64,000 nucleotides of DNA, taken from positions 32,001 to 96,000 of the IMG/VR virus record IMGVR_UViG_2654587505_000001. The stretch is one strand, 5' to 3'. Below, in pieces: positions 1 through 64,000 of this stretch. The DNA is from a virus. Taxonomy: Duplodnaviria; Caudoviricetes. Numbering within the stretch: the stretch's first letter is position 1; each line of letters starts with the position of its first letter. A model generated the notes under the pieces. The model was given only the letters and a program-made list of their open reading frames with translations, did no database searches and was not told the DNA's origin. The translations under genes and the position numbers were made by a program.

Positions 1-1470
1 TGGATAAAATATCAAATCTGCATTTTCATCATTTTCTTTTTTCCTTCTCATATATTCTGTTTCATAGTCCTTACCAAGAATTTCAAATGTAGTTTTATAA
101 CTTGCTCCCAATTTATCAAACACAAAAGTCGCCAAGGAAACCTTTAATTCCTGCTCTAATAATTCTGAATCAATAACTTTAATTTTTGGAGTAAACTTTT
201 CATCGATTCCATGATCAATAAGAAGTCCCTTATACCATTTTTGGAGAATTCTTTCCAGTTGACTACCGATTCGATTTATTACTTTCATTAATTCAGTGAG
301 ATTAATTTTTGCACTACCAAAAGAACCTTTATCAGCACTTAAATAAGCAATACCAACACTGGTCATAATTTCTTCCCTAAAACTTCTCTTAATTTGAACG
401 TTTGTTTGTTCGAGTTTAGGTTCAATAAATTCAATCTTCTCAGTCCAAGGCAAACCTGTATATACAGATACACCATTAGCACTTAGTGCTTGCATTAAAT
501 CAGTATGTGCTTTAGCCTGAGCACTACTCCATGTTATATTCGGCATGTCTTTTGACTGAGTAATTAATTCTTTAACTAATTTTTGAAATATGATTTTTTT
601 TCCGCGCACAAGAGTATTTTTATCATCTGATAATTCAATATTTTCTAAACGAACTACTGATTTCAGAGCTTTAAAAATCGGAGAAAGCCCATATTTTCTT
701 TTGAGATTGTTAATTCTGATCAATCCTGAATTTTCAATCTTCAAAACTGCATACTGTTCTTTATTTTTAAAAGCTTTGTAAACTTCCTCGGGATATGTAT
801 CTCTAATTTCTTCATCCATATTTGCATAGAACAGGGCTTTATTTTTTCTATTTTTACTATAAATTTTTCTTAGTCTTGACTCTAGTTCTTTTATGTTGAT
901 TAAAACATATGGTTCACCATTTACTTCATAGTCAGCAACTTCACATATTCCTAATGGGTAAAAATCCACCTGATAATTATTTCTATCTATGTCTTTTCTT
1001 AAATAAATTGCATAATTACCTTCAAGATAAGTCATAGGGATAGCCTCAATAATTAAACGTTCTATATTAATCTTTTCATTAAAATCTCTTATTAATTTGT
1101 CTACAAATTCAACTATCTCTTTTTCTTCTTCTGTATATTTTGGATGTGCAATTGTCCATTCAGAATTTACGTTTGTTTCAATTGCTTCATACACTTTCCC
1201 TAAAATATCATTTTTATTAACAAAATACCTTACAATATTATTAATTTGTATAATATTGGACAAATTAGTTTGTGCATTTAAAGCAAGTCTGTCAATATCT
1301 TCAATTTTAAAATTGGTTACATTACCAGCATTCTCATTAAAATAAGTAGAATGAAAATTAGATTTATTTGCATACTCAAACATTGCTTGTTCAAGTGCTT
1401 TTTTTTCATTATTGTAAGTTGTTATTAAAAATGTATCTTGATCTATTTGACTTAAAATTTTATCAGGCAA
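1..1470 (-). CDS. Phage portal protein (SPbeta YonE-like), runs off the window edge
   Basis: Not in ORF track. TTG at 1470 after RBS GAGAGGTG; frame appears open to position 1 (~490 codons); directly downstream of the terminase, as in SPbeta yonF-yonE order. Confidence 0.7.
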   Translation of the reverse strand, partial: MPDKILSQIDQDTFLITTYNNEKKALEQAMFEYANKSNFHSTYFNENAGNVTNFKIEDIDRLALNAQTNLSNIIQINNIVRYFVNKNDILGKVYEAIETNVNSEWTIAHPKYTEEEKEIVEFVDKLIRDFNEKINIERLIIEAIPMTYLEGNYAIYLRKDIDRNNYQVDFYPLGICEVADYEVNGEPYVLINIKELESRLRKIYSKNRKNKALFYANMDEEIRDTYPEEVYKAFKNKEQYAVLKIENSGLIRINNLKRKYGLSPIFKALKSVVRLENIELSDDKNTLVRGKKIIFQKLVKELITQSKDMPNITWSSAQAKAHTDLMQALSANGVSVYTGLPWTEKIEFIEPKLEQTNVQIKRSFREEIMTSVGIAYLSADKGSFGSAKINLTELMKVINRIGSQLERILQKWYKGLLIDHGIDEKFTPKIKVIDSELLEQELKVSLATFVFDKLGASYKTTFEILGKDYETEYMRRKKENDENADLIFYP

Positions 1471-1505
1471 ATACTTTTCACCTCTCTTTCGTATATATTA
1501 CAGTT

Positions 1506-3347
1506 TTATAGTCTGATATTCAAAGAAGAAACCTGAGTTGGAAGTTTAGATAAATCAACTTCATCTCTTTTTGATTCCAATTCTTTTTCTTTTATGCTAA
1601 TAAAGTAGTTTCCATAAGCTAAAGAAGCATAACGATCCTTTCTTTTCCCAGACTGTTCTTTTAGTTTTACAAATTTTGGATGTTCTATCCTCTCAAGAAG
1701 AACCATTTCATTTTCCAATAACACAGTTTGAAGATATGGATTTAATAATTCAATCTGCTCTTCCACACTAAGTTTATTAAACCAAGGTTCGCTTGTAAAA
1801 TACTCTCTAATATCATTTCTTGAAACTAAAAAATTAATTCTTTTATTTATAATTTTGTCTTTTAAATCTAGTGCAATATCATGGTTAAATTCTTCTGAAG
1901 GAGAAACAGTATATATTTTTTCTTCGTATTCATCTTCTGTATGAAAAGCTGATAATTTTATATCATCTTTTTCATTCATTGAATAAAATGGCATATATTC
2001 CTTTTTTCTTTCTTCATCATACTGTTTTCTGCATAGATAACCATATACACTTATACCATTACCCTGTCTATCTAATACAATATAATCACACTCAAAGTCT
2101 TCAAATAGTCTTCTTATAATAAAAGACTGTGTTTCAGGATGAAGTCCTTGATGCGATTCAATATTCAATATTTCTCTTTTATATCTTGTACCATTTTTAT
2201 TTTTTTTAGCTGAGATTAAAGTGAAAACAGAGGAGTCATTAGCGTCTCCACCTAATAGTGCAATGTCACAACTGAGTACGCGTATTTCATTCTCTTCTTT
2301 CTTACGTATCATGTTTTTATTTTTAATAAGAAATTGCACTTCTTTTTTGTATACAGGAAATTGCAATACTTTTACTTCTTGTATCTCTTCGGTTTTGAAA
2401 TATGCTTTTTCGCTTTCTCCAAAGAATAGGCAGTCCATTTCCATGAGCCACCCAATCTCGTCTAGATCATCTTCTGATAATTCATCAAGTAACTGTTCTC
2501 TGTTAGTCAAATTTTCCTTGATAGCTATTTGATAAGGTAGACCACAAATAAAATATTTCTTACCTTCTAACATGGCTTTAATAAATACTTTATATCTCTC
2601 ATATGACCAGTTAAATTTGTAGTAGCAAGATGTTAGAAAAATCTCTTTATTTCTTTCTAAATATTCTTGTTTATTTTTATATTCTGGTTTTTCCAAAAAT
2701 CCGGGTTGCCTTGAAGCTGCCAAAAACCTTCTAAGCACATTCTTGTATATTTTGGGGTCAATCATTCGAAACTCATCAAGTATTAAAATGTTTGCTCTTG
2801 CAGATCTAGCTCCCTGTGTTGAGGCAACTACTTTTATCCAAGAACCATTTAGAAACTCAACATTAGGATCATCGGTATTCATTGAAGTTCTAATCGAACC
2901 TTTAATTTCACGTTTCAACATCCCTGTTTTTGATTGATTAATCAACTCTGGAATTTTTTCAGTAACAATCTTCATGCCTTGTGATTTTTGTCCGGCAGCA
3001 ATTACAACCTTAGTTCCCGGAAAGAGTATGCACATTATTACGCAAAAAAGGGCTGTTAAATAACTCTTACCTAAGCCCCTACTGGCAAAGAATGCTGTGT
3101 AATTGTATACAATCATGCAATATAGCAATATTTTTTGAAAAGGTTTAAGAGATAGTCCTAAATATTCTTCAGCAAAAATATCGGGTCTAGAACGGTAAAA
3201 TGCTGCCCACTCTGCAATACCATTCATTAATTTCTGAGATTTAGTTAGATTATCTGATCCTTTATTAAAATTCCTTCCTTTGTCAAATACACCCACAGCC
3301 TTTGTTTGTTTATTCCGTTTAACCTGAAAATGAGGATAACTAGCCAT
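1506..3347 (-). CDS. Terminase large subunit (SPbeta YonF-like)
   Basis: Walker A ASRGLGKS, Walker B LILDEF, C-terminal RNase H-like nuclease motifs (CDIAL..., KDRYASLAY). Confidence 0.9.
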   Translation of the reverse strand: MASYPHFQVKRNKQTKAVGVFDKGRNFNKGSDNLTKSQKLMNGIAEWAAFYRSRPDIFAEEYLGLSLKPFQKILLYCMIVYNYTAFFASRGLGKSYLTALFCVIMCILFPGTKVVIAAGQKSQGMKIVTEKIPELINQSKTGMLKREIKGSIRTSMNTDDPNVEFLNGSWIKVVASTQGARSARANILILDEFRMIDPKIYKNVLRRFLAASRQPGFLEKPEYKNKQEYLERNKEIFLTSCYYKFNWSYERYKVFIKAMLEGKKYFICGLPYQIAIKENLTNREQLLDELSEDDLDEIGWLMEMDCLFFGESEKAYFKTEEIQEVKVLQFPVYKKEVQFLIKNKNMIRKKEENEIRVLSCDIALLGGDANDSSVFTLISAKKNKNGTRYKREILNIESHQGLHPETQSFIIRRLFEDFECDYIVLDRQGNGISVYGYLCRKQYDEERKKEYMPFYSMNEKDDIKLSAFHTEDEYEEKIYTVSPSEEFNHDIALDLKDKIINKRINFLVSRNDIREYFTSEPWFNKLSVEEQIELLNPYLQTVLLENEMVLLERIEHPKFVKLKEQSGKRKDRYASLAYGNYFISIKEKELESKRDEVDLSKLPTQVSSLNIRL

Positions 3348-3349
3348 TT

Positions 3350-4279
3350 CTAATCATCCTCATACTCATCATTTTTATTTAATTCATTAAAGTCGATAGT
3401 GTATTCAGACAAAGCTTTATCATATTTTTCAGTCATTTCATTATTTAAACCTTCCATTTTTGCTAAATGACCAATCATAAACGTGTCAATATAATTTTTC
3501 ATTTCATCATCCAAACCTTTTGGAATAGGTCTATCATTTTCCCATTTCTTAACTAGGACTCCAAATGATAATTGATCATTTGCATCTGCTCCAGTTGCTT
3601 GAATTGGTTTCATTTTTGCATCATTCATAAGGTCACTTCTAGTTTTAATTAAATTACCAATTTCTTTACTACCTTTTTTGTTTTGTCTTAACTTTTCTAT
3701 ATCTAAATTGATAAAACATATATCACGCATAATCATTTCCATTCCATAGTCTGGACACTCAAAGCTAGACATTAATTTAATTTTTTCTTCTTCCAAATAC
3801 CGATAATCTTCGTCGGAGTATCCTCTTCCCCAATATTCTATTAATTCTGATAAATCATCTTCATGAAGTGTAATTTCATCAAAAGAATTATTATCGGTAT
3901 CTGATATACTATTACTATTTAAAAATATACTATCCTTAAATGTTAATTCTTTATACTGCTTCATTGAAGATAAAGTAGGAATATATCTTTGCCATTCTTC
4001 TCCACGCTGTTTCCATAAGTCAGCTAAGAATGGCTTATCTAGAAGTGCTAACATAGAATAAACTCTATGTAAGTATCCTTCCGAACCTTTTTCACCAATA
4101 TAGCTATTAGTACATTCCTTGCATACTTCGAATTTATCCCAATTAAATAATGGATGCCCATTCATATAATAATTAACCGATGTGGATGCCTTTAATTTTC
4201 CACAATTTTGACATTTAATTTTTTCTACGGTATCTTTTTCGTCTTTTTTTCGTACGACCATAACTTCACCTTCTCCCAT
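3350..4279 (-). CDS. YonG-like protein, possible terminase small subunit
   Basis: 309 aa, N-terminal CxxC...CxxC, immediately upstream of the terminase; size and position match SPbeta yonG. Confidence 0.55.
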   Translation of the reverse strand: MGEGEVMVVRKKDEKDTVEKIKCQNCGKLKASTSVNYYMNGHPLFNWDKFEVCKECTNSYIGEKGSEGYLHRVYSMLALLDKPFLADLWKQRGEEWQRYIPTLSSMKQYKELTFKDSIFLNSNSISDTDNNSFDEITLHEDDLSELIEYWGRGYSDEDYRYLEEEKIKLMSSFECPDYGMEMIMRDICFINLDIEKLRQNKKGSKEIGNLIKTRSDLMNDAKMKPIQATGADANDQLSFGVLVKKWENDRPIPKGLDDEMKNYIDTFMIGHLAKMEGLNNEMTEKYDKALSEYTIDFNELNKNDEYEDD

Positions 4280-4390
4280 TTTTTTATTTAAGATTCGGTG
4301 GACAGGAACTCTCAGGGAGAATCAAGCCCACCATTACACATCCTTCAAGCAGAATGCTTCCACCGAAAATTGCTTGCACATAAGTGCAAA

Positions 4391-4422
4391 CAAAAAGACA
4401 CCTCAATTCTTACTGAGATGTC
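4391..4422 (-). terminator. Intrinsic terminator after clpP
   Basis: Minus strand GGACATCTCAG-loop-TGAGGTGTC followed by TTTTT. Confidence 0.6.
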
Positions 4423-4466
4423 CTATCTTTGCACTTAAAGTATTATAATAAAATGAAAATTTTATC

Positions 4467-5072
4467 TTAAATAATCTCGTCAATAACTCCCCATTCAAGA
4501 GCACTAGAAGCTGTTAACCACCATTCACGATCTTTCATATCTTCATATTTTTCTTCCGTGATTTTAGTGTTCCGAATAATAAAATCTTTAACTTGTTGAT
4601 CTTTTTCTTCTTGAAACTTTACATGGTCTTTAACCTTGTTTGAGCTACCAAAAAGAACTGTACTTCCATCATGAAAAAGTACATTTGAAAATTCATATGC
4701 TCGTCTACGCCCATGTTTAGCACCTGATACAAGCAATAAAGCTCCCATAGAAGCAGCATTACCAATTACTGTAATAGTGATTGGGGTTTCAGATTTCTCT
4801 ATAACTGAACATAATGCCATTCCTAAATATACGTCACCACCGGGACTATTGAGAATAATTTCAATCTCTTTTCGCTCATTCACAGGAATATCTTTATCTT
4901 CACGATTCCATTTAATAATTTGATATGCAACACGTTCAAGCAGATAGTCATCGACCTCACTATTAAGGATAATCTCACGGTTTTCTAGTGCTTTAAAATA
5001 TGTATATTCTTCAAAATCTAAAACAGAGTAGGGTAGTTTATTAGTTTCCTTTGAGTTTTCACAATTGCACAT
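4467..5072 (-). CDS. clpP: ClpP-family serine protease
   Basis: ILNSPGGDV, GNAASMG (catalytic Ser), LFHDG (His), LTASSALEWGVIDEII. Confidence 0.85.
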   Translation of the reverse strand: MCNCENSKETNKLPYSVLDFEEYTYFKALENREIILNSEVDDYLLERVAYQIIKWNREDKDIPVNERKEIEIILNSPGGDVYLGMALCSVIEKSETPITITVIGNAASMGALLLVSGAKHGRRRAYEFSNVLFHDGSTVLFGSSNKVKDHVKFQEEKDQQVKDFIIRNTKITEEKYEDMKDREWWLTASSALEWGVIDEII

Positions 5073-5135
5073 GTTTACATTCCTCCAAATTCTTTTTATG
5101 GAGGCATTGGCCTACTCTTTATGGTAAGAGTGTGC

Positions 5136-5396
5136 TTACCTATTTTCATCTTTAGTTGATTCAAGAATGCTTGCTTTTAGTTGTATATCACGTATTAACA
5201 CTTCTCGAAGAGTACTAGTTCTAACATCTTTATAAAACATTTTAAAAAGCGACCTAAACTCACTCATCTTTCGGCAACCTTTTAGTGTATCAAGATAATC
5301 TTCAATTAAGTTTTCCTCAGCTAGTTCTGGATCATCTAAAATGATAACGTTAATTGGGATGTCATGATCATATAATTTCATTATTAGCGCATCCAT
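5136..5396 (-). CDS. Hypothetical protein
   Basis: 86-aa ORF abutting the yonJ-like gene. Confidence 0.6.
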   Translation of the reverse strand: MDALIMKLYDHDIPINVIILDDPELAEENLIEDYLDTLKGCRKMSEFRSLFKMFYKDVRTSTLREVLIRDIQLKASILESTKDENR

Positions 5397-5397
5397 T

Positions 5398-6585
5398 TCA
5401 ATTTAAATAAATATCAACAGTGTATTTAATCCGATCATTATCATCAAATATGTGCATTTTTTGCATTGGTTCAGCATAAAAACGCTTTGATAAAGCATAG
5501 TCATCAATGCCCATCAAACTTCCGTTCGAGATAACTTTGGTTCGACCATATTCTTTTACAGTGTCATGATGGATATGACCACAGAAAACATAACGAGGTA
5601 CGATACCCAAAATTTGAGGTAAAGATTTAGCCACACTCGATACATGGTCTAAATCACCATGAACATAAACATGAGATTGTTCAAATGTTTCATCTATAAA
5701 ATATCCATCCGTATCTTTATAGATATCTACATTTTTAAAATCTTTAAGTCTAGTTTCTAAATACCAAGGAATAAGATTTTCTAAATTTTCTGTAAAAATA
5801 GATTGTGTTTTATCAGAGATTAGTCTTGCATGGTTTCCAATTATATTAATGAAACGAACAAATCTAAAGTGTTTTGAAATTTCAGCTATTGATTCTGCCA
5901 TATATTCAGAAACTATCTGGATTTGTTTAATCACATCTTCACTAGACTGCACCCTTGTTGAAACATGAATTGCTCCTGAAATAAAATCTCCTAAAGCACC
6001 AATTGTCAATGTGTCAACATTATTCTTCTTTCCTTCTGAGATAATTTCAGAAACAAGAATCTGCAATCTTTGTTTAAATACATCGATGTTGTACCGATTC
6101 AAACTATTAGAAAAATCGGCCCCAACATGCCAGTCACTCCAAAGTACATTTGCTCGAACATTTGACAGAGTGGTGGGCGGTTGAATGAATGTTAATGGCT
6201 TTTGTTTAGAAATATCAATTATTGATTTATGTATTTCTTCTTTTAAGTGCTCAAATCTAGCTTGTTGTCTGATTAAATTTGTAAATTCTCGTTTCTGGTC
6301 TTGAAATTTAAATTTCTCTTTTTGAAAAGCAATTGTTTTTTCTTCAATTTCATTTAATATTTCATTGTCGGTAACTTTACGCTCAACAGCAAGATTGTAC
6401 CCACGTTTTAGAATGTGATATTCTTTTCTCCATTTTGATTCTCCAAAGTCTTCGTCAACTGCTTCATTCATGTATTGACGAATAGTTAACCAATCAAGAT
6501 TGTATAGTTCCTTATTGTCGCCAAGTCTAAGTAGATATTCATCTATAGATTCTGATTCTTTACGTTTCAAATCGGAATGATCCAT
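5398..6585 (-). CDS. Calcineurin-like metallophosphoesterase (YonJ-like)
   Basis: SDWH, LGD, GNH, VHGD, GHIH motifs. Confidence 0.8.
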   Translation of the reverse strand: MDHSDLKRKESESIDEYLLRLGDNKELYNLDWLTIRQYMNEAVDEDFGESKWRKEYHILKRGYNLAVERKVTDNEILNEIEEKTIAFQKEKFKFQDQKREFTNLIRQQARFEHLKEEIHKSIIDISKQKPLTFIQPPTTLSNVRANVLWSDWHVGADFSNSLNRYNIDVFKQRLQILVSEIISEGKKNNVDTLTIGALGDFISGAIHVSTRVQSSEDVIKQIQIVSEYMAESIAEISKHFRFVRFINIIGNHARLISDKTQSIFTENLENLIPWYLETRLKDFKNVDIYKDTDGYFIDETFEQSHVYVHGDLDHVSSVAKSLPQILGIVPRYVFCGHIHHDTVKEYGRTKVISNGSLMGIDDYALSKRFYAEPMQKMHIFDDNDRIKYTVDIYLN

Positions 6586-6589
6586 TCAA

Positions 6590-6787
6590 TCACTCCTCGC
6601 CTTCAGTTTCTTTCGGCTGAACTGGATTCTCTTCTTTAATAGTCAAAGAAACTTGCTTACCATCATATTCTTTCAAAGCAGCAAGCAAATCATAAACGAA
6701 AATTCCATTTTTATCCTCTTCTGTAATTTCCATTGTTTCAATTTCTAATAATCCTTTGAAAGCAATAGAGTTATTTTTCTTTGCCAT
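6590..6787 (-). CDS. YonK-like small protein
   Basis: MAKK..S...KGLL...MEITE..K....YDL...L.EYDGK.VSLTIKEE pattern; adjacent to the yonJ-like gene. Confidence 0.65.
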   Translation of the reverse strand: MAKKNNSIAFKGLLEIETMEITEEDKNGIFVYDLLAALKEYDGKQVSLTIKEENPVQPKETEGEE

Positions 6788-6817
6788 TTGCAAAACTCTC
6801 CCTTAATATTTTTTATT

Positions 6818-8065
6818 TCAATCCAATAAGTCTGCTAATTTTGCAGTCTCCGACCTCTCAGTTTTATCAAGTGTTACTTGACCATATAACTTTTGCCCTT
6901 TCAACATTTTTAAAGCATTAACACCATTATTTACTTTAAATTTATCATGGTCAATTTGCCTTGTGTCACCATTGAGCCAAATCATACTATCTGATCCGAT
7001 ACGCCCTAATAGTAATTGAATATGTTCTTTTGTATTATTTTCACATTCGGAAACATATACTAACGATCTCTTAATATCTCTGCCGCGCATAAATCCAAGA
7101 TGCTGAATTTCAATTTTGCCTTTATCTAAGAAAGAACTTAATCCATCTAATCCTCCAAGGTGGTCAGCAAGAGGCATGGCAAAAGGCATAAGTTTACTTT
7201 CCATGTCGGAAGGTAAAAATCCAATTGGATTACTATCCTTTACTTCAACGTTATTTCGAACCCAAACAATCTTATCAATCTTCTGATGCATCAGCATGTC
7301 AATAGCATGAGAAATCATAAGAAAGTCTTTTCCTACCCCGAATGAGCCGAAGCCAGCCTTTACGGTTGTATTTTTATCTTGAAGCAAGTCAAACATTAAC
7401 TCTTGTTTAATATTTAAAGGTTTGATTGTTCCTAAAAACATATTTTCTATTTTCTTGAATTTAAGTTTTTGAAGTTTTTCTCCATTGAATTTAAATTTAT
7501 CAATTACTTCATAACCTTTTAGATTACCAACTTCATCATATGTTGGTTTAGATTTATCCCAAACAATTAAATATTGATTTATGTATAAGTTTAAAAAGTT
7601 GTCTTCATTTTCATAAATTTTAGCAAGTGTTTCATTGTCGCTTTCCAATCTAGTGTCAATAAAAATTTCTTTGATTCCTTTATAATCACTGTCAATAACT
7701 TCATTATTTTCAGTTTCAAACACTTCAATATCTTGTGCTTGTGCTTTTAATTGAATTAAAAAATCTCCTGTTATAAGAATGGCATTATGCTCTTTTGCAC
7801 ATTCCACTATGCAATCATCATTGTTTCCTGTAATAATAGATGGATGAAATTTATTAAACTTATGATCATAGGAAATGTTTGCAAGTGATTTCAGCTTTCT
7901 AACTGCCTGTCTAGCTCTATAGGCAGTTTCATTTGAACCCATTTTTAATCTATCGAGTTCATGAAGAACAATCTCAGGGATTATTTTTTCTCCATCTAAG
8001 TCTAATAAGTGAAGATCTGACAACAAAGCATTTGTGTCATAAACATAAACTTTTTTCATAGGCAA
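6818..8065 (-). CDS. PIN-PhoH protein (PhoH2/YlaK-like)
   Basis: PIN domain (VYDTNALL, VLHELD, NDD, LITGD) plus PhoH ATPase (GxxGVGK, IGFLP, FMRGR, LLGRIG, NGDTRQID, ERS). Confidence 0.85.
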   Translation of the reverse strand: MPMKKVYVYDTNALLSDLHLLDLDGEKIIPEIVLHELDRLKMGSNETAYRARQAVRKLKSLANISYDHKFNKFHPSIITGNNDDCIVECAKEHNAILITGDFLIQLKAQAQDIEVFETENNEVIDSDYKGIKEIFIDTRLESDNETLAKIYENEDNFLNLYINQYLIVWDKSKPTYDEVGNLKGYEVIDKFKFNGEKLQKLKFKKIENMFLGTIKPLNIKQELMFDLLQDKNTTVKAGFGSFGVGKDFLMISHAIDMLMHQKIDKIVWVRNNVEVKDSNPIGFLPSDMESKLMPFAMPLADHLGGLDGLSSFLDKGKIEIQHLGFMRGRDIKRSLVYVSECENNTKEHIQLLLGRIGSDSMIWLNGDTRQIDHDKFKVNNGVNALKMLKGQKLYGQVTLDKTERSETAKLADLLD

Positions 8066-8169
8066 ATTTACCTTTCACGGTAGAATGGGGAAGAGGTATA
8101 GTCTACAAAGACTACACCTCTTGCGTATGATATATGAATTTTATGAGTATGTGAGTTTATTTATATGTA

Positions 8170-8496
8170 TTATTTACCTGCAACAGTATCTTTTAGTCCT
8201 TTTGCAGGTTTAAATGCAGGAACTTTTGAAGACTCAATACGAATCTTTGCTTGTTCTTTTGTTTGTTCTTCAGGGATACCTTGTTTCTTCAATTCGTCAA
8301 GAAGTTTAAGATTATACCCATCACGAGCAGCGCGTTCACGCACTTCAAACGATCCGAAACCTACCAGTTGAACTTTTTCTCCGCTTGCAAGTGCTTCTGT
8401 GATTACTTCAAGAGTTGCTTCGATTACTGTTGTTGCATCTTTTTTAGAAAATCCTGTTTTACCTGCTACTGCATTAATCATATCTGTTTTGTTCAT
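8170..8496 (-). CDS. HU/HBsu-like DNA-binding protein (YonN-like) with arm insertion
   Basis: MNKTDMINAVA...GEKVQLVGFGSFEVRERAAR...KVPAFKPAKGLKD; ATG 8496 follows RBS AAGGGAG. Confidence 0.9.
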   Translation of the reverse strand: MNKTDMINAVAGKTGFSKKDATTVIEATLEVITEALASGEKVQLVGFGSFEVRERAARDGYNLKLLDELKKQGIPEEQTKEQAKIRIESSKVPAFKPAKGLKDTVAGK

Positions 8497-8648
8497 TTTT
8501 ACATTTCTCCCTTTTGGATTATAGTTTATTTTTTGAAAAGATAGAATAGGAAAAATACTTATATATTCTATCCATAATAGAAAAATCAAGGCGAAACGCT
8601 GAAATCCTTGTGGCTGTAGGGGAAAAGGTACTTTTAAAAATGGTAAAG

Positions 8649-9416
8649 TTATTTATTTTTGTTTTTATGATAGTATCTTAGTGCCTTTTCTCTGTTCTGT
8701 TGTTCTCTGCGATCCTTCCAACACTCACGGCACATCTTATGATTCTTACCAGATGGTTTAATTGGCCTATTACATTTTTCACAATTGCCTATTTTTTCAC
8801 CTTTCCATTTTAAATATTGATACACAAAATCTCTGAAATCATCCAATTTAATCTCCACTTCGCTGTTTTCATCTGCAAAACACACTTTTCTATTCGTAGA
8901 ATTCTTTCTTTTTGACTTTTCAATTAATCCTAAATTAATCAAATCATTAATCATTAGTCTTTGTTGATGAGTTGAAGTATTTATCTTACTATCATCAAAT
9001 ATGTCTTTTCTACTTGCGTTAACCCAATTGCTATTATTACCATTCATTTGATTATAAATTTTACTGTACACTAATAAAACAAATGCGAGTTTTTCTAGAT
9101 TTAGATTGTTTATATTTTGAATCGTTTTTAATTCATTTATTGTTATATTGACATAATCTATTTCTAATAATTTATGTTCTAACTTTTCTTCTTTTTTAAC
9201 TAATTTATCAAGAAGATCGTTCCATTTAACCGAATTAAATCTCTTGTAATTATTTTTCATAAATTCTTCTATTGAATTTCTTACTTGTTCTTTATTCATT
9301 CCCATATTGTAATAATATTTTATTAGTATTTTTATGGTATTTGTTGGTTTCTTATCTATATAACCTTCATTTAATGCTTTGTACGCCGCTTCTTTTTCAT
9401 TTAAAATGAGATTCAT
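8649..9416 (-). CDS. Hypothetical protein with C-terminal Zn finger
   Basis: 255 aa; CEKC...MCREC; overlaps the RNA polymerase stop. Confidence 0.65.
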   Translation of the reverse strand: MNLILNEKEAAYKALNEGYIDKKPTNTIKILIKYYYNMGMNKEQVRNSIEEFMKNNYKRFNSVKWNDLLDKLVKKEEKLEHKLLEIDYVNITINELKTIQNINNLNLEKLAFVLLVYSKIYNQMNGNNSNWVNASRKDIFDDSKINTSTHQQRLMINDLINLGLIEKSKRKNSTNRKVCFADENSEVEIKLDDFRDFVYQYLKWKGEKIGNCEKCNRPIKPSGKNHKMCRECWKDRREQQNREKALRYYHKNKNK

Positions 9417-12159
9417 TTAATTCCTCACCTTCTATCAAAATTTTCTTCATACTAAATGTTTCTCCGCCGAATTCAACATCTCCATTTTCATCTAGAACAG
9501 GAATATGTATAATATTTTTATTTCTTTTCAGTAAATTGCTGATAATTTGCTCACCACAAATATCCCATGCAAATTGTTTAGAAGTATTCCTTTTATAACA
9601 AATATCAACAACAATATTGCACAGTTCATCGGCATCATTGCATATTGAATGAGCCTTTGCTATAAACTTTTGTTTAAACAAACTCCTTGAAAGTTGCTTT
9701 TCTTCATCAGAAACTCGGTCTTTTTTAATTTTTTGCATAAATAATTTTGTATCTTCTAAGTATTCTTCATATAAATTCTTAACCTGATTATATCTATGTT
9801 GACTATATTTTTTTTGTGATTTTAAAATGTTAAAATCAAAATCTTCTGTTTTAAAATTATCTTTAATTCTATCAAATACATTTTCTATTTTTCGACATAT
9901 TTTATTCATTACTGAATCACTAATTGAAACTGGCATATGTCGAAAATATGATTGTAAAAATTCTTTTTCTTTTTCATTGTGATTTGACTTACTTATTAAC
10001 TCATTTAGCGTACATCGAAAATTCTCCACACAGTTTTCTTCATATGTATTTACATGATTTCTATATACTCTTCTCAATTCAGGATAAATATAAGTAAAAA
10101 AATAAGGTTTTTTATCAGCTAAGATTTTTAAATTAAATTCCCTAACTTCTGACGGTAAATTTTTATTAGAGTGATAATCATACCATTCTTTAGGCATCGG
10201 TTTACTTTCAATGCCTTTTGTCTTATCAATGGCATTTTGCTGATAATTTTGACCACAGCGAATACGATAATCAAGTTCTTTATACTCTTTACTGTCTTTA
10301 CTAAAATTTGCTCGAACATCAAACATAGATGTGATACGATTTGTTGTTGAACCTATTTCATCACCAAAACTATCTTTATTTGATTGAATTAAGTCTGCCT
10401 CCTCTGGGATTTTCTTCTCTGCTGTTTTTTGCACACATATAATTGCGTCAAGTTCCTCGATAGCATTGAGTATAATTTGATTATCTGTTGTAAGTACTGT
10501 ATCTCCATCTCGGTCAGCACCATTTAAAGCGTGAGAAGTAGTGTCCCATGAATTAAAAATGGTGCAAGTGTCCATATATTTATACCAATATTTCATTTCA
10601 TCTGTATTCTTTAATCTTAAAATACGTATATTATTATGGCATGTCATTGGTGCTCTGAAACAAGCAACTTTATCCACATTTTTATCATTCCAATATTTAG
10701 AATAAAACTCTCCGCTTTTCAATAAACCAGTTACTTCCATATCAAAAATACTTTGACATAGCGAGTATGGATCTCCTGAGATTGTTGAAAAATTTCCCCT
10801 CACTTTCAATACTCCAACTTTTGCTTCATTAATTCTTTTTTTAATCATATTATGGATTTTATTTTTAACAAATGGATCTTTTATCATTTCTTTTTCAATC
10901 ATTAATGCTTTTACAAAGTCGGATTCATTATTATTAAATATATCTTCATTTACGTGTGAGCCTTTTAAAAATAAAATACTTTTTCTATAATCTCCGCCTA
11001 AAACATCTTTAATTTCTTCAACTGTTGGATCAATCAATTTATCGATTTGAACATCGCTCAAATCAAGAGATTGGATAAACTGATAATTAAGATTACGTTC
11101 ATTTTCTAGTTCTTTGGGAGTTATTTTTGTCACACTGAATGTATACCCATTTTTCTCACAACATTCTAAGTAATGTTCAATACTATTATATGAATCCCAT
11201 AATTTCAACATGGAAGTAGTGAGTACAACTTCCACCTGAGTAATGTCTTTTTGATTTCCCCAAGCATCAATTACAATGTTGTTTTTTGCGATATTTTTTG
11301 CAAAATCTAAAAAATCAAAAGTAAATAGCATACCTTTACAAAAACTATTTCTTATACAAAACCCACTAGCAATATAATCTTCTCCCAGTTCTTTTGACCA
11401 TTTTTCACTTAATGAAGGCAATATCAAACCATATCCATCACTATCCACAAGAGATAATAGATAGTCTTTTTCTTCGGTAATTATAGGATATTGACTTTTA
11501 GTGTCATCAATTTTAATAACATTTGCTTTAAATGTCGTTTCACAATCTTTAACTACTAATACTCCTTTTGGATTTGAAACTGGAATACTTGCACTACAAG
11601 CTAATGATTTATATGCCTCAAATTTTGCTGGAACTAACATTTTATTTTTATTTCTTCCATTTTCAATTCTTTCTTGTAGTTCTTCATATACATTAGCACT
11701 TACAAAAACTACTGTGCTATTTTTTGCTCCACCAGTTGTAGCAAGCAATCTTTTAAATTTTACTCCATTAATATAAAATCCTTTTTTTGAATTCATCCTG
11801 TCATAATCTTGAATCCTATCAATCACAATACAAACATAATCTTTTACAAATAATAAATTGTATAAATCATCATATAATTTCTTAATTTTTTTTTTATTTT
11901 CTGAATTAATTTCTTTTTTCTTAATTTGTTTAATTTCATTTTTTATTTCTTTGATCTTTTTTTCTATATCATTATATGTATTATTATTTTTATTATTAAT
12001 TTCTCTAATAAATCGCAAAACTGAACTATCTGCCAAAGAAACAATTTCTTCGTTTTCAATTGCTTGCTGTATCGTAAGATTTAAATTCCATTTAGATTTT
12101 CTCAATCTTGAAGAATGAATTTTGAATATATATTTTAGGCTCGACTGTTGTTTAGCCAA
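9397..12159 (-). CDS. yonO: YonO-type single-subunit DNA-dependent RNA polymerase
   Basis: DSDGYGLI, IRNSFCKG, FRAP and NGADRDGD (DxDGD metal-binding loop); probable TTG start 12159 after GGAGG; SPbeta synteny. Confidence 0.85.
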   Translation of the reverse strand: MAKQQSSLKYIFKIHSSRLRKSKWNLNLTIQQAIENEEIVSLADSSVLRFIREINNKNNNTYNDIEKKIKEIKNEIKQIKKKEINSENKKKIKKLYDDLYNLLFVKDYVCIVIDRIQDYDRMNSKKGFYINGVKFKRLLATTGGAKNSTVVFVSANVYEELQERIENGRNKNKMLVPAKFEAYKSLACSASIPVSNPKGVLVVKDCETTFKANVIKIDDTKSQYPIITEEKDYLLSLVDSDGYGLILPSLSEKWSKELGEDYIASGFCIRNSFCKGMLFTFDFLDFAKNIAKNNIVIDAWGNQKDITQVEVVLTTSMLKLWDSYNSIEHYLECCEKNGYTFSVTKITPKELENERNLNYQFIQSLDLSDVQIDKLIDPTVEEIKDVLGGDYRKSILFLKGSHVNEDIFNNNESDFVKALMIEKEMIKDPFVKNKIHNMIKKRINEAKVGVLKVRGNFSTISGDPYSLCQSIFDMEVTGLLKSGEFYSKYWNDKNVDKVACFRAPMTCHNNIRILRLKNTDEMKYWYKYMDTCTIFNSWDTTSHALNGADRDGDTVLTTDNQIILNAIEELDAIICVQKTAEKKIPEEADLIQSNKDSFGDEIGSTTNRITSMFDVRANFSKDSKEYKELDYRIRCGQNYQQNAIDKTKGIESKPMPKEWYDYHSNKNLPSEVREFNLKILADKKPYFFTYIYPELRRVYRNHVNTYEENCVENFRCTLNELISKSNHNEKEKEFLQSYFRHMPVSISDSVMNKICRKIENVFDRIKDNFKTEDFDFNILKSQKKYSQHRYNQVKNLYEEYLEDTKLFMQKIKKDRVSDEEKQLSRSLFKQKFIAKAHSICNDADELCNIVVDICYKRNTSKQFAWDICGEQIISNLLKRNKNIIHIPVLDENGDVEFGGETFSMKKILIEGEELNESHFK

Positions 12160-12186
12160 TAATTCTGTCCTCCAATTCATTATATT

Positions 12187-12408
12187 CTAATTCCTATTCT
12201 TTTTTATGTATTCTCTTTTCCATTCCTTATATGTATCGTCTCCAAGATCGTCCAAATAGTCTAACTCTAATTCTTCAATACTATCCCATCCTTCATCAAT
12301 TTTATGTTTAAATATTCTCTCTGTTTCCTCACAAAATGCATAATCATAATCTTTTAGTGTTCCATCATAATAAACATCCTGCCAATTAAGTCTCGAACTT
12401 TTTCCCAT
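12187..12408 (-). CDS. Small acidic hypothetical protein
   Basis: 73-aa ORF with RBS AAGGGAG upstream of the RNA polymerase. Confidence 0.6.
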   Translation of the reverse strand: MGKSSRLNWQDVYYDGTLKDYDYAFCEETERIFKHKIDEGWDSIEELELDYLDDLGDDTYKEWKREYIKKNRN

Positions 12409-12582
12409 CCGTAATCTCCCTTGTATTCGTCATTTTTATCATCCCCTCTAATATTTAGATTCGGCAAGAAGTTATTTCTTCTTACATTGATAATTTAGCA
12501 TTTTTTATATTTTAAAGTCAATACTTTTTAAAGAGAATATCTCTTCATTATATACAAAAAAAGAAAGTAAAAAATATAAAAA

Positions 12583-12612
12583 ACTTGACAAAAACAACTG
12601 ACTGGTGTATAT
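12583..12612 (+). promoter_or_regulatory. SigA-type promoter of the recombinase
   Basis: TTGACA-N17-TATATT preceded by an A-tract UP element. Confidence 0.55.
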
Positions 12613-12651
12613 TTTATTTATGTTAATCATGAATAAAGGAGGAGATAATGA

Positions 12652-13701
12652 GTGCAAAGTTTAGCGACTGTACAAAGTTTAAATATTGATTCCGTTTATG
12701 ATGCTTTCATAACTTGGATAAATAAATATAAAGAAAATTCAAGAATGGAGTATATACGAAATGTAAATGAATTCTTTATGTTTATGCATGGGAAGACCAT
12801 TGAAAATATTACCAAACAGGAAATTGAAACAGTAACCGATGTGACAGGAAAAAGAGTCAAACTTTTAAATATGCATGTGGAAAAATATAAACAATATTTA
12901 AAACAGAAAAAAAATACTGATTCTTCTATCATTAGAAAAATATACGCAATTCGTTCTCTGTATAAATATTTGCGAATCAATGGCTACGATGTAGATCATT
13001 TAATTTTTGATTCTTCTGCTTTAAAAAATAAGCCTAAAAGTTATGGATTCTACACTCCAGATGAAGTAAAAATGGTTGCAAAAGAAGCATTAAATGAACT
13101 CCATTATGGGGAAGAGTTATATATTTGTTACTTGTTGGCTGCACAAACAAGTATACGTCTTAATGCTTTGTTAAGTTTGAAATGGTCAAATATTAGCAAA
13201 GATGAGAAGAGTGGATTGTACATAATTGAAACGATTGACAAAAACGATGAAGAAGTTATTGCTCCATTTGAACAAGAATTACACCATCGGCTAATTGAAA
13301 TTAAAAATAGATACAATTCAGATAAATTGTTCCCTAATCTTAAACCAGATAAAGTAGAAAAGTCATTACACAGGATTAATAACAGATTAGGGTTCTCTAA
13401 AACAAGAAGACTTACTTTTCATTCCTTACGTAAAGTAGCAATTAACTACGGTGTAAATGTGATGAAGGATATTAAGGGTGCTCAGGAACAGGGTCGTCAT
13501 AAATCTGTTCAAGTTATGATTGATCGATATACACAAACTGAAACAGACTTTAGTACTCGTGCTGGAATTCAAATGATGAAAGAGGCTAATGAAGAAGTTT
13601 TTGACTTAGTTAATAAAAAAGAACTATTGGAGATGTTAAAGGAGATGAATATTGGAGTATATAATCAATTGGCATTGAAGATAGAGAGGATGGTGGAGTA
13701 G
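12652..13701 (+). CDS. Tyrosine recombinase, catalytically complete
   Basis: SAM-like N-terminus; TSIRLNALL (R), TFHSLRK (HxxR), GRHKS (H), DRYT (Y). Confidence 0.85.
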   Translation: MQSLATVQSLNIDSVYDAFITWINKYKENSRMEYIRNVNEFFMFMHGKTIENITKQEIETVTDVTGKRVKLLNMHVEKYKQYLKQKKNTDSSIIRKIYAIRSLYKYLRINGYDVDHLIFDSSALKNKPKSYGFYTPDEVKMVAKEALNELHYGEELYICYLLAAQTSIRLNALLSLKWSNISKDEKSGLYIIETIDKNDEEVIAPFEQELHHRLIEIKNRYNSDKLFPNLKPDKVEKSLHRINNRLGFSKTRRLTFHSLRKVAINYGVNVMKDIKGAQEQGRHKSVQVMIDRYTQTETDFSTRAGIQMMKEANEEVFDLVNKKELLEMLKEMNIGVYNQLALKIERMVE

Positions 13702-13965
13702 AATGGATGTGATAATTTCGTTTTATTTTTTGTGATTTTACTTCAATTAAAATAATATCTTAGTGTATGGAGAAATGAAGATAGTTAAGTATGATTGGAT
13801 AGATGTGAAGAAATCTTGTTTAAATTAAAATGAATTTAGAAGCGAAATAAATAATATGTATAAAACGTTGACTTGATAAAATAAAAAATGTTATATTAAA
13901 TTCGTACCGAATAGGTGCGATTTTTATTATTCACTTAAAAATTTTTAACAAGGGAGAGAATACCG

Positions 13966-14121
13966 TTGGACTACCAGAAGATTATTAAACAAAAAGGACT
14001 AAAACAAAAATGGATAGCAGAGAAATTGGGAGTAAGTAGTGCGATGATTAGCATGTATATAAGTGGTAAATCTGGAATGTCTTCAGAAAAAATTAAGAAA
14101 TTAAATAGACTATTAAAATAA
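13966..14121 (+). CDS. Small XRE/Cro HTH protein (51 aa)
   Basis: Not in track. MDYQKIIKQKGLKQKWIAEKLGVSSAMISMYISGK...; RBS AAGGGAG; SigA-like promoter near 13868. Confidence 0.75.
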   Translation: MDYQKIIKQKGLKQKWIAEKLGVSSAMISMYISGKSGMSSEKIKKLNRLLK

Positions 14122-14145
14122 TAGATAATCCAAAGGAGATGAAAT

Positions 14146-16491
14146 ATGGAAAATATTAAATTAGATGTAACGCCGATAAAATGTTTGTATCCTAAAACTT
14201 TTAACCCAACAAATGATTTTTATATTTATTCTTGTAAAACAGACAGTGAAGAAGTAGAGTTAAATAGATATGGAACTATTACTATAAAAGGAAAGATGCA
14301 AAGACTTGATCTAGATGTTACATATAAAGCTGAAATAGCATTTGGTGAAAATCATCCTACATATGGAGTTAGTTATAATGTTATCTCTGTTTATCAGGAA
14401 TTACCGAAAACAACCGAAGCGCAAAAAGATTATCTTAGAGCACTTATAACTGAAAATCAAATTTATGAAATTTACAAAATTTATGGAGATCAGGACATTA
14501 TTAAACTCTTTAAAGAAGATAAAATTGATTACAAAAAAATTAAAGGTTTTGGGGAAGTTACGTATAAAAGAGTCAGACAGAAAATTGTTGAGAATTTAGA
14601 TTATCAAGAACTGTTGAGTAATTTAGGTAAATATGGTATCACCTATGACACAATTGTTAAATTAATGAAAGAATTCGGTAGTGCTCAAATTGCCATTCAA
14701 AAAGTAAAGAATAATCCATATACATTGACTAGAATTCATGGAATTGGATTTAAAAAAGCAGACGCAATTGCTAGAAATATGGCTAAAGAAGAAATTGAAT
14801 TATTGCTTGAGGCAGGAAAAATAAATAAAAAAGAAGCAGAACAAATGTTTGTTGAAAAAGTGTTTGAAAGTCCATTTCGAATCCAGAGTGGAATACGACA
14901 TGTTATAGAACAAGAACAAGGAAAAGGAAATACATACATAGAAGAAGATGAACTATTAAAACAAAGTGTTGAATTATTACAGGTTGAAGATATGTTGATT
15001 CAACAACAGATAAAAAACACAGAAGGATTACATTTGGAAGGAACTATGATTGCTTTAGAAAATACATATAAGACAGAAGAATTTATTAGTAGCTGGATTA
15101 AAGAAAAACTTAAGAACCCAAATGAATTAAATTTTAATGTAGAAGAATTTATTGAGCGAATGGAAGAGAAGCATCAGATTAAGTTATCACACCAACAGAA
15201 ATCTTTTTTCTATAATGTTAAGAATCATTCTGTGCATTTACTTGTTGGTTACGCAGGCTGTGGAAAATCAAAATTACAATCATTGTTACGTGATTTATTA
15301 AAAGAACTAGGACTTACAGCAAAATGGCTTGCTCCGACTGGAAATGCAGCCAAGATCCTGTCAGGGTATATTGGAGAAAAAGCATCTACTGCACACAAAG
15401 CAATAGGCTATGGACAAAATAAAGAAGAAAAAGATTTAATAGAGATTATTGAAGACTATATTATCATTGACGAAACAAGTATGCTCGATGTATTTATTAA
15501 TGCTTCAATTTTGAAAAAAATTAAAAATCCTGAAGCAAGAATCTTGTTTATTGGGGATGCATTCCAAATACCAAGCGTCCAGTGTGGCAATCTCCTTCAT
15601 GATATGCTTGAGAGTGGAGTTATTCCCACAACTAAACTCGATATTGTCTTTAGACAAAGCGAAGGTGGAATATTGGATATTGCCACTAAAATTAGACTAG
15701 GAGAAAAATTTATTGATAATGATTTCAATGGTAGAGCTGTATATGGAAAAAACATGGTGATTCATTGTACAGAGCAAGAGTGGATGAGTGATGGGTATAA
15801 GTATTACTATAATAGATTTTTAGACAATCACAAACCAGAAGAAATTATGGTGCTCAGTCCAACTAAAAAAGGAAAGCTTGGAACAATAACTATTAATAAA
15901 GAAATACAACAAATTGTAAATCCGTCCAGTCCTTTAAAAAAAGAGATTGAGTTTGGGGAAGATGGGGTATTACGTATTGGAGACTATGTAATAAACATAA
16001 AAAATACATATGATATCATGAACGTTAGTAAAGAAGTTACTGAGATTGTAAATGGAGACAAGGGAATCGTTTATGATCTTATTACGGACTGGAATCCTAA
16101 ACGTGATAGATACAATGGAAACAAAAGTAACTATGAACTAGAAGAAGACGAATTTGGAGATGAAGAAGAAGTTAATGAAAATGGAGTGTATGTAAAATTT
16201 GATTCAGACGAAATCAAAATCTCACTACAAGATAAGTTTCAACTTTTACATGCTTGGTGTTTGACTATGCATAAGAGTCAGGGTGGAAATGCTAAAGCGG
16301 TATTAATTATTTGTGATAAGTCTCATAAATTTCAGATGAGTGCAAACTTGTTGTATACGGCAGTAACAAGAGCAACAGATTATGTTGTAATTGTTTGTCA
16401 AGCAGATGTAATTAATCATGCTATGAGAAAAGTTGAAAATTTGAGAAGAAATACGAGGTTAGAAGAATTACTAAGAAGAGAAGTCGTGTAA
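14146..16491 (+). CDS. RecD2-like SF1B helicase
   Basis: HhH GIGFKKAD, Walker A GYAGCGKS, IIDETSM, IGDAFQIPSV, FRQ, TMHKSQG, LYTAVTRA. Confidence 0.9.
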   Translation: MENIKLDVTPIKCLYPKTFNPTNDFYIYSCKTDSEEVELNRYGTITIKGKMQRLDLDVTYKAEIAFGENHPTYGVSYNVISVYQELPKTTEAQKDYLRALITENQIYEIYKIYGDQDIIKLFKEDKIDYKKIKGFGEVTYKRVRQKIVENLDYQELLSNLGKYGITYDTIVKLMKEFGSAQIAIQKVKNNPYTLTRIHGIGFKKADAIARNMAKEEIELLLEAGKINKKEAEQMFVEKVFESPFRIQSGIRHVIEQEQGKGNTYIEEDELLKQSVELLQVEDMLIQQQIKNTEGLHLEGTMIALENTYKTEEFISSWIKEKLKNPNELNFNVEEFIERMEEKHQIKLSHQQKSFFYNVKNHSVHLLVGYAGCGKSKLQSLLRDLLKELGLTAKWLAPTGNAAKILSGYIGEKASTAHKAIGYGQNKEEKDLIEIIEDYIIIDETSMLDVFINASILKKIKNPEARILFIGDAFQIPSVQCGNLLHDMLESGVIPTTKLDIVFRQSEGGILDIATKIRLGEKFIDNDFNGRAVYGKNMVIHCTEQEWMSDGYKYYYNRFLDNHKPEEIMVLSPTKKGKLGTITINKEIQQIVNPSSPLKKEIEFGEDGVLRIGDYVINIKNTYDIMNVSKEVTEIVNGDKGIVYDLITDWNPKRDRYNGNKSNYELEEDEFGDEEEVNENGVYVKFDSDEIKISLQDKFQLLHAWCLTMHKSQGGNAKAVLIICDKSHKFQMSANLLYTAVTRATDYVVIVCQADVINHAMRKVENLRRNTRLEELLRREVV

Positions 16492-16534
16492 GTACGGCTT
16501 CTCTTGTAGATTGTTAAATGTGAGGAGAGATGTG

Positions 16535-18460
16535 ATGCGAATATTAGTAGACGATAAATGTTATACAAGCAAACCGAGCAACGCTGGAATTGTCACCAAT
16601 AGTATTGTGAATCACCCTGTAGATATAACAATTGAAAAATTAGCAGAGGAAATTGTAAAAGGAAAATCATTCACACTTTCGGATTTTCATACAGTTGACG
16701 GAAAAATTAGTAGATCACAAGAATACTGGAAGTCACAACAATTGATTTGTCTAGACTTTGATAATGAAATTGTCAAGAAAATCAATGGCAAGCGAGTAAA
16801 AGTAAAGTGCATTACAAAAACATGGGAACAAGCAAAAGAAGAATTTAAAGAAACTGCTGCTTTCATGTATAAAACATTCAACTACACTGATAATCATCAT
16901 AAGTTTAGAGTTGTGTTTATGCTTGATGAGGTAGTTATCAATGATAAATTGATGGATGGTATATTAGAGGAATATAAAGACAGATATCCTGATGCCGATC
17001 CTAAGTGTTTTGAACGTGCCAGACTGTTATATGGTGGCACTGAGATATATGTGTTTGATTACAACAATAGAATAAATGTTAATACATATATAGATAAGTT
17101 AAATATACATAATACATATAGTCAATCTGTTGATCAGGGGGTTTTGGGAGTACAATATTCATTAGATAAATACTTTAATGCTATTGTAACCCCAAAACCC
17201 CCCCCAAAGTTAATTAGCGTAGAAAAAAACCTGAGTTTAATAAGAACAAAGAATGTCAAAAGATTACATGAGATATTGAATCCTCAGCCAATTAAGTTTT
17301 ATACATACAGTGAAACTGTGGAGTATATTAAAAAACAGGATATTGGTTTGTTACTTGGTATTGATACTCCGTCTAATTTTAGATGCATATTTCATGAAGA
17401 CAATAATCCGAGTGCCAGTATATTTAAAAATGCTGATACTGGTGATTATATTTATTGTTGTCAGAGTAGTAACTGTACATTTGGGACAGGTATGGTAATT
17501 AAATGTATTGAGCGAATTTTAAAATGTAATAGGATACAATCATTAAAATTTTTAAGGGAATTATATAAAGTTGAATTTCATCAAACGGAATGGCAAAAAG
17601 AACAAATTGAATATTTAGACGAGAATATTCGATATTTACAAAGTCCAGACTTTCCACAAGAATATCCTATACAATACGGATTAATCAAAAATTATCTTGA
17701 TGATTTAGTGAAGTTCATTAGTATATCTAAAGATTACATTCCTGCTGAACATTATTCGATTGAACATGCGAATGTTTTATTTTTTATGAGTCTTCGACAT
17801 TTCGCTAAGATATGTGGAAAAAGCAATATTTCTCGTGTTGGTGATCGAATAGCATTGTTCACATATTTAAAATATATTTACAAATTAGATGAACATGAGA
17901 TTCCAGTTAGATTATTAGAAAGAGCAAAAAAGGAATTAGTTATGAATAAGAACAAAAATAGTATTAGTAGCATGAATTTGATTAATTTTTATTCTATTCA
18001 CCCATACTCAGAAGAAACACTGTCTGAAACAGAGAATAAGGCAAAAGAGTTTAGAGGAAATCATTTCACTATGAAAGGAATTTCTAAGGAAATGTTTATT
18101 AGAGCATTAGGAGAAGAAGAAGCAAATAGAATATATCCTCAGATGAAGGAAAAGAAAGTCAGTGAAAAGAGTCATAGGATAACTAAGGAATTAGAGCAGG
18201 CTGCTTTACAGTTGATTGATGAAAAGGGGTGGACTACCGAAAGTGAAATATTGAAGTTAATTGATGGAATAGTTGAGGGAAGTAAAGACTCTAAGCAAAG
18301 ACAGATGAAAAAGATAATTGGTGAATTATGTATTAAATATGGAATAGAGAGAAAAAGAGCGAATAAAATTCTTTTGACAGAGTTGGGAATAGGTAAGATT
18401 TATAATGATGAAGGAATAGAATGTTATCCATTTTTGTTGATTAAAGTAGATAATTTATGA
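16535..18460 (+). CDS. Primase-polymerase-like replication protein with CHC2-type Zn finger
   Basis: CLDFDN (DxD) and YKT...KFRVVF N-terminal AEP-like motifs; CIFHEDNNPS...CC..SNC finger; follows RecD2. Confidence 0.55.
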   Translation: MRILVDDKCYTSKPSNAGIVTNSIVNHPVDITIEKLAEEIVKGKSFTLSDFHTVDGKISRSQEYWKSQQLICLDFDNEIVKKINGKRVKVKCITKTWEQAKEEFKETAAFMYKTFNYTDNHHKFRVVFMLDEVVINDKLMDGILEEYKDRYPDADPKCFERARLLYGGTEIYVFDYNNRINVNTYIDKLNIHNTYSQSVDQGVLGVQYSLDKYFNAIVTPKPPPKLISVEKNLSLIRTKNVKRLHEILNPQPIKFYTYSETVEYIKKQDIGLLLGIDTPSNFRCIFHEDNNPSASIFKNADTGDYIYCCQSSNCTFGTGMVIKCIERILKCNRIQSLKFLRELYKVEFHQTEWQKEQIEYLDENIRYLQSPDFPQEYPIQYGLIKNYLDDLVKFISISKDYIPAEHYSIEHANVLFFMSLRHFAKICGKSNISRVGDRIALFTYLKYIYKLDEHEIPVRLLERAKKELVMNKNKNSISSMNLINFYSIHPYSEETLSETENKAKEFRGNHFTMKGISKEMFIRALGEEEANRIYPQMKEKKVSEKSHRITKELEQAALQLIDEKGWTTESEILKLIDGIVEGSKDSKQRQMKKIIGELCIKYGIERKRANKILLTELGIGKIYNDEGIECYPFLLIKVDNL

Positions 18461-18570
18461 TTGTGAAAAATTGTATGCTATAAAATAGAAAAATATAAAT
18501 ATATCCAGATTATAAGCATAAGATACTGGCTACTTTGAAGAATATTGGTAACGTTGAATAATAAACTTTC

Positions 18571-18602
18571 AAGGTGACTCTAAGTGTGAGTCATCTTTTT
18601 TG
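18571..18602 (+). terminator. Intrinsic terminator of the replication operon
   Basis: AAGGTGACTC-loop-GAGTCATCTT followed by a T run. Confidence 0.65.
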
Positions 18603-19660
18603 TTAAATATACTGTATATATTCATGTATATCATTGACTCATGTATATCATTGTTAAAAATATCCCCCCCTCATATAGGTTAAATCGGAACGTGAAAAGC
18701 TATAATCGACAATTATATAATTTTTGATGAATGTGGACGGAAAAAACTTAGATATTATAATGGTAAAATTGTGATTTAAGAGTCGCATTATGTGGTCAAA
18801 TAGATAGTTTTAATCGTGAAAGTATAGGTAGAACAAGGGAAAATTAGATATTAGAGATGTGAAATTTGTTAATTATGGAGAAATTGTGAAGAAATATATG
18901 GTAAGTTCCATGAGGTAATGAGTGTTAAAAATGTAGTAATTGTAAGGATATTTGTAATTGGTGAATATAGTAGATACGATTATAGATACGATTATAGTAG
19001 AGTGTGATGAGAAGTGAAATTGGTATTTTGATGTAAATTTAGTGTAATAGTGTAATCGATTGGTAATTTTAGTTGGAGGTGTGGATGGAAGTGCTCACAG
19101 CGTAAAATGGAAATAAATGGTTGATTTAGTTGTAAATATACCCCCCATACCTATATTGTAAGAGATGTAAAAAGCCTTGTAAACACTAGTAAAAACACAT
19201 GACTAACAATTATTAGTCATGGGTTATGGAAATAGATACCATTTGTTAAAATTTACTAATCTTGCTTTGGTCTATGATGCCAGCTTAATTAGGTTAAAAT
19301 AAGTGTTTTATCGATCAGTGCAGAATGATACTAGACCATTAATGACCACCAGTGCAGACTACCAGAACTTTGTTTAATAGATAAACAAATCGTATAGTAA
19401 CATGCGTCCATTTTTACAAGTGTTAACAAATACATATACATATATATACAATTGCAAATACATATAAATATATACACATATAATAACTTAATATATACAT
19501 ATAATATCATCAAAACTTTATATATATACAATTGCAAATACATACATATACAAATACATTATCTATATCACATCTTATCACTATATCACATTATATCCAC
19601 AACTTTATCACAACAACATCACCTACAACAAACAAATAAAATATACAAAATAAACATAAT
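18600..19660. other. Long non-coding region with G/C skew inversion and short repeats (candidate packaging/terminus/origin region)
   Basis: G-rich 18720-19130, C-rich from ~19420; C-tracts near 18664 and 19141; short tandem and direct repeats. Confidence 0.45.
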
Positions 19661-19731
19661 ATACTTGCTTTATATATATAAAAATGGTATTATTATCTTG
19701 TAAGGGAAATCTGATACATAGGAGGACTCGA

Positions 19732-19917
19732 ATGGATGAAAAAACCCTTATTGCAATCTTATCCTTTATCCTAACACTAACTAAATTTATCTTAGATGAA
19801 TACAGACGGTGGAAGGATAAACGAAAAGAGGCAGAGTTAAAACGCTTAGAACAACTAGAACAGCAAAAAGAAAATGGCGCCTACCCTCCGCGTAAGGATA
19901 GACACCACAAGCGTTAA
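19732..19917 (+). CDS. YonT-like type I toxin
   Basis: MDEKTLIAILSFILTLTKFIL hydrophobic helix plus very basic tail; RBS AGGAGG; promoter TTGCTT-N17-TATTAT at 19665. Confidence 0.65.
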   Translation: MDEKTLIAILSFILTLTKFILDEYRRWKDKRKEAELKRLEQLEQQKENGAYPPRKDRHHKR

Positions 19918-19964
19918 AGCTCAACCAAGGAGACAGCGAGAACTTCGGTTCTCCTGTTTCCCTC
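19865..19964 (-). ncRNA. SR6-like antisense antitoxin RNA
   Basis: Minus-strand promoter TTGCAT-N18-TATAAT (20000-19971); 14-bp terminator stem TGGTGTCTATCCTT/GAGGGTAGGCGCCA plus TTTTCTTTTT inside the toxin 3' end. Confidence 0.6.
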
Positions 19965-20036
19965 CATTCTATTATACAACTCCTATGTATCAATATGCAA
20001 CTATTCATTAAATAAATCCGAAAAGGAGGAAACGCC

Positions 20037-20213
20037 ATGTTTAAACAGCACAATATTGTTAATTATTTATCAATCCTTACCAGCATCATTTTAATATGCT
20101 CTATATCCTCTAGTGACTCTGATATTACACGTTACAGTGTTTATATACTAGCAGTTATGACAATCATTATAAGCTTTATATCAATTTTACGGACTAGATC
20201 CCATAACCGTTAG
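20037..20213 (+). CDS. Small two-TM protein (YoyJ-like position)
   Basis: Not in track. 58 aa MFKQHNIVNYLSILTSIILICS...YILAVMTIIISFISIL; RBS AAGGAGG. Confidence 0.6.
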   Translation: MFKQHNIVNYLSILTSIILICSISSSDSDITRYSVYILAVMTIIISFISILRTRSHNR

Positions 20214-20590
20214 TATTGACTCATAATGAGATAATACAATACATAAAACGTTTAAAGCCTATCTCTATAGGCTTTTTTATTATATTTTTATTAGCACTAT
20301 TACATGGACAATCCATAACTCCACCTCACAGGACATATAAACTCCTCATACAATCCTATCTATCTATATCTACTCACAAAGCTTCTATCCTTGCTCATAT
20401 CCTCTTATATGGCCTTTACTTACTCTTTATATCCATTATCATTTTACACGCTATATAATGTAATAAAAACATTAAACAAATAAAAATAAAAAATATAAAA
20501 AAGTGTTTGACAAATTAACTCACATCCTGTAATATAATAATCAAGAATTAGGGGTGAGTCTAGTCCGCATCATTATAGGAGGTTATCCAA

Positions 20591-21748
20591 ATGAAAACAT
20601 TAACTCAGTATATAATTGACTTTGCTACAGATTACGAAAATGTCTTTAATAATCGCGTAATGTCCATTAATACACATAACAATACTATCTATTTCCGCTT
20701 TCGTATCAACGCTAATAAAGCCCATTATTCCCTTGATATGATCAACGTATTTGCTAATGTAACTTACAACGTCGTTACTAACTCAATTAAAGTTGTAACC
20801 GAGAATAGCAAAGGATCACGAAAATATAACTCATACGTAAAATATGAGTGTGAACAACTTGTGAAAATGTTTGTTTCTGAATCTCAAAAGGCTTTAGACG
20901 TTGAAATCAGGGAAGCAAAAAGTCAATGTTATGACCGTTGTCACGTTGAATTATTATCTATGATTGACCAGACAAACACAACTCATAAAAATCTATGTTA
21001 CGGTTATATCAATCAAATATTAGACTTATATCAAGCTGGTGCAAGTGTAGAAGAAATGGAACTAAAATTGATTGAAGTCAAAAAAGAAATGTTGTCAGAT
21101 GTTAGACTATTTCCGAAAGTTGAAAATATGCAAGAAACTTCCAACACTCAAGACGAAACAACAAACAATAATACATACACAGCATATAACCGTTCATTCT
21201 CTTCCTATGATGAGGCATATAACTATTGCATTCAATCAGACTTTGATCCCGAATATATAGAGGCTGTTAGTGCTCCAGCCTCTCAAAACGCCTTACGACT
21301 TGACTTACAATTATTTGCATCTCCCATTGATAACAACGTATCAATCACTAACGGAATATGGATAAAAGGTAACTATACAGTAAAATACATAGTCGAACAC
21401 ACCAAACATGACAAAGACATAAATATAAATTATGATAATATAATCAAATTCGAATGTAAAAACCTACAGCAAGCGCACGAATTAGCAAACTTGTATAAAA
21501 GCCATGATTATAATAATATCTCAATATACTATACCGTTTATAACGCCAACAATGAGCCGATTATAGAGGATTATATCACAGATATGTCGTTTATCATGTC
21601 CGAGTCGGAAAAACGTCGTATAAGTCAAATAAAGCAAGATAACGAGCAATTAATAAAAGAACTGGAACTACACAAAAGTTTCGTGGCTCACTATAAATCC
21701 GAAAAGGTTTTTGATCAATTTAAAGAGAATATAAACAATAAAGAATAA
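20591..21748 (+). CDS. Hypothetical early protein with internal L27-like LRLDLQLFAS motif
   Basis: 385 aa; RBS AGGAGG; upstream TTGACA promoter near 20507. Confidence 0.7.
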   Translation: MKTLTQYIIDFATDYENVFNNRVMSINTHNNTIYFRFRINANKAHYSLDMINVFANVTYNVVTNSIKVVTENSKGSRKYNSYVKYECEQLVKMFVSESQKALDVEIREAKSQCYDRCHVELLSMIDQTNTTHKNLCYGYINQILDLYQAGASVEEMELKLIEVKKEMLSDVRLFPKVENMQETSNTQDETTNNNTYTAYNRSFSSYDEAYNYCIQSDFDPEYIEAVSAPASQNALRLDLQLFASPIDNNVSITNGIWIKGNYTVKYIVEHTKHDKDININYDNIIKFECKNLQQAHELANLYKSHDYNNISIYYTVYNANNEPIIEDYITDMSFIMSESEKRRISQIKQDNEQLIKELELHKSFVAHYKSEKVFDQFKENINNKE

Positions 21749-21814
21749 GCCTATAACAGTCGCACTATTATGTTGTGGGCTTATTTTTAAAAAATTTTAC
21801 TGTGCCTTAAAGGA

Positions 21815-22264
21815 GTGTCTAAAATGTCAACTCAACTAACAACATATTATCGCTTTACCAACTCTAACTCTCCCATGTCCGATTGGGGTCATGCAATGTT
21901 CGCAGAAGATCGTTACAAAGTTGAAAATTACGGCAAAAATGAATATACTATCACATCAGATAAAACTGTTGATATTTATGATATAAAAGATTTGATTATC
22001 AACAAATGGATTGAGTGTCAAGAAAATGAATACTTTGGGTCTCTGTCTGAAACGGGATATTGGTTAACTGTCGATGCAGAAGAAATATTTGAATCTTTTA
22101 ATCCTACAAATATTGTTGATTCTGCCGAAGGTTATGATCATGACATTGTATGCTGGTTGTGGGAAATGGTACTAGAACCAAACAATATCATGGCTGTTAG
22201 AACATATGACGGAGCAGTATGTTTTGACGAAGAATTAATAGAAAAAATTATTGAAGCTGTATAA
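21815..22264 (+). CDS. Hypothetical protein
   Basis: 149-aa ORF, RBS AAGGAG. Confidence 0.65.
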   Translation: MSKMSTQLTTYYRFTNSNSPMSDWGHAMFAEDRYKVENYGKNEYTITSDKTVDIYDIKDLIINKWIECQENEYFGSLSETGYWLTVDAEEIFESFNPTNIVDSAEGYDHDIVCWLWEMVLEPNNIMAVRTYDGAVCFDEELIEKIIEAV

Positions 22265-22572
22265 TATACCACAATTTGTCTTGATCGGTCAATGAATAAT
22301 ACATACCACACTGTATGTAAAGTCGATAGATTTAGTGTAACAGTAACCTTCAAAACAATGCTAAATTTGAATTATTATTATTATTGTAAAAAAGATGAAT
22401 AAATAGATAGATATAAAGCCCACCACTAGGGCTTTTTCTTTTTATTTCCTGATCTTTTATATAAGATTCACAAAATAAATCATTTAAATAAAACATACAA
22501 AAACAATAAAAATATATTGACTGATCAAATAGTAAAGTGTATAATTGACTTATACAAAAGGTGGTGATATAA

Positions 22573-22848
22573 TTGACTCAGGATGAACTATTTATCTTAA
22601 TCAAACGTTTAGCATCTGAACGAAAGTACAAACTCACTTCACATGCACTAATAAGACTAAAGCAACGCAAATTAACTCGAAACGACATCCTAGACATATT
22701 AGAAAATCCAAAAAGGCTAATAAGAGAAGATGTATCAAGCGATGGAGTACATACATATAAGATTGCAGGAGGAATAAACAATCACCGATTAGCAATAGAA
22801 ATACAAGATAACGAACTAATTATTATCATCACGGCTATGAATAAATAG
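22573..22848 (+). CDS. DUF4258-type (RelE/MqsR-like) putative toxin
   Basis: YKLTSHALIRLKQRKLT..DI..IL...IIITA pattern; upstream of a Zn-finger-HTH antitoxin. Confidence 0.7.
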   Translation: MTQDELFILIKRLASERKYKLTSHALIRLKQRKLTRNDILDILENPKRLIREDVSSDGVHTYKIAGGINNHRLAIEIQDNELIIIITAMNK

Positions 22849-22886
22849 TTCATAGCCTTATCATAAACTAAAAGGAGTGCATAAAA

Positions 22887-23309
22887 ATGAAATGCATCAA
22901 ATGCAGATCTGAATCCTTCAATAACTTTTTAGACACTTTAGAATTTGAAATTGACGGTAAAATATTTGTTGTCGAAAACATACCATGCGAACAATGTACA
23001 GTATGCAACGAAAAATATTATGATGATGAAGCAAATCAATATATTGACAAACAACTTGAAATATTTAAAGCAGATGGATTTGAAAACAAGGCCAAAGAAG
23101 TTACAAAAGAAAAAGGATTGACTCAAGAACAGCTAGGTGAATTATTAGGAGTATCTAAGCAGCGTATCAATCAAATATTTAAAGATAATAATCCAGATGT
23201 TAAAACTATGATCAAAATTAGCAAAGCCATAAATGAGCCTATACAAAATGTATTTTCTTTTAATCGGGTTATCAAAAAGGACAATAAATTTTATCTTGAC
23301 AGAAACTAA
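22887..23309 (+). CDS. MqsA/YgiT-type Zn finger plus XRE HTH antitoxin
   Basis: MKCIKC...VENIPCEQCTVCNEKYYD; GLTQEQLGELLGVSKQRINQI. Confidence 0.8.
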   Translation: MKCIKCRSESFNNFLDTLEFEIDGKIFVVENIPCEQCTVCNEKYYDDEANQYIDKQLEIFKADGFENKAKEVTKEKGLTQEQLGELLGVSKQRINQIFKDNNPDVKTMIKISKAINEPIQNVFSFNRVIKKDNKFYLDRN

Positions 23310-23382
23310 AGTAAAATAAACGCTTGACAAATATAACTCAAGCGTTTATTATATAAATATAAATAAAATATAAAAATATGGA

Positions 23383-23586
23383 GTGATTAAAATGACAAAC
23401 ATAATCCAAAAAGCTCTCACAACTTCTGGTTACTATGACATTGAACCAACAGTTTCTAATCTTATCGAATGTTACCTTGATTATGCTGACGCTTATGGTG
23501 GCGATATAGACGACATCCGAGAAGACATCCAGAATGGTGATATCACTGTCAATCAAATGTGTAATGCTTTGATCCGTTGCAACTAA
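23383..23586 (+). CDS. Hypothetical protein
   Basis: Own TTGACA promoter at 23324; RBS GGAGTG. Confidence 0.55.
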   Translation: MIKMTNIIQKALTTSGYYDIEPTVSNLIECYLDYADAYGGDIDDIREDIQNGDITVNQMCNALIRCN

Positions 23587-23610
23587 AAAATATATTGGAG
23601 GTATACTATT

Positions 23611-24147
23611 ATGACTCAATCAATAGAAATGGTTCAAGCCGAATTTGATTTCATTTTTAACCCAGTTAAACCTAATCCTCTAGATTCTTCACAAACAAAC
23701 GAACGTAAAAAATATACTGTCACAGATGCAAATAAACAAGCTTGGTCTAATCAAGTTAAAACTTTTGAGCTAACCAATGTCAACCAAAAATACCTTGAAT
23801 CTTTCCGAAACTCTAAATATCCAAACTATGAAACCGATCCGAAACATAAATCATCTTGGGCGCAATATAAATGTTCTTGCGGTAATTTTATGGAGTTTTT
23901 AAACGGTAAAGACGCTATTTCCATTACTCAAGAGGATATAAATTCTTTTTTATCTGATGTCACAAACGAGAATACAAGAGCCAACCGTACAGCACACATC
24001 AAATCCATGCTTACATATGCACTCAATAAAAATATCTCATTTTGTCGTCAACGTGCAAGCATATTTGTCTTATTGTTTACGGATATGATTCCAGAATGGC
24101 TTTTAAACGATAAAAATATGGTTAAACGACTTACAAGCGGAGAATAA
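23611..24147 (+). CDS. Stand-alone integrase SAM-like (core-binding) domain protein
   Basis: YK....NFMEFL......ITQEDINSFL.....NTRANRTAHIKSMLTYA pattern; no catalytic domain. Confidence 0.5.
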   Translation: MTQSIEMVQAEFDFIFNPVKPNPLDSSQTNERKKYTVTDANKQAWSNQVKTFELTNVNQKYLESFRNSKYPNYETDPKHKSSWAQYKCSCGNFMEFLNGKDAISITQEDINSFLSDVTNENTRANRTAHIKSMLTYALNKNISFCRQRASIFVLLFTDMIPEWLLNDKNMVKRLTSGE

Positions 24148-24323
24148 GCAAATACATCTTAAAATCAATTATAGGAGGTTAAACATTATGTATAAATCAG
24201 GTTATCTGCTCAATGGTAAACTATATGTTAAATCTAAAAATGGCAAAGGATCTATTGAGTTATCACTGGCAGCTTATGCACATCACGAAAAGTAAATAAT
24301 ATAAATTAAAGGAGATAATCAAA

Positions 24324-24650
24324 ATGAAAAAACTATTTCTTATTTCTCTTATCCTATTTTCCTTTTTCTCATCTCAAGCATTCGCTTGCAAACAAATCTC
24401 TAAAACTCTTGAAACTATCGATTATGTTTATTATGATACTCAATCTAACACCTATTACGCTATTACGGTTTCAGACACTTCAGGATCGTTTTGGGTACTT
24501 GATATCATGCAGAGTGATAAGGAGGATCAAAAGGTATTAAAACATCTTAATGACCGTTTTAGAGGCTTGAATGTAATCATTGAATATACAGGAAATTTAA
24601 ATATTATAGATTATGTTGATATTGTTTCGTTTGAGTTTATAAACCATTGA
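24324..24650 (+). CDS. Secreted hypothetical protein
   Basis: Signal peptide MKKLFLISLILFSFFSSQAFA. Confidence 0.6.
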   Translation: MKKLFLISLILFSFFSSQAFACKQISKTLETIDYVYYDTQSNTYYAITVSDTSGSFWVLDIMQSDKEDQKVLKHLNDRFRGLNVIIEYTGNLNIIDYVDIVSFEFINH

Positions 24651-24696
24651 AGATAAAATTTAATTTCATATAAAAATAAAAAATGAAAAATAATGC

Positions 24697-24725
24697 TTGA
24701 CTTTATATATATAAAGAAATAATAT
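24697..24725 (+). promoter_or_regulatory. Early SigA promoter with palindromic operator
   Basis: TTGACT overlapping CTTTATATATATAAAG. Confidence 0.6.
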
Positions 24726-24763
24726 AGAAATATAAATAAATAATACAATTGGAGGTCAGCAAA

Positions 24764-25132
24764 ATGAAGATTCAAGAAATCGGATCATTGAACCTTAACG
24801 AGACAGTTTTTAAACTCAGCGAAAACAGCATTACTGCAAAGGTTAACAATAAAACTAAGGCGGTTATAAACGATGTTCAACTGGTTAGCAACTTACCATT
24901 TAATCGCAAAGTTGATTTAAACGTAAAATTCAATAGCGCATTGAATAAATTTTTCGATAACTTATACATAGGATTGGATAGCACACTTTACTATATCATT
25001 GACCAAAAATATCATGAAGCAGTTGCAAAAATGGCTAATTATGGAAATGACAGTGAATTAAAAGAGATGATGGAAAAGGTTAATGCATTATCTAAATTGA
25101 ATGTAAATGTATTGTTTCTGAATGTTGCATAA
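24764..25132 (+). CDS. Hypothetical protein
   Basis: RBS GGAGG; hairpin after the stop. Confidence 0.6.
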   Translation: MKIQEIGSLNLNETVFKLSENSITAKVNNKTKAVINDVQLVSNLPFNRKVDLNVKFNSALNKFFDNLYIGLDSTLYYIIDQKYHEAVAKMANYGNDSELKEMMEKVNALSKLNVNVLFLNVA

Positions 25133-25183
25133 GAGGGAAAGTTAATTCCCTCTTACCTTTAAAACATTGATTTTATTAGACGA

Positions 25184-25399
25184 ATGGAGGAAAAGAAAAT
25201 GTATAGATTCAAACTTATGGATAAATCAGGGAAGTTATATGACAAGGTTTTTGCCATTATCGATAAGCACGCATTTTTATTTAAAATCTCCAGTGATAAC
25301 GAATATCAGGATAACGACGGGTATGTTATAGAATTTAATTCTTTACCTGCTGGAGCATATGAGGAGATAATAAAGTTAAAAGGAATTATAGAGTTATAA
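25184..25399 (+). CDS. Hypothetical protein
   Basis: ORF with GGAGG RBS (true start probably 25199). Confidence 0.55.
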   Translation: MEEKKMYRFKLMDKSGKLYDKVFAIIDKHAFLFKISSDNEYQDNDGYVIEFNSLPAGAYEEIIKLKGIIEL

Positions 25400-25647
25400 A
25401 AAGGAAGCAAAAAAATGTAAAGATAGCATGTTTGGCGATATTCTTTGTAAAGGAACGGTTTGTTCTCTTACTGATAAATCAGTAACTATTCGTATCTATC
25501 GGAGTAAAACAAAAGGACATACATTGCGAGTTGGCGATATCGGCATGATCACAAAAGTTGGGACATTTATAGTGATACATATAAGGAATTAGACGTTATT
25601 TAATTGAAAATAAAATAAACAAAATATAAAAAATGACTTTTTATGTA

Positions 25648-25675
25648 TTGACTTTATAAATATAAAGTATATAAT
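25648..25675 (+). promoter_or_regulatory. Early SigA promoter with palindromic operator
   Basis: TTGACT...TATAAT enclosing ACTTTATAAATATAAAGT. Confidence 0.65.
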
Positions 25676-25710
25676 GTAGATATAAGGTTTGTACATAGGA
25701 GGCGGTTAGA

Positions 25711-26028
25711 ATGTTTTTTCATAATGACAATCCTGCATATGTTGGCATTATTCCTGCTAACGCGATCTTTATTCAAACTTGTGTATGCTGCAATAAAAAA
25801 CAATTTGATGAAGGGGAAGGCATTGTAACATCTGACGGTTGGGAAGTTTGCTCCATTGAATGCTTAATGACTTGGGAAGGTAAAAACTTCCCTAATCATC
25901 CATTAGTAACGAAAAATGACAAGTGCGTATTTTGCAATGGCAAAGGAAGAATCATGCATTATCATCACATCGAAAACGGAAAGTGCTTTAGGTGCAATGG
26001 TACAGGGAAGAAAAGAAAAACAAATTAG
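25711..26028 (+). CDS. Cys-rich Zn-finger protein
   Basis: CVCC, CSIEC, CVFCNGKG, CFRCNGTG (DnaJ-like CxxCxGxG). Confidence 0.65.
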   Translation: MFFHNDNPAYVGIIPANAIFIQTCVCCNKKQFDEGEGIVTSDGWEVCSIECLMTWEGKNFPNHPLVTKNDKCVFCNGKGRIMHYHHIENGKCFRCNGTGKKRKTN

Positions 26029-26101
26029 AGGGGAATTGTTTCCCTTCTAATTTTTAGTGAAGATTAAAATATATTGTATTGTAAAATGGGAGGTAGCATA
26101 T

Positions 26102-26269
26102 ATGAATCAAAAATTTCTGCATTATGCGTATTTGTTTGTAAAAGAGGAATTAAAAGTAATTGGAGAAAGTATTGAGTCAGAATCAAACATAAACATCAAA
26201 AAACAATTAATTAGTCGTAAAAATGAACTTGAAAATGATTTATTAAATATCGAATCTTTAAAGGAATAA
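26102..26269 (+). CDS. Hypothetical protein
   Basis: RBS GGGAGG. Confidence 0.5.
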   Translation: MNQKFLHYAYLFVKEELKVIGESIESESNINIKKQLISRKNELENDLLNIESLKE

Positions 26270-26753
26270 ATGAGGGAACGATTTTATAAAGAATGTGGTC
26301 TAACAAAACAATAAAATTTAATTTTATTACTCAAAGTGTATAATAATGATGAGGTGATAAAAATGGCTTTTAACTCAAAAAGAGGAAGTCATATAGAATC
26401 TATCATGTTTACTTTGCCCATTGATAAATTGATTGTAGATGGATCGATCAAAGAGTTAACACAAGATGAGTTGTTACAATTTTTAATGAGTAAAAATAAT
26501 TATTAAACCGCCTAACAAGTGGCTTTTCTTTTTTTCTTCATCTTATCTCATTCCATCCACTCAAAAGCCTATACAGACCATTCTAAGCGTTTATAACCTG
26601 CTCCGCGATTATTCCACTATTGTACATATGCATCCGTTTAAATAGGCTTGTTGGCCTTTTAAATTGATTACATCTAAAGAGTAAAATATATAATAATAGT
26701 ATTGCGTTTTATACGTTTATGGTTTATAATGGTTTTAGTTAGTTATTTATTTT

Positions 26754-26963
26754 GTGGAGGTTGAAACATATATGCAAGAAATAAAACCATATACAATGAT
26801 GTATTCTACTATATTTAAGCAAAATGTCGAAGTTATTCGAGTTTATAAAGACACTGTAACAATCAGGGTAACGGCTGGAGGATTGCGCGAAGGTGAATTA
26901 ATGACATTTCGGGGACAGAGAAAAGATACTTTGTTGCCGATAAAGAGATTAAAGAGTGAATAA
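26754..26963 (+). CDS. Hypothetical protein
   Basis: Promoter TTGCGT...TATAAT near 26702; RBS GGAGG. Confidence 0.55.
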   Translation: MEVETYMQEIKPYTMMYSTIFKQNVEVIRVYKDTVTIRVTAGGLREGELMTFRGQRKDTLLPIKRLKSE

Positions 26964-27019
26964 ATGATAAACTTTAATACCATTTAAAATTATGATAAAA
27001 TAATAGCGGAGGCGATTTT

Positions 27020-27349
27020 ATGAAAGTATTAACATTGAATTTTAACGAAGAAACAGAGGCGAGCGTACTAGAATTTCAGGAAGGTACATACGAAAGTTGG
27101 AATAACTATGTAAGAGAATGTTGTGAGAGTACTTTTCATGTAGAATTTAATTATAAGGGAATTGATTTCAGCGAGGAATTAGTTGTTAAAGCTTTAACGG
27201 ATCATTTTAGTACGTTCGATGAACCTGTTAATTCAGAAGAGTTTCACAATATGTTTAGAGATCATAGCAAACATGTTAATGACAATGAGATGACAAAAAT
27301 TAAACGAATTTGTTTAAATTACCTTAGAAAAGTATTATTTGAAGACTAA
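27020..27349 (+). CDS. Hypothetical protein
   Basis: RBS GGAGG. Confidence 0.6.
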   Translation: MKVLTLNFNEETEASVLEFQEGTYESWNNYVRECCESTFHVEFNYKGIDFSEELVVKALTDHFSTFDEPVNSEEFHNMFRDHSKHVNDNEMTKIKRICLNYLRKVLFED

Positions 27350-27628
27350 ATTTTATACATGAAGAGATTAGTACGCTTGGAGCCGATCCAAGTATAAATA
27401 AGCAATAATGAGTTTGTTTCAATACTCACTATGGGAAAGAATACCTCCAAATTCTTGAGGAAGTGCTAAGAGAAGAAATAGGTGAATGGACTGTATATGA
27501 AATGGGATACACAGGACGAAAAACGTATAGATAAAACTGATATATAAAAAATAATAAAACCACTTGCAAAAGTGGTTATCTTGCTTTATAATTATAAATA
27601 TAAAATACATAAATGGAGGTTTTGAATT

Positions 27629-28063
27629 ATGAAACGTGAAAGACGAACTAAAAGAGATATTGAAAACATGCGCCATGAATGTACAATGTATCTACTTCAA
27701 TACAAACTTGATCCTCATAAAGCATTTGAAGCAATGGTAAAGGATTGCTTAATATCTGGTCAGTCGATTCCATACTACATAAAAGGTATTAAAGACTTTA
27801 TTAGAGTATCCGAAGAATTAAAGGTTAAATTGAGCAGAACAGAAAAAGAAGAAGAAAAAGAACAAAAAGAAAATCCTATTGATAAACTAAAAAAGATCAC
27901 ACCAGAACAATATAAAGCAGAAATAATGCCGATATTTAAACAACAAACCGACAAAGAAATAAAAATAAGTCTGGTTAATCTCTGGCAATGTATCGATGGA
28001 AATTGTTTTAAATCAATTACAAATCAGGATATTAGATATTATCAAGAATTGAATATCGTATAG
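27629..28063 (+). CDS. Hypothetical protein
   Basis: Promoter TTGCAA...TATAAT; RBS GGAGG. Confidence 0.6.
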   Translation: MKRERRTKRDIENMRHECTMYLLQYKLDPHKAFEAMVKDCLISGQSIPYYIKGIKDFIRVSEELKVKLSRTEKEEEKEQKENPIDKLKKITPEQYKAEIMPIFKQQTDKEIKISLVNLWQCIDGNCFKSITNQDIRYYQELNIV

Positions 28064-28185
28064 GGTAATAAAATTTCAGTTTCATTACCTTTTTAATAAA
28101 TAAAATATGCAAAACATATTTACAATTATAAATCCTTGGTTTATAATATAATTATATTAAACAAATAATTATAGGAGGATAAAAA

Positions 28186-28368
28186 ATGAAATATGTAAAA
28201 GGTGAAATTGTGGAACAATTCGGTTCATTATATTTAATAGAAAATGTTTATCAACTTTCTGATGAATACATGAAAAAACATGATTTATACCACAAAAACC
28301 GAGTAACACTAATCAAAATCAGCGGTATAAACGGTATGGATCGATTAGATTTTGCCATAACTCAATAA
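28186..28368 (+). CDS. Hypothetical protein
   Basis: Promoter TTTACA...TATAAT; RBS AGGAGG. Confidence 0.55.
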   Translation: MKYVKGEIVEQFGSLYLIENVYQLSDEYMKKHDLYHKNRVTLIKISGINGMDRLDFAITQ

Positions 28369-28469
28369 CTCGTGCCAGCGAGTTTAAATAGACCAATAGG
28401 CTGGCAGCGTTCCACTCATAAAGAGTGGAGGAGGTAAGCAAAATACATAGTTTAAAGGAGTTGTCTAAT

Positions 28470-30665
28470 ATGCATTACAGCGACAAAAGAGAGGCTAAGG
28501 TAAGAATTTGCCACGCTTTAGAAGAAAAAGGATGGAAAATTTACGGATATAAAGAAGATAGAAGCGATTCCATGACTGACTATTATGATCCTGCTTCTTG
28601 GGATGGTATTGCAGAAAAGAACGGTTATATTCTGGTAATTGATCAATACAACACATATTACAGCGGTTATCAAGTTAAAAAATATAACTATAACAGCAAA
28701 AAATACGTATCTAACGAACGTATCAAAAAGCTTGAAGCTTTGATGAATGATCCAGCAAGCACAGAAAATGAAAAAGCTTCATGTGCTGTTCTCATTGAAA
28801 AGGAAAAAGAAAAGGCAGGAATTGAACCAGAATATACAATTTTAGAAACTTATCCAACATTTAAACATGCTAATCCAAAAGCTTGTTCATGGCACATAGA
28901 AAAAGATGGTCAAATCATCGCAAAGGGTAAGGGTGTTTTCTCTGTAAATGAATATGACTGGGAAGATAAAACTAAAACAGCAGCCGAACAAAAAGCCGAA
29001 AAGGTTAATGCATTCATTAACAAAATTGAATCGATTCTGACCGATGCAGACGCTTTACAACCAGAGATTGTAAAAGTTGAAAAGAAAGTCATTAAACCAG
29101 TTTTAAAAGAAGATCAAACAATTAACGTAAATGATATACTTTCCTTTTCATATCATGGACACTATTGGATCGTAACAGATATTTATACTGTAGGCGAACA
29201 GGTTCGCGTTACTTATGAGTTGTTAGGCAGTGAAAAAAGAGGCTATCAGCGTTTAAACGGTGCAAGTGTAAAAAGATATTATCAGCCATTGGAACGAATT
29301 AAAAAGCAAATGGAAGAAGGAAAGGCCAACGTTTACACACTCCAAGAGGTTACAGAGGTAATAGAAAAAACAGTATATAAAAAGACTAAACGTAAACAAA
29401 AAATGTCGGATGCTCCACAAATTGAAACAAGTGAGAAAACACCAGAGCAGCCACAAGAGCAAGCGCAAAATAACACAAATACATATAAAACAGATATCGC
29501 GGATCAGGCCACTAGCAAGCAATTATGGGCTTTACATTGTGCGACTAAACTGGATACAAGACAATTAAAAATAAGCAAGCAAAAAGCCTCTGAACTAATC
29601 AGTAAATCGAAAAACGGTCAAAGTATCATAGACGAGGTTAAAACGCTTCTAGGGTTAATTGTAGAATCTGAAAACGATATAACAGCAGACATACAAATGA
29701 GCCAAGAGGAAACAACTGAACAAATAAAAGACAATGTTATTTATCATGACTTTGGAAATGTCGAACAAGCAGACGAACAAACTAAAACGGTTATACAAGC
29801 GAAGCCACAAATACAAGAAGAGGAGCAAATCAAACCAATGAGCACATTTGATGATATTCTATCTAAATTTGATAACGTGAAAGTCACAACAGATTCAAAA
29901 ATTGCCACTGATGATCTGGAATACTGCATTAATGAAGAAAGAGAATATAAAAAAGCAATCGACTTGATGATTAAATTTTCAAACGAGATTAAAGAAGTTT
30001 CGGGTCTCGACATTTTAAATGGTGAATGGCACAGGGAAAAGTCGACAAATACATATTTGGAAAGTTATAAATTAAGAGACTTCAAGCAAATTTCATCAGA
30101 TATTAAAGATAAATTTATTTGTAATATTGCTAATTGGTTTAATGATAAATATAATGTAACAATTGATTATGACAAAATACAAAGGAAATATGACTTAAAT
30201 GTAACATATCAAAATATTATAGATGAGATTATGATTCAACTTGATGGTTATAATTTTACTGAAAAAGCCGTGCAAGAGATAAAAGGAAATGCTAAAAAAA
30301 CAGTTATAAATAGCGATAAAATAACAATTAAAAACAACAAGTTAATTATCGATGGATGGTTTTCTCATTTTGATTCCATATGGAGGGAACATAGACTAAG
30401 TGGAAAAAGCATAGACATATTTAACGCATTACAACATTTTGATAATGGTTCTATAAAAGGCAATGAAGAATTGAACAGTAAATATATAGGCTATAATAAC
30501 GAGCGAAACCAAGCGAATTATGAACGCTATGAACCTATGACATTAGATAAGGTTAAATCAATTAAGTTTTTGAAAAACGGTAAATTAGAAATCGAATTTA
30601 AATCTAATCAACTATCTACACAATTTGCTAAAGAGTATTGCGGATATAATCAGAAATCAGCATAA
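28470..30665 (+). CDS. Large multidomain hypothetical protein upstream of the DarB-like gene
   Basis: ~730 aa; RIKKLEALMNDPASTENE and ATSKQLWAL...ISKQKASELI segments; low-complexity linkers. Confidence 0.65.
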   Translation: MHYSDKREAKVRICHALEEKGWKIYGYKEDRSDSMTDYYDPASWDGIAEKNGYILVIDQYNTYYSGYQVKKYNYNSKKYVSNERIKKLEALMNDPASTENEKASCAVLIEKEKEKAGIEPEYTILETYPTFKHANPKACSWHIEKDGQIIAKGKGVFSVNEYDWEDKTKTAAEQKAEKVNAFINKIESILTDADALQPEIVKVEKKVIKPVLKEDQTINVNDILSFSYHGHYWIVTDIYTVGEQVRVTYELLGSEKRGYQRLNGASVKRYYQPLERIKKQMEEGKANVYTLQEVTEVIEKTVYKKTKRKQKMSDAPQIETSEKTPEQPQEQAQNNTNTYKTDIADQATSKQLWALHCATKLDTRQLKISKQKASELISKSKNGQSIIDEVKTLLGLIVESENDITADIQMSQEETTEQIKDNVIYHDFGNVEQADEQTKTVIQAKPQIQEEEQIKPMSTFDDILSKFDNVKVTTDSKIATDDLEYCINEEREYKKAIDLMIKFSNEIKEVSGLDILNGEWHREKSTNTYLESYKLRDFKQISSDIKDKFICNIANWFNDKYNVTIDYDKIQRKYDLNVTYQNIIDEIMIQLDGYNFTEKAVQEIKGNAKKTVINSDKITIKNNKLIIDGWFSHFDSIWREHRLSGKSIDIFNALQHFDNGSIKGNEELNSKYIGYNNERNQANYERYEPMTLDKVKSIKFLKNGKLEIEFKSNQLSTQFAKEYCGYNQKSA

Positions 30666-30745
30666 CAGCAGTAGACCATAATAACAGCCGCTTTCCTGAA
30701 TCAATGGTAAAGGTTAGCGGCTCACAATAGGAGGTATATCATTTA

Positions 30746-30943
30746 ATGCTCAAATATGTTGAAAGAAGTTTTTATAATGAGTGGGTATCATTCGAATATA
30801 AAAGAAAGACATACACAAGAGATTTAACAGACGTTATAGACAATGGCAAACAGTGTTTTGGGTATTTTGAATTCAATAATAAAAAGTATCAATTAGTTAT
30901 TTTTGTTAATCCTTATGATGTTCATATTCTTGAATTGATTTAA
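30746..30943 (+). CDS. Hypothetical protein
   Basis: RBS AGGAGG. Confidence 0.55.
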   Translation: MLKYVERSFYNEWVSFEYKRKTYTRDLTDVIDNGKQCFGYFEFNNKKYQLVIFVNPYDVHILELI

Positions 30944-31000
30944 ATAACAGCAGCATATAACAGGAGCCAGCACTATCCTTGTTGGCTCCTTAGAAATAAG

Positions 31001-34000
31001 GTGATACAAATGTATAAAATATCTAATACTGTCATTCCGCAAAATAAGCGTAAAGAGATTAACGAAAAAATTCTTTACCTTATTGAGAATAACCTTACAA
31101 CAAAGTATAATATAACAGCCGAAAATGTCTATAACAGTTATACAGGTTTTGGCGGTCTCCACGGCTTAAATTATTATGATTATGATTCTTATCATGCTTT
31201 TAGTGAAGCAAAAAAAGAAATTGAACTAGGAGCCTTTTTCACTCCTCATGATGTATCTAAATTCCTTGTAGATTGCGTGAAACCATCGAATCATGATCTA
31301 ATTGCAGATTTGACGTGTGGCATGGGGAATTTCTTTAACTGGCTTCCCAATCATTCCAATGTATACGGATGTGAAATTGATATCAGGTCTTACAAGGTGG
31401 CAAAATTCCTTTATCCTGATATCAATATAACAGCCGATGACATAAGGAACTGGGCTACTAATGTTTCGTTTGATCTTGTACTAGGTAATCCTCCATTTAA
31501 TTTAAAATGGAATGTAGGTAAAGAAGAGTATTTAAGCCAGTTATACTACTGTCTAAAGGCTTATGACGTTCTCAAACCTGCTGGAATACTTGCCTTGATT
31601 GTTCCTGTTTCATTCCTTGTTGACGATTTCACAGACTCAGGAATGATCAAAACTATTAACAATAGATTCAACTTTATATATCAGGTTGAATTACCTTCGG
31701 ATGTTTTTAAAAATGTTGGCGTATCCTCGTACCGTACTAAAATCATGTTCTTTCAAAAGAAGTCTGAACACATAACAGTCGATAAACCATATAGCAGCCA
31801 ATTATTAATAACAGAAATAGACCAAAAGAGCAGCGATTTTATATATAACACATACATAAAACCAGTTATCGAACAAAAGGAAAAAGTTAAACATAAACTT
31901 TTCTTTGAGAGTTTGCATAGTAACAGCGATGACTTAGAGTTTCAGGCTAAAGTTACAAAATATCTGTATGACATTAAGCGTAATCCAAATATCAATAAGA
32001 ACTATGCCAAATGTATAGAATATGTTAACAGGTATCATACTCAAACTATGCCTGAAGGTATGAAATTTGATGAATGGCAAAAAGTCAGACTAACCAAAGA
32101 AAAAGTTTTATCTTATCTTAAACGCATTATCAAGAATCAACATAACAGCGAACGTGACGAGATACGGCTAGTTAAAACAAATTATGGTTTACGACTAAAA
32201 GGTTATTCACAAAAAGATAAGATATATTTGTCAAAGTATACTGGTGTTAAAGAAATGTCATTCACTGATATGATACTAAGTAACAGTTACCCATTTGATG
32301 ATCAGACTTATAAAAAGTTGTATAACAGAAAGGTTAAAAAATCATGTCAGCAATCCGAATCATTTAAAAAAATAGGTAACAATCCACTTATAACAGAATG
32401 GTTAGAAAATTTTAGATTATATAATAATGAGACTAACCAGACAATACAATTAAAGGATTTTCAAAAAGAAGATCTAGGCAAAATTCTGCAAAAAGATAAA
32501 GCATTGTTAGCTTGGAATGTCGGATTAGGTAAAACAGAAGCAGGAATAACATGGATGAAATACATGAATCAACATAAGCACATTAGAAACACTTTTATTG
32601 TATCGTCTAGTATTTCAATTAAAATGACATGGACTAAACGGTTAGACCAATATGGAATCAAATATAAAAAAATTGAATCATTGTCAGATGTACTAAATTT
32701 AAAACAAGGTGATACTGTTTTATTCTCGTTTAATATGCTTGTTAAGTATCAAAAACATATTAAACATTATATTCGTCTACAGTCGCGTAAAATTGCCTTA
32801 ATATTAGACGAATCACATCGTTGTATATATCCAAGCACAAAAACGACAAAAGCCGTTACAAGTGTGTTTCAGCGTGTTCCATATAAACTATTGGCAAGTG
32901 GGACACCGACAAAAAATAATGCTAATGAATTGTATCCTCAATTTATGATTTTGTATGGTAGCAGCAATAACTTTATCTGCGAATGTCCAACGATCCAACA
33001 GGAGGATAAAAAAACAGGAGAGTTAAAAGAGAATGAAAATAAATATTACATGAAGCCATTTCCTGCATATAATCAATCATTGTTTTCTGCTTGTTTTTCT
33101 CCTAAGAAAGCAACAGTTTTTGGAGTAGAAAAAGCAAATCAAGATATATATCATTCGGATAAATTGATCAAACTAATTGAAAAAACAATTATAGTTAGAA
33201 GTATGTTCGAAGTGTTAAATAAAGATATGGTCGAATTTGTCACTCATCGGATCAACCAAAATGAAAACGAAAAAGAAGTATATAGACAAATCATGGAAGA
33301 GTTTCACACTATGGTTAGATCATACTACGGAACAACAGGCAATTACCGTAAAGATGCCATGTTACGGATTATTCAACAAATTCAATTGTTACAAAAAGCC
33401 GTTTCCATTCCTCATAAATTAAAGGAATATAATGGATATAAAGAACCAAACAAATATAAAAAAATTAAACACATTATCAAAAATGCTGATAATCAAAAGG
33501 TTGCAATTGGAACAACTTTTATAGATGCATCTACTTATTATTTTCACAAGTTAAGAGACGAGTTTTCAGATCGAAAAGTATTCCTTATACTTGGTGAAAC
33601 GTCATTCAAAAAGCGTACAGAGATTATTGAAGAATTTGAAGCAACAGAGAATGGAATACTGGTATCAACTCAAATGAGCCTATCTGAGAGCGTTAATATC
33701 CCTTCCTGTGACGTTGCAATATGTGAGGGTCTACAATATAACATTGCAAATATGATGCAGTATATTGGACGTTTTACACGCTTAAACAGCAAGAATAAAA
33801 CGACAATACATTTTATAACGTACACGAATACGCTGGAGCAAAATATCCTAGCTTTATTAATGGCAAAGCAGCGGATCAATGAGTTTGTGAAACAGTGTGA
33901 GTACAAAGAAGATGCAGATATATTTGATGAGTTTGGAATCAGTTTAGACATATTCAATAGTATCATTACTAAAGAGTATGACGAAAACGGATCAGTAAAA

Positions 34001-34030
34001 TTGAGTTGGGGAAGGCAAAATGTAATATAA
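31001..34030 (+). CDS. N6-adenine DNA methyltransferase fused to SNF2-like helicase (DarB-like)
   Basis: FFTP, DLTCGMG (SAM binding), GCEID, LGNPPF; helicase VGLGKT, LDESH, ASGTP, QYIGRFTR. Confidence 0.85.
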   Translation: MIQMYKISNTVIPQNKRKEINEKILYLIENNLTTKYNITAENVYNSYTGFGGLHGLNYYDYDSYHAFSEAKKEIELGAFFTPHDVSKFLVDCVKPSNHDLIADLTCGMGNFFNWLPNHSNVYGCEIDIRSYKVAKFLYPDINITADDIRNWATNVSFDLVLGNPPFNLKWNVGKEEYLSQLYYCLKAYDVLKPAGILALIVPVSFLVDDFTDSGMIKTINNRFNFIYQVELPSDVFKNVGVSSYRTKIMFFQKKSEHITVDKPYSSQLLITEIDQKSSDFIYNTYIKPVIEQKEKVKHKLFFESLHSNSDDLEFQAKVTKYLYDIKRNPNINKNYAKCIEYVNRYHTQTMPEGMKFDEWQKVRLTKEKVLSYLKRIIKNQHNSERDEIRLVKTNYGLRLKGYSQKDKIYLSKYTGVKEMSFTDMILSNSYPFDDQTYKKLYNRKVKKSCQQSESFKKIGNNPLITEWLENFRLYNNETNQTIQLKDFQKEDLGKILQKDKALLAWNVGLGKTEAGITWMKYMNQHKHIRNTFIVSSSISIKMTWTKRLDQYGIKYKKIESLSDVLNLKQGDTVLFSFNMLVKYQKHIKHYIRLQSRKIALILDESHRCIYPSTKTTKAVTSVFQRVPYKLLASGTPTKNNANELYPQFMILYGSSNNFICECPTIQQEDKKTGELKENENKYYMKPFPAYNQSLFSACFSPKKATVFGVEKANQDIYHSDKLIKLIEKTIIVRSMFEVLNKDMVEFVTHRINQNENEKEVYRQIMEEFHTMVRSYYGTTGNYRKDAMLRIIQQIQLLQKAVSIPHKLKEYNGYKEPNKYKKIKHIIKNADNQKVAIGTTFIDASTYYFHKLRDEFSDRKVFLILGETSFKKRTEIIEEFEATENGILVSTQMSLSESVNIPSCDVAICEGLQYNIANMMQYIGRFTRLNSKNKTTIHFITYTNTLEQNILALLMAKQRINEFVKQCEYKEDADIFDEFGISLDIFNSIITKEYDENGSVKLSWGRQNVI

Positions 34031-34236
34031 GGAGAGGATAATTCCTCTCTAGTTTTACTAATTGAACCACCCATGACTTTAGTTATGGGTGGTCTCGCCA
34101 AAGTTATAAAAAATATCTTTTATTTCGATACTTGAAAATAAATTATGTTAAAAACAAAAAAAACTTTACATATATAAACAATGATGATACAATAATAAAT
34201 ATAAAGAATATACAAATACATAGGAGAAGATAACAA

Positions 34237-34422
34237 ATGGACAATCAAAATATTTATCAAGAAAATGGATATACAAACAGAAGGGAATACCTTGAATCAC
34301 TTGCAGAAGATTATGGTGTGTCACTTGAAACTGTGCTTGCAATTGCAGATATGTACGGCGAGTCTGAAGATTTTGACGGTCTACTCTCAGCGTTAGAGGA
34401 CGCACAAGACATGGAATTATAA
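34237..34422 (+). CDS. Small acidic hypothetical protein
   Basis: Own promoter TTTACA-N17-TACAAT; RBS AGGAG. Confidence 0.65.
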   Translation: MDNQNIYQENGYTNRREYLESLAEDYGVSLETVLAIADMYGESEDFDGLLSALEDAQDMEL

Positions 34423-34523
34423 AAGATTATTAATATCGACTAGATAGAAAACTTGCAGATTTTCTATCTAGTCAAAAGGTATTAAAACGTATCTTTTATG
34501 ATAACAGAAAGGATAAATAAATA

Positions 34524-34823
34524 ATGAGCGATAAAGAATTTTATGACTTAATTCATTCGTTTATATGTAATAATAAATGTAGTCTAAACACATGGTACGA
34601 ATTTAAACTAAAAGATGACAAAAAGGGAGTAAATATTCACTGTGAGGTAACGATACCAAACATAGGAAACATAAGAATAAGAAAACCATTTAAAATTGCT
34701 GGAACAAATGGGTATGGTGAAACAGTCTACAATTATTATTTGTGTCGCTTTACGAATAACAGAGAGTTAAAACACGAGGGAATTATTGAAGGATTGCGGT
34801 CTGAGGTTAAGAAAATTGTATAA
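34524..34823 (+). CDS. Hypothetical protein
   Basis: Flanked by boundary palindromes at 34482 and 34845. Confidence 0.55.
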   Translation: MSDKEFYDLIHSFICNNKCSLNTWYEFKLKDDKKGVNIHCEVTIPNIGNIRIRKPFKIAGTNGYGETVYNYYLCRFTNNRELKHEGIIEGLRSEVKKIV

Positions 34824-34893
34824 CAGTAGCCGTATTAAATCATTATGAAATTTGCATTTTATTTCTTGATAAATAAGTTATAAAAAAGTCATT

Positions 34894-34981
34894 ATGCAAG
34901 TTAAATGCAAGTTAAAAAATCACGCAATAACAAGGTTTTTGGTTGATGGTTAAGTTGTAAATCAAGTTAGAATCAAGTTAA
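34894..34981 (+). repeat. 11-bp-period direct repeats (CAAGTTA core)
   Basis: ATGCAAGTTAA x2, then GTTAAGTTGTA, AATCAAGTTAG, AATCAAGTTAA. Confidence 0.7.
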
Positions 34982-35090
34982 ATACAAATGAAATATCTAT
35001 ATTCTTTACCCAAACAAAAAGATAAATTTATATTGACATTTCACGCTAGAGTGAATATTGTATAAATATAATAAAAATGGAGGAAATTAA

Positions 35091-35597
35091 ATGATTAAAG
35101 TGGTTTCTAGTGATCTTGTTGAAAAAGATAATGTCGGACTTATTGCAATTGATGATAATTTTTACTTGGTTGATACGGATATATGCACTAATAAGGCTGT
35201 TCTTCTTCACTCTTTTGATATCGAAACATTTGCAGAAATGTCTTTCCAGTCATACGATAAAGAAGAAGAAATGGAACAATATTTTAAAGCAATCATGACG
35301 CAGGAAAAACTTAGAGAAGTGTTTAATTGTGATAACCCAAAGAAAGAATTTGAGAATATCATTAAAGAAACTTTTAATATTGAAAATGAGCAACATAATA
35401 CAATCGATTTAAATGACCCAAGGATCATGTCATCTGCTGAAGCATGTGAACAATGGGGAATTGACGATTCAACGTTGAGAAAGGCACATAATCGGTTTCC
35501 TATTGGCTCTATTCGGAAATTTGGGCGCGATTGGGTGGTAACTGATTTTGGTATGAATCAAGTATTCGGAAGACGTAAAGAAGATAACGGTAAATGA
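35091..35597 (+). CDS. Protein with C-terminal HTH domain
   Basis: IMSSAEACEQWGIDDSTLRKA...RKFGRDWVVT; promoter at 35033 contains palindrome TTCAC-N6-GTGAA. Confidence 0.7.
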   Translation: MIKVVSSDLVEKDNVGLIAIDDNFYLVDTDICTNKAVLLHSFDIETFAEMSFQSYDKEEEMEQYFKAIMTQEKLREVFNCDNPKKEFENIIKETFNIENEQHNTIDLNDPRIMSSAEACEQWGIDDSTLRKAHNRFPIGSIRKFGRDWVVTDFGMNQVFGRRKEDNGK

Positions 35598-35688
35598 ATT
35601 GTTCATTTCCTAGTCTTATATTGTTCATGGTATAATAACAGCAATATAAAAATATTACTTTGCAATTATTAATTTACAATAAAAGGAG

Positions 35689-35910
35689 ATGTTTAAAATG
35701 TTGTTCAAAATTAATGAAACATATGTTGCAATGGTAGATGAAAATGTTGTTCATTTTAAAGTGTTGGATCAAGTGAATAATACTCAATTCTTGATTCAAT
35801 GGTTTGATGATAACGGCACGAAAAGAGAGAAGGAAGTCGCAGAAATCAATAACATGATTGAATGGATTAATGATTACAAAGCAAGCATTGAAGATGTTTC
35901 GATGAAATAA
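35689..35910 (+). CDS. Hypothetical protein
   Basis: RBS AAGGAG. Confidence 0.55.
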   Translation: MFKMLFKINETYVAMVDENVVHFKVLDQVNNTQFLIQWFDDNGTKREKEVAEINNMIEWINDYKASIEDVSMK

Positions 35911-35929
35911 TTGTTTTAAGGGGGCGCTT

Positions 35930-36118
35930 ATGACTAGTCTAATCGATAAATCCTTCCGCTGGATCGTGCATTACAAAGACGGTACACAGCGTTACAGTAA
36001 CCTACAGACAAAGAATGACGTTTACTTTTGGGAAAAGAAAATCGGCAACATAGATAATATGGACGACATTATAGAGAATCTTCTGTATGAACCAATTCAG
36101 CAGCCTAAATGGGATTAG
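35930..36118 (+). CDS. Hypothetical protein
   Basis: RBS AAGGGGG. Confidence 0.5.
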   Translation: MTSLIDKSFRWIVHYKDGTQRYSNLQTKNDVYFWEKKIGNIDNMDDIIENLLYEPIQQPKWD

Positions 36119-36182
36119 TAAAATATATTGCTATTACCAATGTATAGGTGTAAAATTAAGACATAATTTCCATTAAAGGTGA

Positions 36183-37268
36183 GTGGACAATTTGGATAAC
36201 TTTCCTGAACTTATGCGTACGTTGTCGAAACGTGTTGAAAAAATTAAAGATTCAATCTCTACCGAAGAAGCCACTAAGACATCTATCATCATGCCATTCT
36301 TTCAAGCTTTGAATTATGACGTATTTAATCCGGAGGAATTCCTACCTGAATTTGTAGCCGATGTGGGAATTAAAAAAGGTGAGAAAGTTGATTTTGCAAT
36401 CATTCAAGATAATCAACCAATTATTTTGGTTGAAGCTAAGGCAATCAATGAAAAATTGCAAAAGCATGATTCTCAGCTTTTCAGATACTTTGGTACCACC
36501 AAGGCGAAGTTCGCTATACTTACAAACGGTGTTCATTATAAATTCTTCACTGACTTAGAAGAACAAAATAAGATGGATACCAATCCGTTTTTTGAGTTTA
36601 ATTTATTAGATATTAGAGACAATCAACTTACTGAGCTTTATAAATTCAGGAAAGAAAACTTTAATGTTGATAATATCTTTAACACAGCTTCTGATTTGAA
36701 GTATACAAATGAGATTAAGCAATTCCTTGCAAAACAATGGGAGAATCCATCAGACGAATTTATTTCCTTTATCCTAACTGATATTTATCAGGGAAAGAAA
36801 ACTAAACAAGTAATTGAGAAGTTTTCCGGTGTTGTAAAGAAATCGTTAAAACAGTTTGTTAATGACACTTTAAACGATACATTAAAGGCTGCTATTGCCA
36901 ACACAAATGCAGAAGCAGTTTCGGAAGCAGTGGCTACTGTAAGTTCAGTACAGACAGTAAATGATGAACCAGAAAAACCAGTCATTGTTACAACTGAGGA
37001 AGAGCTAGAAGGTTATGTGACAGTTAAATTATTGCTGTCCGAATTCATTGATTCTGCAAGAGTATTTTATAGAGACAATCAAAGTTACATGAACGTTTTA
37101 CTGGATGATAATATTAGAAAGTGGATTTGCCGTTTAGGTTTTAACTCCAGTAATAAATTTATTACCTTAAATGATGAAAATAGGACAACATTTAACATTG
37201 AACTTGTTTCGGACATTATTAGCTATAAGAATCAGATTATTGAAGTAGCAAAAAAATTTGATAAGTAG
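36183..37268 (+). CDS. HsdR_N-domain (type I restriction enzyme R N-terminal) nuclease protein
   Basis: TEEATKTSIIMPFFQALNYDVFNP, KKGEKVDFAI, LVEAK, QLFRYF, ILTNG. Confidence 0.85.
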   Translation: MDNLDNFPELMRTLSKRVEKIKDSISTEEATKTSIIMPFFQALNYDVFNPEEFLPEFVADVGIKKGEKVDFAIIQDNQPIILVEAKAINEKLQKHDSQLFRYFGTTKAKFAILTNGVHYKFFTDLEEQNKMDTNPFFEFNLLDIRDNQLTELYKFRKENFNVDNIFNTASDLKYTNEIKQFLAKQWENPSDEFISFILTDIYQGKKTKQVIEKFSGVVKKSLKQFVNDTLNDTLKAAIANTNAEAVSEAVATVSSVQTVNDEPEKPVIVTTEEELEGYVTVKLLLSEFIDSARVFYRDNQSYMNVLLDDNIRKWICRLGFNSSNKFITLNDENRTTFNIELVSDIISYKNQIIEVAKKFDK

Positions 37269-37275
37269 TTTTATT

Positions 37276-37303
37276 AAAAGGGTGGACGGATGTCTACCCT
37301 TTT
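37276..37303 (+). terminator. Terminator after the HsdR_N gene
   Basis: AAAAGGGTGGAC-GGAT-GTCTACCCTTTT. Confidence 0.65.
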
Positions 37304-37473
37304 AATCTTGAAATATTTTTTTATGATGCCCTTATCGCGGCTTTTATTTTCCTGATAAAAAGATGATTTTACTATAATAAATACTTAAAAATTAAGTAAA
37401 AACAATTGACATCTAAGTGAGAAAGGTATATATTGAATTCAAGAGGAAAAGAAAGGAAGGGGGTTAATCAAAT

Positions 37474-37908
37474 ATGCGACTTGGATTATATATAAAGGAT
37501 GTTATTAAGAAGCAAGGAAGAACATTGAAGTGGGTATCAGATCAACTTGAAATGAATGAACGTACATTTGCTGGAAAATTAAATAGGGACAGTATAACAG
37601 GGGAAGAATTACTGAGACTTAGCGATATACTTGGAATCGATCTTAAACAATTAAAAGAGGAGATGTTGAAAATGAATATTACCGAATACACAGTTCTTGA
37701 TTTTAAAGGAATGAAAGGTTCTGTGCCTTATCATTATAATGTTATTAAACTCGGTGAAAACATGTACTATAAAGGATATGACGAAGATAAAATTAAGGTT
37801 ACGTCTGATATTAAGTGGGCATCCCATATTGTCCCAAAGTTTGGTGAAGAGACTGTAGGGTTTATTAAAAAGTTTTATGATGAAGAAGGAAGACGGAAAG
37901 ATTCATAG
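37474..37908 (+). CDS. N-terminal HTH regulator
   Basis: IKKQGRTLKWVSDQLEMNERTFAGKLNR...ELLRLSDILGID. Confidence 0.65.
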   Translation: MRLGLYIKDVIKKQGRTLKWVSDQLEMNERTFAGKLNRDSITGEELLRLSDILGIDLKQLKEEMLKMNITEYTVLDFKGMKGSVPYHYNVIKLGENMYYKGYDEDKIKVTSDIKWASHIVPKFGEETVGFIKKFYDEEGRRKDS

Positions 37909-37923
37909 GGAATCCATAGGAGG

Positions 37924-38169
37924 TTGTTGAATATGGGGAGGTACGATAAATATGTTGCATGTGAGTTCGGATACATGGATGATAATGGTTTTCGTAGATT
38001 AATTTATACGGGATCAGAAAAACAAGAATATTCAGGACTGGAATGTAGTAGATGTGGAAAAGAATTAAAGGGATACATTGCACACACTTTTAATGATGAA
38101 GATGAGGCTGAATGGAGATTTGGTAGTGAGTGCGTTAAATACGTTTTTGGGGCAGGATTGGGGAAATGA
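37924..38169 (+). CDS. Hypothetical Zn-binding protein
   Basis: CSRCGK...H...FGSEC; stop lies inside a boundary palindrome. Confidence 0.6.
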   Translation: MLNMGRYDKYVACEFGYMDDNGFRRLIYTGSEKQEYSGLECSRCGKELKGYIAHTFNDEDEAEWRFGSECVKYVFGAGLGK

Positions 38170-38208
38170 AAGGGTTATTTCATCATCTAATGAGGAGCGA
38201 TAAATAAA

Positions 38209-38421
38209 ATGGATAACAGTGTTCTGATTAATAGAATCCAAAAATATCAAGATAACACCAAAGAAGGAGTAAGATGTGGTCATTACTATACACATGGAAA
38301 AGTTGTTCCTATTATTCAAAAAGGCGAAGTAATTTTAAAATGCCAGCGGTGTAGTTGGAGCAGCCGATTCATCGCTCCTATTTTTTACAGAGACGATTTT
38401 GAGGAGGTATACAACAATTAA
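38209..38421 (+). CDS. Hypothetical Zn-binding protein
   Basis: CGH...H...CQRC; RBS GAGGAG. Confidence 0.55.
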   Translation: MDNSVLINRIQKYQDNTKEGVRCGHYYTHGKVVPIIQKGEVILKCQRCSWSSRFIAPIFYRDDFEEVYNN

Positions 38422-38587
38422 TCCGATGAAATGACTGTTTTAATGGACTAGACGGAATGGCTAGATTTTAAGTGGTTTATTTTATTATGAAATTGTGCAT
38501 AAACAATACTACAGATAGAAACTGCTTACGCTTAACAGTGTATACAGTTTTGTTTTTGTTTACTCATTACACAAAAAGAAACCACCT

Positions 38588-38857
38588 TCATTTAGAAGAT
38601 GGTTTTTGTGCCTTAAAATGAATCTCTAGTTTATCGATCTCCATGTAAATTTCGTGTAACCAATCCCAATCATTAGTCATACAAGCCATTGAAGAATAGT
38701 TGTATAATCGAGATAATTTAAATATAAATTCAGCGTTAACCTTTAGACACATTGCAATCTCATCCATTTCGCTTGTTGTTAATTCTCTTTGCTGTTGGAC
38801 AAAGTATAACTCTCCAAGCCGTTGATATATTGGATGCATGTAAACCACTCCAATCAT
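38588..38857 (-). CDS. Hypothetical protein
   Basis: Minus-strand island downstream of an HTH gene. Confidence 0.55.
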   Translation of the reverse strand: MIGVVYMHPIYQRLGELYFVQQQRELTTSEMDEIAMCLKVNAEFIFKLSRLYNYSSMACMTNDWDWLHEIYMEIDKLEIHFKAQKPSSK

Positions 38858-39072
38858 AATAATTTGTTTTTAATCCAGTAATACAATCAGTACATACTTG
38901 TTCTTGACGTTCGTATGCTGTTTTCAATTCATTCTTTTTACAATAGATGCATTTCATATTGTTCACCTCCAGAATAAAACCATGTAATTGATGCAATTTG
39001 TATTTGTTATATGTATATGCAGAGCTGAGTGAAAAATACATACTTTTGAGTATAAAATAAATAAAAAAAAGC

Positions 39073-39282
39073 CTAATTCTCATCAGGCTTATAAATAATA
39101 AAATCCTGTATTTGCTTCCCTGTTTTAAGTTGAATCTTGAAACACCATTCCAAACTTGGCTGACCTTTTTGGTTTTCCCATTTGTTGTAGAGGTTTTTAT
39201 TGACTCCTATAAAGTCAGCAAATTGAGTTTGATCCATTCGTAAGTCATGGCGTAGTTCTTTAAGTTTATTGTATATTGTCAT
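39073..39282 (-). CDS. XRE-family HTH regulator
   Basis: NKLKELRHDLRMDQTQFADFIGVNKNLYNKWENQKGQPSLE. Confidence 0.85.
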   Translation of the reverse strand: MTIYNKLKELRHDLRMDQTQFADFIGVNKNLYNKWENQKGQPSLEWCFKIQLKTGKQIQDFIIYKPDEN

Positions 39283-39463
39283 TAAATCACCTCAAGGTTA
39301 TTGTACAATCTTATTGGTGAAATTTGTGTCGAAATGTGTAAAATAAAAAAAGCAGAAATATTTCATATTTTTTTATTGTTTTCACTTGCTAAATGCAAAA
39401 TATGGATATATAATATAAATAAATCAACGATAAATTTTAATGGTGATAGGAGATAGTACAATA

Positions 39464-39880
39464 ATGATTACAAATGAATATAAAAAATTTGATATTTGGA
39501 TGGCTGATCTTAGTGGAGTAGTTGGAAGTGAGCAAGGTGGGAGTTGTCGGCCTGTTTTAATTGTTAGTAACAATGTGGGGAATAAATTTAGTCCTGTAGT
39601 TACTATTGCAGTTTTAACTTCGAGACTAGACAAGACATCAATTCCCACACATGTTTTCTTAGATGCACAATTAAATGGATTAGATAGAGATTCCTTGATT
39701 ATGCTGGAGCAACTTAGAACTGTAGACAAAAATAGATTGTTTATGAAAGTATCCAGAGTACATCCAAGTTTAGAGAAAGAAATAAATAAAGCAATAAAAA
39801 TTAGTTTGGACACAGAAGATGAAATAACATATTTTGAACGTGGCTGTAGTCAAATAGTTAATAACCTTTGTTTCGCATAA
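39464..39880 (+). CDS. mazF: MazF/PemK (EndoA-like) endoribonuclease
   Basis: DIWMADLSGVVGSEQGG.CRPVLIVSNNVGNKFSPVVTIA...DSLIMLEQLRTVDK. Confidence 0.9.
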   Translation: MITNEYKKFDIWMADLSGVVGSEQGGSCRPVLIVSNNVGNKFSPVVTIAVLTSRLDKTSIPTHVFLDAQLNGLDRDSLIMLEQLRTVDKNRLFMKVSRVHPSLEKEINKAIKISLDTEDEITYFERGCSQIVNNLCFA

Positions 39881-39898
39881 AGAATATATGGAGGTTAA

Positions 39899-40063
39899 AT
39901 GATGAGTTATTTGTTTATAGGAAAAGGGATGTTTAGTGAAGAATCACTTAAAGAAAAGTTGCAACAAATGGGATTAAGAGATCCAGAAAGCATACTTAAA
40001 GAGGCAAAAGAAAGGAAGATAGCTATACGTGGCAGACATAAGATCATGGCAGTCATTGCTTAA
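39899..40063 (+). CDS. Small hypothetical protein downstream of mazF
   Basis: Not in track; 54 aa; RBS GGAGG. Confidence 0.5.
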   Translation: MMSYLFIGKGMFSEESLKEKLQQMGLRDPESILKEAKERKIAIRGRHKIMAVIA

Positions 40064-40156
40064 ACTGAAGGAGTCTGTGAGATTATTATATATCTCGTAG
40101 ACTCTTTTAATCTTTAAATTAATCTAAAATAATAAAGTAAAAAATACAAAAATATA

Positions 40157-40185
40157 TTGACTTTATATATGTAAAATGATATTCT
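40157..40185 (+). promoter_or_regulatory. Early SigA promoter with operator
   Basis: TTGACT-N17-TATTCT with extended TG; CTTTATATATGTAAAA. Confidence 0.65.
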
Positions 40186-40259
40186 ATAAACAAGAAGGAA
40201 ATGCCAATACATAAAAATAAAAGGTATTAAAACTATATTTTTATGGGAGATGATAAAAA

Positions 40260-40463
40260 ATGAAATTTGTATTCAGAAGTCGGCACAAGAATTATAAGGA
40301 TGAGACAGTAATTGTAGATTCTTTAAGAGAAGCAATTGAATGGATTGAGCAAAAGCATTACTTTAGAGAACCTTTTTGGGAAGAATCTGAGTTCGTAAAT
40401 AAATGCAGAGTTTGTTACACAAGTGAAGATGCTGAAGAGGTAGCATATGACGTATCTTGGTAA
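40260..40463 (+). CDS. Hypothetical protein
   Basis: RBS GGGAG after a boundary palindrome. Confidence 0.55.
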   Translation: MKFVFRSRHKNYKDETVIVDSLREAIEWIEQKHYFREPFWEESEFVNKCRVCYTSEDAEEVAYDVSW

Positions 40464-40540
40464 ATAAAAAAGGGGGGGGTTAAGCCTCCCCAGATAGACT
40501 CAAAAAGGGAAATAAATCCTTTCATAAGGAATGATGATGT

Positions 40541-40789
40541 ATGAGCAGACATGGGCGATATGGAAATCCAGACAAAAAAGGAACAGAAGCTTTGTTACAA
40601 TCAGTTTGCGGATATATAAATGATTTGATTAAAGAATCGGATAAAAGTAAAGAAAATAAAGAGTCTATATTGGGGGAAATTAATAGAGCAAGGGAAATAT
40701 TGTATGGAGATGGAAGGGTCTTATCTGATACACTTAAAGTAAGGTTTGAGTCAAGGTTAAATAATTTAGAAAAGAAGTTGATGAAATGA
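40541..40789 (+). CDS. Hypothetical protein
   Basis: ORF in co-oriented array. Confidence 0.55.
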   Translation: MSRHGRYGNPDKKGTEALLQSVCGYINDLIKESDKSKENKESILGEINRAREILYGDGRVLSDTLKVRFESRLNNLEKKLMK

Positions 40790-40801
40790 GGTTAATGAGC
40801 A

Positions 40802-41005
40802 ATGTTAGTAAAAGTAATAAAAACACAAACGCTTGGTTTTGATAAAGGAAGTTATATAGTCGTTGAGCATTTGGACGGTAAAATTCAAAAAATTAATCTC
40901 AAAAAGGATAAGAAGCGACCTAATGACGGAAATCTTAAGAATCAATTTTATTTTCTTCAAGAAGGAAGCAGAGTTTATGTTAATGAAATAGTGGCAACGA
41001 GATAA
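40802..41005 (+). CDS. Hypothetical protein
   Basis: ORF in array. Confidence 0.5.
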   Translation: MLVKVIKTQTLGFDKGSYIVVEHLDGKIQKINLKKDKKRPNDGNLKNQFYFLQEGSRVYVNEIVATR

Positions 41006-41029
41006 TTTTTTCATGGGAGACATTCAAGT

Positions 41030-41305
41030 ATGAAACCAGAAAATATGATTGGTAAGCTTGTTGAAATAATAAGTGAAGAATCTGGATATAAAGGCCACTG
41101 GGGATTTATTAGAGAATGGGATGGAGAGGCATTTCATATTAGTGGAGGATCAATATCAAGTGAATATGGAGAAATAACGCCTATCTTTAATAGAGAGGAC
41201 TTCAGAGTGCCTAGAAATATCCAAGGATACATAAGAGCAGGATACTTGACGGTTGGTGTTAATATTACAGAAGATGGTCGAGAGATTCGAAAGAAAGTGA
41301 AATAA
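41030..41305 (+). CDS. Hypothetical protein, paralog of 52055..52312
   Basis: Shared MKPE.MIGKLVEI..E.SG..G.WGFIR.WDG..FH.SGGSI. Confidence 0.7.
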   Translation: MKPENMIGKLVEIISEESGYKGHWGFIREWDGEAFHISGGSISSEYGEITPIFNREDFRVPRNIQGYIRAGYLTVGVNITEDGREIRKKVK

Positions 41306-41331
41306 TCCTTTTGATGGGGAGTTGAGATAGT

Positions 41332-41646
41332 GTGAGTCGAGCAACGATTAAAGAGTACAGAGCAGCGAAAGGTGGTGACTATGATTGTTACGTTCTATCT
41401 AATGGCGAAACATACTGGTTGTGGTTAAAGGCTCCTTTTAATGGAGGGGAATCGGCACTTGTACATATAATGACGGACGATCCGACAGTAGAAGTTGGCA
41501 TTGTGACAATCGAGAAGGATGTTAATAGTTGTAGGATGTCGCTGAATGGAAAGACTGTAGAAGTACCAATAACATTTAAGCAATATCTCAAACCCAACAA
41601 GAAGTATTTCTTTGATAAGGTAGTAAAAACATTTCTGATAAAATGA
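41332..41646 (+). CDS. Hypothetical protein
   Basis: ORF in array. Confidence 0.55.
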   Translation: MSRATIKEYRAAKGGDYDCYVLSNGETYWLWLKAPFNGGESALVHIMTDDPTVEVGIVTIEKDVNSCRMSLNGKTVEVPITFKQYLKPNKKYFFDKVVKTFLIK

Positions 41647-41670
41647 ATATTTTAAATGGAGTGATTAAAT

Positions 41671-42012
41671 ATGAGCAAATTTAAAGTCGGAGATTATGTT
41701 TATTTTCATGATTGTCAAATGGCAGGAGAAGTTGAATCGATAAATAATGACGGTACATACGATATTATTTGGAACGAAGGAAATAACAGTGGCAGGTTGA
41801 CAGTATTAGAAAATGATATGCAATTAGGCGAAAAACCAGATTGGAGGTATATTCCTGAAATGAGTATTCAAGAGTTTGATGATAATGTCAAAATTATTCT
41901 TGAAGAAATGAGGGAACAATATAAGTCAATGACAATAGGAGATATTCAAACAGTGATGATGTTTGCAAAAATGTTTAAAGAAAAGTGCATGGAAGATAAA
42001 AGTTTCTTTTAG
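41671..42012 (+). CDS. Hypothetical protein (SH3/Tudor-like N-terminus)
   Basis: FKVGDYV...GEVESIN.DGTYDIIW. Confidence 0.6.
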   Translation: MSKFKVGDYVYFHDCQMAGEVESINNDGTYDIIWNEGNNSGRLTVLENDMQLGEKPDWRYIPEMSIQEFDDNVKIILEEMREQYKSMTIGDIQTVMMFAKMFKEKCMEDKSFF

Positions 42013-42059
42013 AAAGATGATAAAAGGATTCTTTCATTAGGTAAATCAAAAAAAGGAGA

Positions 42060-42311
42060 ATGAAAAATATGACAGCAGAAGAACTTAAAAATAAAATTGT
42101 TTATGCTTTTCGCTACTTAGATAAAGGAGAACAATTAAGATTAACAAAGCAAGCAATAGTCGTCAAGGATTTTTTAAGAAATTCTTATGGGGAAGCAGAA
42201 TTAACATCTATGATGAATTTACCGTCTGAAACTTGGAAAGCAGCATGGAAATTGTTTGAAGAGTATCACGGGATTTTCACGCATGGTGATTATTTAGAAG
42301 CAACAAAATAG
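42060..42311 (+). CDS. Hypothetical protein
   Basis: RBS AAGGAG. Confidence 0.55.
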   Translation: MKNMTAEELKNKIVYAFRYLDKGEQLRLTKQAIVVKDFLRNSYGEAELTSMMNLPSETWKAAWKLFEEYHGIFTHGDYLEATK

Positions 42312-42356
42312 CAAATGAAAGAAAGTATTTCATTAAATAACGGAGGTTTTATTAAA

Positions 42357-42557
42357 ATGTTCATAATAACAAGCGTCGTAAGTAAAGATGGAGATAATGA
42401 AAAGGTTTTATATGGCGAAAGAAATAAAGTAATGGAAAGAATAAAAAATGAATACACAGACTATATTGCAGGAACAAGTTTTTTTGAAACAAGACACGAA
42501 ATGAATGTTATTTTAAGATTATTGCCTAATAATATAAATTTTATTGATTGCCGATAA
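42357..42557 (+). CDS. Hypothetical protein
   Basis: RBS GGAGG; stop in boundary palindrome. Confidence 0.5.
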   Translation: MFIITSVVSKDGDNEKVLYGERNKVMERIKNEYTDYIAGTSFFETRHEMNVILRLLPNNINFIDCR

Positions 42558-42800
42558 AATAGTCTTTCAATTGGTGAAAGGGGGATAACACGGTTTTGAA
42601 ATCGAGTATTAAACTAGATGTGAATCAGATGATTATTATCAATAATGCGCTAGATATTGCCATGAATGAACTTAAAACTATTTATCAAGATAAATGGTTA
42701 ACAGAACAAGTTGCAGTAATCAAAAACAAACTGAATAAAAGAATAGAATATTTAGAAAACAAATGAAATAAAAAAACGAGTAAATGGGGGTTGATATGAA

Positions 42801-43214
42801 ATGAATAAAGAACAAATGAAGGAATTGATTTACAATAATATTCCAGAAAACGATTATCAAGTATTGAATTGTAGTATTTATTATAAAGCAATGAAAGATG
42901 ATGAAAATACATTTAAACAGGCTTTAAATGAATTGATTCGTGAAAATAAAGTACATATGGATGCGGAGATAGAAGGAGTAAAACTATATAGGAAAAAATA
43001 TCCTTTAACGAAAAAATGCCAAGGAACATGCAACAATTACTTTGATAAAAAATGTAAAGGAGAAGTTTTGACTTACAGAATAATTTCTCCTGAAAATCAT
43101 AAATATCCGAATCGTGATTGGGGATTGAATAATTATTGTTTAACAGCAAAAGAAAATGACGAGCGAAATGGTTTTGTTGTTACAGAAATAGAAGATCAGT
43201 TAACAACAGTATAA
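42801..43214 (+). CDS. Hypothetical protein
   Basis: 137-aa ORF with Cys-rich C-terminus. Confidence 0.55.
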   Translation: MNKEQMKELIYNNIPENDYQVLNCSIYYKAMKDDENTFKQALNELIRENKVHMDAEIEGVKLYRKKYPLTKKCQGTCNNYFDKKCKGEVLTYRIISPENHKYPNRDWGLNNYCLTAKENDERNGFVVTEIEDQLTTV

Positions 43215-43400
43215 CAAACCAATGAAAAAGCAATTTTATCTGATAACAGAAGGAGTTAACAAAATGTATGGCGAATGGGTGATGGTTAATTTAATTAATG
43301 AAAAATGGCAAATAACAGACAATTAAAGTAATTTCATAGGGAGTCGATATAAAAATGCTTTACACAGGTGAGAAGGAAATTGAAGAACGTGCTGACGCAT

Positions 43401-43428
43401 TCCCGCGACTTTAGTCGTGTGAGGTTCA
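43401..43428 (+). mobile_element. Orphan IS200/IS605 right-end hairpin (relic)
   Basis: TCCCGCGACTTTAGTCGTGTGAGGTTCA, 27/28 identical to the right end at 57133-57160. Confidence 0.8.
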
Positions 43429-43614
43429 CATGGGTGCTTGGTCTATCGAATTAGCAAATGAAAAGTGATTTCATCATATAACAGAAAAGGAGAAAAATCA
43501 CCATGGTTAAACGTAAAAGATATATGAATGGACTCTATATTGACGGAAAACTTGTAGTATTCACTGGAACTAAATGGGAAGAATTAAGAAAACTTGCAGC
43601 GGAGGAGATTAAAA

Positions 43615-43935
43615 ATGTTTATTAATAGACGATTTATCGAACGAGAATATGTTTTTAATATTGAAAAGAAAAATAATCCATACATATCAGACGAGCAAAT
43701 TAATAACATGCTTGATTCAATGGATTTGGATTGGTGCGACCTCACATTTAAATTTTTTGAACGAAAGAACGGTTGGGATACTGTAATCATTGATAATAAC
43801 ACCAATAACAGAGTGGTAATCGACGAACTGAATGGATTTGCTTTTGATTTTTATATTCGCCAGATTAAGGAATTGTCTATAACACGAGCAAGAAAAGAGA
43901 TACGAGAAAAATTATTTGCAGGAGTTGGAGCATAA
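43615..43935 (+). CDS. Hypothetical protein
   Basis: RBS GGAGGAG. Confidence 0.6.
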   Translation: MFINRRFIEREYVFNIEKKNNPYISDEQINNMLDSMDLDWCDLTFKFFERKNGWDTVIIDNNTNNRVVIDELNGFAFDFYIRQIKELSITRARKEIREKLFAGVGA

Positions 43936-44101
43936 CAATGAATGAGAATGAGAAAATGGCAAGATTCTTAGAAATGCAGAAACAGCAGCTAGAGACGTTA
44001 TTACAGAACAGCAAAGGGAAGTACGATCAGCGTAAAATTGACATGTTAGAGGTCGAGATTGAAGGTTTGACAGTAAGAATAAGAAGATGGAGAGGTGAGA
44101 T

Positions 44102-44293
44102 GTGATGAGTACTATTGAATTCGCTGAAAATAGATTGAATGTCAGGTTAACATACCACCAGAAGGAATTATTGACTTTATTGCAAACAAATCCTGATGGA
44201 TGGTATAACAGTTTGTGTATTGAAACTTTGGAAATGAAACAGGTGAGAGAAGTATTTAGCAAGTGGAGAGAAAGTGTGTTAATTGGAGCGTAA
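44102..44293 (+). CDS. Hypothetical protein
   Basis: RBS GAGGTG. Confidence 0.5.
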   Translation: MMSTIEFAENRLNVRLTYHQKELLTLLQTNPDGWYNSLCIETLEMKQVREVFSKWRESVLIGA

Positions 44294-44306
44294 AGATTAA
44301 ATTGAT

Positions 44307-44570
44307 GTGAGGTGGAGAAATGTGATTACAATCCCCCAAGGAGTTTCATCATGTTTATACAATGGAATTATGAACAAAATTGAGTGGATTCAAAAACAAA
44401 TTGAATATGATGTAAATAAAAAATATGAATTAAAAAATCATTTGGAGAGAATTTATAAAGATGTAGTCGAAGCCGTTGATTTTTACAATGAGCATTGTAT
44501 CTTATCGGGGAAATATTTAAAAGATGCGTTAGATGAATTGACTTTAAAATATAATGAATATTTAGGATAA
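44307..44570 (+). CDS. Hypothetical protein
   Basis: Stop in boundary palindrome at 44567. Confidence 0.5.
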   Translation: MRWRNVITIPQGVSSCLYNGIMNKIEWIQKQIEYDVNKKYELKNHLERIYKDVVEAVDFYNEHCILSGKYLKDALDELTLKYNEYLG

Positions 44571-45068
44571 AATCGGTAATTCATCGTGAAAAGGAGATAT
44601 TAAAAAATGAATGAGAATACTGTGGGTGCGTTAATCAACTTATTAAAACAATTTAATCCAGATGCAAATATTGTGATTGCTGTAAGGGCAGAAGACGATT
44701 ATCAACCAATCGTAGATGCACAATATAATGAAAATGGAGACGTTGAACTGATATTAGAATAATCCGATAAGATTTCGTATTTGATAAGGAGGATAACTTT
44801 AATGAATAGCGGCAGAATTGATATGTATTTTTGTGTAATTATTATTCAGTTAGCAGTGATAGCAATGATTTTGGCGAATAAATGACCAGTTGATCGGGGA
44901 GTTATGTTGGGATGGAATTGGAATTCGCACTTTATGTATTCATTGGACTAGTTACAATTATGGTCGCTTCAATGGTGTACACGGCAGTATGTTTCTATAG
45001 ATTAAGTAAGAGTATGAAAACAAAAAAATAATATAATTTAGTTTTTTATAGGAAAGGGTGAATTAGTT

Positions 45069-45323
45069 TTGGATCAGATATTAGAATATCGCATTGTAGT
45101 TGGAAATGACTTGGTGGTGGATTTTTGTTGTGAATGTCCAAGTAAAACGTTTCTAAATACACCTATTGCAGACATCATGAAGACACGCATCTATCTTTAC
45201 GGATATAATGATGACTACTTTTTCAATGTAGTAAACAAGGAATCAAGAGAATTTAAATGTGAATGCGGTAGATGTTATTCTGTGCAATGGACATATGATG
45301 GGGTCAAAGTAGAAAGGCTATGA
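45069..45323 (+). CDS. Hypothetical Zn-binding protein
   Basis: CCEC...CECGRC; stop in boundary palindrome at 45320. Confidence 0.55.
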   Translation: MDQILEYRIVVGNDLVVDFCCECPSKTFLNTPIADIMKTRIYLYGYNDDYFFNVVNKESREFKCECGRCYSVQWTYDGVKVERL

Positions 45324-45359
45324 AACTCGTTTTTTATCGGAAGTTTTATTAAAAGGAGA

Positions 45360-45596
45360 TTGTTAAATATGAATTTCAAACACGGTATAAGCCAATATAG
45401 AATCAACCATGCACGAGATTATGCAAAGTATATTCTAGAGAGCGTTGCAAAAGTTGAATTATTGTTTCACTTATCTCAAGAAGGACATATAGATGAAGTT
45501 AAAGCTGATAACGGAATTAAAAGTATTACCAAAGAAATTGAGCGTAGCACGAAAGAATTGCTTGGTTATTTAGAGTTACGTGATGATATGCGCTAA
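45360..45596 (+). CDS. Hypothetical protein
   Basis: RBS AAGGAG. Confidence 0.55.
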   Translation: MLNMNFKHGISQYRINHARDYAKYILESVAKVELLFHLSQEGHIDEVKADNGIKSITKEIERSTKELLGYLELRDDMR

Positions 45597-45875
45597 TTCA
45601 CAATTTAACATAATAAAATTAAAAGATAATAAAGCTCGTTTTTCTTCTGAATTGCAGAAAAAATGATAAAATGAGAGGGGTAATATATAAATGAATAAAT
45701 TTCCAAAACAAATTAATAAAGAAGGTGGATGGACGGTATCACCTAAATATCTATAACAAATAAGTAAAGTAATTGCGAAAGTTTAAAAATGATTTACCAT
45801 ACCATGAGCCATCATGAGAGCAAATTAAAATGGTACTACTTGCCATTGAGAGCATCAAGCGGGAGAAGAATCATT

Positions 45876-46103
45876 ATGTTAAAAGAAACTGTTTTTATTG
45901 CTAGAATACAAGATGGTGAGGGCATTATATGGATAGGTGAATTGCAATTTATTGAAAACGGCATAGCAAGAGTTGGATTATTTATGGATAAAGAATCTTG
46001 TGGAATCGATATTTCTGAAAGTGAATTATATAAATATCAAAGAAATGCAATTGATTTTTTAAAGGAATCGGGAATTGACACAAATGAAATAAAGTTTATA
46101 TAA
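45876..46103 (+). CDS. Hypothetical protein
   Basis: RBS GGGAG. Confidence 0.5.
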   Translation: MLKETVFIARIQDGEGIIWIGELQFIENGIARVGLFMDKESCGIDISESELYKYQRNAIDFLKESGIDTNEIKFI

Positions 46104-46257
46104 TCCAATAAATTTTGTGTTTCATAGTAGAGGATAAAAGTAACCAATTCTTTGTATAAATAAAGAATAGAGGGATAATCTATATGATTAGATCACCTTG
46201 TTGCTAATCAAGTTACATAAAAACTATTAAAAATAAAATTTAAAGGGAGATAAAGAA

Positions 46258-48300
46258 ATGGAATTCAAACAATTAAAAACGATGCTGCAAGAAAACTTTG
46301 CTCAAATGTCCAAGGATGCTACCCATTTATTTGAAGTCAACTTGGATAAAGATGAATTATGGAATTTGTATCTCGATAGTTTTCCTGAAGGGACAAACCC
46401 ATATTTCCGTGAACGTCGAGAATATGACTGCACCTGCTGTAAACAATTTATTAGAAATATCGGAAATGCGGTTGTAATTAGAAACAATAAAATTAAAACT
46501 GTTTGGGATTTTGAAACAGGTGATACAAAATATCAACCAGTCTTGAATGCTTTGTCTCAATTTGTAAAATCTCATGCTGTTTCCGATGTCTACATTAGCG
46601 AATTCAAAAAAATTGGTACAGACAAGAATTTTGAGCAAGCGGCTGAAAAAGTAAAAGAGTGGAATCACTTTTATCTGGAATTGCCAGATCGATTCGTAAA
46701 CAAAAGTAGTAAATCTGATGCTGAGGTCAAAGGTTCCTTTAGGGACACAAGAAATGTATTTAAACGTTCATTGGATGAGATTACAGAAGAAAGTTTGCTT
46801 ACTGTTTTGGAACTTATCTCTCAAAATTCTCTCTACAAGGGTGAAGAGTGGAAAGGCGCATTGACTGAGTTCCTGAAATACAAAAAAGAGTATAACAAGT
46901 TGAAAGACACAACAGAAAAAGAAAATTATACTTGGGAGCAATCTGTAGGGGTAGGTGGTGCTATCGGAAGAATTAGAAATCATAGCATTGGAACGCTACT
47001 TATCAATCTTAGTGAAGATATGGACTTGGACGAGGCGGTAAGAAAGTATGAAGTTATTGTTGCACCTACCAACTACAAGCGTCCCAAAGCGATTTACACG
47101 AAAAAGATGTTGGAGGATGCCAAGAAGACAATTGAAGAACTTGGATACATGGAATCGTTGAGTAGGAGACATGCAACACTTGACGATATCTCAGTAAATA
47201 ATATCTTGTTCTCAAATAAAGATTCCGCAAAAAGAATTCAGGATGCAGATGATGTTTTCTCTCAAATGAAAAAGGAGGTCGCAGTTAATCCTAAAAACTT
47301 CTCTAAGGTTGAGGAAGTTACAATTGAAACATTTATTTCCAATATTTTACCGACAGCAAAAGAAATTGAAGTTTTGCTTGAGAACAAACATTCAGTAAAC
47401 ATGGTTTCATTAATCGCGCCAGAGAACAAAGATAGTAAAACAATGTTCAAATGGAACAATGGTTTCAGTTGGGCTTATTCTGGAAACATCACGGATAGTT
47501 TCATGAAGGAAAATGTTAAGGCTGCTGGTGGCAAAGTTGATGGTGTGTTGCGCTTCTCTATCCAATGGAATGATAGCGAGTATGATGGTAATGATTTGGA
47601 TGCTCATTGCATCGAACCAAGTGGATATGAAATTTATTATAGTGATAAAATTTCTTATGCTACTGATGGGCGATTGGATGTTGATATTATTAATCCTGTA
47701 AGAAATAAGCCTGCTGTAGAAAACATCACTTGGGACAATAAAGATAAAATGCAAGAAGGAACCTATAAGTTTTTTGTTAATAATTTTAGCAATAGAGGGG
47801 GGAGAAGTGGATTTAGAGCAGAGATTGAGTTTGATGGTCAGATTTACTCTTTTGACTATAGCAAAGAGGTGAGACACAAAGAAAATATTGTTGTTGCAGA
47901 AGTAACACTTAAAAATAGAGAGTTTTCCATCAAAGAAAAACTTCCATATAATGTTTCTTCAAGAGAAGTGTGGAGTTTGAAGACAAATCAATTTGTTCCA
48001 GTTTCGGTTGTTTGTTATTCTCCGAATTATTGGGATGAGCAACAAGGTATTGGTCATCGTCATTACTTCTTCATGCTGAAGGATTGCGTCAATCCAGAAG
48101 CACCAAATGGTTTTTACAATGAATTTTTGAAAGAGGAATTGATGCAACATAAGCGAGTATTTGAAGCGTTAGGATCGAAAATGAAAGTTGCAGACAGTGA
48201 AGATCAGCTTTCTGGTCTTGGATTTAGTTCAACCAAAAGGAATGATTTACTTGTAAAGGTTAAGGGACAGACAGAACGAGTTATTAAAGTGAAGTTTTAA
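46258..48300 (+). CDS. Large phage protein with YfaP/DUF2135-like domain
   Basis: [21 protein letters not shown]...GRLDVD...AVENITW...[10 protein letters not shown]. Confidence 0.7.
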
Positions 48301-48326
48301 AAAAATAAAGTATATAAAAAGGAGAA

Positions 48327-48713
48327 ATGAAAATGAACATTTTCGAATATGCCGTAAAAAATAAGATCCGTTTCCCGTTTAAGGGTATGATTACTACTGA
48401 AGATCTTTGGGATTTGACAGTAGAACATCTGGATTCGATTTTTAAAACTCTAAATTCCCAATCGAAACAAGCGAAAGAGGAAAGTTTGTTAAACACAAAG
48501 ACAAAAGAAGATAAAGAATTAGATATTAAAATTGAAATTGTGAAGTATATTGTTAATGAAAAATTGGAAGAGCAAAAAGCAAGACTTCAAGCTAAAGAAA
48601 AGAAAGAACAGAAACAAAAAATCATGGAGGTCTTGGCTGCTAAACAAAATGAAGCACTACAAAATAAATCTCCTGAAGAACTGATGAAGATGCTTAAGGA
48701 AATGGGAGAATAA
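48327..48713 (+). CDS. Coiled-coil hypothetical protein partnered with the 680-aa gene
   Basis: RFPFKGMITTEDLWDL; RBS AAGGAG; hairpin at 48734-48760 follows. Confidence 0.7.
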   Translation: MKMNIFEYAVKNKIRFPFKGMITTEDLWDLTVEHLDSIFKTLNSQSKQAKEESLLNTKTKEDKELDIKIEIVKYIVNEKLEEQKARLQAKEKKEQKQKIMEVLAAKQNEALQNKSPEELMKMLKEMGE

Positions 48714-48793
48714 TTTGATGTGGAGAGTTTATGGGGGATGGGAAGTGATTCCCGTTCCCCATGAAACTCGTCTTTCATCAGGAAGGAGTGATT

Positions 48794-49669
48794 TTGATAT
48801 TGACGAGAGAATTGACACCAAACTTAGAGTATCTTGAAAAACTTAGTAACATAATCCAGAAAGACGGATTAAGAGATCCTTGGATTATACAAGATAGATT
48901 AAAGCAATTAAACAGACAAGATGATACTGATGTGGTTGTGTTTGACTCTTATAACGAAAAAGGAAAATGTATTGTTTATTATGGCGTAAAGCCTGATTTG
49001 TCTGTAATTTACGCATATGAATTCAAACTTGGTAAAGTTTTGAAGGAATACAAAATAGAAAACATCTTAGAACTTGATAAATGGAAACAAAATTTTGATT
49101 CAGTTATTCGATATTCTATGATTACTCTAGATGACATTAAGAATGATGTTTTGCAATGGGTTGAGAAATATAAAACTAGGCAAAGTAGAGCATACAAGCA
49201 ATTTATTGACACATTAAAGGTTTATCGCCATTACACCGGACAAATCATTGTGTATTACAAAGAAATGAATGGTGAAAACAAAAAATTAAAACCCATTGTT
49301 CGTAAGTATAAAAGTATATCACTTGATGACTTAATTGAGTTTGGAAAAAAGAAAAGCAAAGAACTGTGGAACAGAGAATTTACATGTAAGGTTGTTTTCG
49401 TCAAGGCTTATTGGAATAGCCAATTAGGAGTGTATTATCCGCACAAAGAGACAATTGCTTTTAGTGAATATATGTGTGCAACAATGACCGAAGATCAAAT
49501 ATATGACACTATGTTGCATGAAATGGTTCATTGGCATTTACATACTTCAGGAAGAAACTATCATGATGAAGATTTTGAATTTATTGAAGAATGTCTAAAA
49601 GTGGGTTGTGGATTATCACAAAGTAACAGCGCAAGAAAGGCTTATATTCAGTATCAGAAAAGTGTATAA
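48794..49669 (+). CDS. SprT-like Zn metalloprotease-domain protein
   Basis: LGVY, TMLHEMVHWHL (HExxH), H..EF. Confidence 0.7.
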   Translation: MILTRELTPNLEYLEKLSNIIQKDGLRDPWIIQDRLKQLNRQDDTDVVVFDSYNEKGKCIVYYGVKPDLSVIYAYEFKLGKVLKEYKIENILELDKWKQNFDSVIRYSMITLDDIKNDVLQWVEKYKTRQSRAYKQFIDTLKVYRHYTGQIIVYYKEMNGENKKLKPIVRKYKSISLDDLIEFGKKKSKELWNREFTCKVVFVKAYWNSQLGVYYPHKETIAFSEYMCATMTEDQIYDTMLHEMVHWHLHTSGRNYHDEDFEFIEECLKVGCGLSQSNSARKAYIQYQKSV

Positions 49670-49703
49670 AATTCGTAATTTATTAGGAAAGGGAATTTGT
49701 TAT

Positions 49704-49958
49704 ATGGACGTGGGGAAAGGTTGCGTTATTTCTGACAAGTGGATTCCAAAAGGTTTAGATACTAATTTGAGTGATATTAATGGCAATGCACTTAAAACGT
49801 CAGATAAGGTACATTTGAATGGTTGCACATCAAAATATGCTATTATTGGCAAGGGTATGAATGATAAATATATGCTGTACTTTGGTAGCGAACACGGTTC
49901 AGTTGGTTGGTATTTAACAGAAGAGACTATTATTAAACATAAGGTTAAATTAGTGTAG
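49704..49958 (+). CDS. Hypothetical protein (YopX-like C-terminal motif)
   Basis: TNLSDINGNALKTSDKV. Confidence 0.5.
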   Translation: MDVGKGCVISDKWIPKGLDTNLSDINGNALKTSDKVHLNGCTSKYAIIGKGMNDKYMLYFGSEHGSVGWYLTEETIIKHKVKLV

Positions 49959-49990
49959 GGCAAATCCAATAAAATCCGCATTTTAATTTA

Positions 49991-50025
49991 ATAACCCACC
50001 ACTCCAAAATTGGAGGGCGGGTTAT
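49991..50025. terminator. Bidirectional terminator
   Basis: ATAACCCACCACTCCA-loop-TGGAGGGCGGGTTAT between convergent genes. Confidence 0.6.
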
Positions 50026-50032
50026 TAATACA

Positions 50033-50266
50033 CTATATATCATTTTCACCAATAGTGTCAATCCAAGTTACATTTAGTTTTTTAACAACTATGGGTAAAA
50101 TTTCACCACTGGTTGTATGTATGTTTCCCTCAAGGAGATGAATTCTCTTGCTGTTTAATATGTCTGATGTTGTTTGGATTGCTTCTTCATGGTTTGTGCA
50201 TTGAGTTGGATGATAAATAAAGAACTCAACTTTACCCCAGACAGTTACGGTTCCTTCTGTTTTCAT
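50033..50266 (-). CDS. Hypothetical protein, possibly SOS-regulated
   Basis: RBS GGAG; resembles 61625..61840. Confidence 0.6.
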   Translation of the reverse strand: MKTEGTVTVWGKVEFFIYHPTQCTNHEEAIQTTSDILNSKRIHLLEGNIHTTSGEILPIVVKKLNVTWIDTIGENDI

Positions 50267-50322
50267 GCAATCATCTCCGATTCTTTAAAGTAAAATTTGT
50301 GAGTATTGTAATAACTGACTTT

Positions 50323-50362
50323 ATTTTACCATATTCTCTCTAAAAAAGCAAACGCTTGTTCC
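50323..50362 (-). promoter_or_regulatory. SigA promoter overlapped by a LexA (Cheo)-like box
   Basis: Minus strand TTGCTT-N17-TAAAAT; GGAAC-AAGC-GTTTG versus consensus CGAAC-N4-GTTCG. Confidence 0.45.
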
Positions 50363-50553
50363 CTTATTTTTTCTCAAATTTTAAAAAATAATTAAATTTT
50401 TTGGCTATTCGTAAAATATAGTAGAATCTTAGATTATAACTTTAACAATTTTATTATAAAATCGTAAAATATAGTGTAATAATCTCCTTGAATTTGTTAT
50501 AATTAGTAGTTTGATAAGAATCATATTGTTCGTTAATTAAAGGATGGTGTATA

Positions 50554-50754
50554 TTGATAAAACTATTATTAGCAACGGTAATAACAATTTTAGGATCAAT
50601 AGCAATTTTGACTTTTGTAAAGCCGTCTAAAAAAGAGTTGGAAGCAGAAGCATTTGAAAATTTTGAAAAAGCAAAAAAAGAATTGTTCGATGCAATTGTT
50701 AAAACGTTTAAATTAGATATTTTTGTCGAATGGTTAAGTGAAAAACTAAAATAA
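50554..50754 (+). CDS. Small membrane protein
   Basis: N-terminal TM LLLATVITILGSIAILTFV. Confidence 0.55.
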   Translation: MIKLLLATVITILGSIAILTFVKPSKKELEAEAFENFEKAKKELFDAIVKTFKLDIFVEWLSEKLK

Positions 50755-50801
50755 TTTAGTTTCATAATTCGAAAGAAAAGATTCCAAAGGAATGAACAAC
50801 T

Positions 50802-50978
50802 ATGTCACTACTACAATTACCAAGTTTTAAGGAAATAGAACTACTACAAGAAAATGATACAGATATGCTATTTAAGGTGGAGCTTAGTTCTCCACCTAAA
50901 CGCTGTAAAAATTGCGGATTTAACAATCTTTACGAATACCCAATTTTTTTAAAGCAATATAATGAAAATAAAATATAA
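50802..50978 (+). pseudogene. Probable ISL3 transposase N-terminal fragment
   Basis: MSLLQLP.F......END.D....VE...PP.RCKNCGF..LY resembles an ISL3 N-terminus; truncated at 58 aa. Confidence 0.5.
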
Positions 50979-50995
50979 AAAATCAATTATTATTA

Positions 50996-51024
50996 TTGAC
51001 TTTATAGATATAAAGTAGTAAAAT
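50996..51024 (+). promoter_or_regulatory. Early SigA promoter with operator
   Basis: TTGACT-N17-TAAAAT; ACTTTATAGATATAAAGT. Confidence 0.7.
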
Positions 51025-51048
51025 TAAGGTAATACAAAGGAGGAAAAA

Positions 51049-51279
51049 ATGATGTTTGATTTTATTGTTGATAATAAAAAAGATAGAATGCACTGGAAAT
51101 TCCGCAGAATGGCTTTAGGAATAACACAAACTGAAATTGCTAAACATCTTGGATACGAAAAATACAATATTATTTCAATGTATGAAAATAATAAGAAGCA
51201 CTCAATGTCGGAAGATAAAATTGAAAAATATAAGCAATATATTATCGAAAAAGAAAAGGAAAAGAATTGTACTGGATGA
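51049..51279 (+). CDS. XRE HTH protein
   Basis: RMALGITQTEIAKHLGYEKYNIISMYENNK. Confidence 0.75.
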   Translation: MMFDFIVDNKKDRMHWKFRRMALGITQTEIAKHLGYEKYNIISMYENNKKHSMSEDKIEKYKQYIIEKEKEKNCTG

Positions 51280-51420
51280 TCTTGAATGTGGTAAAATTAA
51301 TATAAAAATATTCAGGTTTACGTGAAAAGGAAATAGTTAGAGATTAGTCTGTATGTTGTTGAACAACTTAAGAACACATTGAAAACTAAATAAAATTTCG
51401 TATTTTATAAGGAGGATAAC

Positions 51421-51636
51421 GTGAAGATTGAAGTAGGGGATATAATTTACGCACATAATAAACGCTTATTGGTGGTTCATGATCCATTTGAAAGTGAAAC
51501 AAATGAATATCCGTTCTTGCTAATTGACTTGGATAAATTCGAAGTTAACAACGGATGGTCTACACTGGATTCGATGGGGAAATCATTTAAAATTGATCGA
51601 GTTCTAAATACTTATGAGGTTGTACTAGCCAAATAA
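51421..51636 (+). CDS. Hypothetical protein
   Basis: Bounded by palindromes at 51390 and 51633. Confidence 0.6.
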   Translation: MKIEVGDIIYAHNKRLLVVHDPFESETNEYPFLLIDLDKFEVNNGWSTLDSMGKSFKIDRVLNTYEVVLAK

Positions 51637-51668
51637 AATTTGATTTTATAGGGAAGGAAGAGAAAAGA

Positions 51669-52016
51669 ATGGAATTATGGATCAACTGTATCTATGTTCA
51701 TAAAAGTGAGGAAGGTAAGTGGGCAGCAACACTTATTTGGGACTCAATACAAAAAGTTGAATCCAGAAAAGAGCAAGGATATGTACGTGGGGATTTTAAA
51801 GGAGAAATCCAAACTCAGTATTTTGAAGATACATTAACAAAAGCAGTAGATATGGTTTTGGAAGTTGCAAAATACATGAATATAACAGAAGAAGTAATAT
51901 CTAAACCGAAAATTTATTATACAGAAGATGATGAATTGCTGAGTAATTTTCCTTGTTCAGATGATGATAAACGAGAAATCGAACAAGAAAATATTAAACG
52001 AGGTTGGATACGATAA
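51669..52016 (+). CDS. Hypothetical protein
   Basis: Bounded by palindromes at 51633 and 52013. Confidence 0.6.
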   Translation: MELWINCIYVHKSEEGKWAATLIWDSIQKVESRKEQGYVRGDFKGEIQTQYFEDTLTKAVDMVLEVAKYMNITEEVISKPKIYYTEDDELLSNFPCSDDDKREIEQENIKRGWIR

Positions 52017-52054
52017 AACACGGAATTTATTGGAAGATTTGAGGTGCGATATTC

Positions 52055-52312
52055 GTGAAACCGGAATCCATGATAGGGAAACTTGTTGAAATAACCGATG
52101 AAGATTCTGGATGGGCAGGAAATTGGGGATTTATCAGAGCTTGGGACGGTCAAGTATTTCATGTTTCTGGTGGATCAATTCCTGAATCACAACACCCAAT
52201 ATTCGATAGAGACCAATTTAAAGTCCCAAGAAAATTGGACGCATATTTTAAAAAGGGTTGGCTTAAACTCGATGTCAATATCACATCTGATGGACGAGAG
52301 ATAAGGAAGTAA
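52055..52312 (+). CDS. Hypothetical protein, paralog of 41030..41305
   Basis: Full-length similarity visible by eye. Confidence 0.7.
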   Translation: MKPESMIGKLVEITDEDSGWAGNWGFIRAWDGQVFHVSGGSIPESQHPIFDRDQFKVPRKLDAYFKKGWLKLDVNITSDGREIRK

Positions 52313-52325
52313 AGGAGGGTTTTAA

Positions 52326-52574
52326 TTGAGAATTGGATACGGAATGGATGAAGATGAAATTGTAGTACATACCAGAGAAAGATTCTTACATGAAGTGGCG
52401 AGGATAGTAAAGAAAAAAACTCTTGTAAATACAGTCAAAAAGAGTTGCGAGGCATATCAGAAGGGAATATGTTCAGAATGCATTGAAGATGTGGAAAAAG
52501 GCAAAGATGAATTATCTTATGGTTGTTTAGCGGCTTGGAAATTAACAATAGGTAAGGGTAGAAAAATCATTTGA
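52326..52574 (+). CDS. Hypothetical protein
   Basis: RBS AAGGAGG. Confidence 0.55.
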   Translation: MRIGYGMDEDEIVVHTRERFLHEVARIVKKKTLVNTVKKSCEAYQKGICSECIEDVEKGKDELSYGCLAAWKLTIGKGRKII

Positions 52575-52590
52575 TTGATGAGGTGAAAAA

Positions 52591-52788
52591 GTGAAGGTTT
52601 ATATTGTAACGTACTGTTCTCCATATGCGGAATATAACAATCAGATTTCGATTAGAAAAGCATTTACATCTGAATCTGCTGCGAAACAATACATTGAAAA
52701 AGAAAAGGAATATGACATAAAGCAAGCCGGGAACAATTGGATTGGAAATTATGATATCGAAGAAATTGAACTGGAAGATGGCGAATAA
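52591..52788 (+). CDS. Hypothetical protein
   Basis: MKVYIV...AF.SE..AK.Y...YDIEEIEL small phage-type protein. Confidence 0.6.
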   Translation: MKVYIVTYCSPYAEYNNQISIRKAFTSESAAKQYIEKEKEYDIKQAGNNWIGNYDIEEIELEDGE

Positions 52789-52794
52789 AACACA

Positions 52795-53112
52795 TTGAAG
52801 GTGAATTGTAAATTGGAATATACACTCACAAGAAATGGAAATAGGAATGTAATATTGATTAGACTTGGTAATGATGAAAAATTAGACGAATCTATTCAAG
52901 CAACATTAAATGAAATTAATGATAATACTGGAACTTATCGCATGTATGTTACAAAAAAAGTAAGAAACGAGGAAAGAAATTATAACTATAACGTGGCTTA
53001 TGGGTATTACAGAAGGGATGATTCTAAAAAAGGATGGACACATAAAAGTGGTAAAGAGATAACACTTGATGAATTTATTAAAATCAGAAATGAAAAGCAG
53101 ATAAAAAACTGA
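52795..53112 (+). CDS. Hypothetical protein
   Basis: ORF in array. Confidence 0.5.
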   Translation: MKVNCKLEYTLTRNGNRNVILIRLGNDEKLDESIQATLNEINDNTGTYRMYVTKKVRNEERNYNYNVAYGYYRRDDSKKGWTHKSGKEITLDEFIKIRNEKQIKN

Positions 53113-53133
53113 TTTTGAGAGGAGAAGTGAATT

Positions 53134-53334
53134 ATGCATGATTTGAAAGAGACTATTTCAAGATATGAATCAACACTCGTTCGAAAGAAGAATTTAGTAA
53201 AACCATTTCATTTTAGAAAGAGTAAAGGTGAAGATCTAGACATAAGTGAACATACAAGAATGCTGATACTGGAAGCTGAAATTCAACAGTTAGATGAGAT
53301 AATCGAAGATTTGAAATATATAGTAAGTCGATAA
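53134..53334 (+). CDS. Hypothetical protein
   Basis: Bounded by palindromes at 53101 and 53331. Confidence 0.55.
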   Translation: MHDLKETISRYESTLVRKKNLVKPFHFRKSKGEDLDISEHTRMLILEAEIQQLDEIIEDLKYIVSR

Positions 53335-53370
53335 AAGGATTAATTTTATCGGAAGGGAAGGTGATTTGAA

Positions 53371-53568
53371 ATGAAATTGTTTCAAGTACAAATTTGTTGC
53401 AGTTACGACGAAGATAGCGTGGATTCTAGACTAATCGTAGCAGAAGACAAAGAGTCAGCAGAAAATAAAATGAAAGAAATTTATGATGACTTTATGAGAT
53501 ATTTTCAGTGGGTAAACGCTGTAGAAATCAATGAAGTCGATGGTTGGAAGATTACAATAAGCCGATAA
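53371..53568 (+). CDS. Hypothetical protein
   Basis: Bounded by palindromes at 53331 and 53565. Confidence 0.6.
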   Translation: MKLFQVQICCSYDEDSVDSRLIVAEDKESAENKMKEIYDDFMRYFQWVNAVEINEVDGWKITISR

Positions 53569-53605
53569 AAGAGTTGTTTGATCCTATTTAAGTGGGTGGA
53601 TAGAG

Positions 53606-53848
53606 TTGCACAAATTGAAAGATATCATTCAGATGAGCGAAGAAGAAATTATTGATTACCATGATAAACATATGATTAATTATTCTTATGGTGGAGATTT
53701 CTTCGTAAATGAGTTTTATCGAAGGCAGCAAGAAAAATCTACAAAAGCAATTGAAGATATGACGAAGAAAATGCTCGACTACACAAAAATTATGACGGTG
53801 CTTACAGTTGTTAATGTAATTTTGGTGGTAGTTACAATGTTTAAATAA
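53606..53848 (+). CDS. Small protein with C-terminal TM
   Basis: IMTVLTVVNVILVVVTMF; bounded by palindromes. Confidence 0.6.
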   Translation: MHKLKDIIQMSEEEIIDYHDKHMINYSYGGDFFVNEFYRRQQEKSTKAIEDMTKKMLDYTKIMTVLTVVNVILVVVTMFK

Positions 53849-53881
53849 AACCTGAATTTCATATGAAATGGAGGTTATTAA

Positions 53882-54301
53882 ATGTTAAAGGATTTGGATA
53901 TTGAAGAAATTCAAGTTTTCTTTCGTGACTTGCTTTCAAAAGATACTGGAAAATTTCAATTAGCACAAATTTATGGAATGGCAAAAGCATGGCAAGAACA
54001 GAGAGAAAGAGAAGAATTAATAGAAAAACAGATCGAAAGAAGAACTCGTAGAATTATTAAAACAATAATAATTTCGGATGATTTAGCAATTGTTGAAGCA
54101 GAAGTTACAATCAATAATTCAAAAGAAATATCGTATTACCCTGTTGTTAATGGTAAATTTCATAGCGAATCAAGAATGACTTTTGACGAAGCATTACTTC
54201 TTGGTTTTTGTAGAAAATATAATAATGAACGTTTTGATTTGGCAATTTATAATATGCTGAGAATGGATTTGAAACAACGGGAGAATTTCAATAAAAACTG
54301 A
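53882..54301 (+). CDS. Hypothetical protein
   Basis: RBS GGAGG. Confidence 0.6.
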   Translation: MLKDLDIEEIQVFFRDLLSKDTGKFQLAQIYGMAKAWQEQREREELIEKQIERRTRRIIKTIIISDDLAIVEAEVTINNSKEISYYPVVNGKFHSESRMTFDEALLLGFCRKYNNERFDLAIYNMLRMDLKQRENFNKN

Positions 54302-54333
54302 CTTTTTACGGAAAATTAGAAGGAGGAAGAAGA

Positions 54334-54548
54334 GTGCTTAAAAAAGGTGATTGTGTGTGTTTAACTACAGATAATCCACATGGAGGACATCTCCTCAAAG
54401 GTGACAAAGGAATTGTCAGGGCGGTCATAATGAAGAGGTAGCAGTGGAATTTCCTTTTGAGTTTCATGATAGCCATGATTGCGATGGTTATGTTAAAAGC
54501 GACAATGGGTGGTACATAAATGTAAAACATCTTCACAAAATCGGATGA
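54334..54548 (+). pseudogene. Frameshifted small gene (SH3-like)
   Basis: GTG after AGGAGG reads LKKGDCV...KGDKGIV, continues in another frame as VAVEF...HDCDGYVKSDNGWYI to TGA 54548. Confidence 0.5.
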
Positions 54549-54587
54549 AAGTTCATTTTCATGGGAAGTTCGGGAGGGGGTTTGTCA

Positions 54588-54872
54588 ATGAGACAGGTGG
54601 AATTGAATAAAGCAGCACGAAAGATTGCAAAAGCCAATACAGCGCTATGGGAAGCAATCGGATTAATTAACGAAGCACTTTCCGATGAAACGATTACAAA
54701 GGTACTGGAGGCGTCTAATGATGAAGACATGACATCAATCGAGAAGCTTGCTCTAGCATATGAAAAAATCAATAAAAAGTATGATGGATTTATCAATGCT
54801 AGTATGCATGGTCGCGATTTAGATGAATTTGACGAATTAACTAGCAGAATTTCAGAAATAATTGAAGGGTAA
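54588..54872 (+). CDS. Hypothetical protein
   Basis: RBS GGAGGGG. Confidence 0.55.
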   Translation: MRQVELNKAARKIAKANTALWEAIGLINEALSDETITKVLEASNDEDMTSIEKLALAYEKINKKYDGFINASMHGRDLDEFDELTSRISEIIEG

Positions 54873-54910
54873 TAAAGTTCACTTTCATTAGGAGAAGGAG
54901 GGGTTTTGAA

Positions 54911-55207
54911 ATGAAGACATTTGAAATGAGATTAATTGATAAAAACACTGGTGAAGAAATAGCAAAACAGACGTTTACAAATTCAGAAGGTACAAATATT
55001 AAATCAGGTAACGAACAAAAACTTCCCATGATTTTTGAGATTCGCGGTGACTTTACCATTTACAAAGAGTTTAATGTGGGTAAACCTATTCGTTTTAAAG
55101 CAGATGGAATCGATGAAGAAGTAAAGTTGATTGATATGACAAATGAGATGATCACCATTGAGACATCTTTTGAGGTCGGTAAAAAATTACTTCAAAAGTA
55201 CATTTAA
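54911..55207 (+). CDS. Hypothetical protein
   Basis: RBS AAGGAGG. Confidence 0.6.
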   Translation: MKTFEMRLIDKNTGEEIAKQTFTNSEGTNIKSGNEQKLPMIFEIRGDFTIYKEFNVGKPIRFKADGIDEEVKLIDMTNEMITIETSFEVGKKLLQKYI

Positions 55208-55250
55208 AATTAAAATAAAAAAATCCATTTCATAAGAAGAGGTGAAAAGT

Positions 55251-55418
55251 ATGAATGACTTTAAACAGTATTATATTGATAGAATTATTAATTGCGCTAT
55301 TGAAAACAAGCTGTATGAATATACGATTGAAAAGCTAGAGTGGAAAACGGAGAATGAGTTGATTGCAATTTGGGATAACCTAAGATGGAATTATGGGGAT
55401 TTGACTAAGTTAAGATAA
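55251..55418 (+). CDS. Small hypothetical protein
   Basis: Not in track; 55 aa; RBS GAGGTG; stop in boundary palindrome. Confidence 0.5.
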   Translation: MNDFKQYYIDRIINCAIENKLYEYTIEKLEWKTENELIAIWDNLRWNYGDLTKLR

Positions 55419-55560
55419 AAAGTTTCATTTTGATAATTTATTCGCCGCACACTCGTGACTTTAGTCATGAGTAAGGCGAATACATATGTTAAATACAATT
55501 AATCGTTAAACCCCTATAAATATTGACATATGTCAAATACATATATTACATTTATATTGG

Positions 55561-55967
55561 GTGAAAAACGTGGAAATAAAACATGGTAGGGGTTATGTTT
55601 ATTCATTGCAATATCATATTGTATGGTGTGTAAAATATCGAAGAAAAGTGATTGTCGATCAAATAGAAACAAGATTAAGGGAAATGCTAAAAGAAATTGC
55701 AGATTCAAATGGGTTTACGATTATTACTCAAGAGACTATGCCAGATCATATACATTTACTTATCGATTGTTCGCCCCAACATTATATACCAATATAATAA
55801 AAGCACTAAAAGGTAATACAGCAAGATTTTTATTTAAAGAATTCCCTTCCCTTAAATCCAAGTTATGGGGAGGACATTTATGGAACCCATCATATTTTGT
55901 TTCAAGTGTTAGTGATACCACTAAAGAAACAATTGAAAAATATATCAATTCGCAGAAAGAGAGGTGA
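55561..55967 (+). pseudogene. tnpA: IS200 TnpA (Y1 HUH transposase), frameshifted
   Basis: YHIVWCVKYRR, PDHIHLL in one frame; LKGNTAR...LWNPSYF...KYINSQ in another; apparent 1-nt loss near 55790. Confidence 0.85.
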
Positions 55968-55973
55968 GACATC

Positions 55974-57062
55974 TTGCAAAAGGCATATAAGTTTAGAATA
56001 TATCCAAATAAGAAACAAATACAACAAATAAACAAAACTTTTGGTTGTTCTCGTTTTGTATATAATTATTTTCTAGATAAACGAATTAAAATTTATGAAG
56101 AAAACAAAGAAACTTTGTCTTATGGCAAATGTTCATCTATCTTAACTATATTAAAGCAGGAAAAAGAATGGCTCAAAGAAGTGGATAAGTTTGCATTGCA
56201 GAATTCATTAAAAGATTTAGATCGGGCATATCAAAAATTCTTCAAAGAAAAAACTGGATTTCCTAAATTTAAATCTAAACATAATAATAGACAGTCTTAT
56301 CGAACTAATTACACGAATAATAATATTGAAATAAATGAAAATAAAATAAAACTACCTAAACTCGGATGGGTTAAATTTGCAAAATCCAGAGAAGTTGAGG
56401 GTAAAATATTAAATGTAACTATAAGTAAAAATCCAAGTGGAAAATATTTTGCATCTTTTTGTTGTGAAGTTGAAATTGTACAGTTACCAACTTCAGACAA
56501 TAAAATTGGACTAGATTTAGGTATTAAAGATTTTGTTATCAGTTCAAATGGAGACAAGATAGATAACCCAAAACATTTAATTAAATCTGAACAAAAATTA
56601 AAAAATTTACAACGGTCACTTTCACGAAAGAAAAAAGGAAGCAAAAATAGAAATAAAGTAAGAATCAAACTTGCAAAGCAGCATGAAAAAATTTCTAATC
56701 AACGATTGGATTTTCTTCACAAACTGTCAACCAAACTTATTAGCGAAAACCAAGTAATTTATTTGGAAGATTTGAAAGTGAAGAATATGCAACAGAATGA
56801 GCGCTTGGCTAAAAATATAGCAGACGCATCTTGGAGTAAGTTTAGGAACATACTTGAATATAAAGCAAAATGGTATGGAAGAGAAGTAAAGATACTTGAT
56901 CGATGGTTTCCATCCAGTAAAACGTGCTCTTGTTGTGGATTCAAAAATGAAAAATTAACATTGGATATTCGTGAATGGACATGTGAAAATTGTGGTGAAA
57001 ACCATGATCGAGATATTAATGCTGCGGTAAATATCCTTCAACAGGGATTAAAGTTAGCGTAA
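55974..57062 (+). CDS. tnpB: TnpB RNA-guided nuclease
   Basis: KAYKFRIYP, RuvC GLDLG / YLEDL / DRDINAA, Zn finger CSCCG...CENC. Confidence 0.95.
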   Translation: MQKAYKFRIYPNKKQIQQINKTFGCSRFVYNYFLDKRIKIYEENKETLSYGKCSSILTILKQEKEWLKEVDKFALQNSLKDLDRAYQKFFKEKTGFPKFKSKHNNRQSYRTNYTNNNIEINENKIKLPKLGWVKFAKSREVEGKILNVTISKNPSGKYFASFCCEVEIVQLPTSDNKIGLDLGIKDFVISSNGDKIDNPKHLIKSEQKLKNLQRSLSRKKKGSKNRNKVRIKLAKQHEKISNQRLDFLHKLSTKLISENQVIYLEDLKVKNMQQNERLAKNIADASWSKFRNILEYKAKWYGREVKILDRWFPSSKTCSCCGFKNEKLTLDIREWTCENCGENHDRDINAAVNILQQGLKLA

Positions 57063-57181
57063 CAAAATTAACCGTAGGAACTACGGGGATAGCTTGCTAA
57101 TTCTATTCTCATTAGAGAATATGGCGCAAGAATCCCGCGACTTTAGTCGTGGGAGGTTCAATGGAAGTGAGAGAATGCTTG
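57063..57181 (+). ncRNA. Predicted TnpB omegaRNA (3' scaffold plus flank-derived guide)
   Basis: ACCGTAGGAACTACGG hairpin and right-end hairpin; guide would begin TGGAAGTGAGAGAATG; 5' end uncertain. Confidence 0.55.
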
Positions 57182-57408
57182 AAAATATGATTAATCAATT
57201 AAGTGACGAAGATCTTGAAAAATGTTTTTTAGAAATCGTTGAATGGCGGGAAAGCGGAGTTCTTCAAATGTATAGCATTATTCGTAAACAATGGGAAGAA
57301 TTTAAACAAAAATCCGGAATTGATACATTCCCGATTCATATGATGAGTGAGCCAATTTTGTTTGAGATTGCAAAACGTAAATATAGGGAAGAAGGGATTA
57401 ATGTATGA
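57175..57408 (+). CDS. Hypothetical protein
   Basis: ATG just after the IS right end. Confidence 0.55.
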   Translation: MLENMINQLSDEDLEKCFLEIVEWRESGVLQMYSIIRKQWEEFKQKSGIDTFPIHMMSEPILFEIAKRKYREEGINV

Positions 57409-57590
57409 GCAAACTAATTGGTCACTATAAGAGTAGAACAGGATTCTATCATGCAATTGATAATGGAAGCGATAAGACTTATTGTGGTCTTAGGGTCGCA
57501 GATAATCCTAAGAGAAATTATCCGTATAGTACAAGAGCATGGATTGATTGTGATAAGTGTAAGAAGAAAATACCTGACGATGATGAATAA
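57405..57590 (+). CDS. Small Zn-binding protein
   Basis: H...TYCG...CDKC; ATGA overlap with the previous gene. Confidence 0.55.
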   Translation: MSKLIGHYKSRTGFYHAIDNGSDKTYCGLRVADNPKRNYPYSTRAWIDCDKCKKKIPDDDE

Positions 57591-57647
57591 CGATAAAAAG
57601 ATTCTTTTATCTGGATAAAAAAGGAGGAGAAAAATAAAATAAAATAT

Positions 57648-58316
57648 ATGGAAGAAAAGAAAATTGAGTATAAAAAATGTATAAACAAAAATTGTTTAAA
57701 TCCTTGGTTACCGAATACAGAAGAATTTTTTTACGGACAATGGTTTACTTACGCTAAAGGAAGAAAAGTGTATAAATTAAATACAGAATGTAAAGAGTGT
57801 AGGAAAAAGAGATCATTAAAATGGAAACATGATAACCCAGAAAAGAGAAAAGCAAATGACAGGAGATTTGATTCAAAGCCTGAAAGAAAAGAGGTGATGA
57901 GGAAGGCTGCAAAAAAGCAAAGGTTAGAAGGAAAACAAAAGGAATGGAGACAAAACAATCCTGATCGAGTCAGTCTCCATAACGAAAAAAGAAGACTTCA
58001 TAAAAATCACAAAATAAAACAATCAGAGTGGGATGCTTGTAGATTATATTTTGATTATCGTTGTGCTTATTGTGGTATGAGTTATGAAGAACATTATGAA
58101 ATATACAAACAAGACCTTCATAAAGAACATGTTGACGATGATGGCGCTAATGATTTAAGCAACTGTATCCCATCTTGCAGAAGTTGTAACAGTCAAAAAT
58201 GGGAATTTGAATTTGAAGAATGGTATAATAAGAATAATCCAAATTATTCCGAGGAAAGATACAACAAAATAACGAAGTGGTTAGATGAGGACTGCAAAAA
58301 GTACATAATAAAGTAA
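57648..58316 (+). CDS. HNH endonuclease
   Basis: RCAYCG...HKEHV...GANDLSNCIPSCRSCNSQK. Confidence 0.85.
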   Translation: MEEKKIEYKKCINKNCLNPWLPNTEEFFYGQWFTYAKGRKVYKLNTECKECRKKRSLKWKHDNPEKRKANDRRFDSKPERKEVMRKAAKKQRLEGKQKEWRQNNPDRVSLHNEKRRLHKNHKIKQSEWDACRLYFDYRCAYCGMSYEEHYEIYKQDLHKEHVDDDGANDLSNCIPSCRSCNSQKWEFEFEEWYNKNNPNYSEERYNKITKWLDEDCKKYIIK

Positions 58317-58356
58317 AGTTCCAATAATATAACGGTTTTATCGGAGGTGAAGATGG

Positions 58357-58563
58357 TTGTATAAAGTGGTGATGTGGCGGTACGGATGCAGGTATATTGA
58401 AGAAGTTGATACGTTAAAAGATGCAGAATTTTTTGCTGAATATATGGATGAAGCTTTTGTTGAATACATCCTTGATGAACAAGATGTCATCGTGAATGAC
58501 TACAAAAAGCATGTAATTGGAGTTTGGGAGAACAGACAGGGTGAGAAGTATATATTTAAATAA
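58357..58563 (+). CDS. Hypothetical protein
   Basis: Bounded by palindromes at 58324 and 58560. Confidence 0.55.
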   Translation: MYKVVMWRYGCRYIEEVDTLKDAEFFAEYMDEAFVEYILDEQDVIVNDYKKHVIGVWENRQGEKYIFK

Positions 58564-58591
58564 AACGATGATTTTATAAGGAGGATTAAAG

Positions 58592-58849
58592 TTGGGATTT
58601 ACTGAAGATTACATGATGAAACTTAATAATTGTAATGTTATAACTGTTTTAATTGGAAGCGGAGAATTTCTAGATTATGATACAAACGAAGTTTATACAA
58701 TTCATAATATCAAACTACCATTTACTTCAAATGGCAAACATATTTCTGTCTATTCTCAGAAAGCTGGTTTCGAAGATGTACTTGAAAATAGAGAATACTT
58801 TGACGGTAAGATTTTAAATTTTACGTGTACTAAAGTAGAACATTGGTAA
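58592..58849 (+). CDS. Hypothetical protein
   Basis: Bounded by palindromes at 58560 and 58855. Confidence 0.55.
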   Translation: MGFTEDYMMKLNNCNVITVLIGSGEFLDYDTNEVYTIHNIKLPFTSNGKHISVYSQKAGFEDVLENREYFDGKILNFTCTKVEHW

Positions 58850-59125
58850 AACAAATAAAATGACGATTTTAAAGTAAATTTAATATTAAGTGAAAAATAT
58901 AGAAAACTATTGAAAATAAACTTATTACATGCTAATATATGACTAAGGAACAAATTAATTGCAGACTACATTTGATAAATAAAATAAATATTATATAAAA
59001 CATAGGTTTTCACAAAGAATATACATATTTTCGTGTCTTTTTGGCATGGAAAGATGTATATTTTTCTTTTATAATGGGTTATAATGTAATTGTAATCAAA
59101 TCAAAATATAGTTAATTTAGAAAGG

Positions 59126-60520
59126 GTGTATAACATGTCGGAAACAAAAGAATTAAATGTGGTTGAGTTTTTAACTAACTCCTTTGAAGAAATATCAAAA
59201 GATCGTAAAGCAATGACAGAGATTGATGACTTACTGTTTACTGTTTATAAATTTCCAATTGGATTTTTTCAAGAATTAGTTGTCAATCCTGAAAAATTAG
59301 ATGAATTAGAAGAAGTGGAGTTAATTGTTTTACTCATTGCAATTAACAAAGTAATTAATTTAGAAATGTACAGTCCATATAATTATTTTAGTGAAAATAA
59401 AGTTAAAAAGTCTCTGAAATATAGATATAGCAAGCAAGAAGAACCATTGAATTTTCCACTTATTTATGAAGATATAACTGCTGGAAGCGATGTTGACTGT
59501 ATAACATATTTATCATATCAAGAAATTAAGAGGCATGTGGAACAATTGTGGACTTACAATTTTGCCACACAAAGACTTCCAGTTGAAACTGTTAAGAAAA
59601 ATGGGGAAATAACAAAAAAACCAAAATTATTTAAGAACAGCGTTAAAGAAATTGCCCAATTAATATCTGAGGGAAGATTTAAACCAGATGCTCCAATTGT
59701 TATTAATGTGATGAGAAATGGAGAAGATGAATTCTATATTGATAAAGATAATCATAGACTAATTATTGAAAAAGCCACTGAACAAAATATTGTGGATGGA
59801 TTCCATAGAATCAGTGGTGTATTAGCGGCTTTGGAAAAAGACCCAGATTTAGAAGGATATTTATATGTTACGTTTAGAAACTACACATTAGAAGAAGCGA
59901 GTGAATTTTTAGGTCAGCACAACTCATTTAATGTTTATGATAGAACACATGTGAGGTTCTTAAAAGCTCTTGAACTACCTGATAAGATTGTAAAAGATAT
60001 AGAGTCTAAATCAGATCTTCGTGGTAGAATAGCATATAAAACAGCAGTTGAACGCAAGAAAAATAAAATTACGAATTTTGCTGTCTTATCAAATGCAATT
60101 AGAGATACTTTTAACCCACAAACAGGGAAAGATCGTATTGAAGTAACATATGTCTTAGCTAGATTTTTCGATTACTTGTTAGGTAGTTATCCTGAAGCAT
60201 TTATTGGGACTAAAAACGTAGAAGAAACTTGGAAAAAATCTTGGATCAATCACCATAACACTTTCGTTTTATATGTAACACTTGCTTATGGGTTGTATAA
60301 ACATTTTGGAAAAGATTTCCCGCTTGATGAAATTACTAAAATTGTTGATAGTATTGACTTTACTAAAGAAAATGGACATCAATTCAACGATTTATTAACT
60401 GATGGTGGTACTGCACAAGGTAAAATAAATTCAGATCAGACAAAGCGTAAAATCAGACAGTTCGGAGAGAAGATAATTGCTGATATGTATGGAGCAATAA
60501 AAGAAGAAAATGTTTCATAA
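59126..60520 (+). CDS. DGQHR/DndB-ParB-like protein (SPbeta YopQ-like)
   Basis: YN..TQR and IVDGFHR motifs; 464 aa; directly upstream of the YopR-like gene. Confidence 0.7.
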   Translation: MYNMSETKELNVVEFLTNSFEEISKDRKAMTEIDDLLFTVYKFPIGFFQELVVNPEKLDELEEVELIVLLIAINKVINLEMYSPYNYFSENKVKKSLKYRYSKQEEPLNFPLIYEDITAGSDVDCITYLSYQEIKRHVEQLWTYNFATQRLPVETVKKNGEITKKPKLFKNSVKEIAQLISEGRFKPDAPIVINVMRNGEDEFYIDKDNHRLIIEKATEQNIVDGFHRISGVLAALEKDPDLEGYLYVTFRNYTLEEASEFLGQHNSFNVYDRTHVRFLKALELPDKIVKDIESKSDLRGRIAYKTAVERKKNKITNFAVLSNAIRDTFNPQTGKDRIEVTYVLARFFDYLLGSYPEAFIGTKNVEETWKKSWINHHNTFVLYVTLAYGLYKHFGKDFPLDEITKIVDSIDFTKENGHQFNDLLTDGGTAQGKINSDQTKRKIRQFGEKIIADMYGAIKEENVS

Positions 60521-60528
60521 TAAGAAAG

Positions 60529-61521
60529 GTGGATTTTACAATGTCTAATATGATATATGAAGACAAGATGTATAATGAAGAGATAAAAGAGGAATTTCTG
60601 AGTTATCTTGATAATGAAGGCTATCAAGATAACTACAGAAGATTTTTTAAAATAGCTTATCCCATAGAAAGTCAACTAAAAAAAGACTTATATGATTTTA
60701 CAAGAGATGAACTTAGAGGTTATTTTTATCGTATAATGCCCAAGACAGTTAAAGCAAGTAGAACAATCGTTTCTCATTTAAGTAACTACATTGATTGGGC
60801 GATTGAAAAAGGATATAAAAGAACTAATTTGAATCCATTGTTACTGACAGATAACGAATGGAGAGAGCAGTTCGCACAAAAGCAACTTAAATCATATTGG
60901 ACGGATGCTGAAATCAGAAAAATAGTTGAAAGTAGAGCAAATAATCAAGATGCGATTATTTTGCTTCTGCCATTCAACGGTGTTTATGGTAAGGGTGGTA
61001 GCGAGATATTAAATTTAACCTATAGAAATATTGATAAAAACAATAATCAATTAACACTACATGATTCGGATAGTGACAATTCTTGGAGAACAATAACAGT
61101 CGATGAAGATTTAATCAATGCTTGTCTTAAAGCTTATGAAGAAACGGATTATGAAGTAATGAATGGAAATCCAAGTCCTGATGCAGCAAGAAAAAGCATA
61201 GATTTGGTGGATAATGATTATATTGTTAGATTGGCTAGAACAAGAGTGAATGAAAATGCAAAAGCTGATCATAATATATTGCATAGAAGAATGAGAAAGA
61301 TAGCAGATGAAATTAACGAACCTAATTTTACGACCAAGAATATAGTGTACTCTGGTATGATTGCAATGGCAAAAAATCTTTATTTAGAAAGCGGTAAGTT
61401 AGAGCAAGAAGAGTATGAAAAAATAATGAAACAATTTAATTTTGATACCACAAAGTTGTATAGATATAAAAATGATTTTTTGAATTTAGAAACGATAAAA
61501 GAGTTATACAATTTAGCCTAG
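60529..61521 (+). CDS. Degenerate tyrosine-recombinase-fold repressor (YopR/MrpR-like)
   Basis: MYNEEIKEEFL...KDLYDFT..EL; NGVYGKGGSEILNL lacks the catalytic R; KNIVYSGM lacks HxxR; 330 aa. Confidence 0.7.
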   Translation: MDFTMSNMIYEDKMYNEEIKEEFLSYLDNEGYQDNYRRFFKIAYPIESQLKKDLYDFTRDELRGYFYRIMPKTVKASRTIVSHLSNYIDWAIEKGYKRTNLNPLLLTDNEWREQFAQKQLKSYWTDAEIRKIVESRANNQDAIILLLPFNGVYGKGGSEILNLTYRNIDKNNNQLTLHDSDSDNSWRTITVDEDLINACLKAYEETDYEVMNGNPSPDAARKSIDLVDNDYIVRLARTRVNENAKADHNILHRRMRKIADEINEPNFTTKNIVYSGMIAMAKNLYLESGKLEQEEYEKIMKQFNFDTTKLYRYKNDFLNLETIKELYNLA

Positions 61522-61538
61522 AATAATCTAGGCTTTTT
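61515..61538 (+). terminator. Terminator after the mrpR-like gene
   Basis: AGCCTAGA-ATAA-TCTAGGCT-TTTT. Confidence 0.7.
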
Positions 61539-61624
61539 ATATTTTTTAGTTATTGACTGTATAAAGTAAAATATGGTAATATGAAAATAGTTAAATGAAT
61601 AATACATATTAGGGAGATGGTTTT

Positions 61625-61840
61625 GTGAATTATGAAGTTTATGGTAGGCTTGAAGTTCATTTTAAACATTTTGTTGATGCTGATTCTCATAATGAAGCGA
61701 CTGAAAAAGTTGAAAAATTATTAAATGGTATCGCTAAATTGGATGGTGATTTATATATGAAAGATGGAAGAGAGCTACCTATAATTTCTGATCGAGTGAA
61801 AATTTTGTTGTATGATGTGACTAGGGAAGATGAATTATGA
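61625..61840 (+). CDS. Hypothetical protein
   Basis: Promoter TTGACT at 61553; RBS AGGGAG. Confidence 0.6.
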   Translation: MNYEVYGRLEVHFKHFVDADSHNEATEKVEKLLNGIAKLDGDLYMKDGRELPIISDRVKILLYDVTREDEL

Positions 61841-61992
61841 TAGTTATGAATATAAATAAAAAATGTACATACTATAAAAAAATTAAAAGGAAATTATATT
61901 GATTTTTTAGGTAAAAAATTGTTATTATTGAATTAAGAAGAAAAACGTTGAATATGATGTTAAAATGGTTATTTTATAGGAGGAATTTTTGT

Positions 61993-62178
61993 ATGGTGAA
62001 ATTTAGATTTAGTGTAAGCACTGGATATGTTGGAAGTGAGAAATCAGAAATCATTGAAATTGACGATGAGGATTTGGAAGGACGAAGTGATGAAGAAAGA
62101 GCAAAAGTGATTGACGAATATTTTAATGAATGGATTTGGGAACAACTTTATACTGGCATTGAAGAAATTGAAGAATAG
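61993..62178 (+). CDS. Small acidic hypothetical protein
   Basis: F.VSTGYVGS...E.IEIDDE; RBS AGGAGG. Confidence 0.65.
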   Translation: MVKFRFSVSTGYVGSEKSEIIEIDDEDLEGRSDEERAKVIDEYFNEWIWEQLYTGIEEIEE

Positions 62179-62223
62179 GTAAGCGAAAATAATACATTTA
62201 TTGGGAGATGAGGAGTCATTAAG

Positions 62224-62418
62224 ATGGTGCAGTGTGAAGCATTAGAAGATTTAATTTATCATGGTTGGGGTTATGATGAAGTGGTTATCGCCCAAGGTGG
62301 AATTTTTCAAGCTAAGTATTATGAAGGTGATCCGTATGTAATCGTGAATGCATCTGGTTTTAAAGATGGAGTCGAATTTGTAGGATTAGCAAAAGTAAGA
62401 ATTATTAATGAGGATTGA
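62224..62418 (+). CDS. Hypothetical protein
   Basis: RBS GAGGAG. Confidence 0.55.
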   Translation: MVQCEALEDLIYHGWGYDEVVIAQGGIFQAKYYEGDPYVIVNASGFKDGVEFVGLAKVRIINED

Positions 62419-62463
62419 CGACGCTTTGATAAAACACCTTTTATGGGGAGATGAAGAAGGTTA

Positions 62464-62778
62464 ATGGACATATGGAAAGTAGAACAAATAAATCGAGAAG
62501 ATTGGTCGGGAAAAAATAACGCTGTATCAATTAAATTAGTTGATAATGAGTATAGAGATTCTGAAGCGTATATCAAATGGGATGGGTGTATAGATTTTAG
62601 ACAATACTCGAATGGATATTCTCCAGACTCCGAGCACTCTAAAGAAAAAGCGGATAATTGTGACTACATACACATATGTGATATCGACAAAATGATTGAA
62701 AAATTACAAGCAATTAAAAAAGTCGCAGAAGAATATTTTAGCAAAGAAGATTTTGAAGCATATTGGAACACCAAATAA
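62464..62778 (+). CDS. Hypothetical protein
   Basis: Stop in boundary palindrome at 62775. Confidence 0.6.
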   Translation: MDIWKVEQINREDWSGKNNAVSIKLVDNEYRDSEAYIKWDGCIDFRQYSNGYSPDSEHSKEKADNCDYIHICDIDKMIEKLQAIKKVAEEYFSKEDFEAYWNTK

Positions 62779-62796
62779 AAAGAATAATTTTATGAG

Positions 62797-63048
62797 GTGA
62801 TGAAAGTGGCGAACCAACATGTTAAAGAGCGATTTACTCAAGTGCCCTTAGATAAATATAAGGAGTTTTTAAAAGTATTGGATGAGAAATATAATGGTTA
62901 TCGGTATGTTCCAAATGTGATGGCAGAAAGAACAGAAATTTACTATATGGACGATAAAATATATAACAACATGATTGCGGTCAGGTATATGCAAATGTAT
63001 GATGATCCTGAAACTTACTGGATAAAGAAAGAGTTAATCACAGAATAA
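62797..63048 (+). CDS. Hypothetical protein
   Basis: Stop in boundary palindrome at 63045. Confidence 0.55.
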   Translation: MMKVANQHVKERFTQVPLDKYKEFLKVLDEKYNGYRYVPNVMAERTEIYYMDDKIYNNMIAVRYMQMYDDPETYWIKKELITE

Positions 63049-63078
63049 AATAAATATTTATTAGGAGATGTTATCCAA

Positions 63079-63399
63079 ATGTATAAAGTCTGTTTTGTCG
63101 TAAATGTTTTAGATGATATGGGAGACGTTATGAAAGGATATCTTAAGGTGTTGGAGTTGCCTTTTGTTCCAACAGTAGGAATGAAATTTAAGCAAGGAAT
63201 TAGTGCGTGGATGTGGGAAACAGAACTTGGAGAAGTCGATCCTCCTATTAAAGAAGTGGTTTATAATTTGGATGAAGAAATGTTTTTTTGTCTATTTCAT
63301 ATATACGGACTATCGCTAAGGTCGAGTTTCTGGAAAGAATATAATTTAGAACAAATTGATAGGAGTTTTGAATTCTCTCAGATTAAATTAAGACATTGA
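63079..63399 (+). CDS. Hypothetical protein
   Basis: RBS AGGAG; stop in boundary palindrome. Confidence 0.6.
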   Translation: MYKVCFVVNVLDDMGDVMKGYLKVLELPFVPTVGMKFKQGISAWMWETELGEVDPPIKEVVYNLDEEMFFCLFHIYGLSLRSSFWKEYNLEQIDRSFEFSQIKLRH

Positions 63400-63435
63400 A
63401 ATAATACATTTATTGGAAATTGGGGTGAAGAAAGA

Positions 63436-63894
63436 GTGGGAATGTATTATAGTTTGAGATGCAAACTAAAATTAAAACAGGAGTTTATTCCACAAATCGA
63501 TTCATTACTAAATGATGCTGACGCTGAGTGGAGCAATATAACGGACATCGAATCAATTAAAGATTATAGCACAGATTCGCGCTCTTCTTTCATTCCATTT
63601 GGTGTGTTAGCCTATTCTCCAGACAATTGGGATGATGAGCCGTGGAGAAATGAAATTGAAGATGACATTTGGACGTTTCAATGTAGTGTGAAAACTTCAA
63701 GTACAATACGTTCGTTTTTTAAAAATGTAGTTCCAGTTATCTCCGAAAAATCATTACATATTGAATATTTTTATGAAGAAAATGATTTTGCTGATTTGTA
63801 TGAATTGAGAGATGGAGCGGTCGTTGCAACGGGAGAAAAAATAAAGTATGGATATAAAGATGAAGACCCTTGGCGACTAGTTCAAATAGAATAA
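63436..63894 (+). CDS. Hypothetical protein
   Basis: 152-aa acidic ORF. Confidence 0.6.
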   Translation: MGMYYSLRCKLKLKQEFIPQIDSLLNDADAEWSNITDIESIKDYSTDSRSSFIPFGVLAYSPDNWDDEPWRNEIEDDIWTFQCSVKTSSTIRSFFKNVVPVISEKSLHIEYFYEENDFADLYELRDGAVVATGEKIKYGYKDEDPWRLVQIE

Positions 63895-63920
63895 AACATT
63901 TATTTGGAAAAGGTGAGATC

Positions 63921-64000
63921 ATGTCAACACTAACAAGAGCTATCATTATGGCTACTGAAGCGCATGAAGGCCAAGTTGATAAAGGTGGTAATCCATACAT
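63921..64000 (+). CDS. HD-domain (RelA/SpoT hydrolase-like) protein, partial
   Basis: MSTLTRAIIMATEAHEGQVDKGGNPY matches the AH.GQ.DK.G.PY N-terminus of small HD hydrolases. Confidence 0.7.
   Translation, partial: MSTLTRAIIMATEAHEGQVDKGGNPY

Follow-up and report, generated by a model that had tools for sequence, protein, structure and literature searches.

A short palindrome recurs between the accessory genes of this provirus, which raises the question of whether it is a joint for gene exchange, an operator, an RNA signal or an accident of base composition. An earlier note on this DNA proposed that a phage system captures and shuffles single-gene cassettes there in the manner of an integron. 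The window analysed is a stretch of 64,000 nucleotides, positions 32001-96000 of a 166,613-bp provirus record (166.6 kb), and coordinates are those of the window.

A palindrome between accessory genes

The pattern ATRAAA-N5-7-TTTYAT is present at all 40 coordinates given in the earlier note. Its arms are exact at 19 sites, carry one mismatch at 18 and two at three (53101, 55415 and 63396), and the spacers are 5, 6 or 7 nt long. These sites, followed by those outside the 34106-63908 span and copies beyond the earlier list, are given below (54872 is placed in order).

Junction palindromes (strand. throughout)
34106..34123, exact, spacer 6
34482..34499, 1 mismatch (TTAAAA arm), spacer 6
34845..34862, exact, spacer 6
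37355..37372, 1 mismatch, spacer 6
38166..38183, exact, spacer 6; left arm contains TGA stop
38426..38443, 1 mismatch, spacer 6; ends + run, - strand gene next
40227..40244, 1 mismatch, spacer 6
41638..41655, 1 mismatch, spacer 6
42020..42037, exact, spacer 6
42315..42333, exact arms, spacer 7
42554..42570, 1 mismatch, spacer 5
43222..43239, exact, spacer 6
43458..43474, exact arms, spacer 5
44567..44584, 1 mismatch, spacer 6
45320..45337, exact, spacer 6
46108..46125, 1 mismatch, spacer 6; left border of two-gene block
48761..48778, exact, spacer 6; right border of two-gene block
49666..49683, 1 mismatch, spacer 6
49969..49986, 1 mismatch, spacer 6; past terminal gene, facing - strand gene
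51390..51408, exact arms, spacer 7
51633..51649, exact arms, spacer 5
52013..52030, 1 mismatch, spacer 6
53101..53118, weak copy, 2 mismatches, spacer 6
53331..53349, exact arms, spacer 7
53565..53582, 1 mismatch, spacer 6
53845..53862, exact, spacer 6
54291..54309, 1 mismatch, spacer 7
54545..54562, exact, spacer 6
54872..54888, extra copy, 1 mismatch, spacer 5
55215..55233, exact arms, spacer 7
55415..55433, weak copy, 2 mismatches, spacer 7
57593..57610, exact, spacer 6
58324..58341, 1 mismatch, spacer 6
58560..58577, exact, spacer 6
58855..58872, 1 mismatch, spacer 6
61960..61977, 1 mismatch, spacer 6
62775..62793, exact arms, spacer 7
63045..63061, 1 mismatch, spacer 5
63396..63413, weak copy, 2 mismatches, spacer 6
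25159..25176, 1 mismatch, spacer 6; outside span
28068..28085, exact, spacer 6; outside span
4448..4465, exact extra copy in - strand late region
24653..24669, extra copy, exact arms, spacer 5
25626..25644, extra copy, exact arms, spacer 7; SPBRE-like promoter repeat directly downstream
26311..26327, extra copy, exact arms, spacer 5

Exact copies with a 6-nt spacer number 13 in the window, against a mean of 0.51 and a largest value of 3 in 100 dinucleotide shuffles. The whole provirus holds 39, and the pattern read backwards, searched as a control over the same record, has 0 matches. For spacers 0-12 the exact provirus counts are 2, 2, 1, 2, 2, 8, 39, 12, 4, 1, 2, 1 and 3 (1-4 each outside spacers 5-7), and with at most one mismatch they are 27, 26, 30, 32, 25, 41, 90, 48, 30, 31, 27, 40 and 26. 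Spacers of 5 and 7 nt account for 20 of the 59 exact sites in this phage. The genome has a G+C content of about 30% and AT-rich intergenic gaps, so that A-rich stop contexts and T-rich leaders might yield such a pattern as a by-product with no function of its own. An AT-matched control of 238 intergenic segments (27,714 nt, from crude gene calls made for this analysis) speaks against this. Of the 39 exact spacer-6 copies 35 are intergenic, compared with 0.18 on average and never more than 2 in 300 per-segment shuffles, and the same segments hold 0-2 copies at each of spacers 0-4 and 8-12, leaving a sharp peak at spacer 6. With the empty reversed control, the conservation of the motif over phages of Bacilli and Clostridia and host chromosomes at control level, the compositional account is refuted and its probability is close to nil. 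The junction motif is real and specific to the phage, and the enrichment over matched controls that the earlier note expected is borne out.

The motif occupies the gap from the stop codon to the following ribosome-binding site in accessory-gene arrays. In 14 of the 40 sites arm positions 2-4 hold the stop codon, close to one reading frame in three. At 29 of the 40 a + strand start codon follows the end of the right arm at a distance of 13-38 nt. Among the 65 co-directional junctions from position 34000 onward, copies with no more than one mismatch occupy 33 of the 55 whose gap is at least 15 nt and 0 of the 10 whose gap is shorter. The motif thus marks accessory-gene boundaries and is missing between tightly coupled genes, as had been claimed. 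Sites are concentrated in accessory arrays and scattered over the short intergenic gaps of the early region; some copies follow terminal genes without a downstream gene and others precede first genes. A conserved two-gene block is bordered by the sites at 46108 and 48761, with a 12-of-12 sigma-A-like promoter (46075-46104) ending 4 nt before the former and a terminator-like stem (48728-48765) abutting the latter.

The motif is characteristic of SPbeta-like phages. In SPbeta itself, exact copies number 14 at spacer 6 and 0-3 at each other spacer (49 and 10-17 when one mismatch is allowed), and the extended SPbeta consensus has an 11-6-11 layout. Seven isolates of the SPbeta clade, in which the spacer is strictly 6 nt, carry 6-14 copies per ~19-26 kb. 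The motif is also enriched in related phages from Bacilli and Clostridia, with arms of GTAAAA, AAGAAA or ATGAAA in other lineages; what stays invariant is a core of RAAA-N6-TTTY, around which the outer bases of the arms vary by phage lineage. A motif excess sought in host chromosomes was not above control: of the 41 exact hits in a Siminovitchia genome, the 216-kb prophage contig accounts for 25 and the remaining 16 equal the control count of 16, and of the 36 hits in an Oceanobacillus genome 13 fall on the prophage contig.

Dyad symmetry and RNA folding

As an alternative to recombination, the earlier note offered RNA processing or translational coupling. The arms would then form a small hairpin or a protein-bound element in polycistronic mRNA, acting on processing, stability or coupling. 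Tight placement between stop codon and ribosome-binding site and a loop-like tolerance of 5-7 nt spacers would suit such a signal, as would the minimum-energy folds of 34-nt contexts, in which the arms pair at 28 of 39 sites (-3.1 kcal/mol on average, without a shuffle control). However, a stop in the arm in about one frame of three is the chance expectation, the 6-bp stem alone averages +0.19 kcal/mol, and no Rfam family matches at the sites. The R3/Y16 pairs of the 59 exact sites (A/T 24, G/C 7, A/C 14, G/T 14) follow the product of the two arms' frequencies, so the arms vary independently; covariation between arms or flanks was sought in these 59 sites and none was found, A/C mismatches being as frequent as G/U pairs (14 each). 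A hairpin also leaves unexplained the mirrored degeneracy of the arms, with G in 21 of 59 left arms and C in 21 of 59 right arms, and outer bases AT 49 and TT 12 on the left and AT 53 and TT 11 on the right (n=79). Copies past terminal genes and ahead of first genes likewise count against it. Because the arms are independent and the stem energy is near zero, the sequences favour a dyad-symmetric double-stranded DNA site, whose putative reader would be a symmetric phage-encoded protein. The RNA-level signal is disfavoured and we regard it as improbable.

Spacers and mosaic breakpoints

Sequence comparison shows the spacer to be kept across mosaic breaks. Where two junctions have just the left flank in common, their spacers are identical in 702 of 840 cases (84%), and where they have just the right flank in common, in 505 of 610 (83%), compared with 1557 of 209,869 (0.74%) for pairs with neither flank in common and 0.024% by chance. 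A single spacer can be found beside as many as 12 families of left flank and 13 of right flank. In SPbeta isolates, one-flank pairs have identical spacers in 22 of 25 and 34 of 46 cases. Spacer diversity is lower in 13 of 15 clusters, a figure drawn from 7 distinct spacers only. Most one-flank pairs with unlike spacers reflect low-complexity false homology. Non-matching spacers of the Tn916 type, invoked in the earlier note, are contradicted by these counts. Since related phages keep a slot's spacer while either neighbouring gene is replaced, exchange appears to occur in register at the sites.

The alignments also show that the motif coincides with mosaic breakpoints and that homology breaks cluster at its edges. 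Among 80 related loci the sharp right homology ends number 382, of which 114 lie near the core motif (69 of the 114 at motif offsets 13-18); of the 353 sharp left ends, 98 do so (42 of the 98 at offsets -2 to 4). Intergenic ends without a strict core motif within 30 nt make up 152 of 242 on the right and 147 of 210 on the left, and many of these fall at degenerate copies or just past a Shine-Dalgarno sequence. Gene replacements in relatives do break at the motif, as predicted, but the breakpoints are not confined to the spacer. The right arm is identical in 59% of pairs with a common left flank and spacer, 34% of same-spacer pairs with unrelated flanks and 82% of right-flank-sharing pairs. Segregation of arms with flanks is thus not strict, and crossovers scattered along a tract of identity would explain this no less well than cleavage at a fixed point. 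Conservation of the junction in the AAGAAA clade runs through the stop codon and ribosome-binding site, so plain short-homology exchange is plausible. Sites lie at three of four borders of the segments shared by phi3Ts and SPbeta, and laboratory phi3Ts-SPbeta hybrids, uninformative on this point, have their crossovers inside identical tracts of 1.4 kb and 4.9 kb.

Candidate proteins and the exchange of genes

Four proteins encoded in the window were considered as partners of the sites.

12652..13701, +, YopP-type tyrosine recombinase, candidate partner of sites (Pfam Phage_integrase E 7.8e-11)
60541..61521, +, MrpR (YopR) homologue, master-repressor type (Pfam MrpR_N_CB and MrpR_C_cat)
59135..60520, +, YopQ-like (DndB/ParB-like) protein, candidate DNA binder (Pfam DndB E 9e-06, under curated cut-off)
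8170..8496, -, YonN-like HU-family protein, candidate DNA binder (50% identity to SPbeta yonN, tblastn; HU label from the SPbeta record)

The protein at 12652-13701, which the earlier note had singled out for recombination, is indeed a tyrosine recombinase, and no tie to the sites was found. It has 28% identity to SPbeta YopP (E 4e-31) and keeps R169, K197, H257, R260, H283 and Y293 in the family alignment, and is a YopP homologue with intact catalytic residues; its partnership with the sites is that of an unproven candidate. Of 16 related records only 2 gave a YopP-type gene and 9 a YomM-type gene, and SPbeta YopP and YomM have K at the expected position of the second catalytic R. A PF00589 gene is found in 12 of 16 records, all 12 from motif-bearing lineages. 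The four complete records without one (G010, G012, G013 and G015), in none of which a YomM-type gene was found, show no motif enrichment. This association may reflect tracking of clade or temperate lifestyle. The YopQ-like protein matches SPbeta yopQ by tblastn (E 5e-25); neither YopQ (4 of 16 records) nor YonN (7 of 16, motif-poor ones included) tracks the motif. The motif is distinct from SPBRE, the MrpR operator. The MrpR-type master repressor binds SPBRE, a different repeat, and the ten ChAP-seq peaks described in the available text of PMC10516654 all lie at SPBRE promoters, so on that account MrpR itself is ruled out as the site binder.

The sites could instead form an operator array, bound by a phage regulator that silences or insulates long early operons, either as stoperator-type roadblocks, for which the available text of PMC9283540 and PMC6550527 offers precedent, or through a KorB/ParB-like global repressor. 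Gene swapping would then be a passive by-product, because the sites are the only sequence common to all junctions. Symmetric and independent half-sites, dispersal over short early gaps, phage specificity and crossovers spread across the junction all agree with this, and lineage-specific arm bases are what immunity-type specificity would predict. The same holds for the absence of sites from the four complete relatives in which tyrosine-recombinase (lysogeny-type) genes are likewise missing, and for a tyrosine-recombinase fold already turned repressor in this phage group, MrpR (as far as PMC10516654 describes it). However, the MrpR peaks in that text lie elsewhere, the other candidate binders do not track the motif, and the sites are concentrated in accessory arrays, whereas core early junctions lack them (0 of 10 tight ones). 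Slot spacer retention and lower spacer diversity are not predicted either, though shared descent could produce both. We consider an operator array possible but unlikely. Integron-like capture, in which a phage integrase would insert circular promoterless single-gene cassettes at one array head behind strong promoters and tolerate unlike spacers, draws on single-gene units bounded by sites, on one gene bracketed by a pair of sites whose 7-nt spacers are identical and whose arm variants are exchanged, on a foreign segment that begins beside a site, and on catalytically plausible tyrosine recombinases. Integron attC sites fold, whereas the phage site is 16-18 bp with an unstable fold and arms without covariation, and neither an attI nor an integrase head is present. 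Matching spacers in 83-84% of one-flank pairs are the opposite of spacer-tolerant capture, the unlike-spacer exceptions being mostly false homology, and the one clean small-gene insertion that was examined is flanked by a site on just one of its sides. Joints or circles do not appear in the sole run containing the phage, which is stored as contigs and so carries no weight. The integron analogy is not supported, and such capture is very improbable.

Arms around a mostly 6-bp spacer do fit the geometry of recombinase-type core sites, as the earlier note observed. In related phages neighbouring genes are exchanged and the six-base centre particular to every site is retained, and the element looks like a built-in exchange joint for this reason. 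Every junction would hold its own spacer, a symmetric phage-encoded protein would bind the site, and phages or prophages would exchange genes in register at matching sites, the slot retaining its spacer while the flanking gene on either side is replaced. The chance that this exchange is conservative site-specific recombination requiring spacer identity, carried out by a phage tyrosine-recombinase-family protein of the YomM or YopP type, is put at about one in three. It would resemble recombinase-mediated cassette exchange with heterospecific sites. The strict 6-nt spacer of the SPbeta clade, the 11-6-11 layout in SPbeta, the distribution of PF00589 and YomM-type genes, a truncated integrase gene that begins ~5 nt past a site and the gene bracketed by two identical 7-nt spacers speak for a recombinase; the 5- and 7-nt spacers of this phage, the few records with a YopP-type gene and the K residues of SPbeta YopP and YomM count against one. 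Short-homology recombination over 12-18 identical bases and the conserved stop and ribosome-binding context is the other possible route. Whichever mechanism applies, we judge it an even chance that the sites are slot-addressed crossover joints for gene exchange. Exchange in register between same-spacer junctions would mean that genes are replaced slot by slot in these phages, and that arrays do not grow in the integron style.

A palindrome at accessory-gene junctions

The phage is SPbeta-like, with 26 of 260 crude gene calls across the whole record matching SPbeta in tblastn searches, including the terminase, tail genes, YonN, YonO, YopP, YopQ, the MrpR/YopR repressor, the DNA polymerase YorL and a serine recombinase at the end of the record. 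The record has a G+C content of approximately 30%, and the window comprises bases 32001-96000 of this 166,613-bp provirus. No close relative was found: megablast of 46000-58000 against a phage collection returned two distant matches only, and when 101 fetched loci were compared with the whole record by blastn, alignment was confined to a conserved block at window 46214-48727. This two-gene block, the sole DNA-level homology with the fetched relatives (101 loci), is flanked by junction palindromes at 46108 and 48761 and was not detected in SPbeta by tblastn. Phages of Bacilli and Clostridia encode versions of its 680-aa product that share 56-78% identity. The window includes the following genes.

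12652-13701: generic tyrosine recombinase of the YopP type (Pfam)
14146-16491: RecD2 (Pfam)
46258-48713, plus strand: two-gene block encoding proteins of 680 aa and 126 aa, without a Pfam family
60541-61521: MrpR domains (Pfam)

A 12/12 sigma-A-type promoter match (46075-46104, plus strand) heads the two-gene block and ends 4 nt before site 46108. Between two early genes lies a full-length Pistol ribozyme (28368-28436, plus strand; Rfam RF02679), with a score of 56.1 bits where the gathering score is 34.5. At 31010-34030 (plus strand) lies a gene for a 1006-aa protein in which an N6-adenine methyltransferase domain is fused to a SNF2/helicase domain. The IS605-type TnpB gene (55974-57062, plus strand) has OrfB_IS605, Cas12f1-like TNB and HTH domains, and the assembly contigs of the only sequencing run break at 57019-57161, beside this TnpB/IS element. 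The contigs of this DNA run otherwise show no joints; in this form the run is uninformative on circles and expression. The PemK/MazF-type toxin gene at 39464-39880 (plus strand; Pfam E 3e-27) is of interest because the host MazE/MazF pair is a reported target of SPbeta YopM (PMC10516654).

Most junctions between small accessory genes carry a short palindrome with the arms ATRAAA and TTTYAT around 5-7 free bases, the spacer. An earlier note had listed it at 40 coordinates, and it was recovered at all 40 (19 exact, 18 with one mismatch and 3 with two). It is enriched, with 13 exact copies at a 6-nt spacer in the window vs 0.51 in shuffled sequence. The whole record has 39 such copies and none of the reversed pattern. 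When spacers of 0-12 nt are scanned in the record, exact copies number 39 at 6, 12 at 7, 8 at 5 and 1-4 elsewhere; with one mismatch allowed, 90 copies at spacer 6 compare with 25-48 at the others. Although intergenic DNA makes up 14% of the record by the crude gene calls, 35 of the 39 exact copies are intergenic. Within intergenic segments, these 35 compare with 0-2 copies at spacers 0-4 and 8-12 and with 0.18 in per-segment shuffles. The peak persists in intergenic segments, and the pattern is therefore no artefact of AT-richness.

The motif had also been described as missing between coupled genes, and none of 10 co-directional junctions with a gap below 15 nt holds a copy, as against 33 of 55 with wider gaps (15 nt or more). 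The earlier note has the left arm often supplying the upstream stop codon; a stop lies inside the arm at 14 of 40 sites, about the chance level of one frame in three that would result if ORFs merely extended as far as the element. At 29 of 40 sites, a start codon follows the end of the right arm by 13-38 nt. Copies are also located after terminal genes and before first genes.

SPbeta has 14 exact copies with a 6-nt spacer, at gene junctions, vs 0-3 at other spacers, and 49 vs 10-17 when one mismatch is allowed. Seven SPbeta-clade isolates have 6-14 copies per approximately 19-26 kb; a spacer-5 copy is absent from all seven, and spacer 7 appears once (Goe11). The core RAAA-N6-TTTY is also found in relatives that encode the conserved 680-aa protein, where the outer bases differ by lineage (AT, GT, AA or TT). 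IMG/VR yields 289 relatives of this protein; 21 come from genomes of Siminovitchia, Oceanobacillus, Lachnospiraceae, Clostridioides difficile and others. In Siminovitchia the prophage contig holds 25 of 41 motif matches, the remaining 16 being equal to the control count, and in Oceanobacillus it holds 13 of 36. The motif is not above control level in host chromosomes, a result that is neutral on a single dif-like relative.

Spacer identity and homology breakpoints

Spacers were compared pairwise across 651 unique junction contexts. They are identical in 235 of 256 pairs that share both flanking genes and in 1557 of 209,869 pairs that share neither. Of the pairs with a single shared flank, 702 of 840 (left only) and 505 of 610 (right only) have identical spacers. 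This contradicts the tolerance of differing spacers that the earlier note takes from Tn916-type integrases, and it does not fit integron cassettes, which are inserted as an ORF with one site irrespective of the centre of the resident site. SPbeta isolates agree, with identical spacers in 22 of 25 left-only and 34 of 46 right-only pairs. A single spacer can be combined with 12 left and 5 right flank families, and others with 12 and 9 or with 3 and 13. The spacer is therefore a property of the junction slot rather than of the gene on either side. Spacer diversity is lower than flank diversity at orthologous junctions in 13 of 15 clusters, in which only 7 distinct spacers are represented. Judged from these comparisons, gene exchange occurs between junctions that carry the same spacer. 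The site would then be an addressed joint, in which each slot keeps its own spacer while the neighbouring genes are replaced.

Among the genuine sites of the record, spacers are unique except in one adjacent pair enclosing a single gene. The two exact sites of this pair, at record positions 150289-150307 and 150677-150695 (G000:C1, outside the window), have an identical 7-nt spacer. They carry exchanged arm variants, and the gene that they enclose is small. One genuine pair is too few for a test of whether duplicate spacers are avoided.

Because the phage has no close relative, homology breakpoints were sought in related loci, and 80 of these were compared against each other. To count as a sharp homology end, a stretch of 400 bp or longer with 95% identity or more had to give way to less than 42% identity; duplicates were removed. 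This gave 382 right and 353 left ends, of which 63% and 59% are intergenic. The earlier note asks whether gene gains and losses break exactly within the spacer; in these loci, breaks gather at the edges of the motif and are not confined to the spacer. On the right, 114 ends lie near the core motif, 69 of them at motif offsets 13-18; on the left, 98 do so, 42 of them at offsets -2 to 4. Many of the remaining intergenic ends fall at degenerate motif copies or directly past a Shine-Dalgarno sequence. Only the sharp-end filter was informative, the aggregate profile of all megablast HSP ends being flat. The laboratory hybrids Hyb2 and Hyb3 are uninformative on the sites as crossover points because their crossovers fall within long tracts (1405 nt and about 4.9 kb) that are identical in both parents. 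Three of the four borders of these shared tracts coincide with sites.

Comparison with known elements

The palindrome could act as double-stranded DNA or as an RNA hairpin. At the variable arm positions of 59 exact copies, the combinations A/T (24), G/C (7), A/C (14) and G/T (14) indicate independent assortment. The left arm has G in 21 copies and the right arm mirrors this with C in 21; outer-base variants likewise mirror between the arms. Mirrored half-sites that assort independently would be expected from a symmetric protein on double-stranded DNA, unlike a hairpin selected for pairing. The 6-bp stem averages +0.19 kcal/mol. When folded with their flanks, 28 of 39 sites have paired arms in the minimum-energy structure, although this fold is weak at -3.1 kcal/mol. 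Covariation of flank pairs was not found (best of eight pairs p 0.025, uncorrected), and the sites match no Rfam family.

In integrons, attC sites of 57-141 bp act as folded single strands next to an IntI/attI/Pc platform. The junction palindromes resemble attC as recombination-type sites that bound single-gene units. They differ in that the length, the single-strand fold and the IntI/attI/Pc platform are attC features, none of which was seen here. The integron analogy drawn in the earlier note fails on several of these points. The site is only 16-18 bp, and attC-like folding is disfavoured by its independent arms and by the mean stem energy. PF00589 matches three genes of the record, one of the YopP type, one of the YomM type and one truncated, and none of them is at the head of an array. 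One insertion carries a site on one side only, contrary to clean cassette insertion. Heterospecific lox and FRT sites, in comparison, have identical arms and differing spacers and exchange only with same-spacer sites, so that cassette exchange keeps gene order and prevents deletion within one genome. The same heterospecific-site logic is proposed here for the slot-specific spacers. The lox/FRT systems are engineered, with a known enzyme and 13-bp arms, whereas the arms here are 6-11 bp and the logic is proposed from sequence.

The PeSL cassettes (promoter-early stem-loops) of T4-type phages share with the junction palindrome a short conserved motif repeated between small non-essential genes in plastic regions, where the motif marks the breakpoints of indels and replacements that distinguish related phages (PMC2839356; PMC4122927). 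Breaks at the motif were also seen here, in the relatives. A PeSL consists of a strong sigma-70 promoter and a terminator stem-loop. Here, 44000-63900 shows no enrichment of promoter-like matches (99 vs 103.8 expected), and only site 46108 adjoins a strong one. Terminator-like sites number 8 vs 5.0 expected, only one of which abuts a palindrome, and the stem of the site is not stable. Mini-circles have been shown for PeSLs, and the slot-specific spacer sets the element here apart.

The pdif sites of Acinetobacter plasmids, which bound dif modules, are likewise many short sites with two arms and a 6-bp centre around small modules shuffled between replicons (PMC6449649; PMC13141974). Such a site is 28 bp long and has arms of 11 bp. 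A comparable 11-6-11 layout in the SPbeta-clade consensus depends on faint additional symmetry that reaches position 11 on both sides; this phage has just 6-7 informative arm bases, with spacers of 5-7 nt. pdif resembles the host dif and uses host XerC/XerD, and its arms (C and D) are unlike and alternate in orientation. The element here is carried by the phage and its arms are alike; no orientation can be assigned to a site because the arms mirror each other with the same degeneracy.

Repressor operators are a further class of repeated intergenic sites. Stoperators of cluster A mycobacteriophages occur in dozens of copies in the intergenic gaps of a temperate phage, with a lineage-specific sequence, as the junction sites do (PMC9283540; PMC6550527). 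They lack symmetry, follow the direction of transcription and have the sequence of the operator at the early promoter; the immunity repressor binds them and blocks elongation. The site here is palindromic. SPBRE is a repeated element of the same phage family as the junction palindrome. In one study, ChAP-seq of the tyrosine-recombinase-fold protein MrpR (YopR) gave ten peaks, each at a promoter with the 15-bp SPBRE, to which this protein binds (PMC10516654). Identity of the palindrome with SPBRE was ruled out, as the 9-mer common to 9 of the 10 ChAP-seq promoter regions is unrelated to it. SPBRE is a promoter element, and the junction palindrome is distinct from the promoter-associated repeat, which has four copies in the record.

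24697, plus strand: 22-nt promoter-embedded repeat
25648, plus strand: 22-nt promoter-embedded repeat
40157, plus strand: 22-nt promoter-embedded repeat
50996, plus strand: 22-nt promoter-embedded repeat

Each repeat consists of a -35-like hexamer, a 15-nt palindrome and a -10-like box, and it is probably the counterpart of SPBRE in this phage. A junction-type palindrome lies directly upstream of two of the copies. Since the junction element lacks at least one tested defining feature of each of integrons, PeSLs, pdif, stoperators and SPBRE, it was classed as a "module linker / recombination joint". By analogy, its behaviour appears closest to that of T4-type PeSLs and pdif modules.

A possible exchange mechanism and its implications

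It is possible, if rather doubtful, that SPbeta-like phages carry a natural cassette-exchange system in which a tyrosine recombinase swaps accessory genes at heterospecific sites. Each genome would have approximately 50-100 core sites with common arms and a unique 6-nt centre at each slot, and a phage tyrosine recombinase of the YomM or YopP type would act on them. Co-infecting phages and resident prophages could then exchange accessory genes singly and strictly in register, e.g. anti-defence genes, toxin-antitoxin pairs and methylases. Such swapping would proceed without flanking homology, and the phage's own genes would not be deleted.

Candidate proteins were compared in 16 records from a set of 40 (the 8 most enriched, 4 unenriched and 4 of the AAGAAA clade), several of which are incomplete. 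One of the candidates is encoded in the late region, outside the window.

Record positions 21029-22042 (G000:C1; L089 1363-2376), minus strand: full-length YomM-type gene of the tyrosine-recombinase family

This gene is 27% identical to SPbeta yomM (E 3e-19). Among the candidates tested, the YomM type is the best tracker of the motif across relatives. As candidate binders, the YopP type (2 of 16 records), YonN (7 of 16) and YopQ (4 of 16) do not track it, in counts from single-sequence searches at 25-30% identity that miss distant homologues. YopP had no match among solved structures (phmmer), and the search for a lox-like site beside yopP revealed only one trivial 10-nt inverted repeat. Elsewhere in the record, an exact site at 113416-113690 (G000:C1; L090 1479-1692, outside the window) is followed within approximately 5 nt by a tyrosine-recombinase fragment. 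The fragment is a C-terminal stretch of 50-70 residues and precedes a G+C-richer segment; the arrangement looks like an illegitimate joint at the site edge.

A dedicated recombinase may catalyse the exchange. The geometry of the site points to such an enzyme, as does the SPbeta clade's strict spacer length of 6 nt, although 5- and 7-nt spacers are present in this phage. Identity tracts of only 12-18 bp also speak for it, but the crossovers are not fixed, since the right arm is retained in 59% of downstream-gene exchanges, and a conserved junction can reach through the stop codon and RBS. The YopP-type and YomM-type recombinases have largely intact catalytic residues, although SPbeta copies have K instead of the second catalytic R. 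PF00589 genes occur in 12 of 16 records, those from motif-bearing lineages, and in none of the 4 complete motif-free records; the YomM type occurs in 9 of 16 and in none of the 4 motif-free ones. This phyletic link may, however, merely mirror clade or lifestyle, and the low count of the YopP type also speaks against a dedicated recombinase. The truncated integrase gene that starts next to a site favours a recombinase, whereas the insertion that has no second site does not.

SPbeta has been a model phage for 50 years. A description of the element was not found in the searchable literature on SPbeta, phi3T and phiCD211, including SPbeta reviews; the genome paper (Lazarevic 1999) may mention it. 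As addressed crossover joints, the sites would ground the old "linker" idea of modular phage evolution in concrete molecular terms. In that case they would also account for the fast turnover of accessory genes with kept gene order in the large temperate phages that infect Bacilli and Clostridia, Clostridioides difficile phage-plasmids among them. With a recombinase at work, they would constitute a new natural site-specific system with an obvious use for phage engineering. An operator array, in contrast, would imply a global regulator of SPbeta that is new to science.
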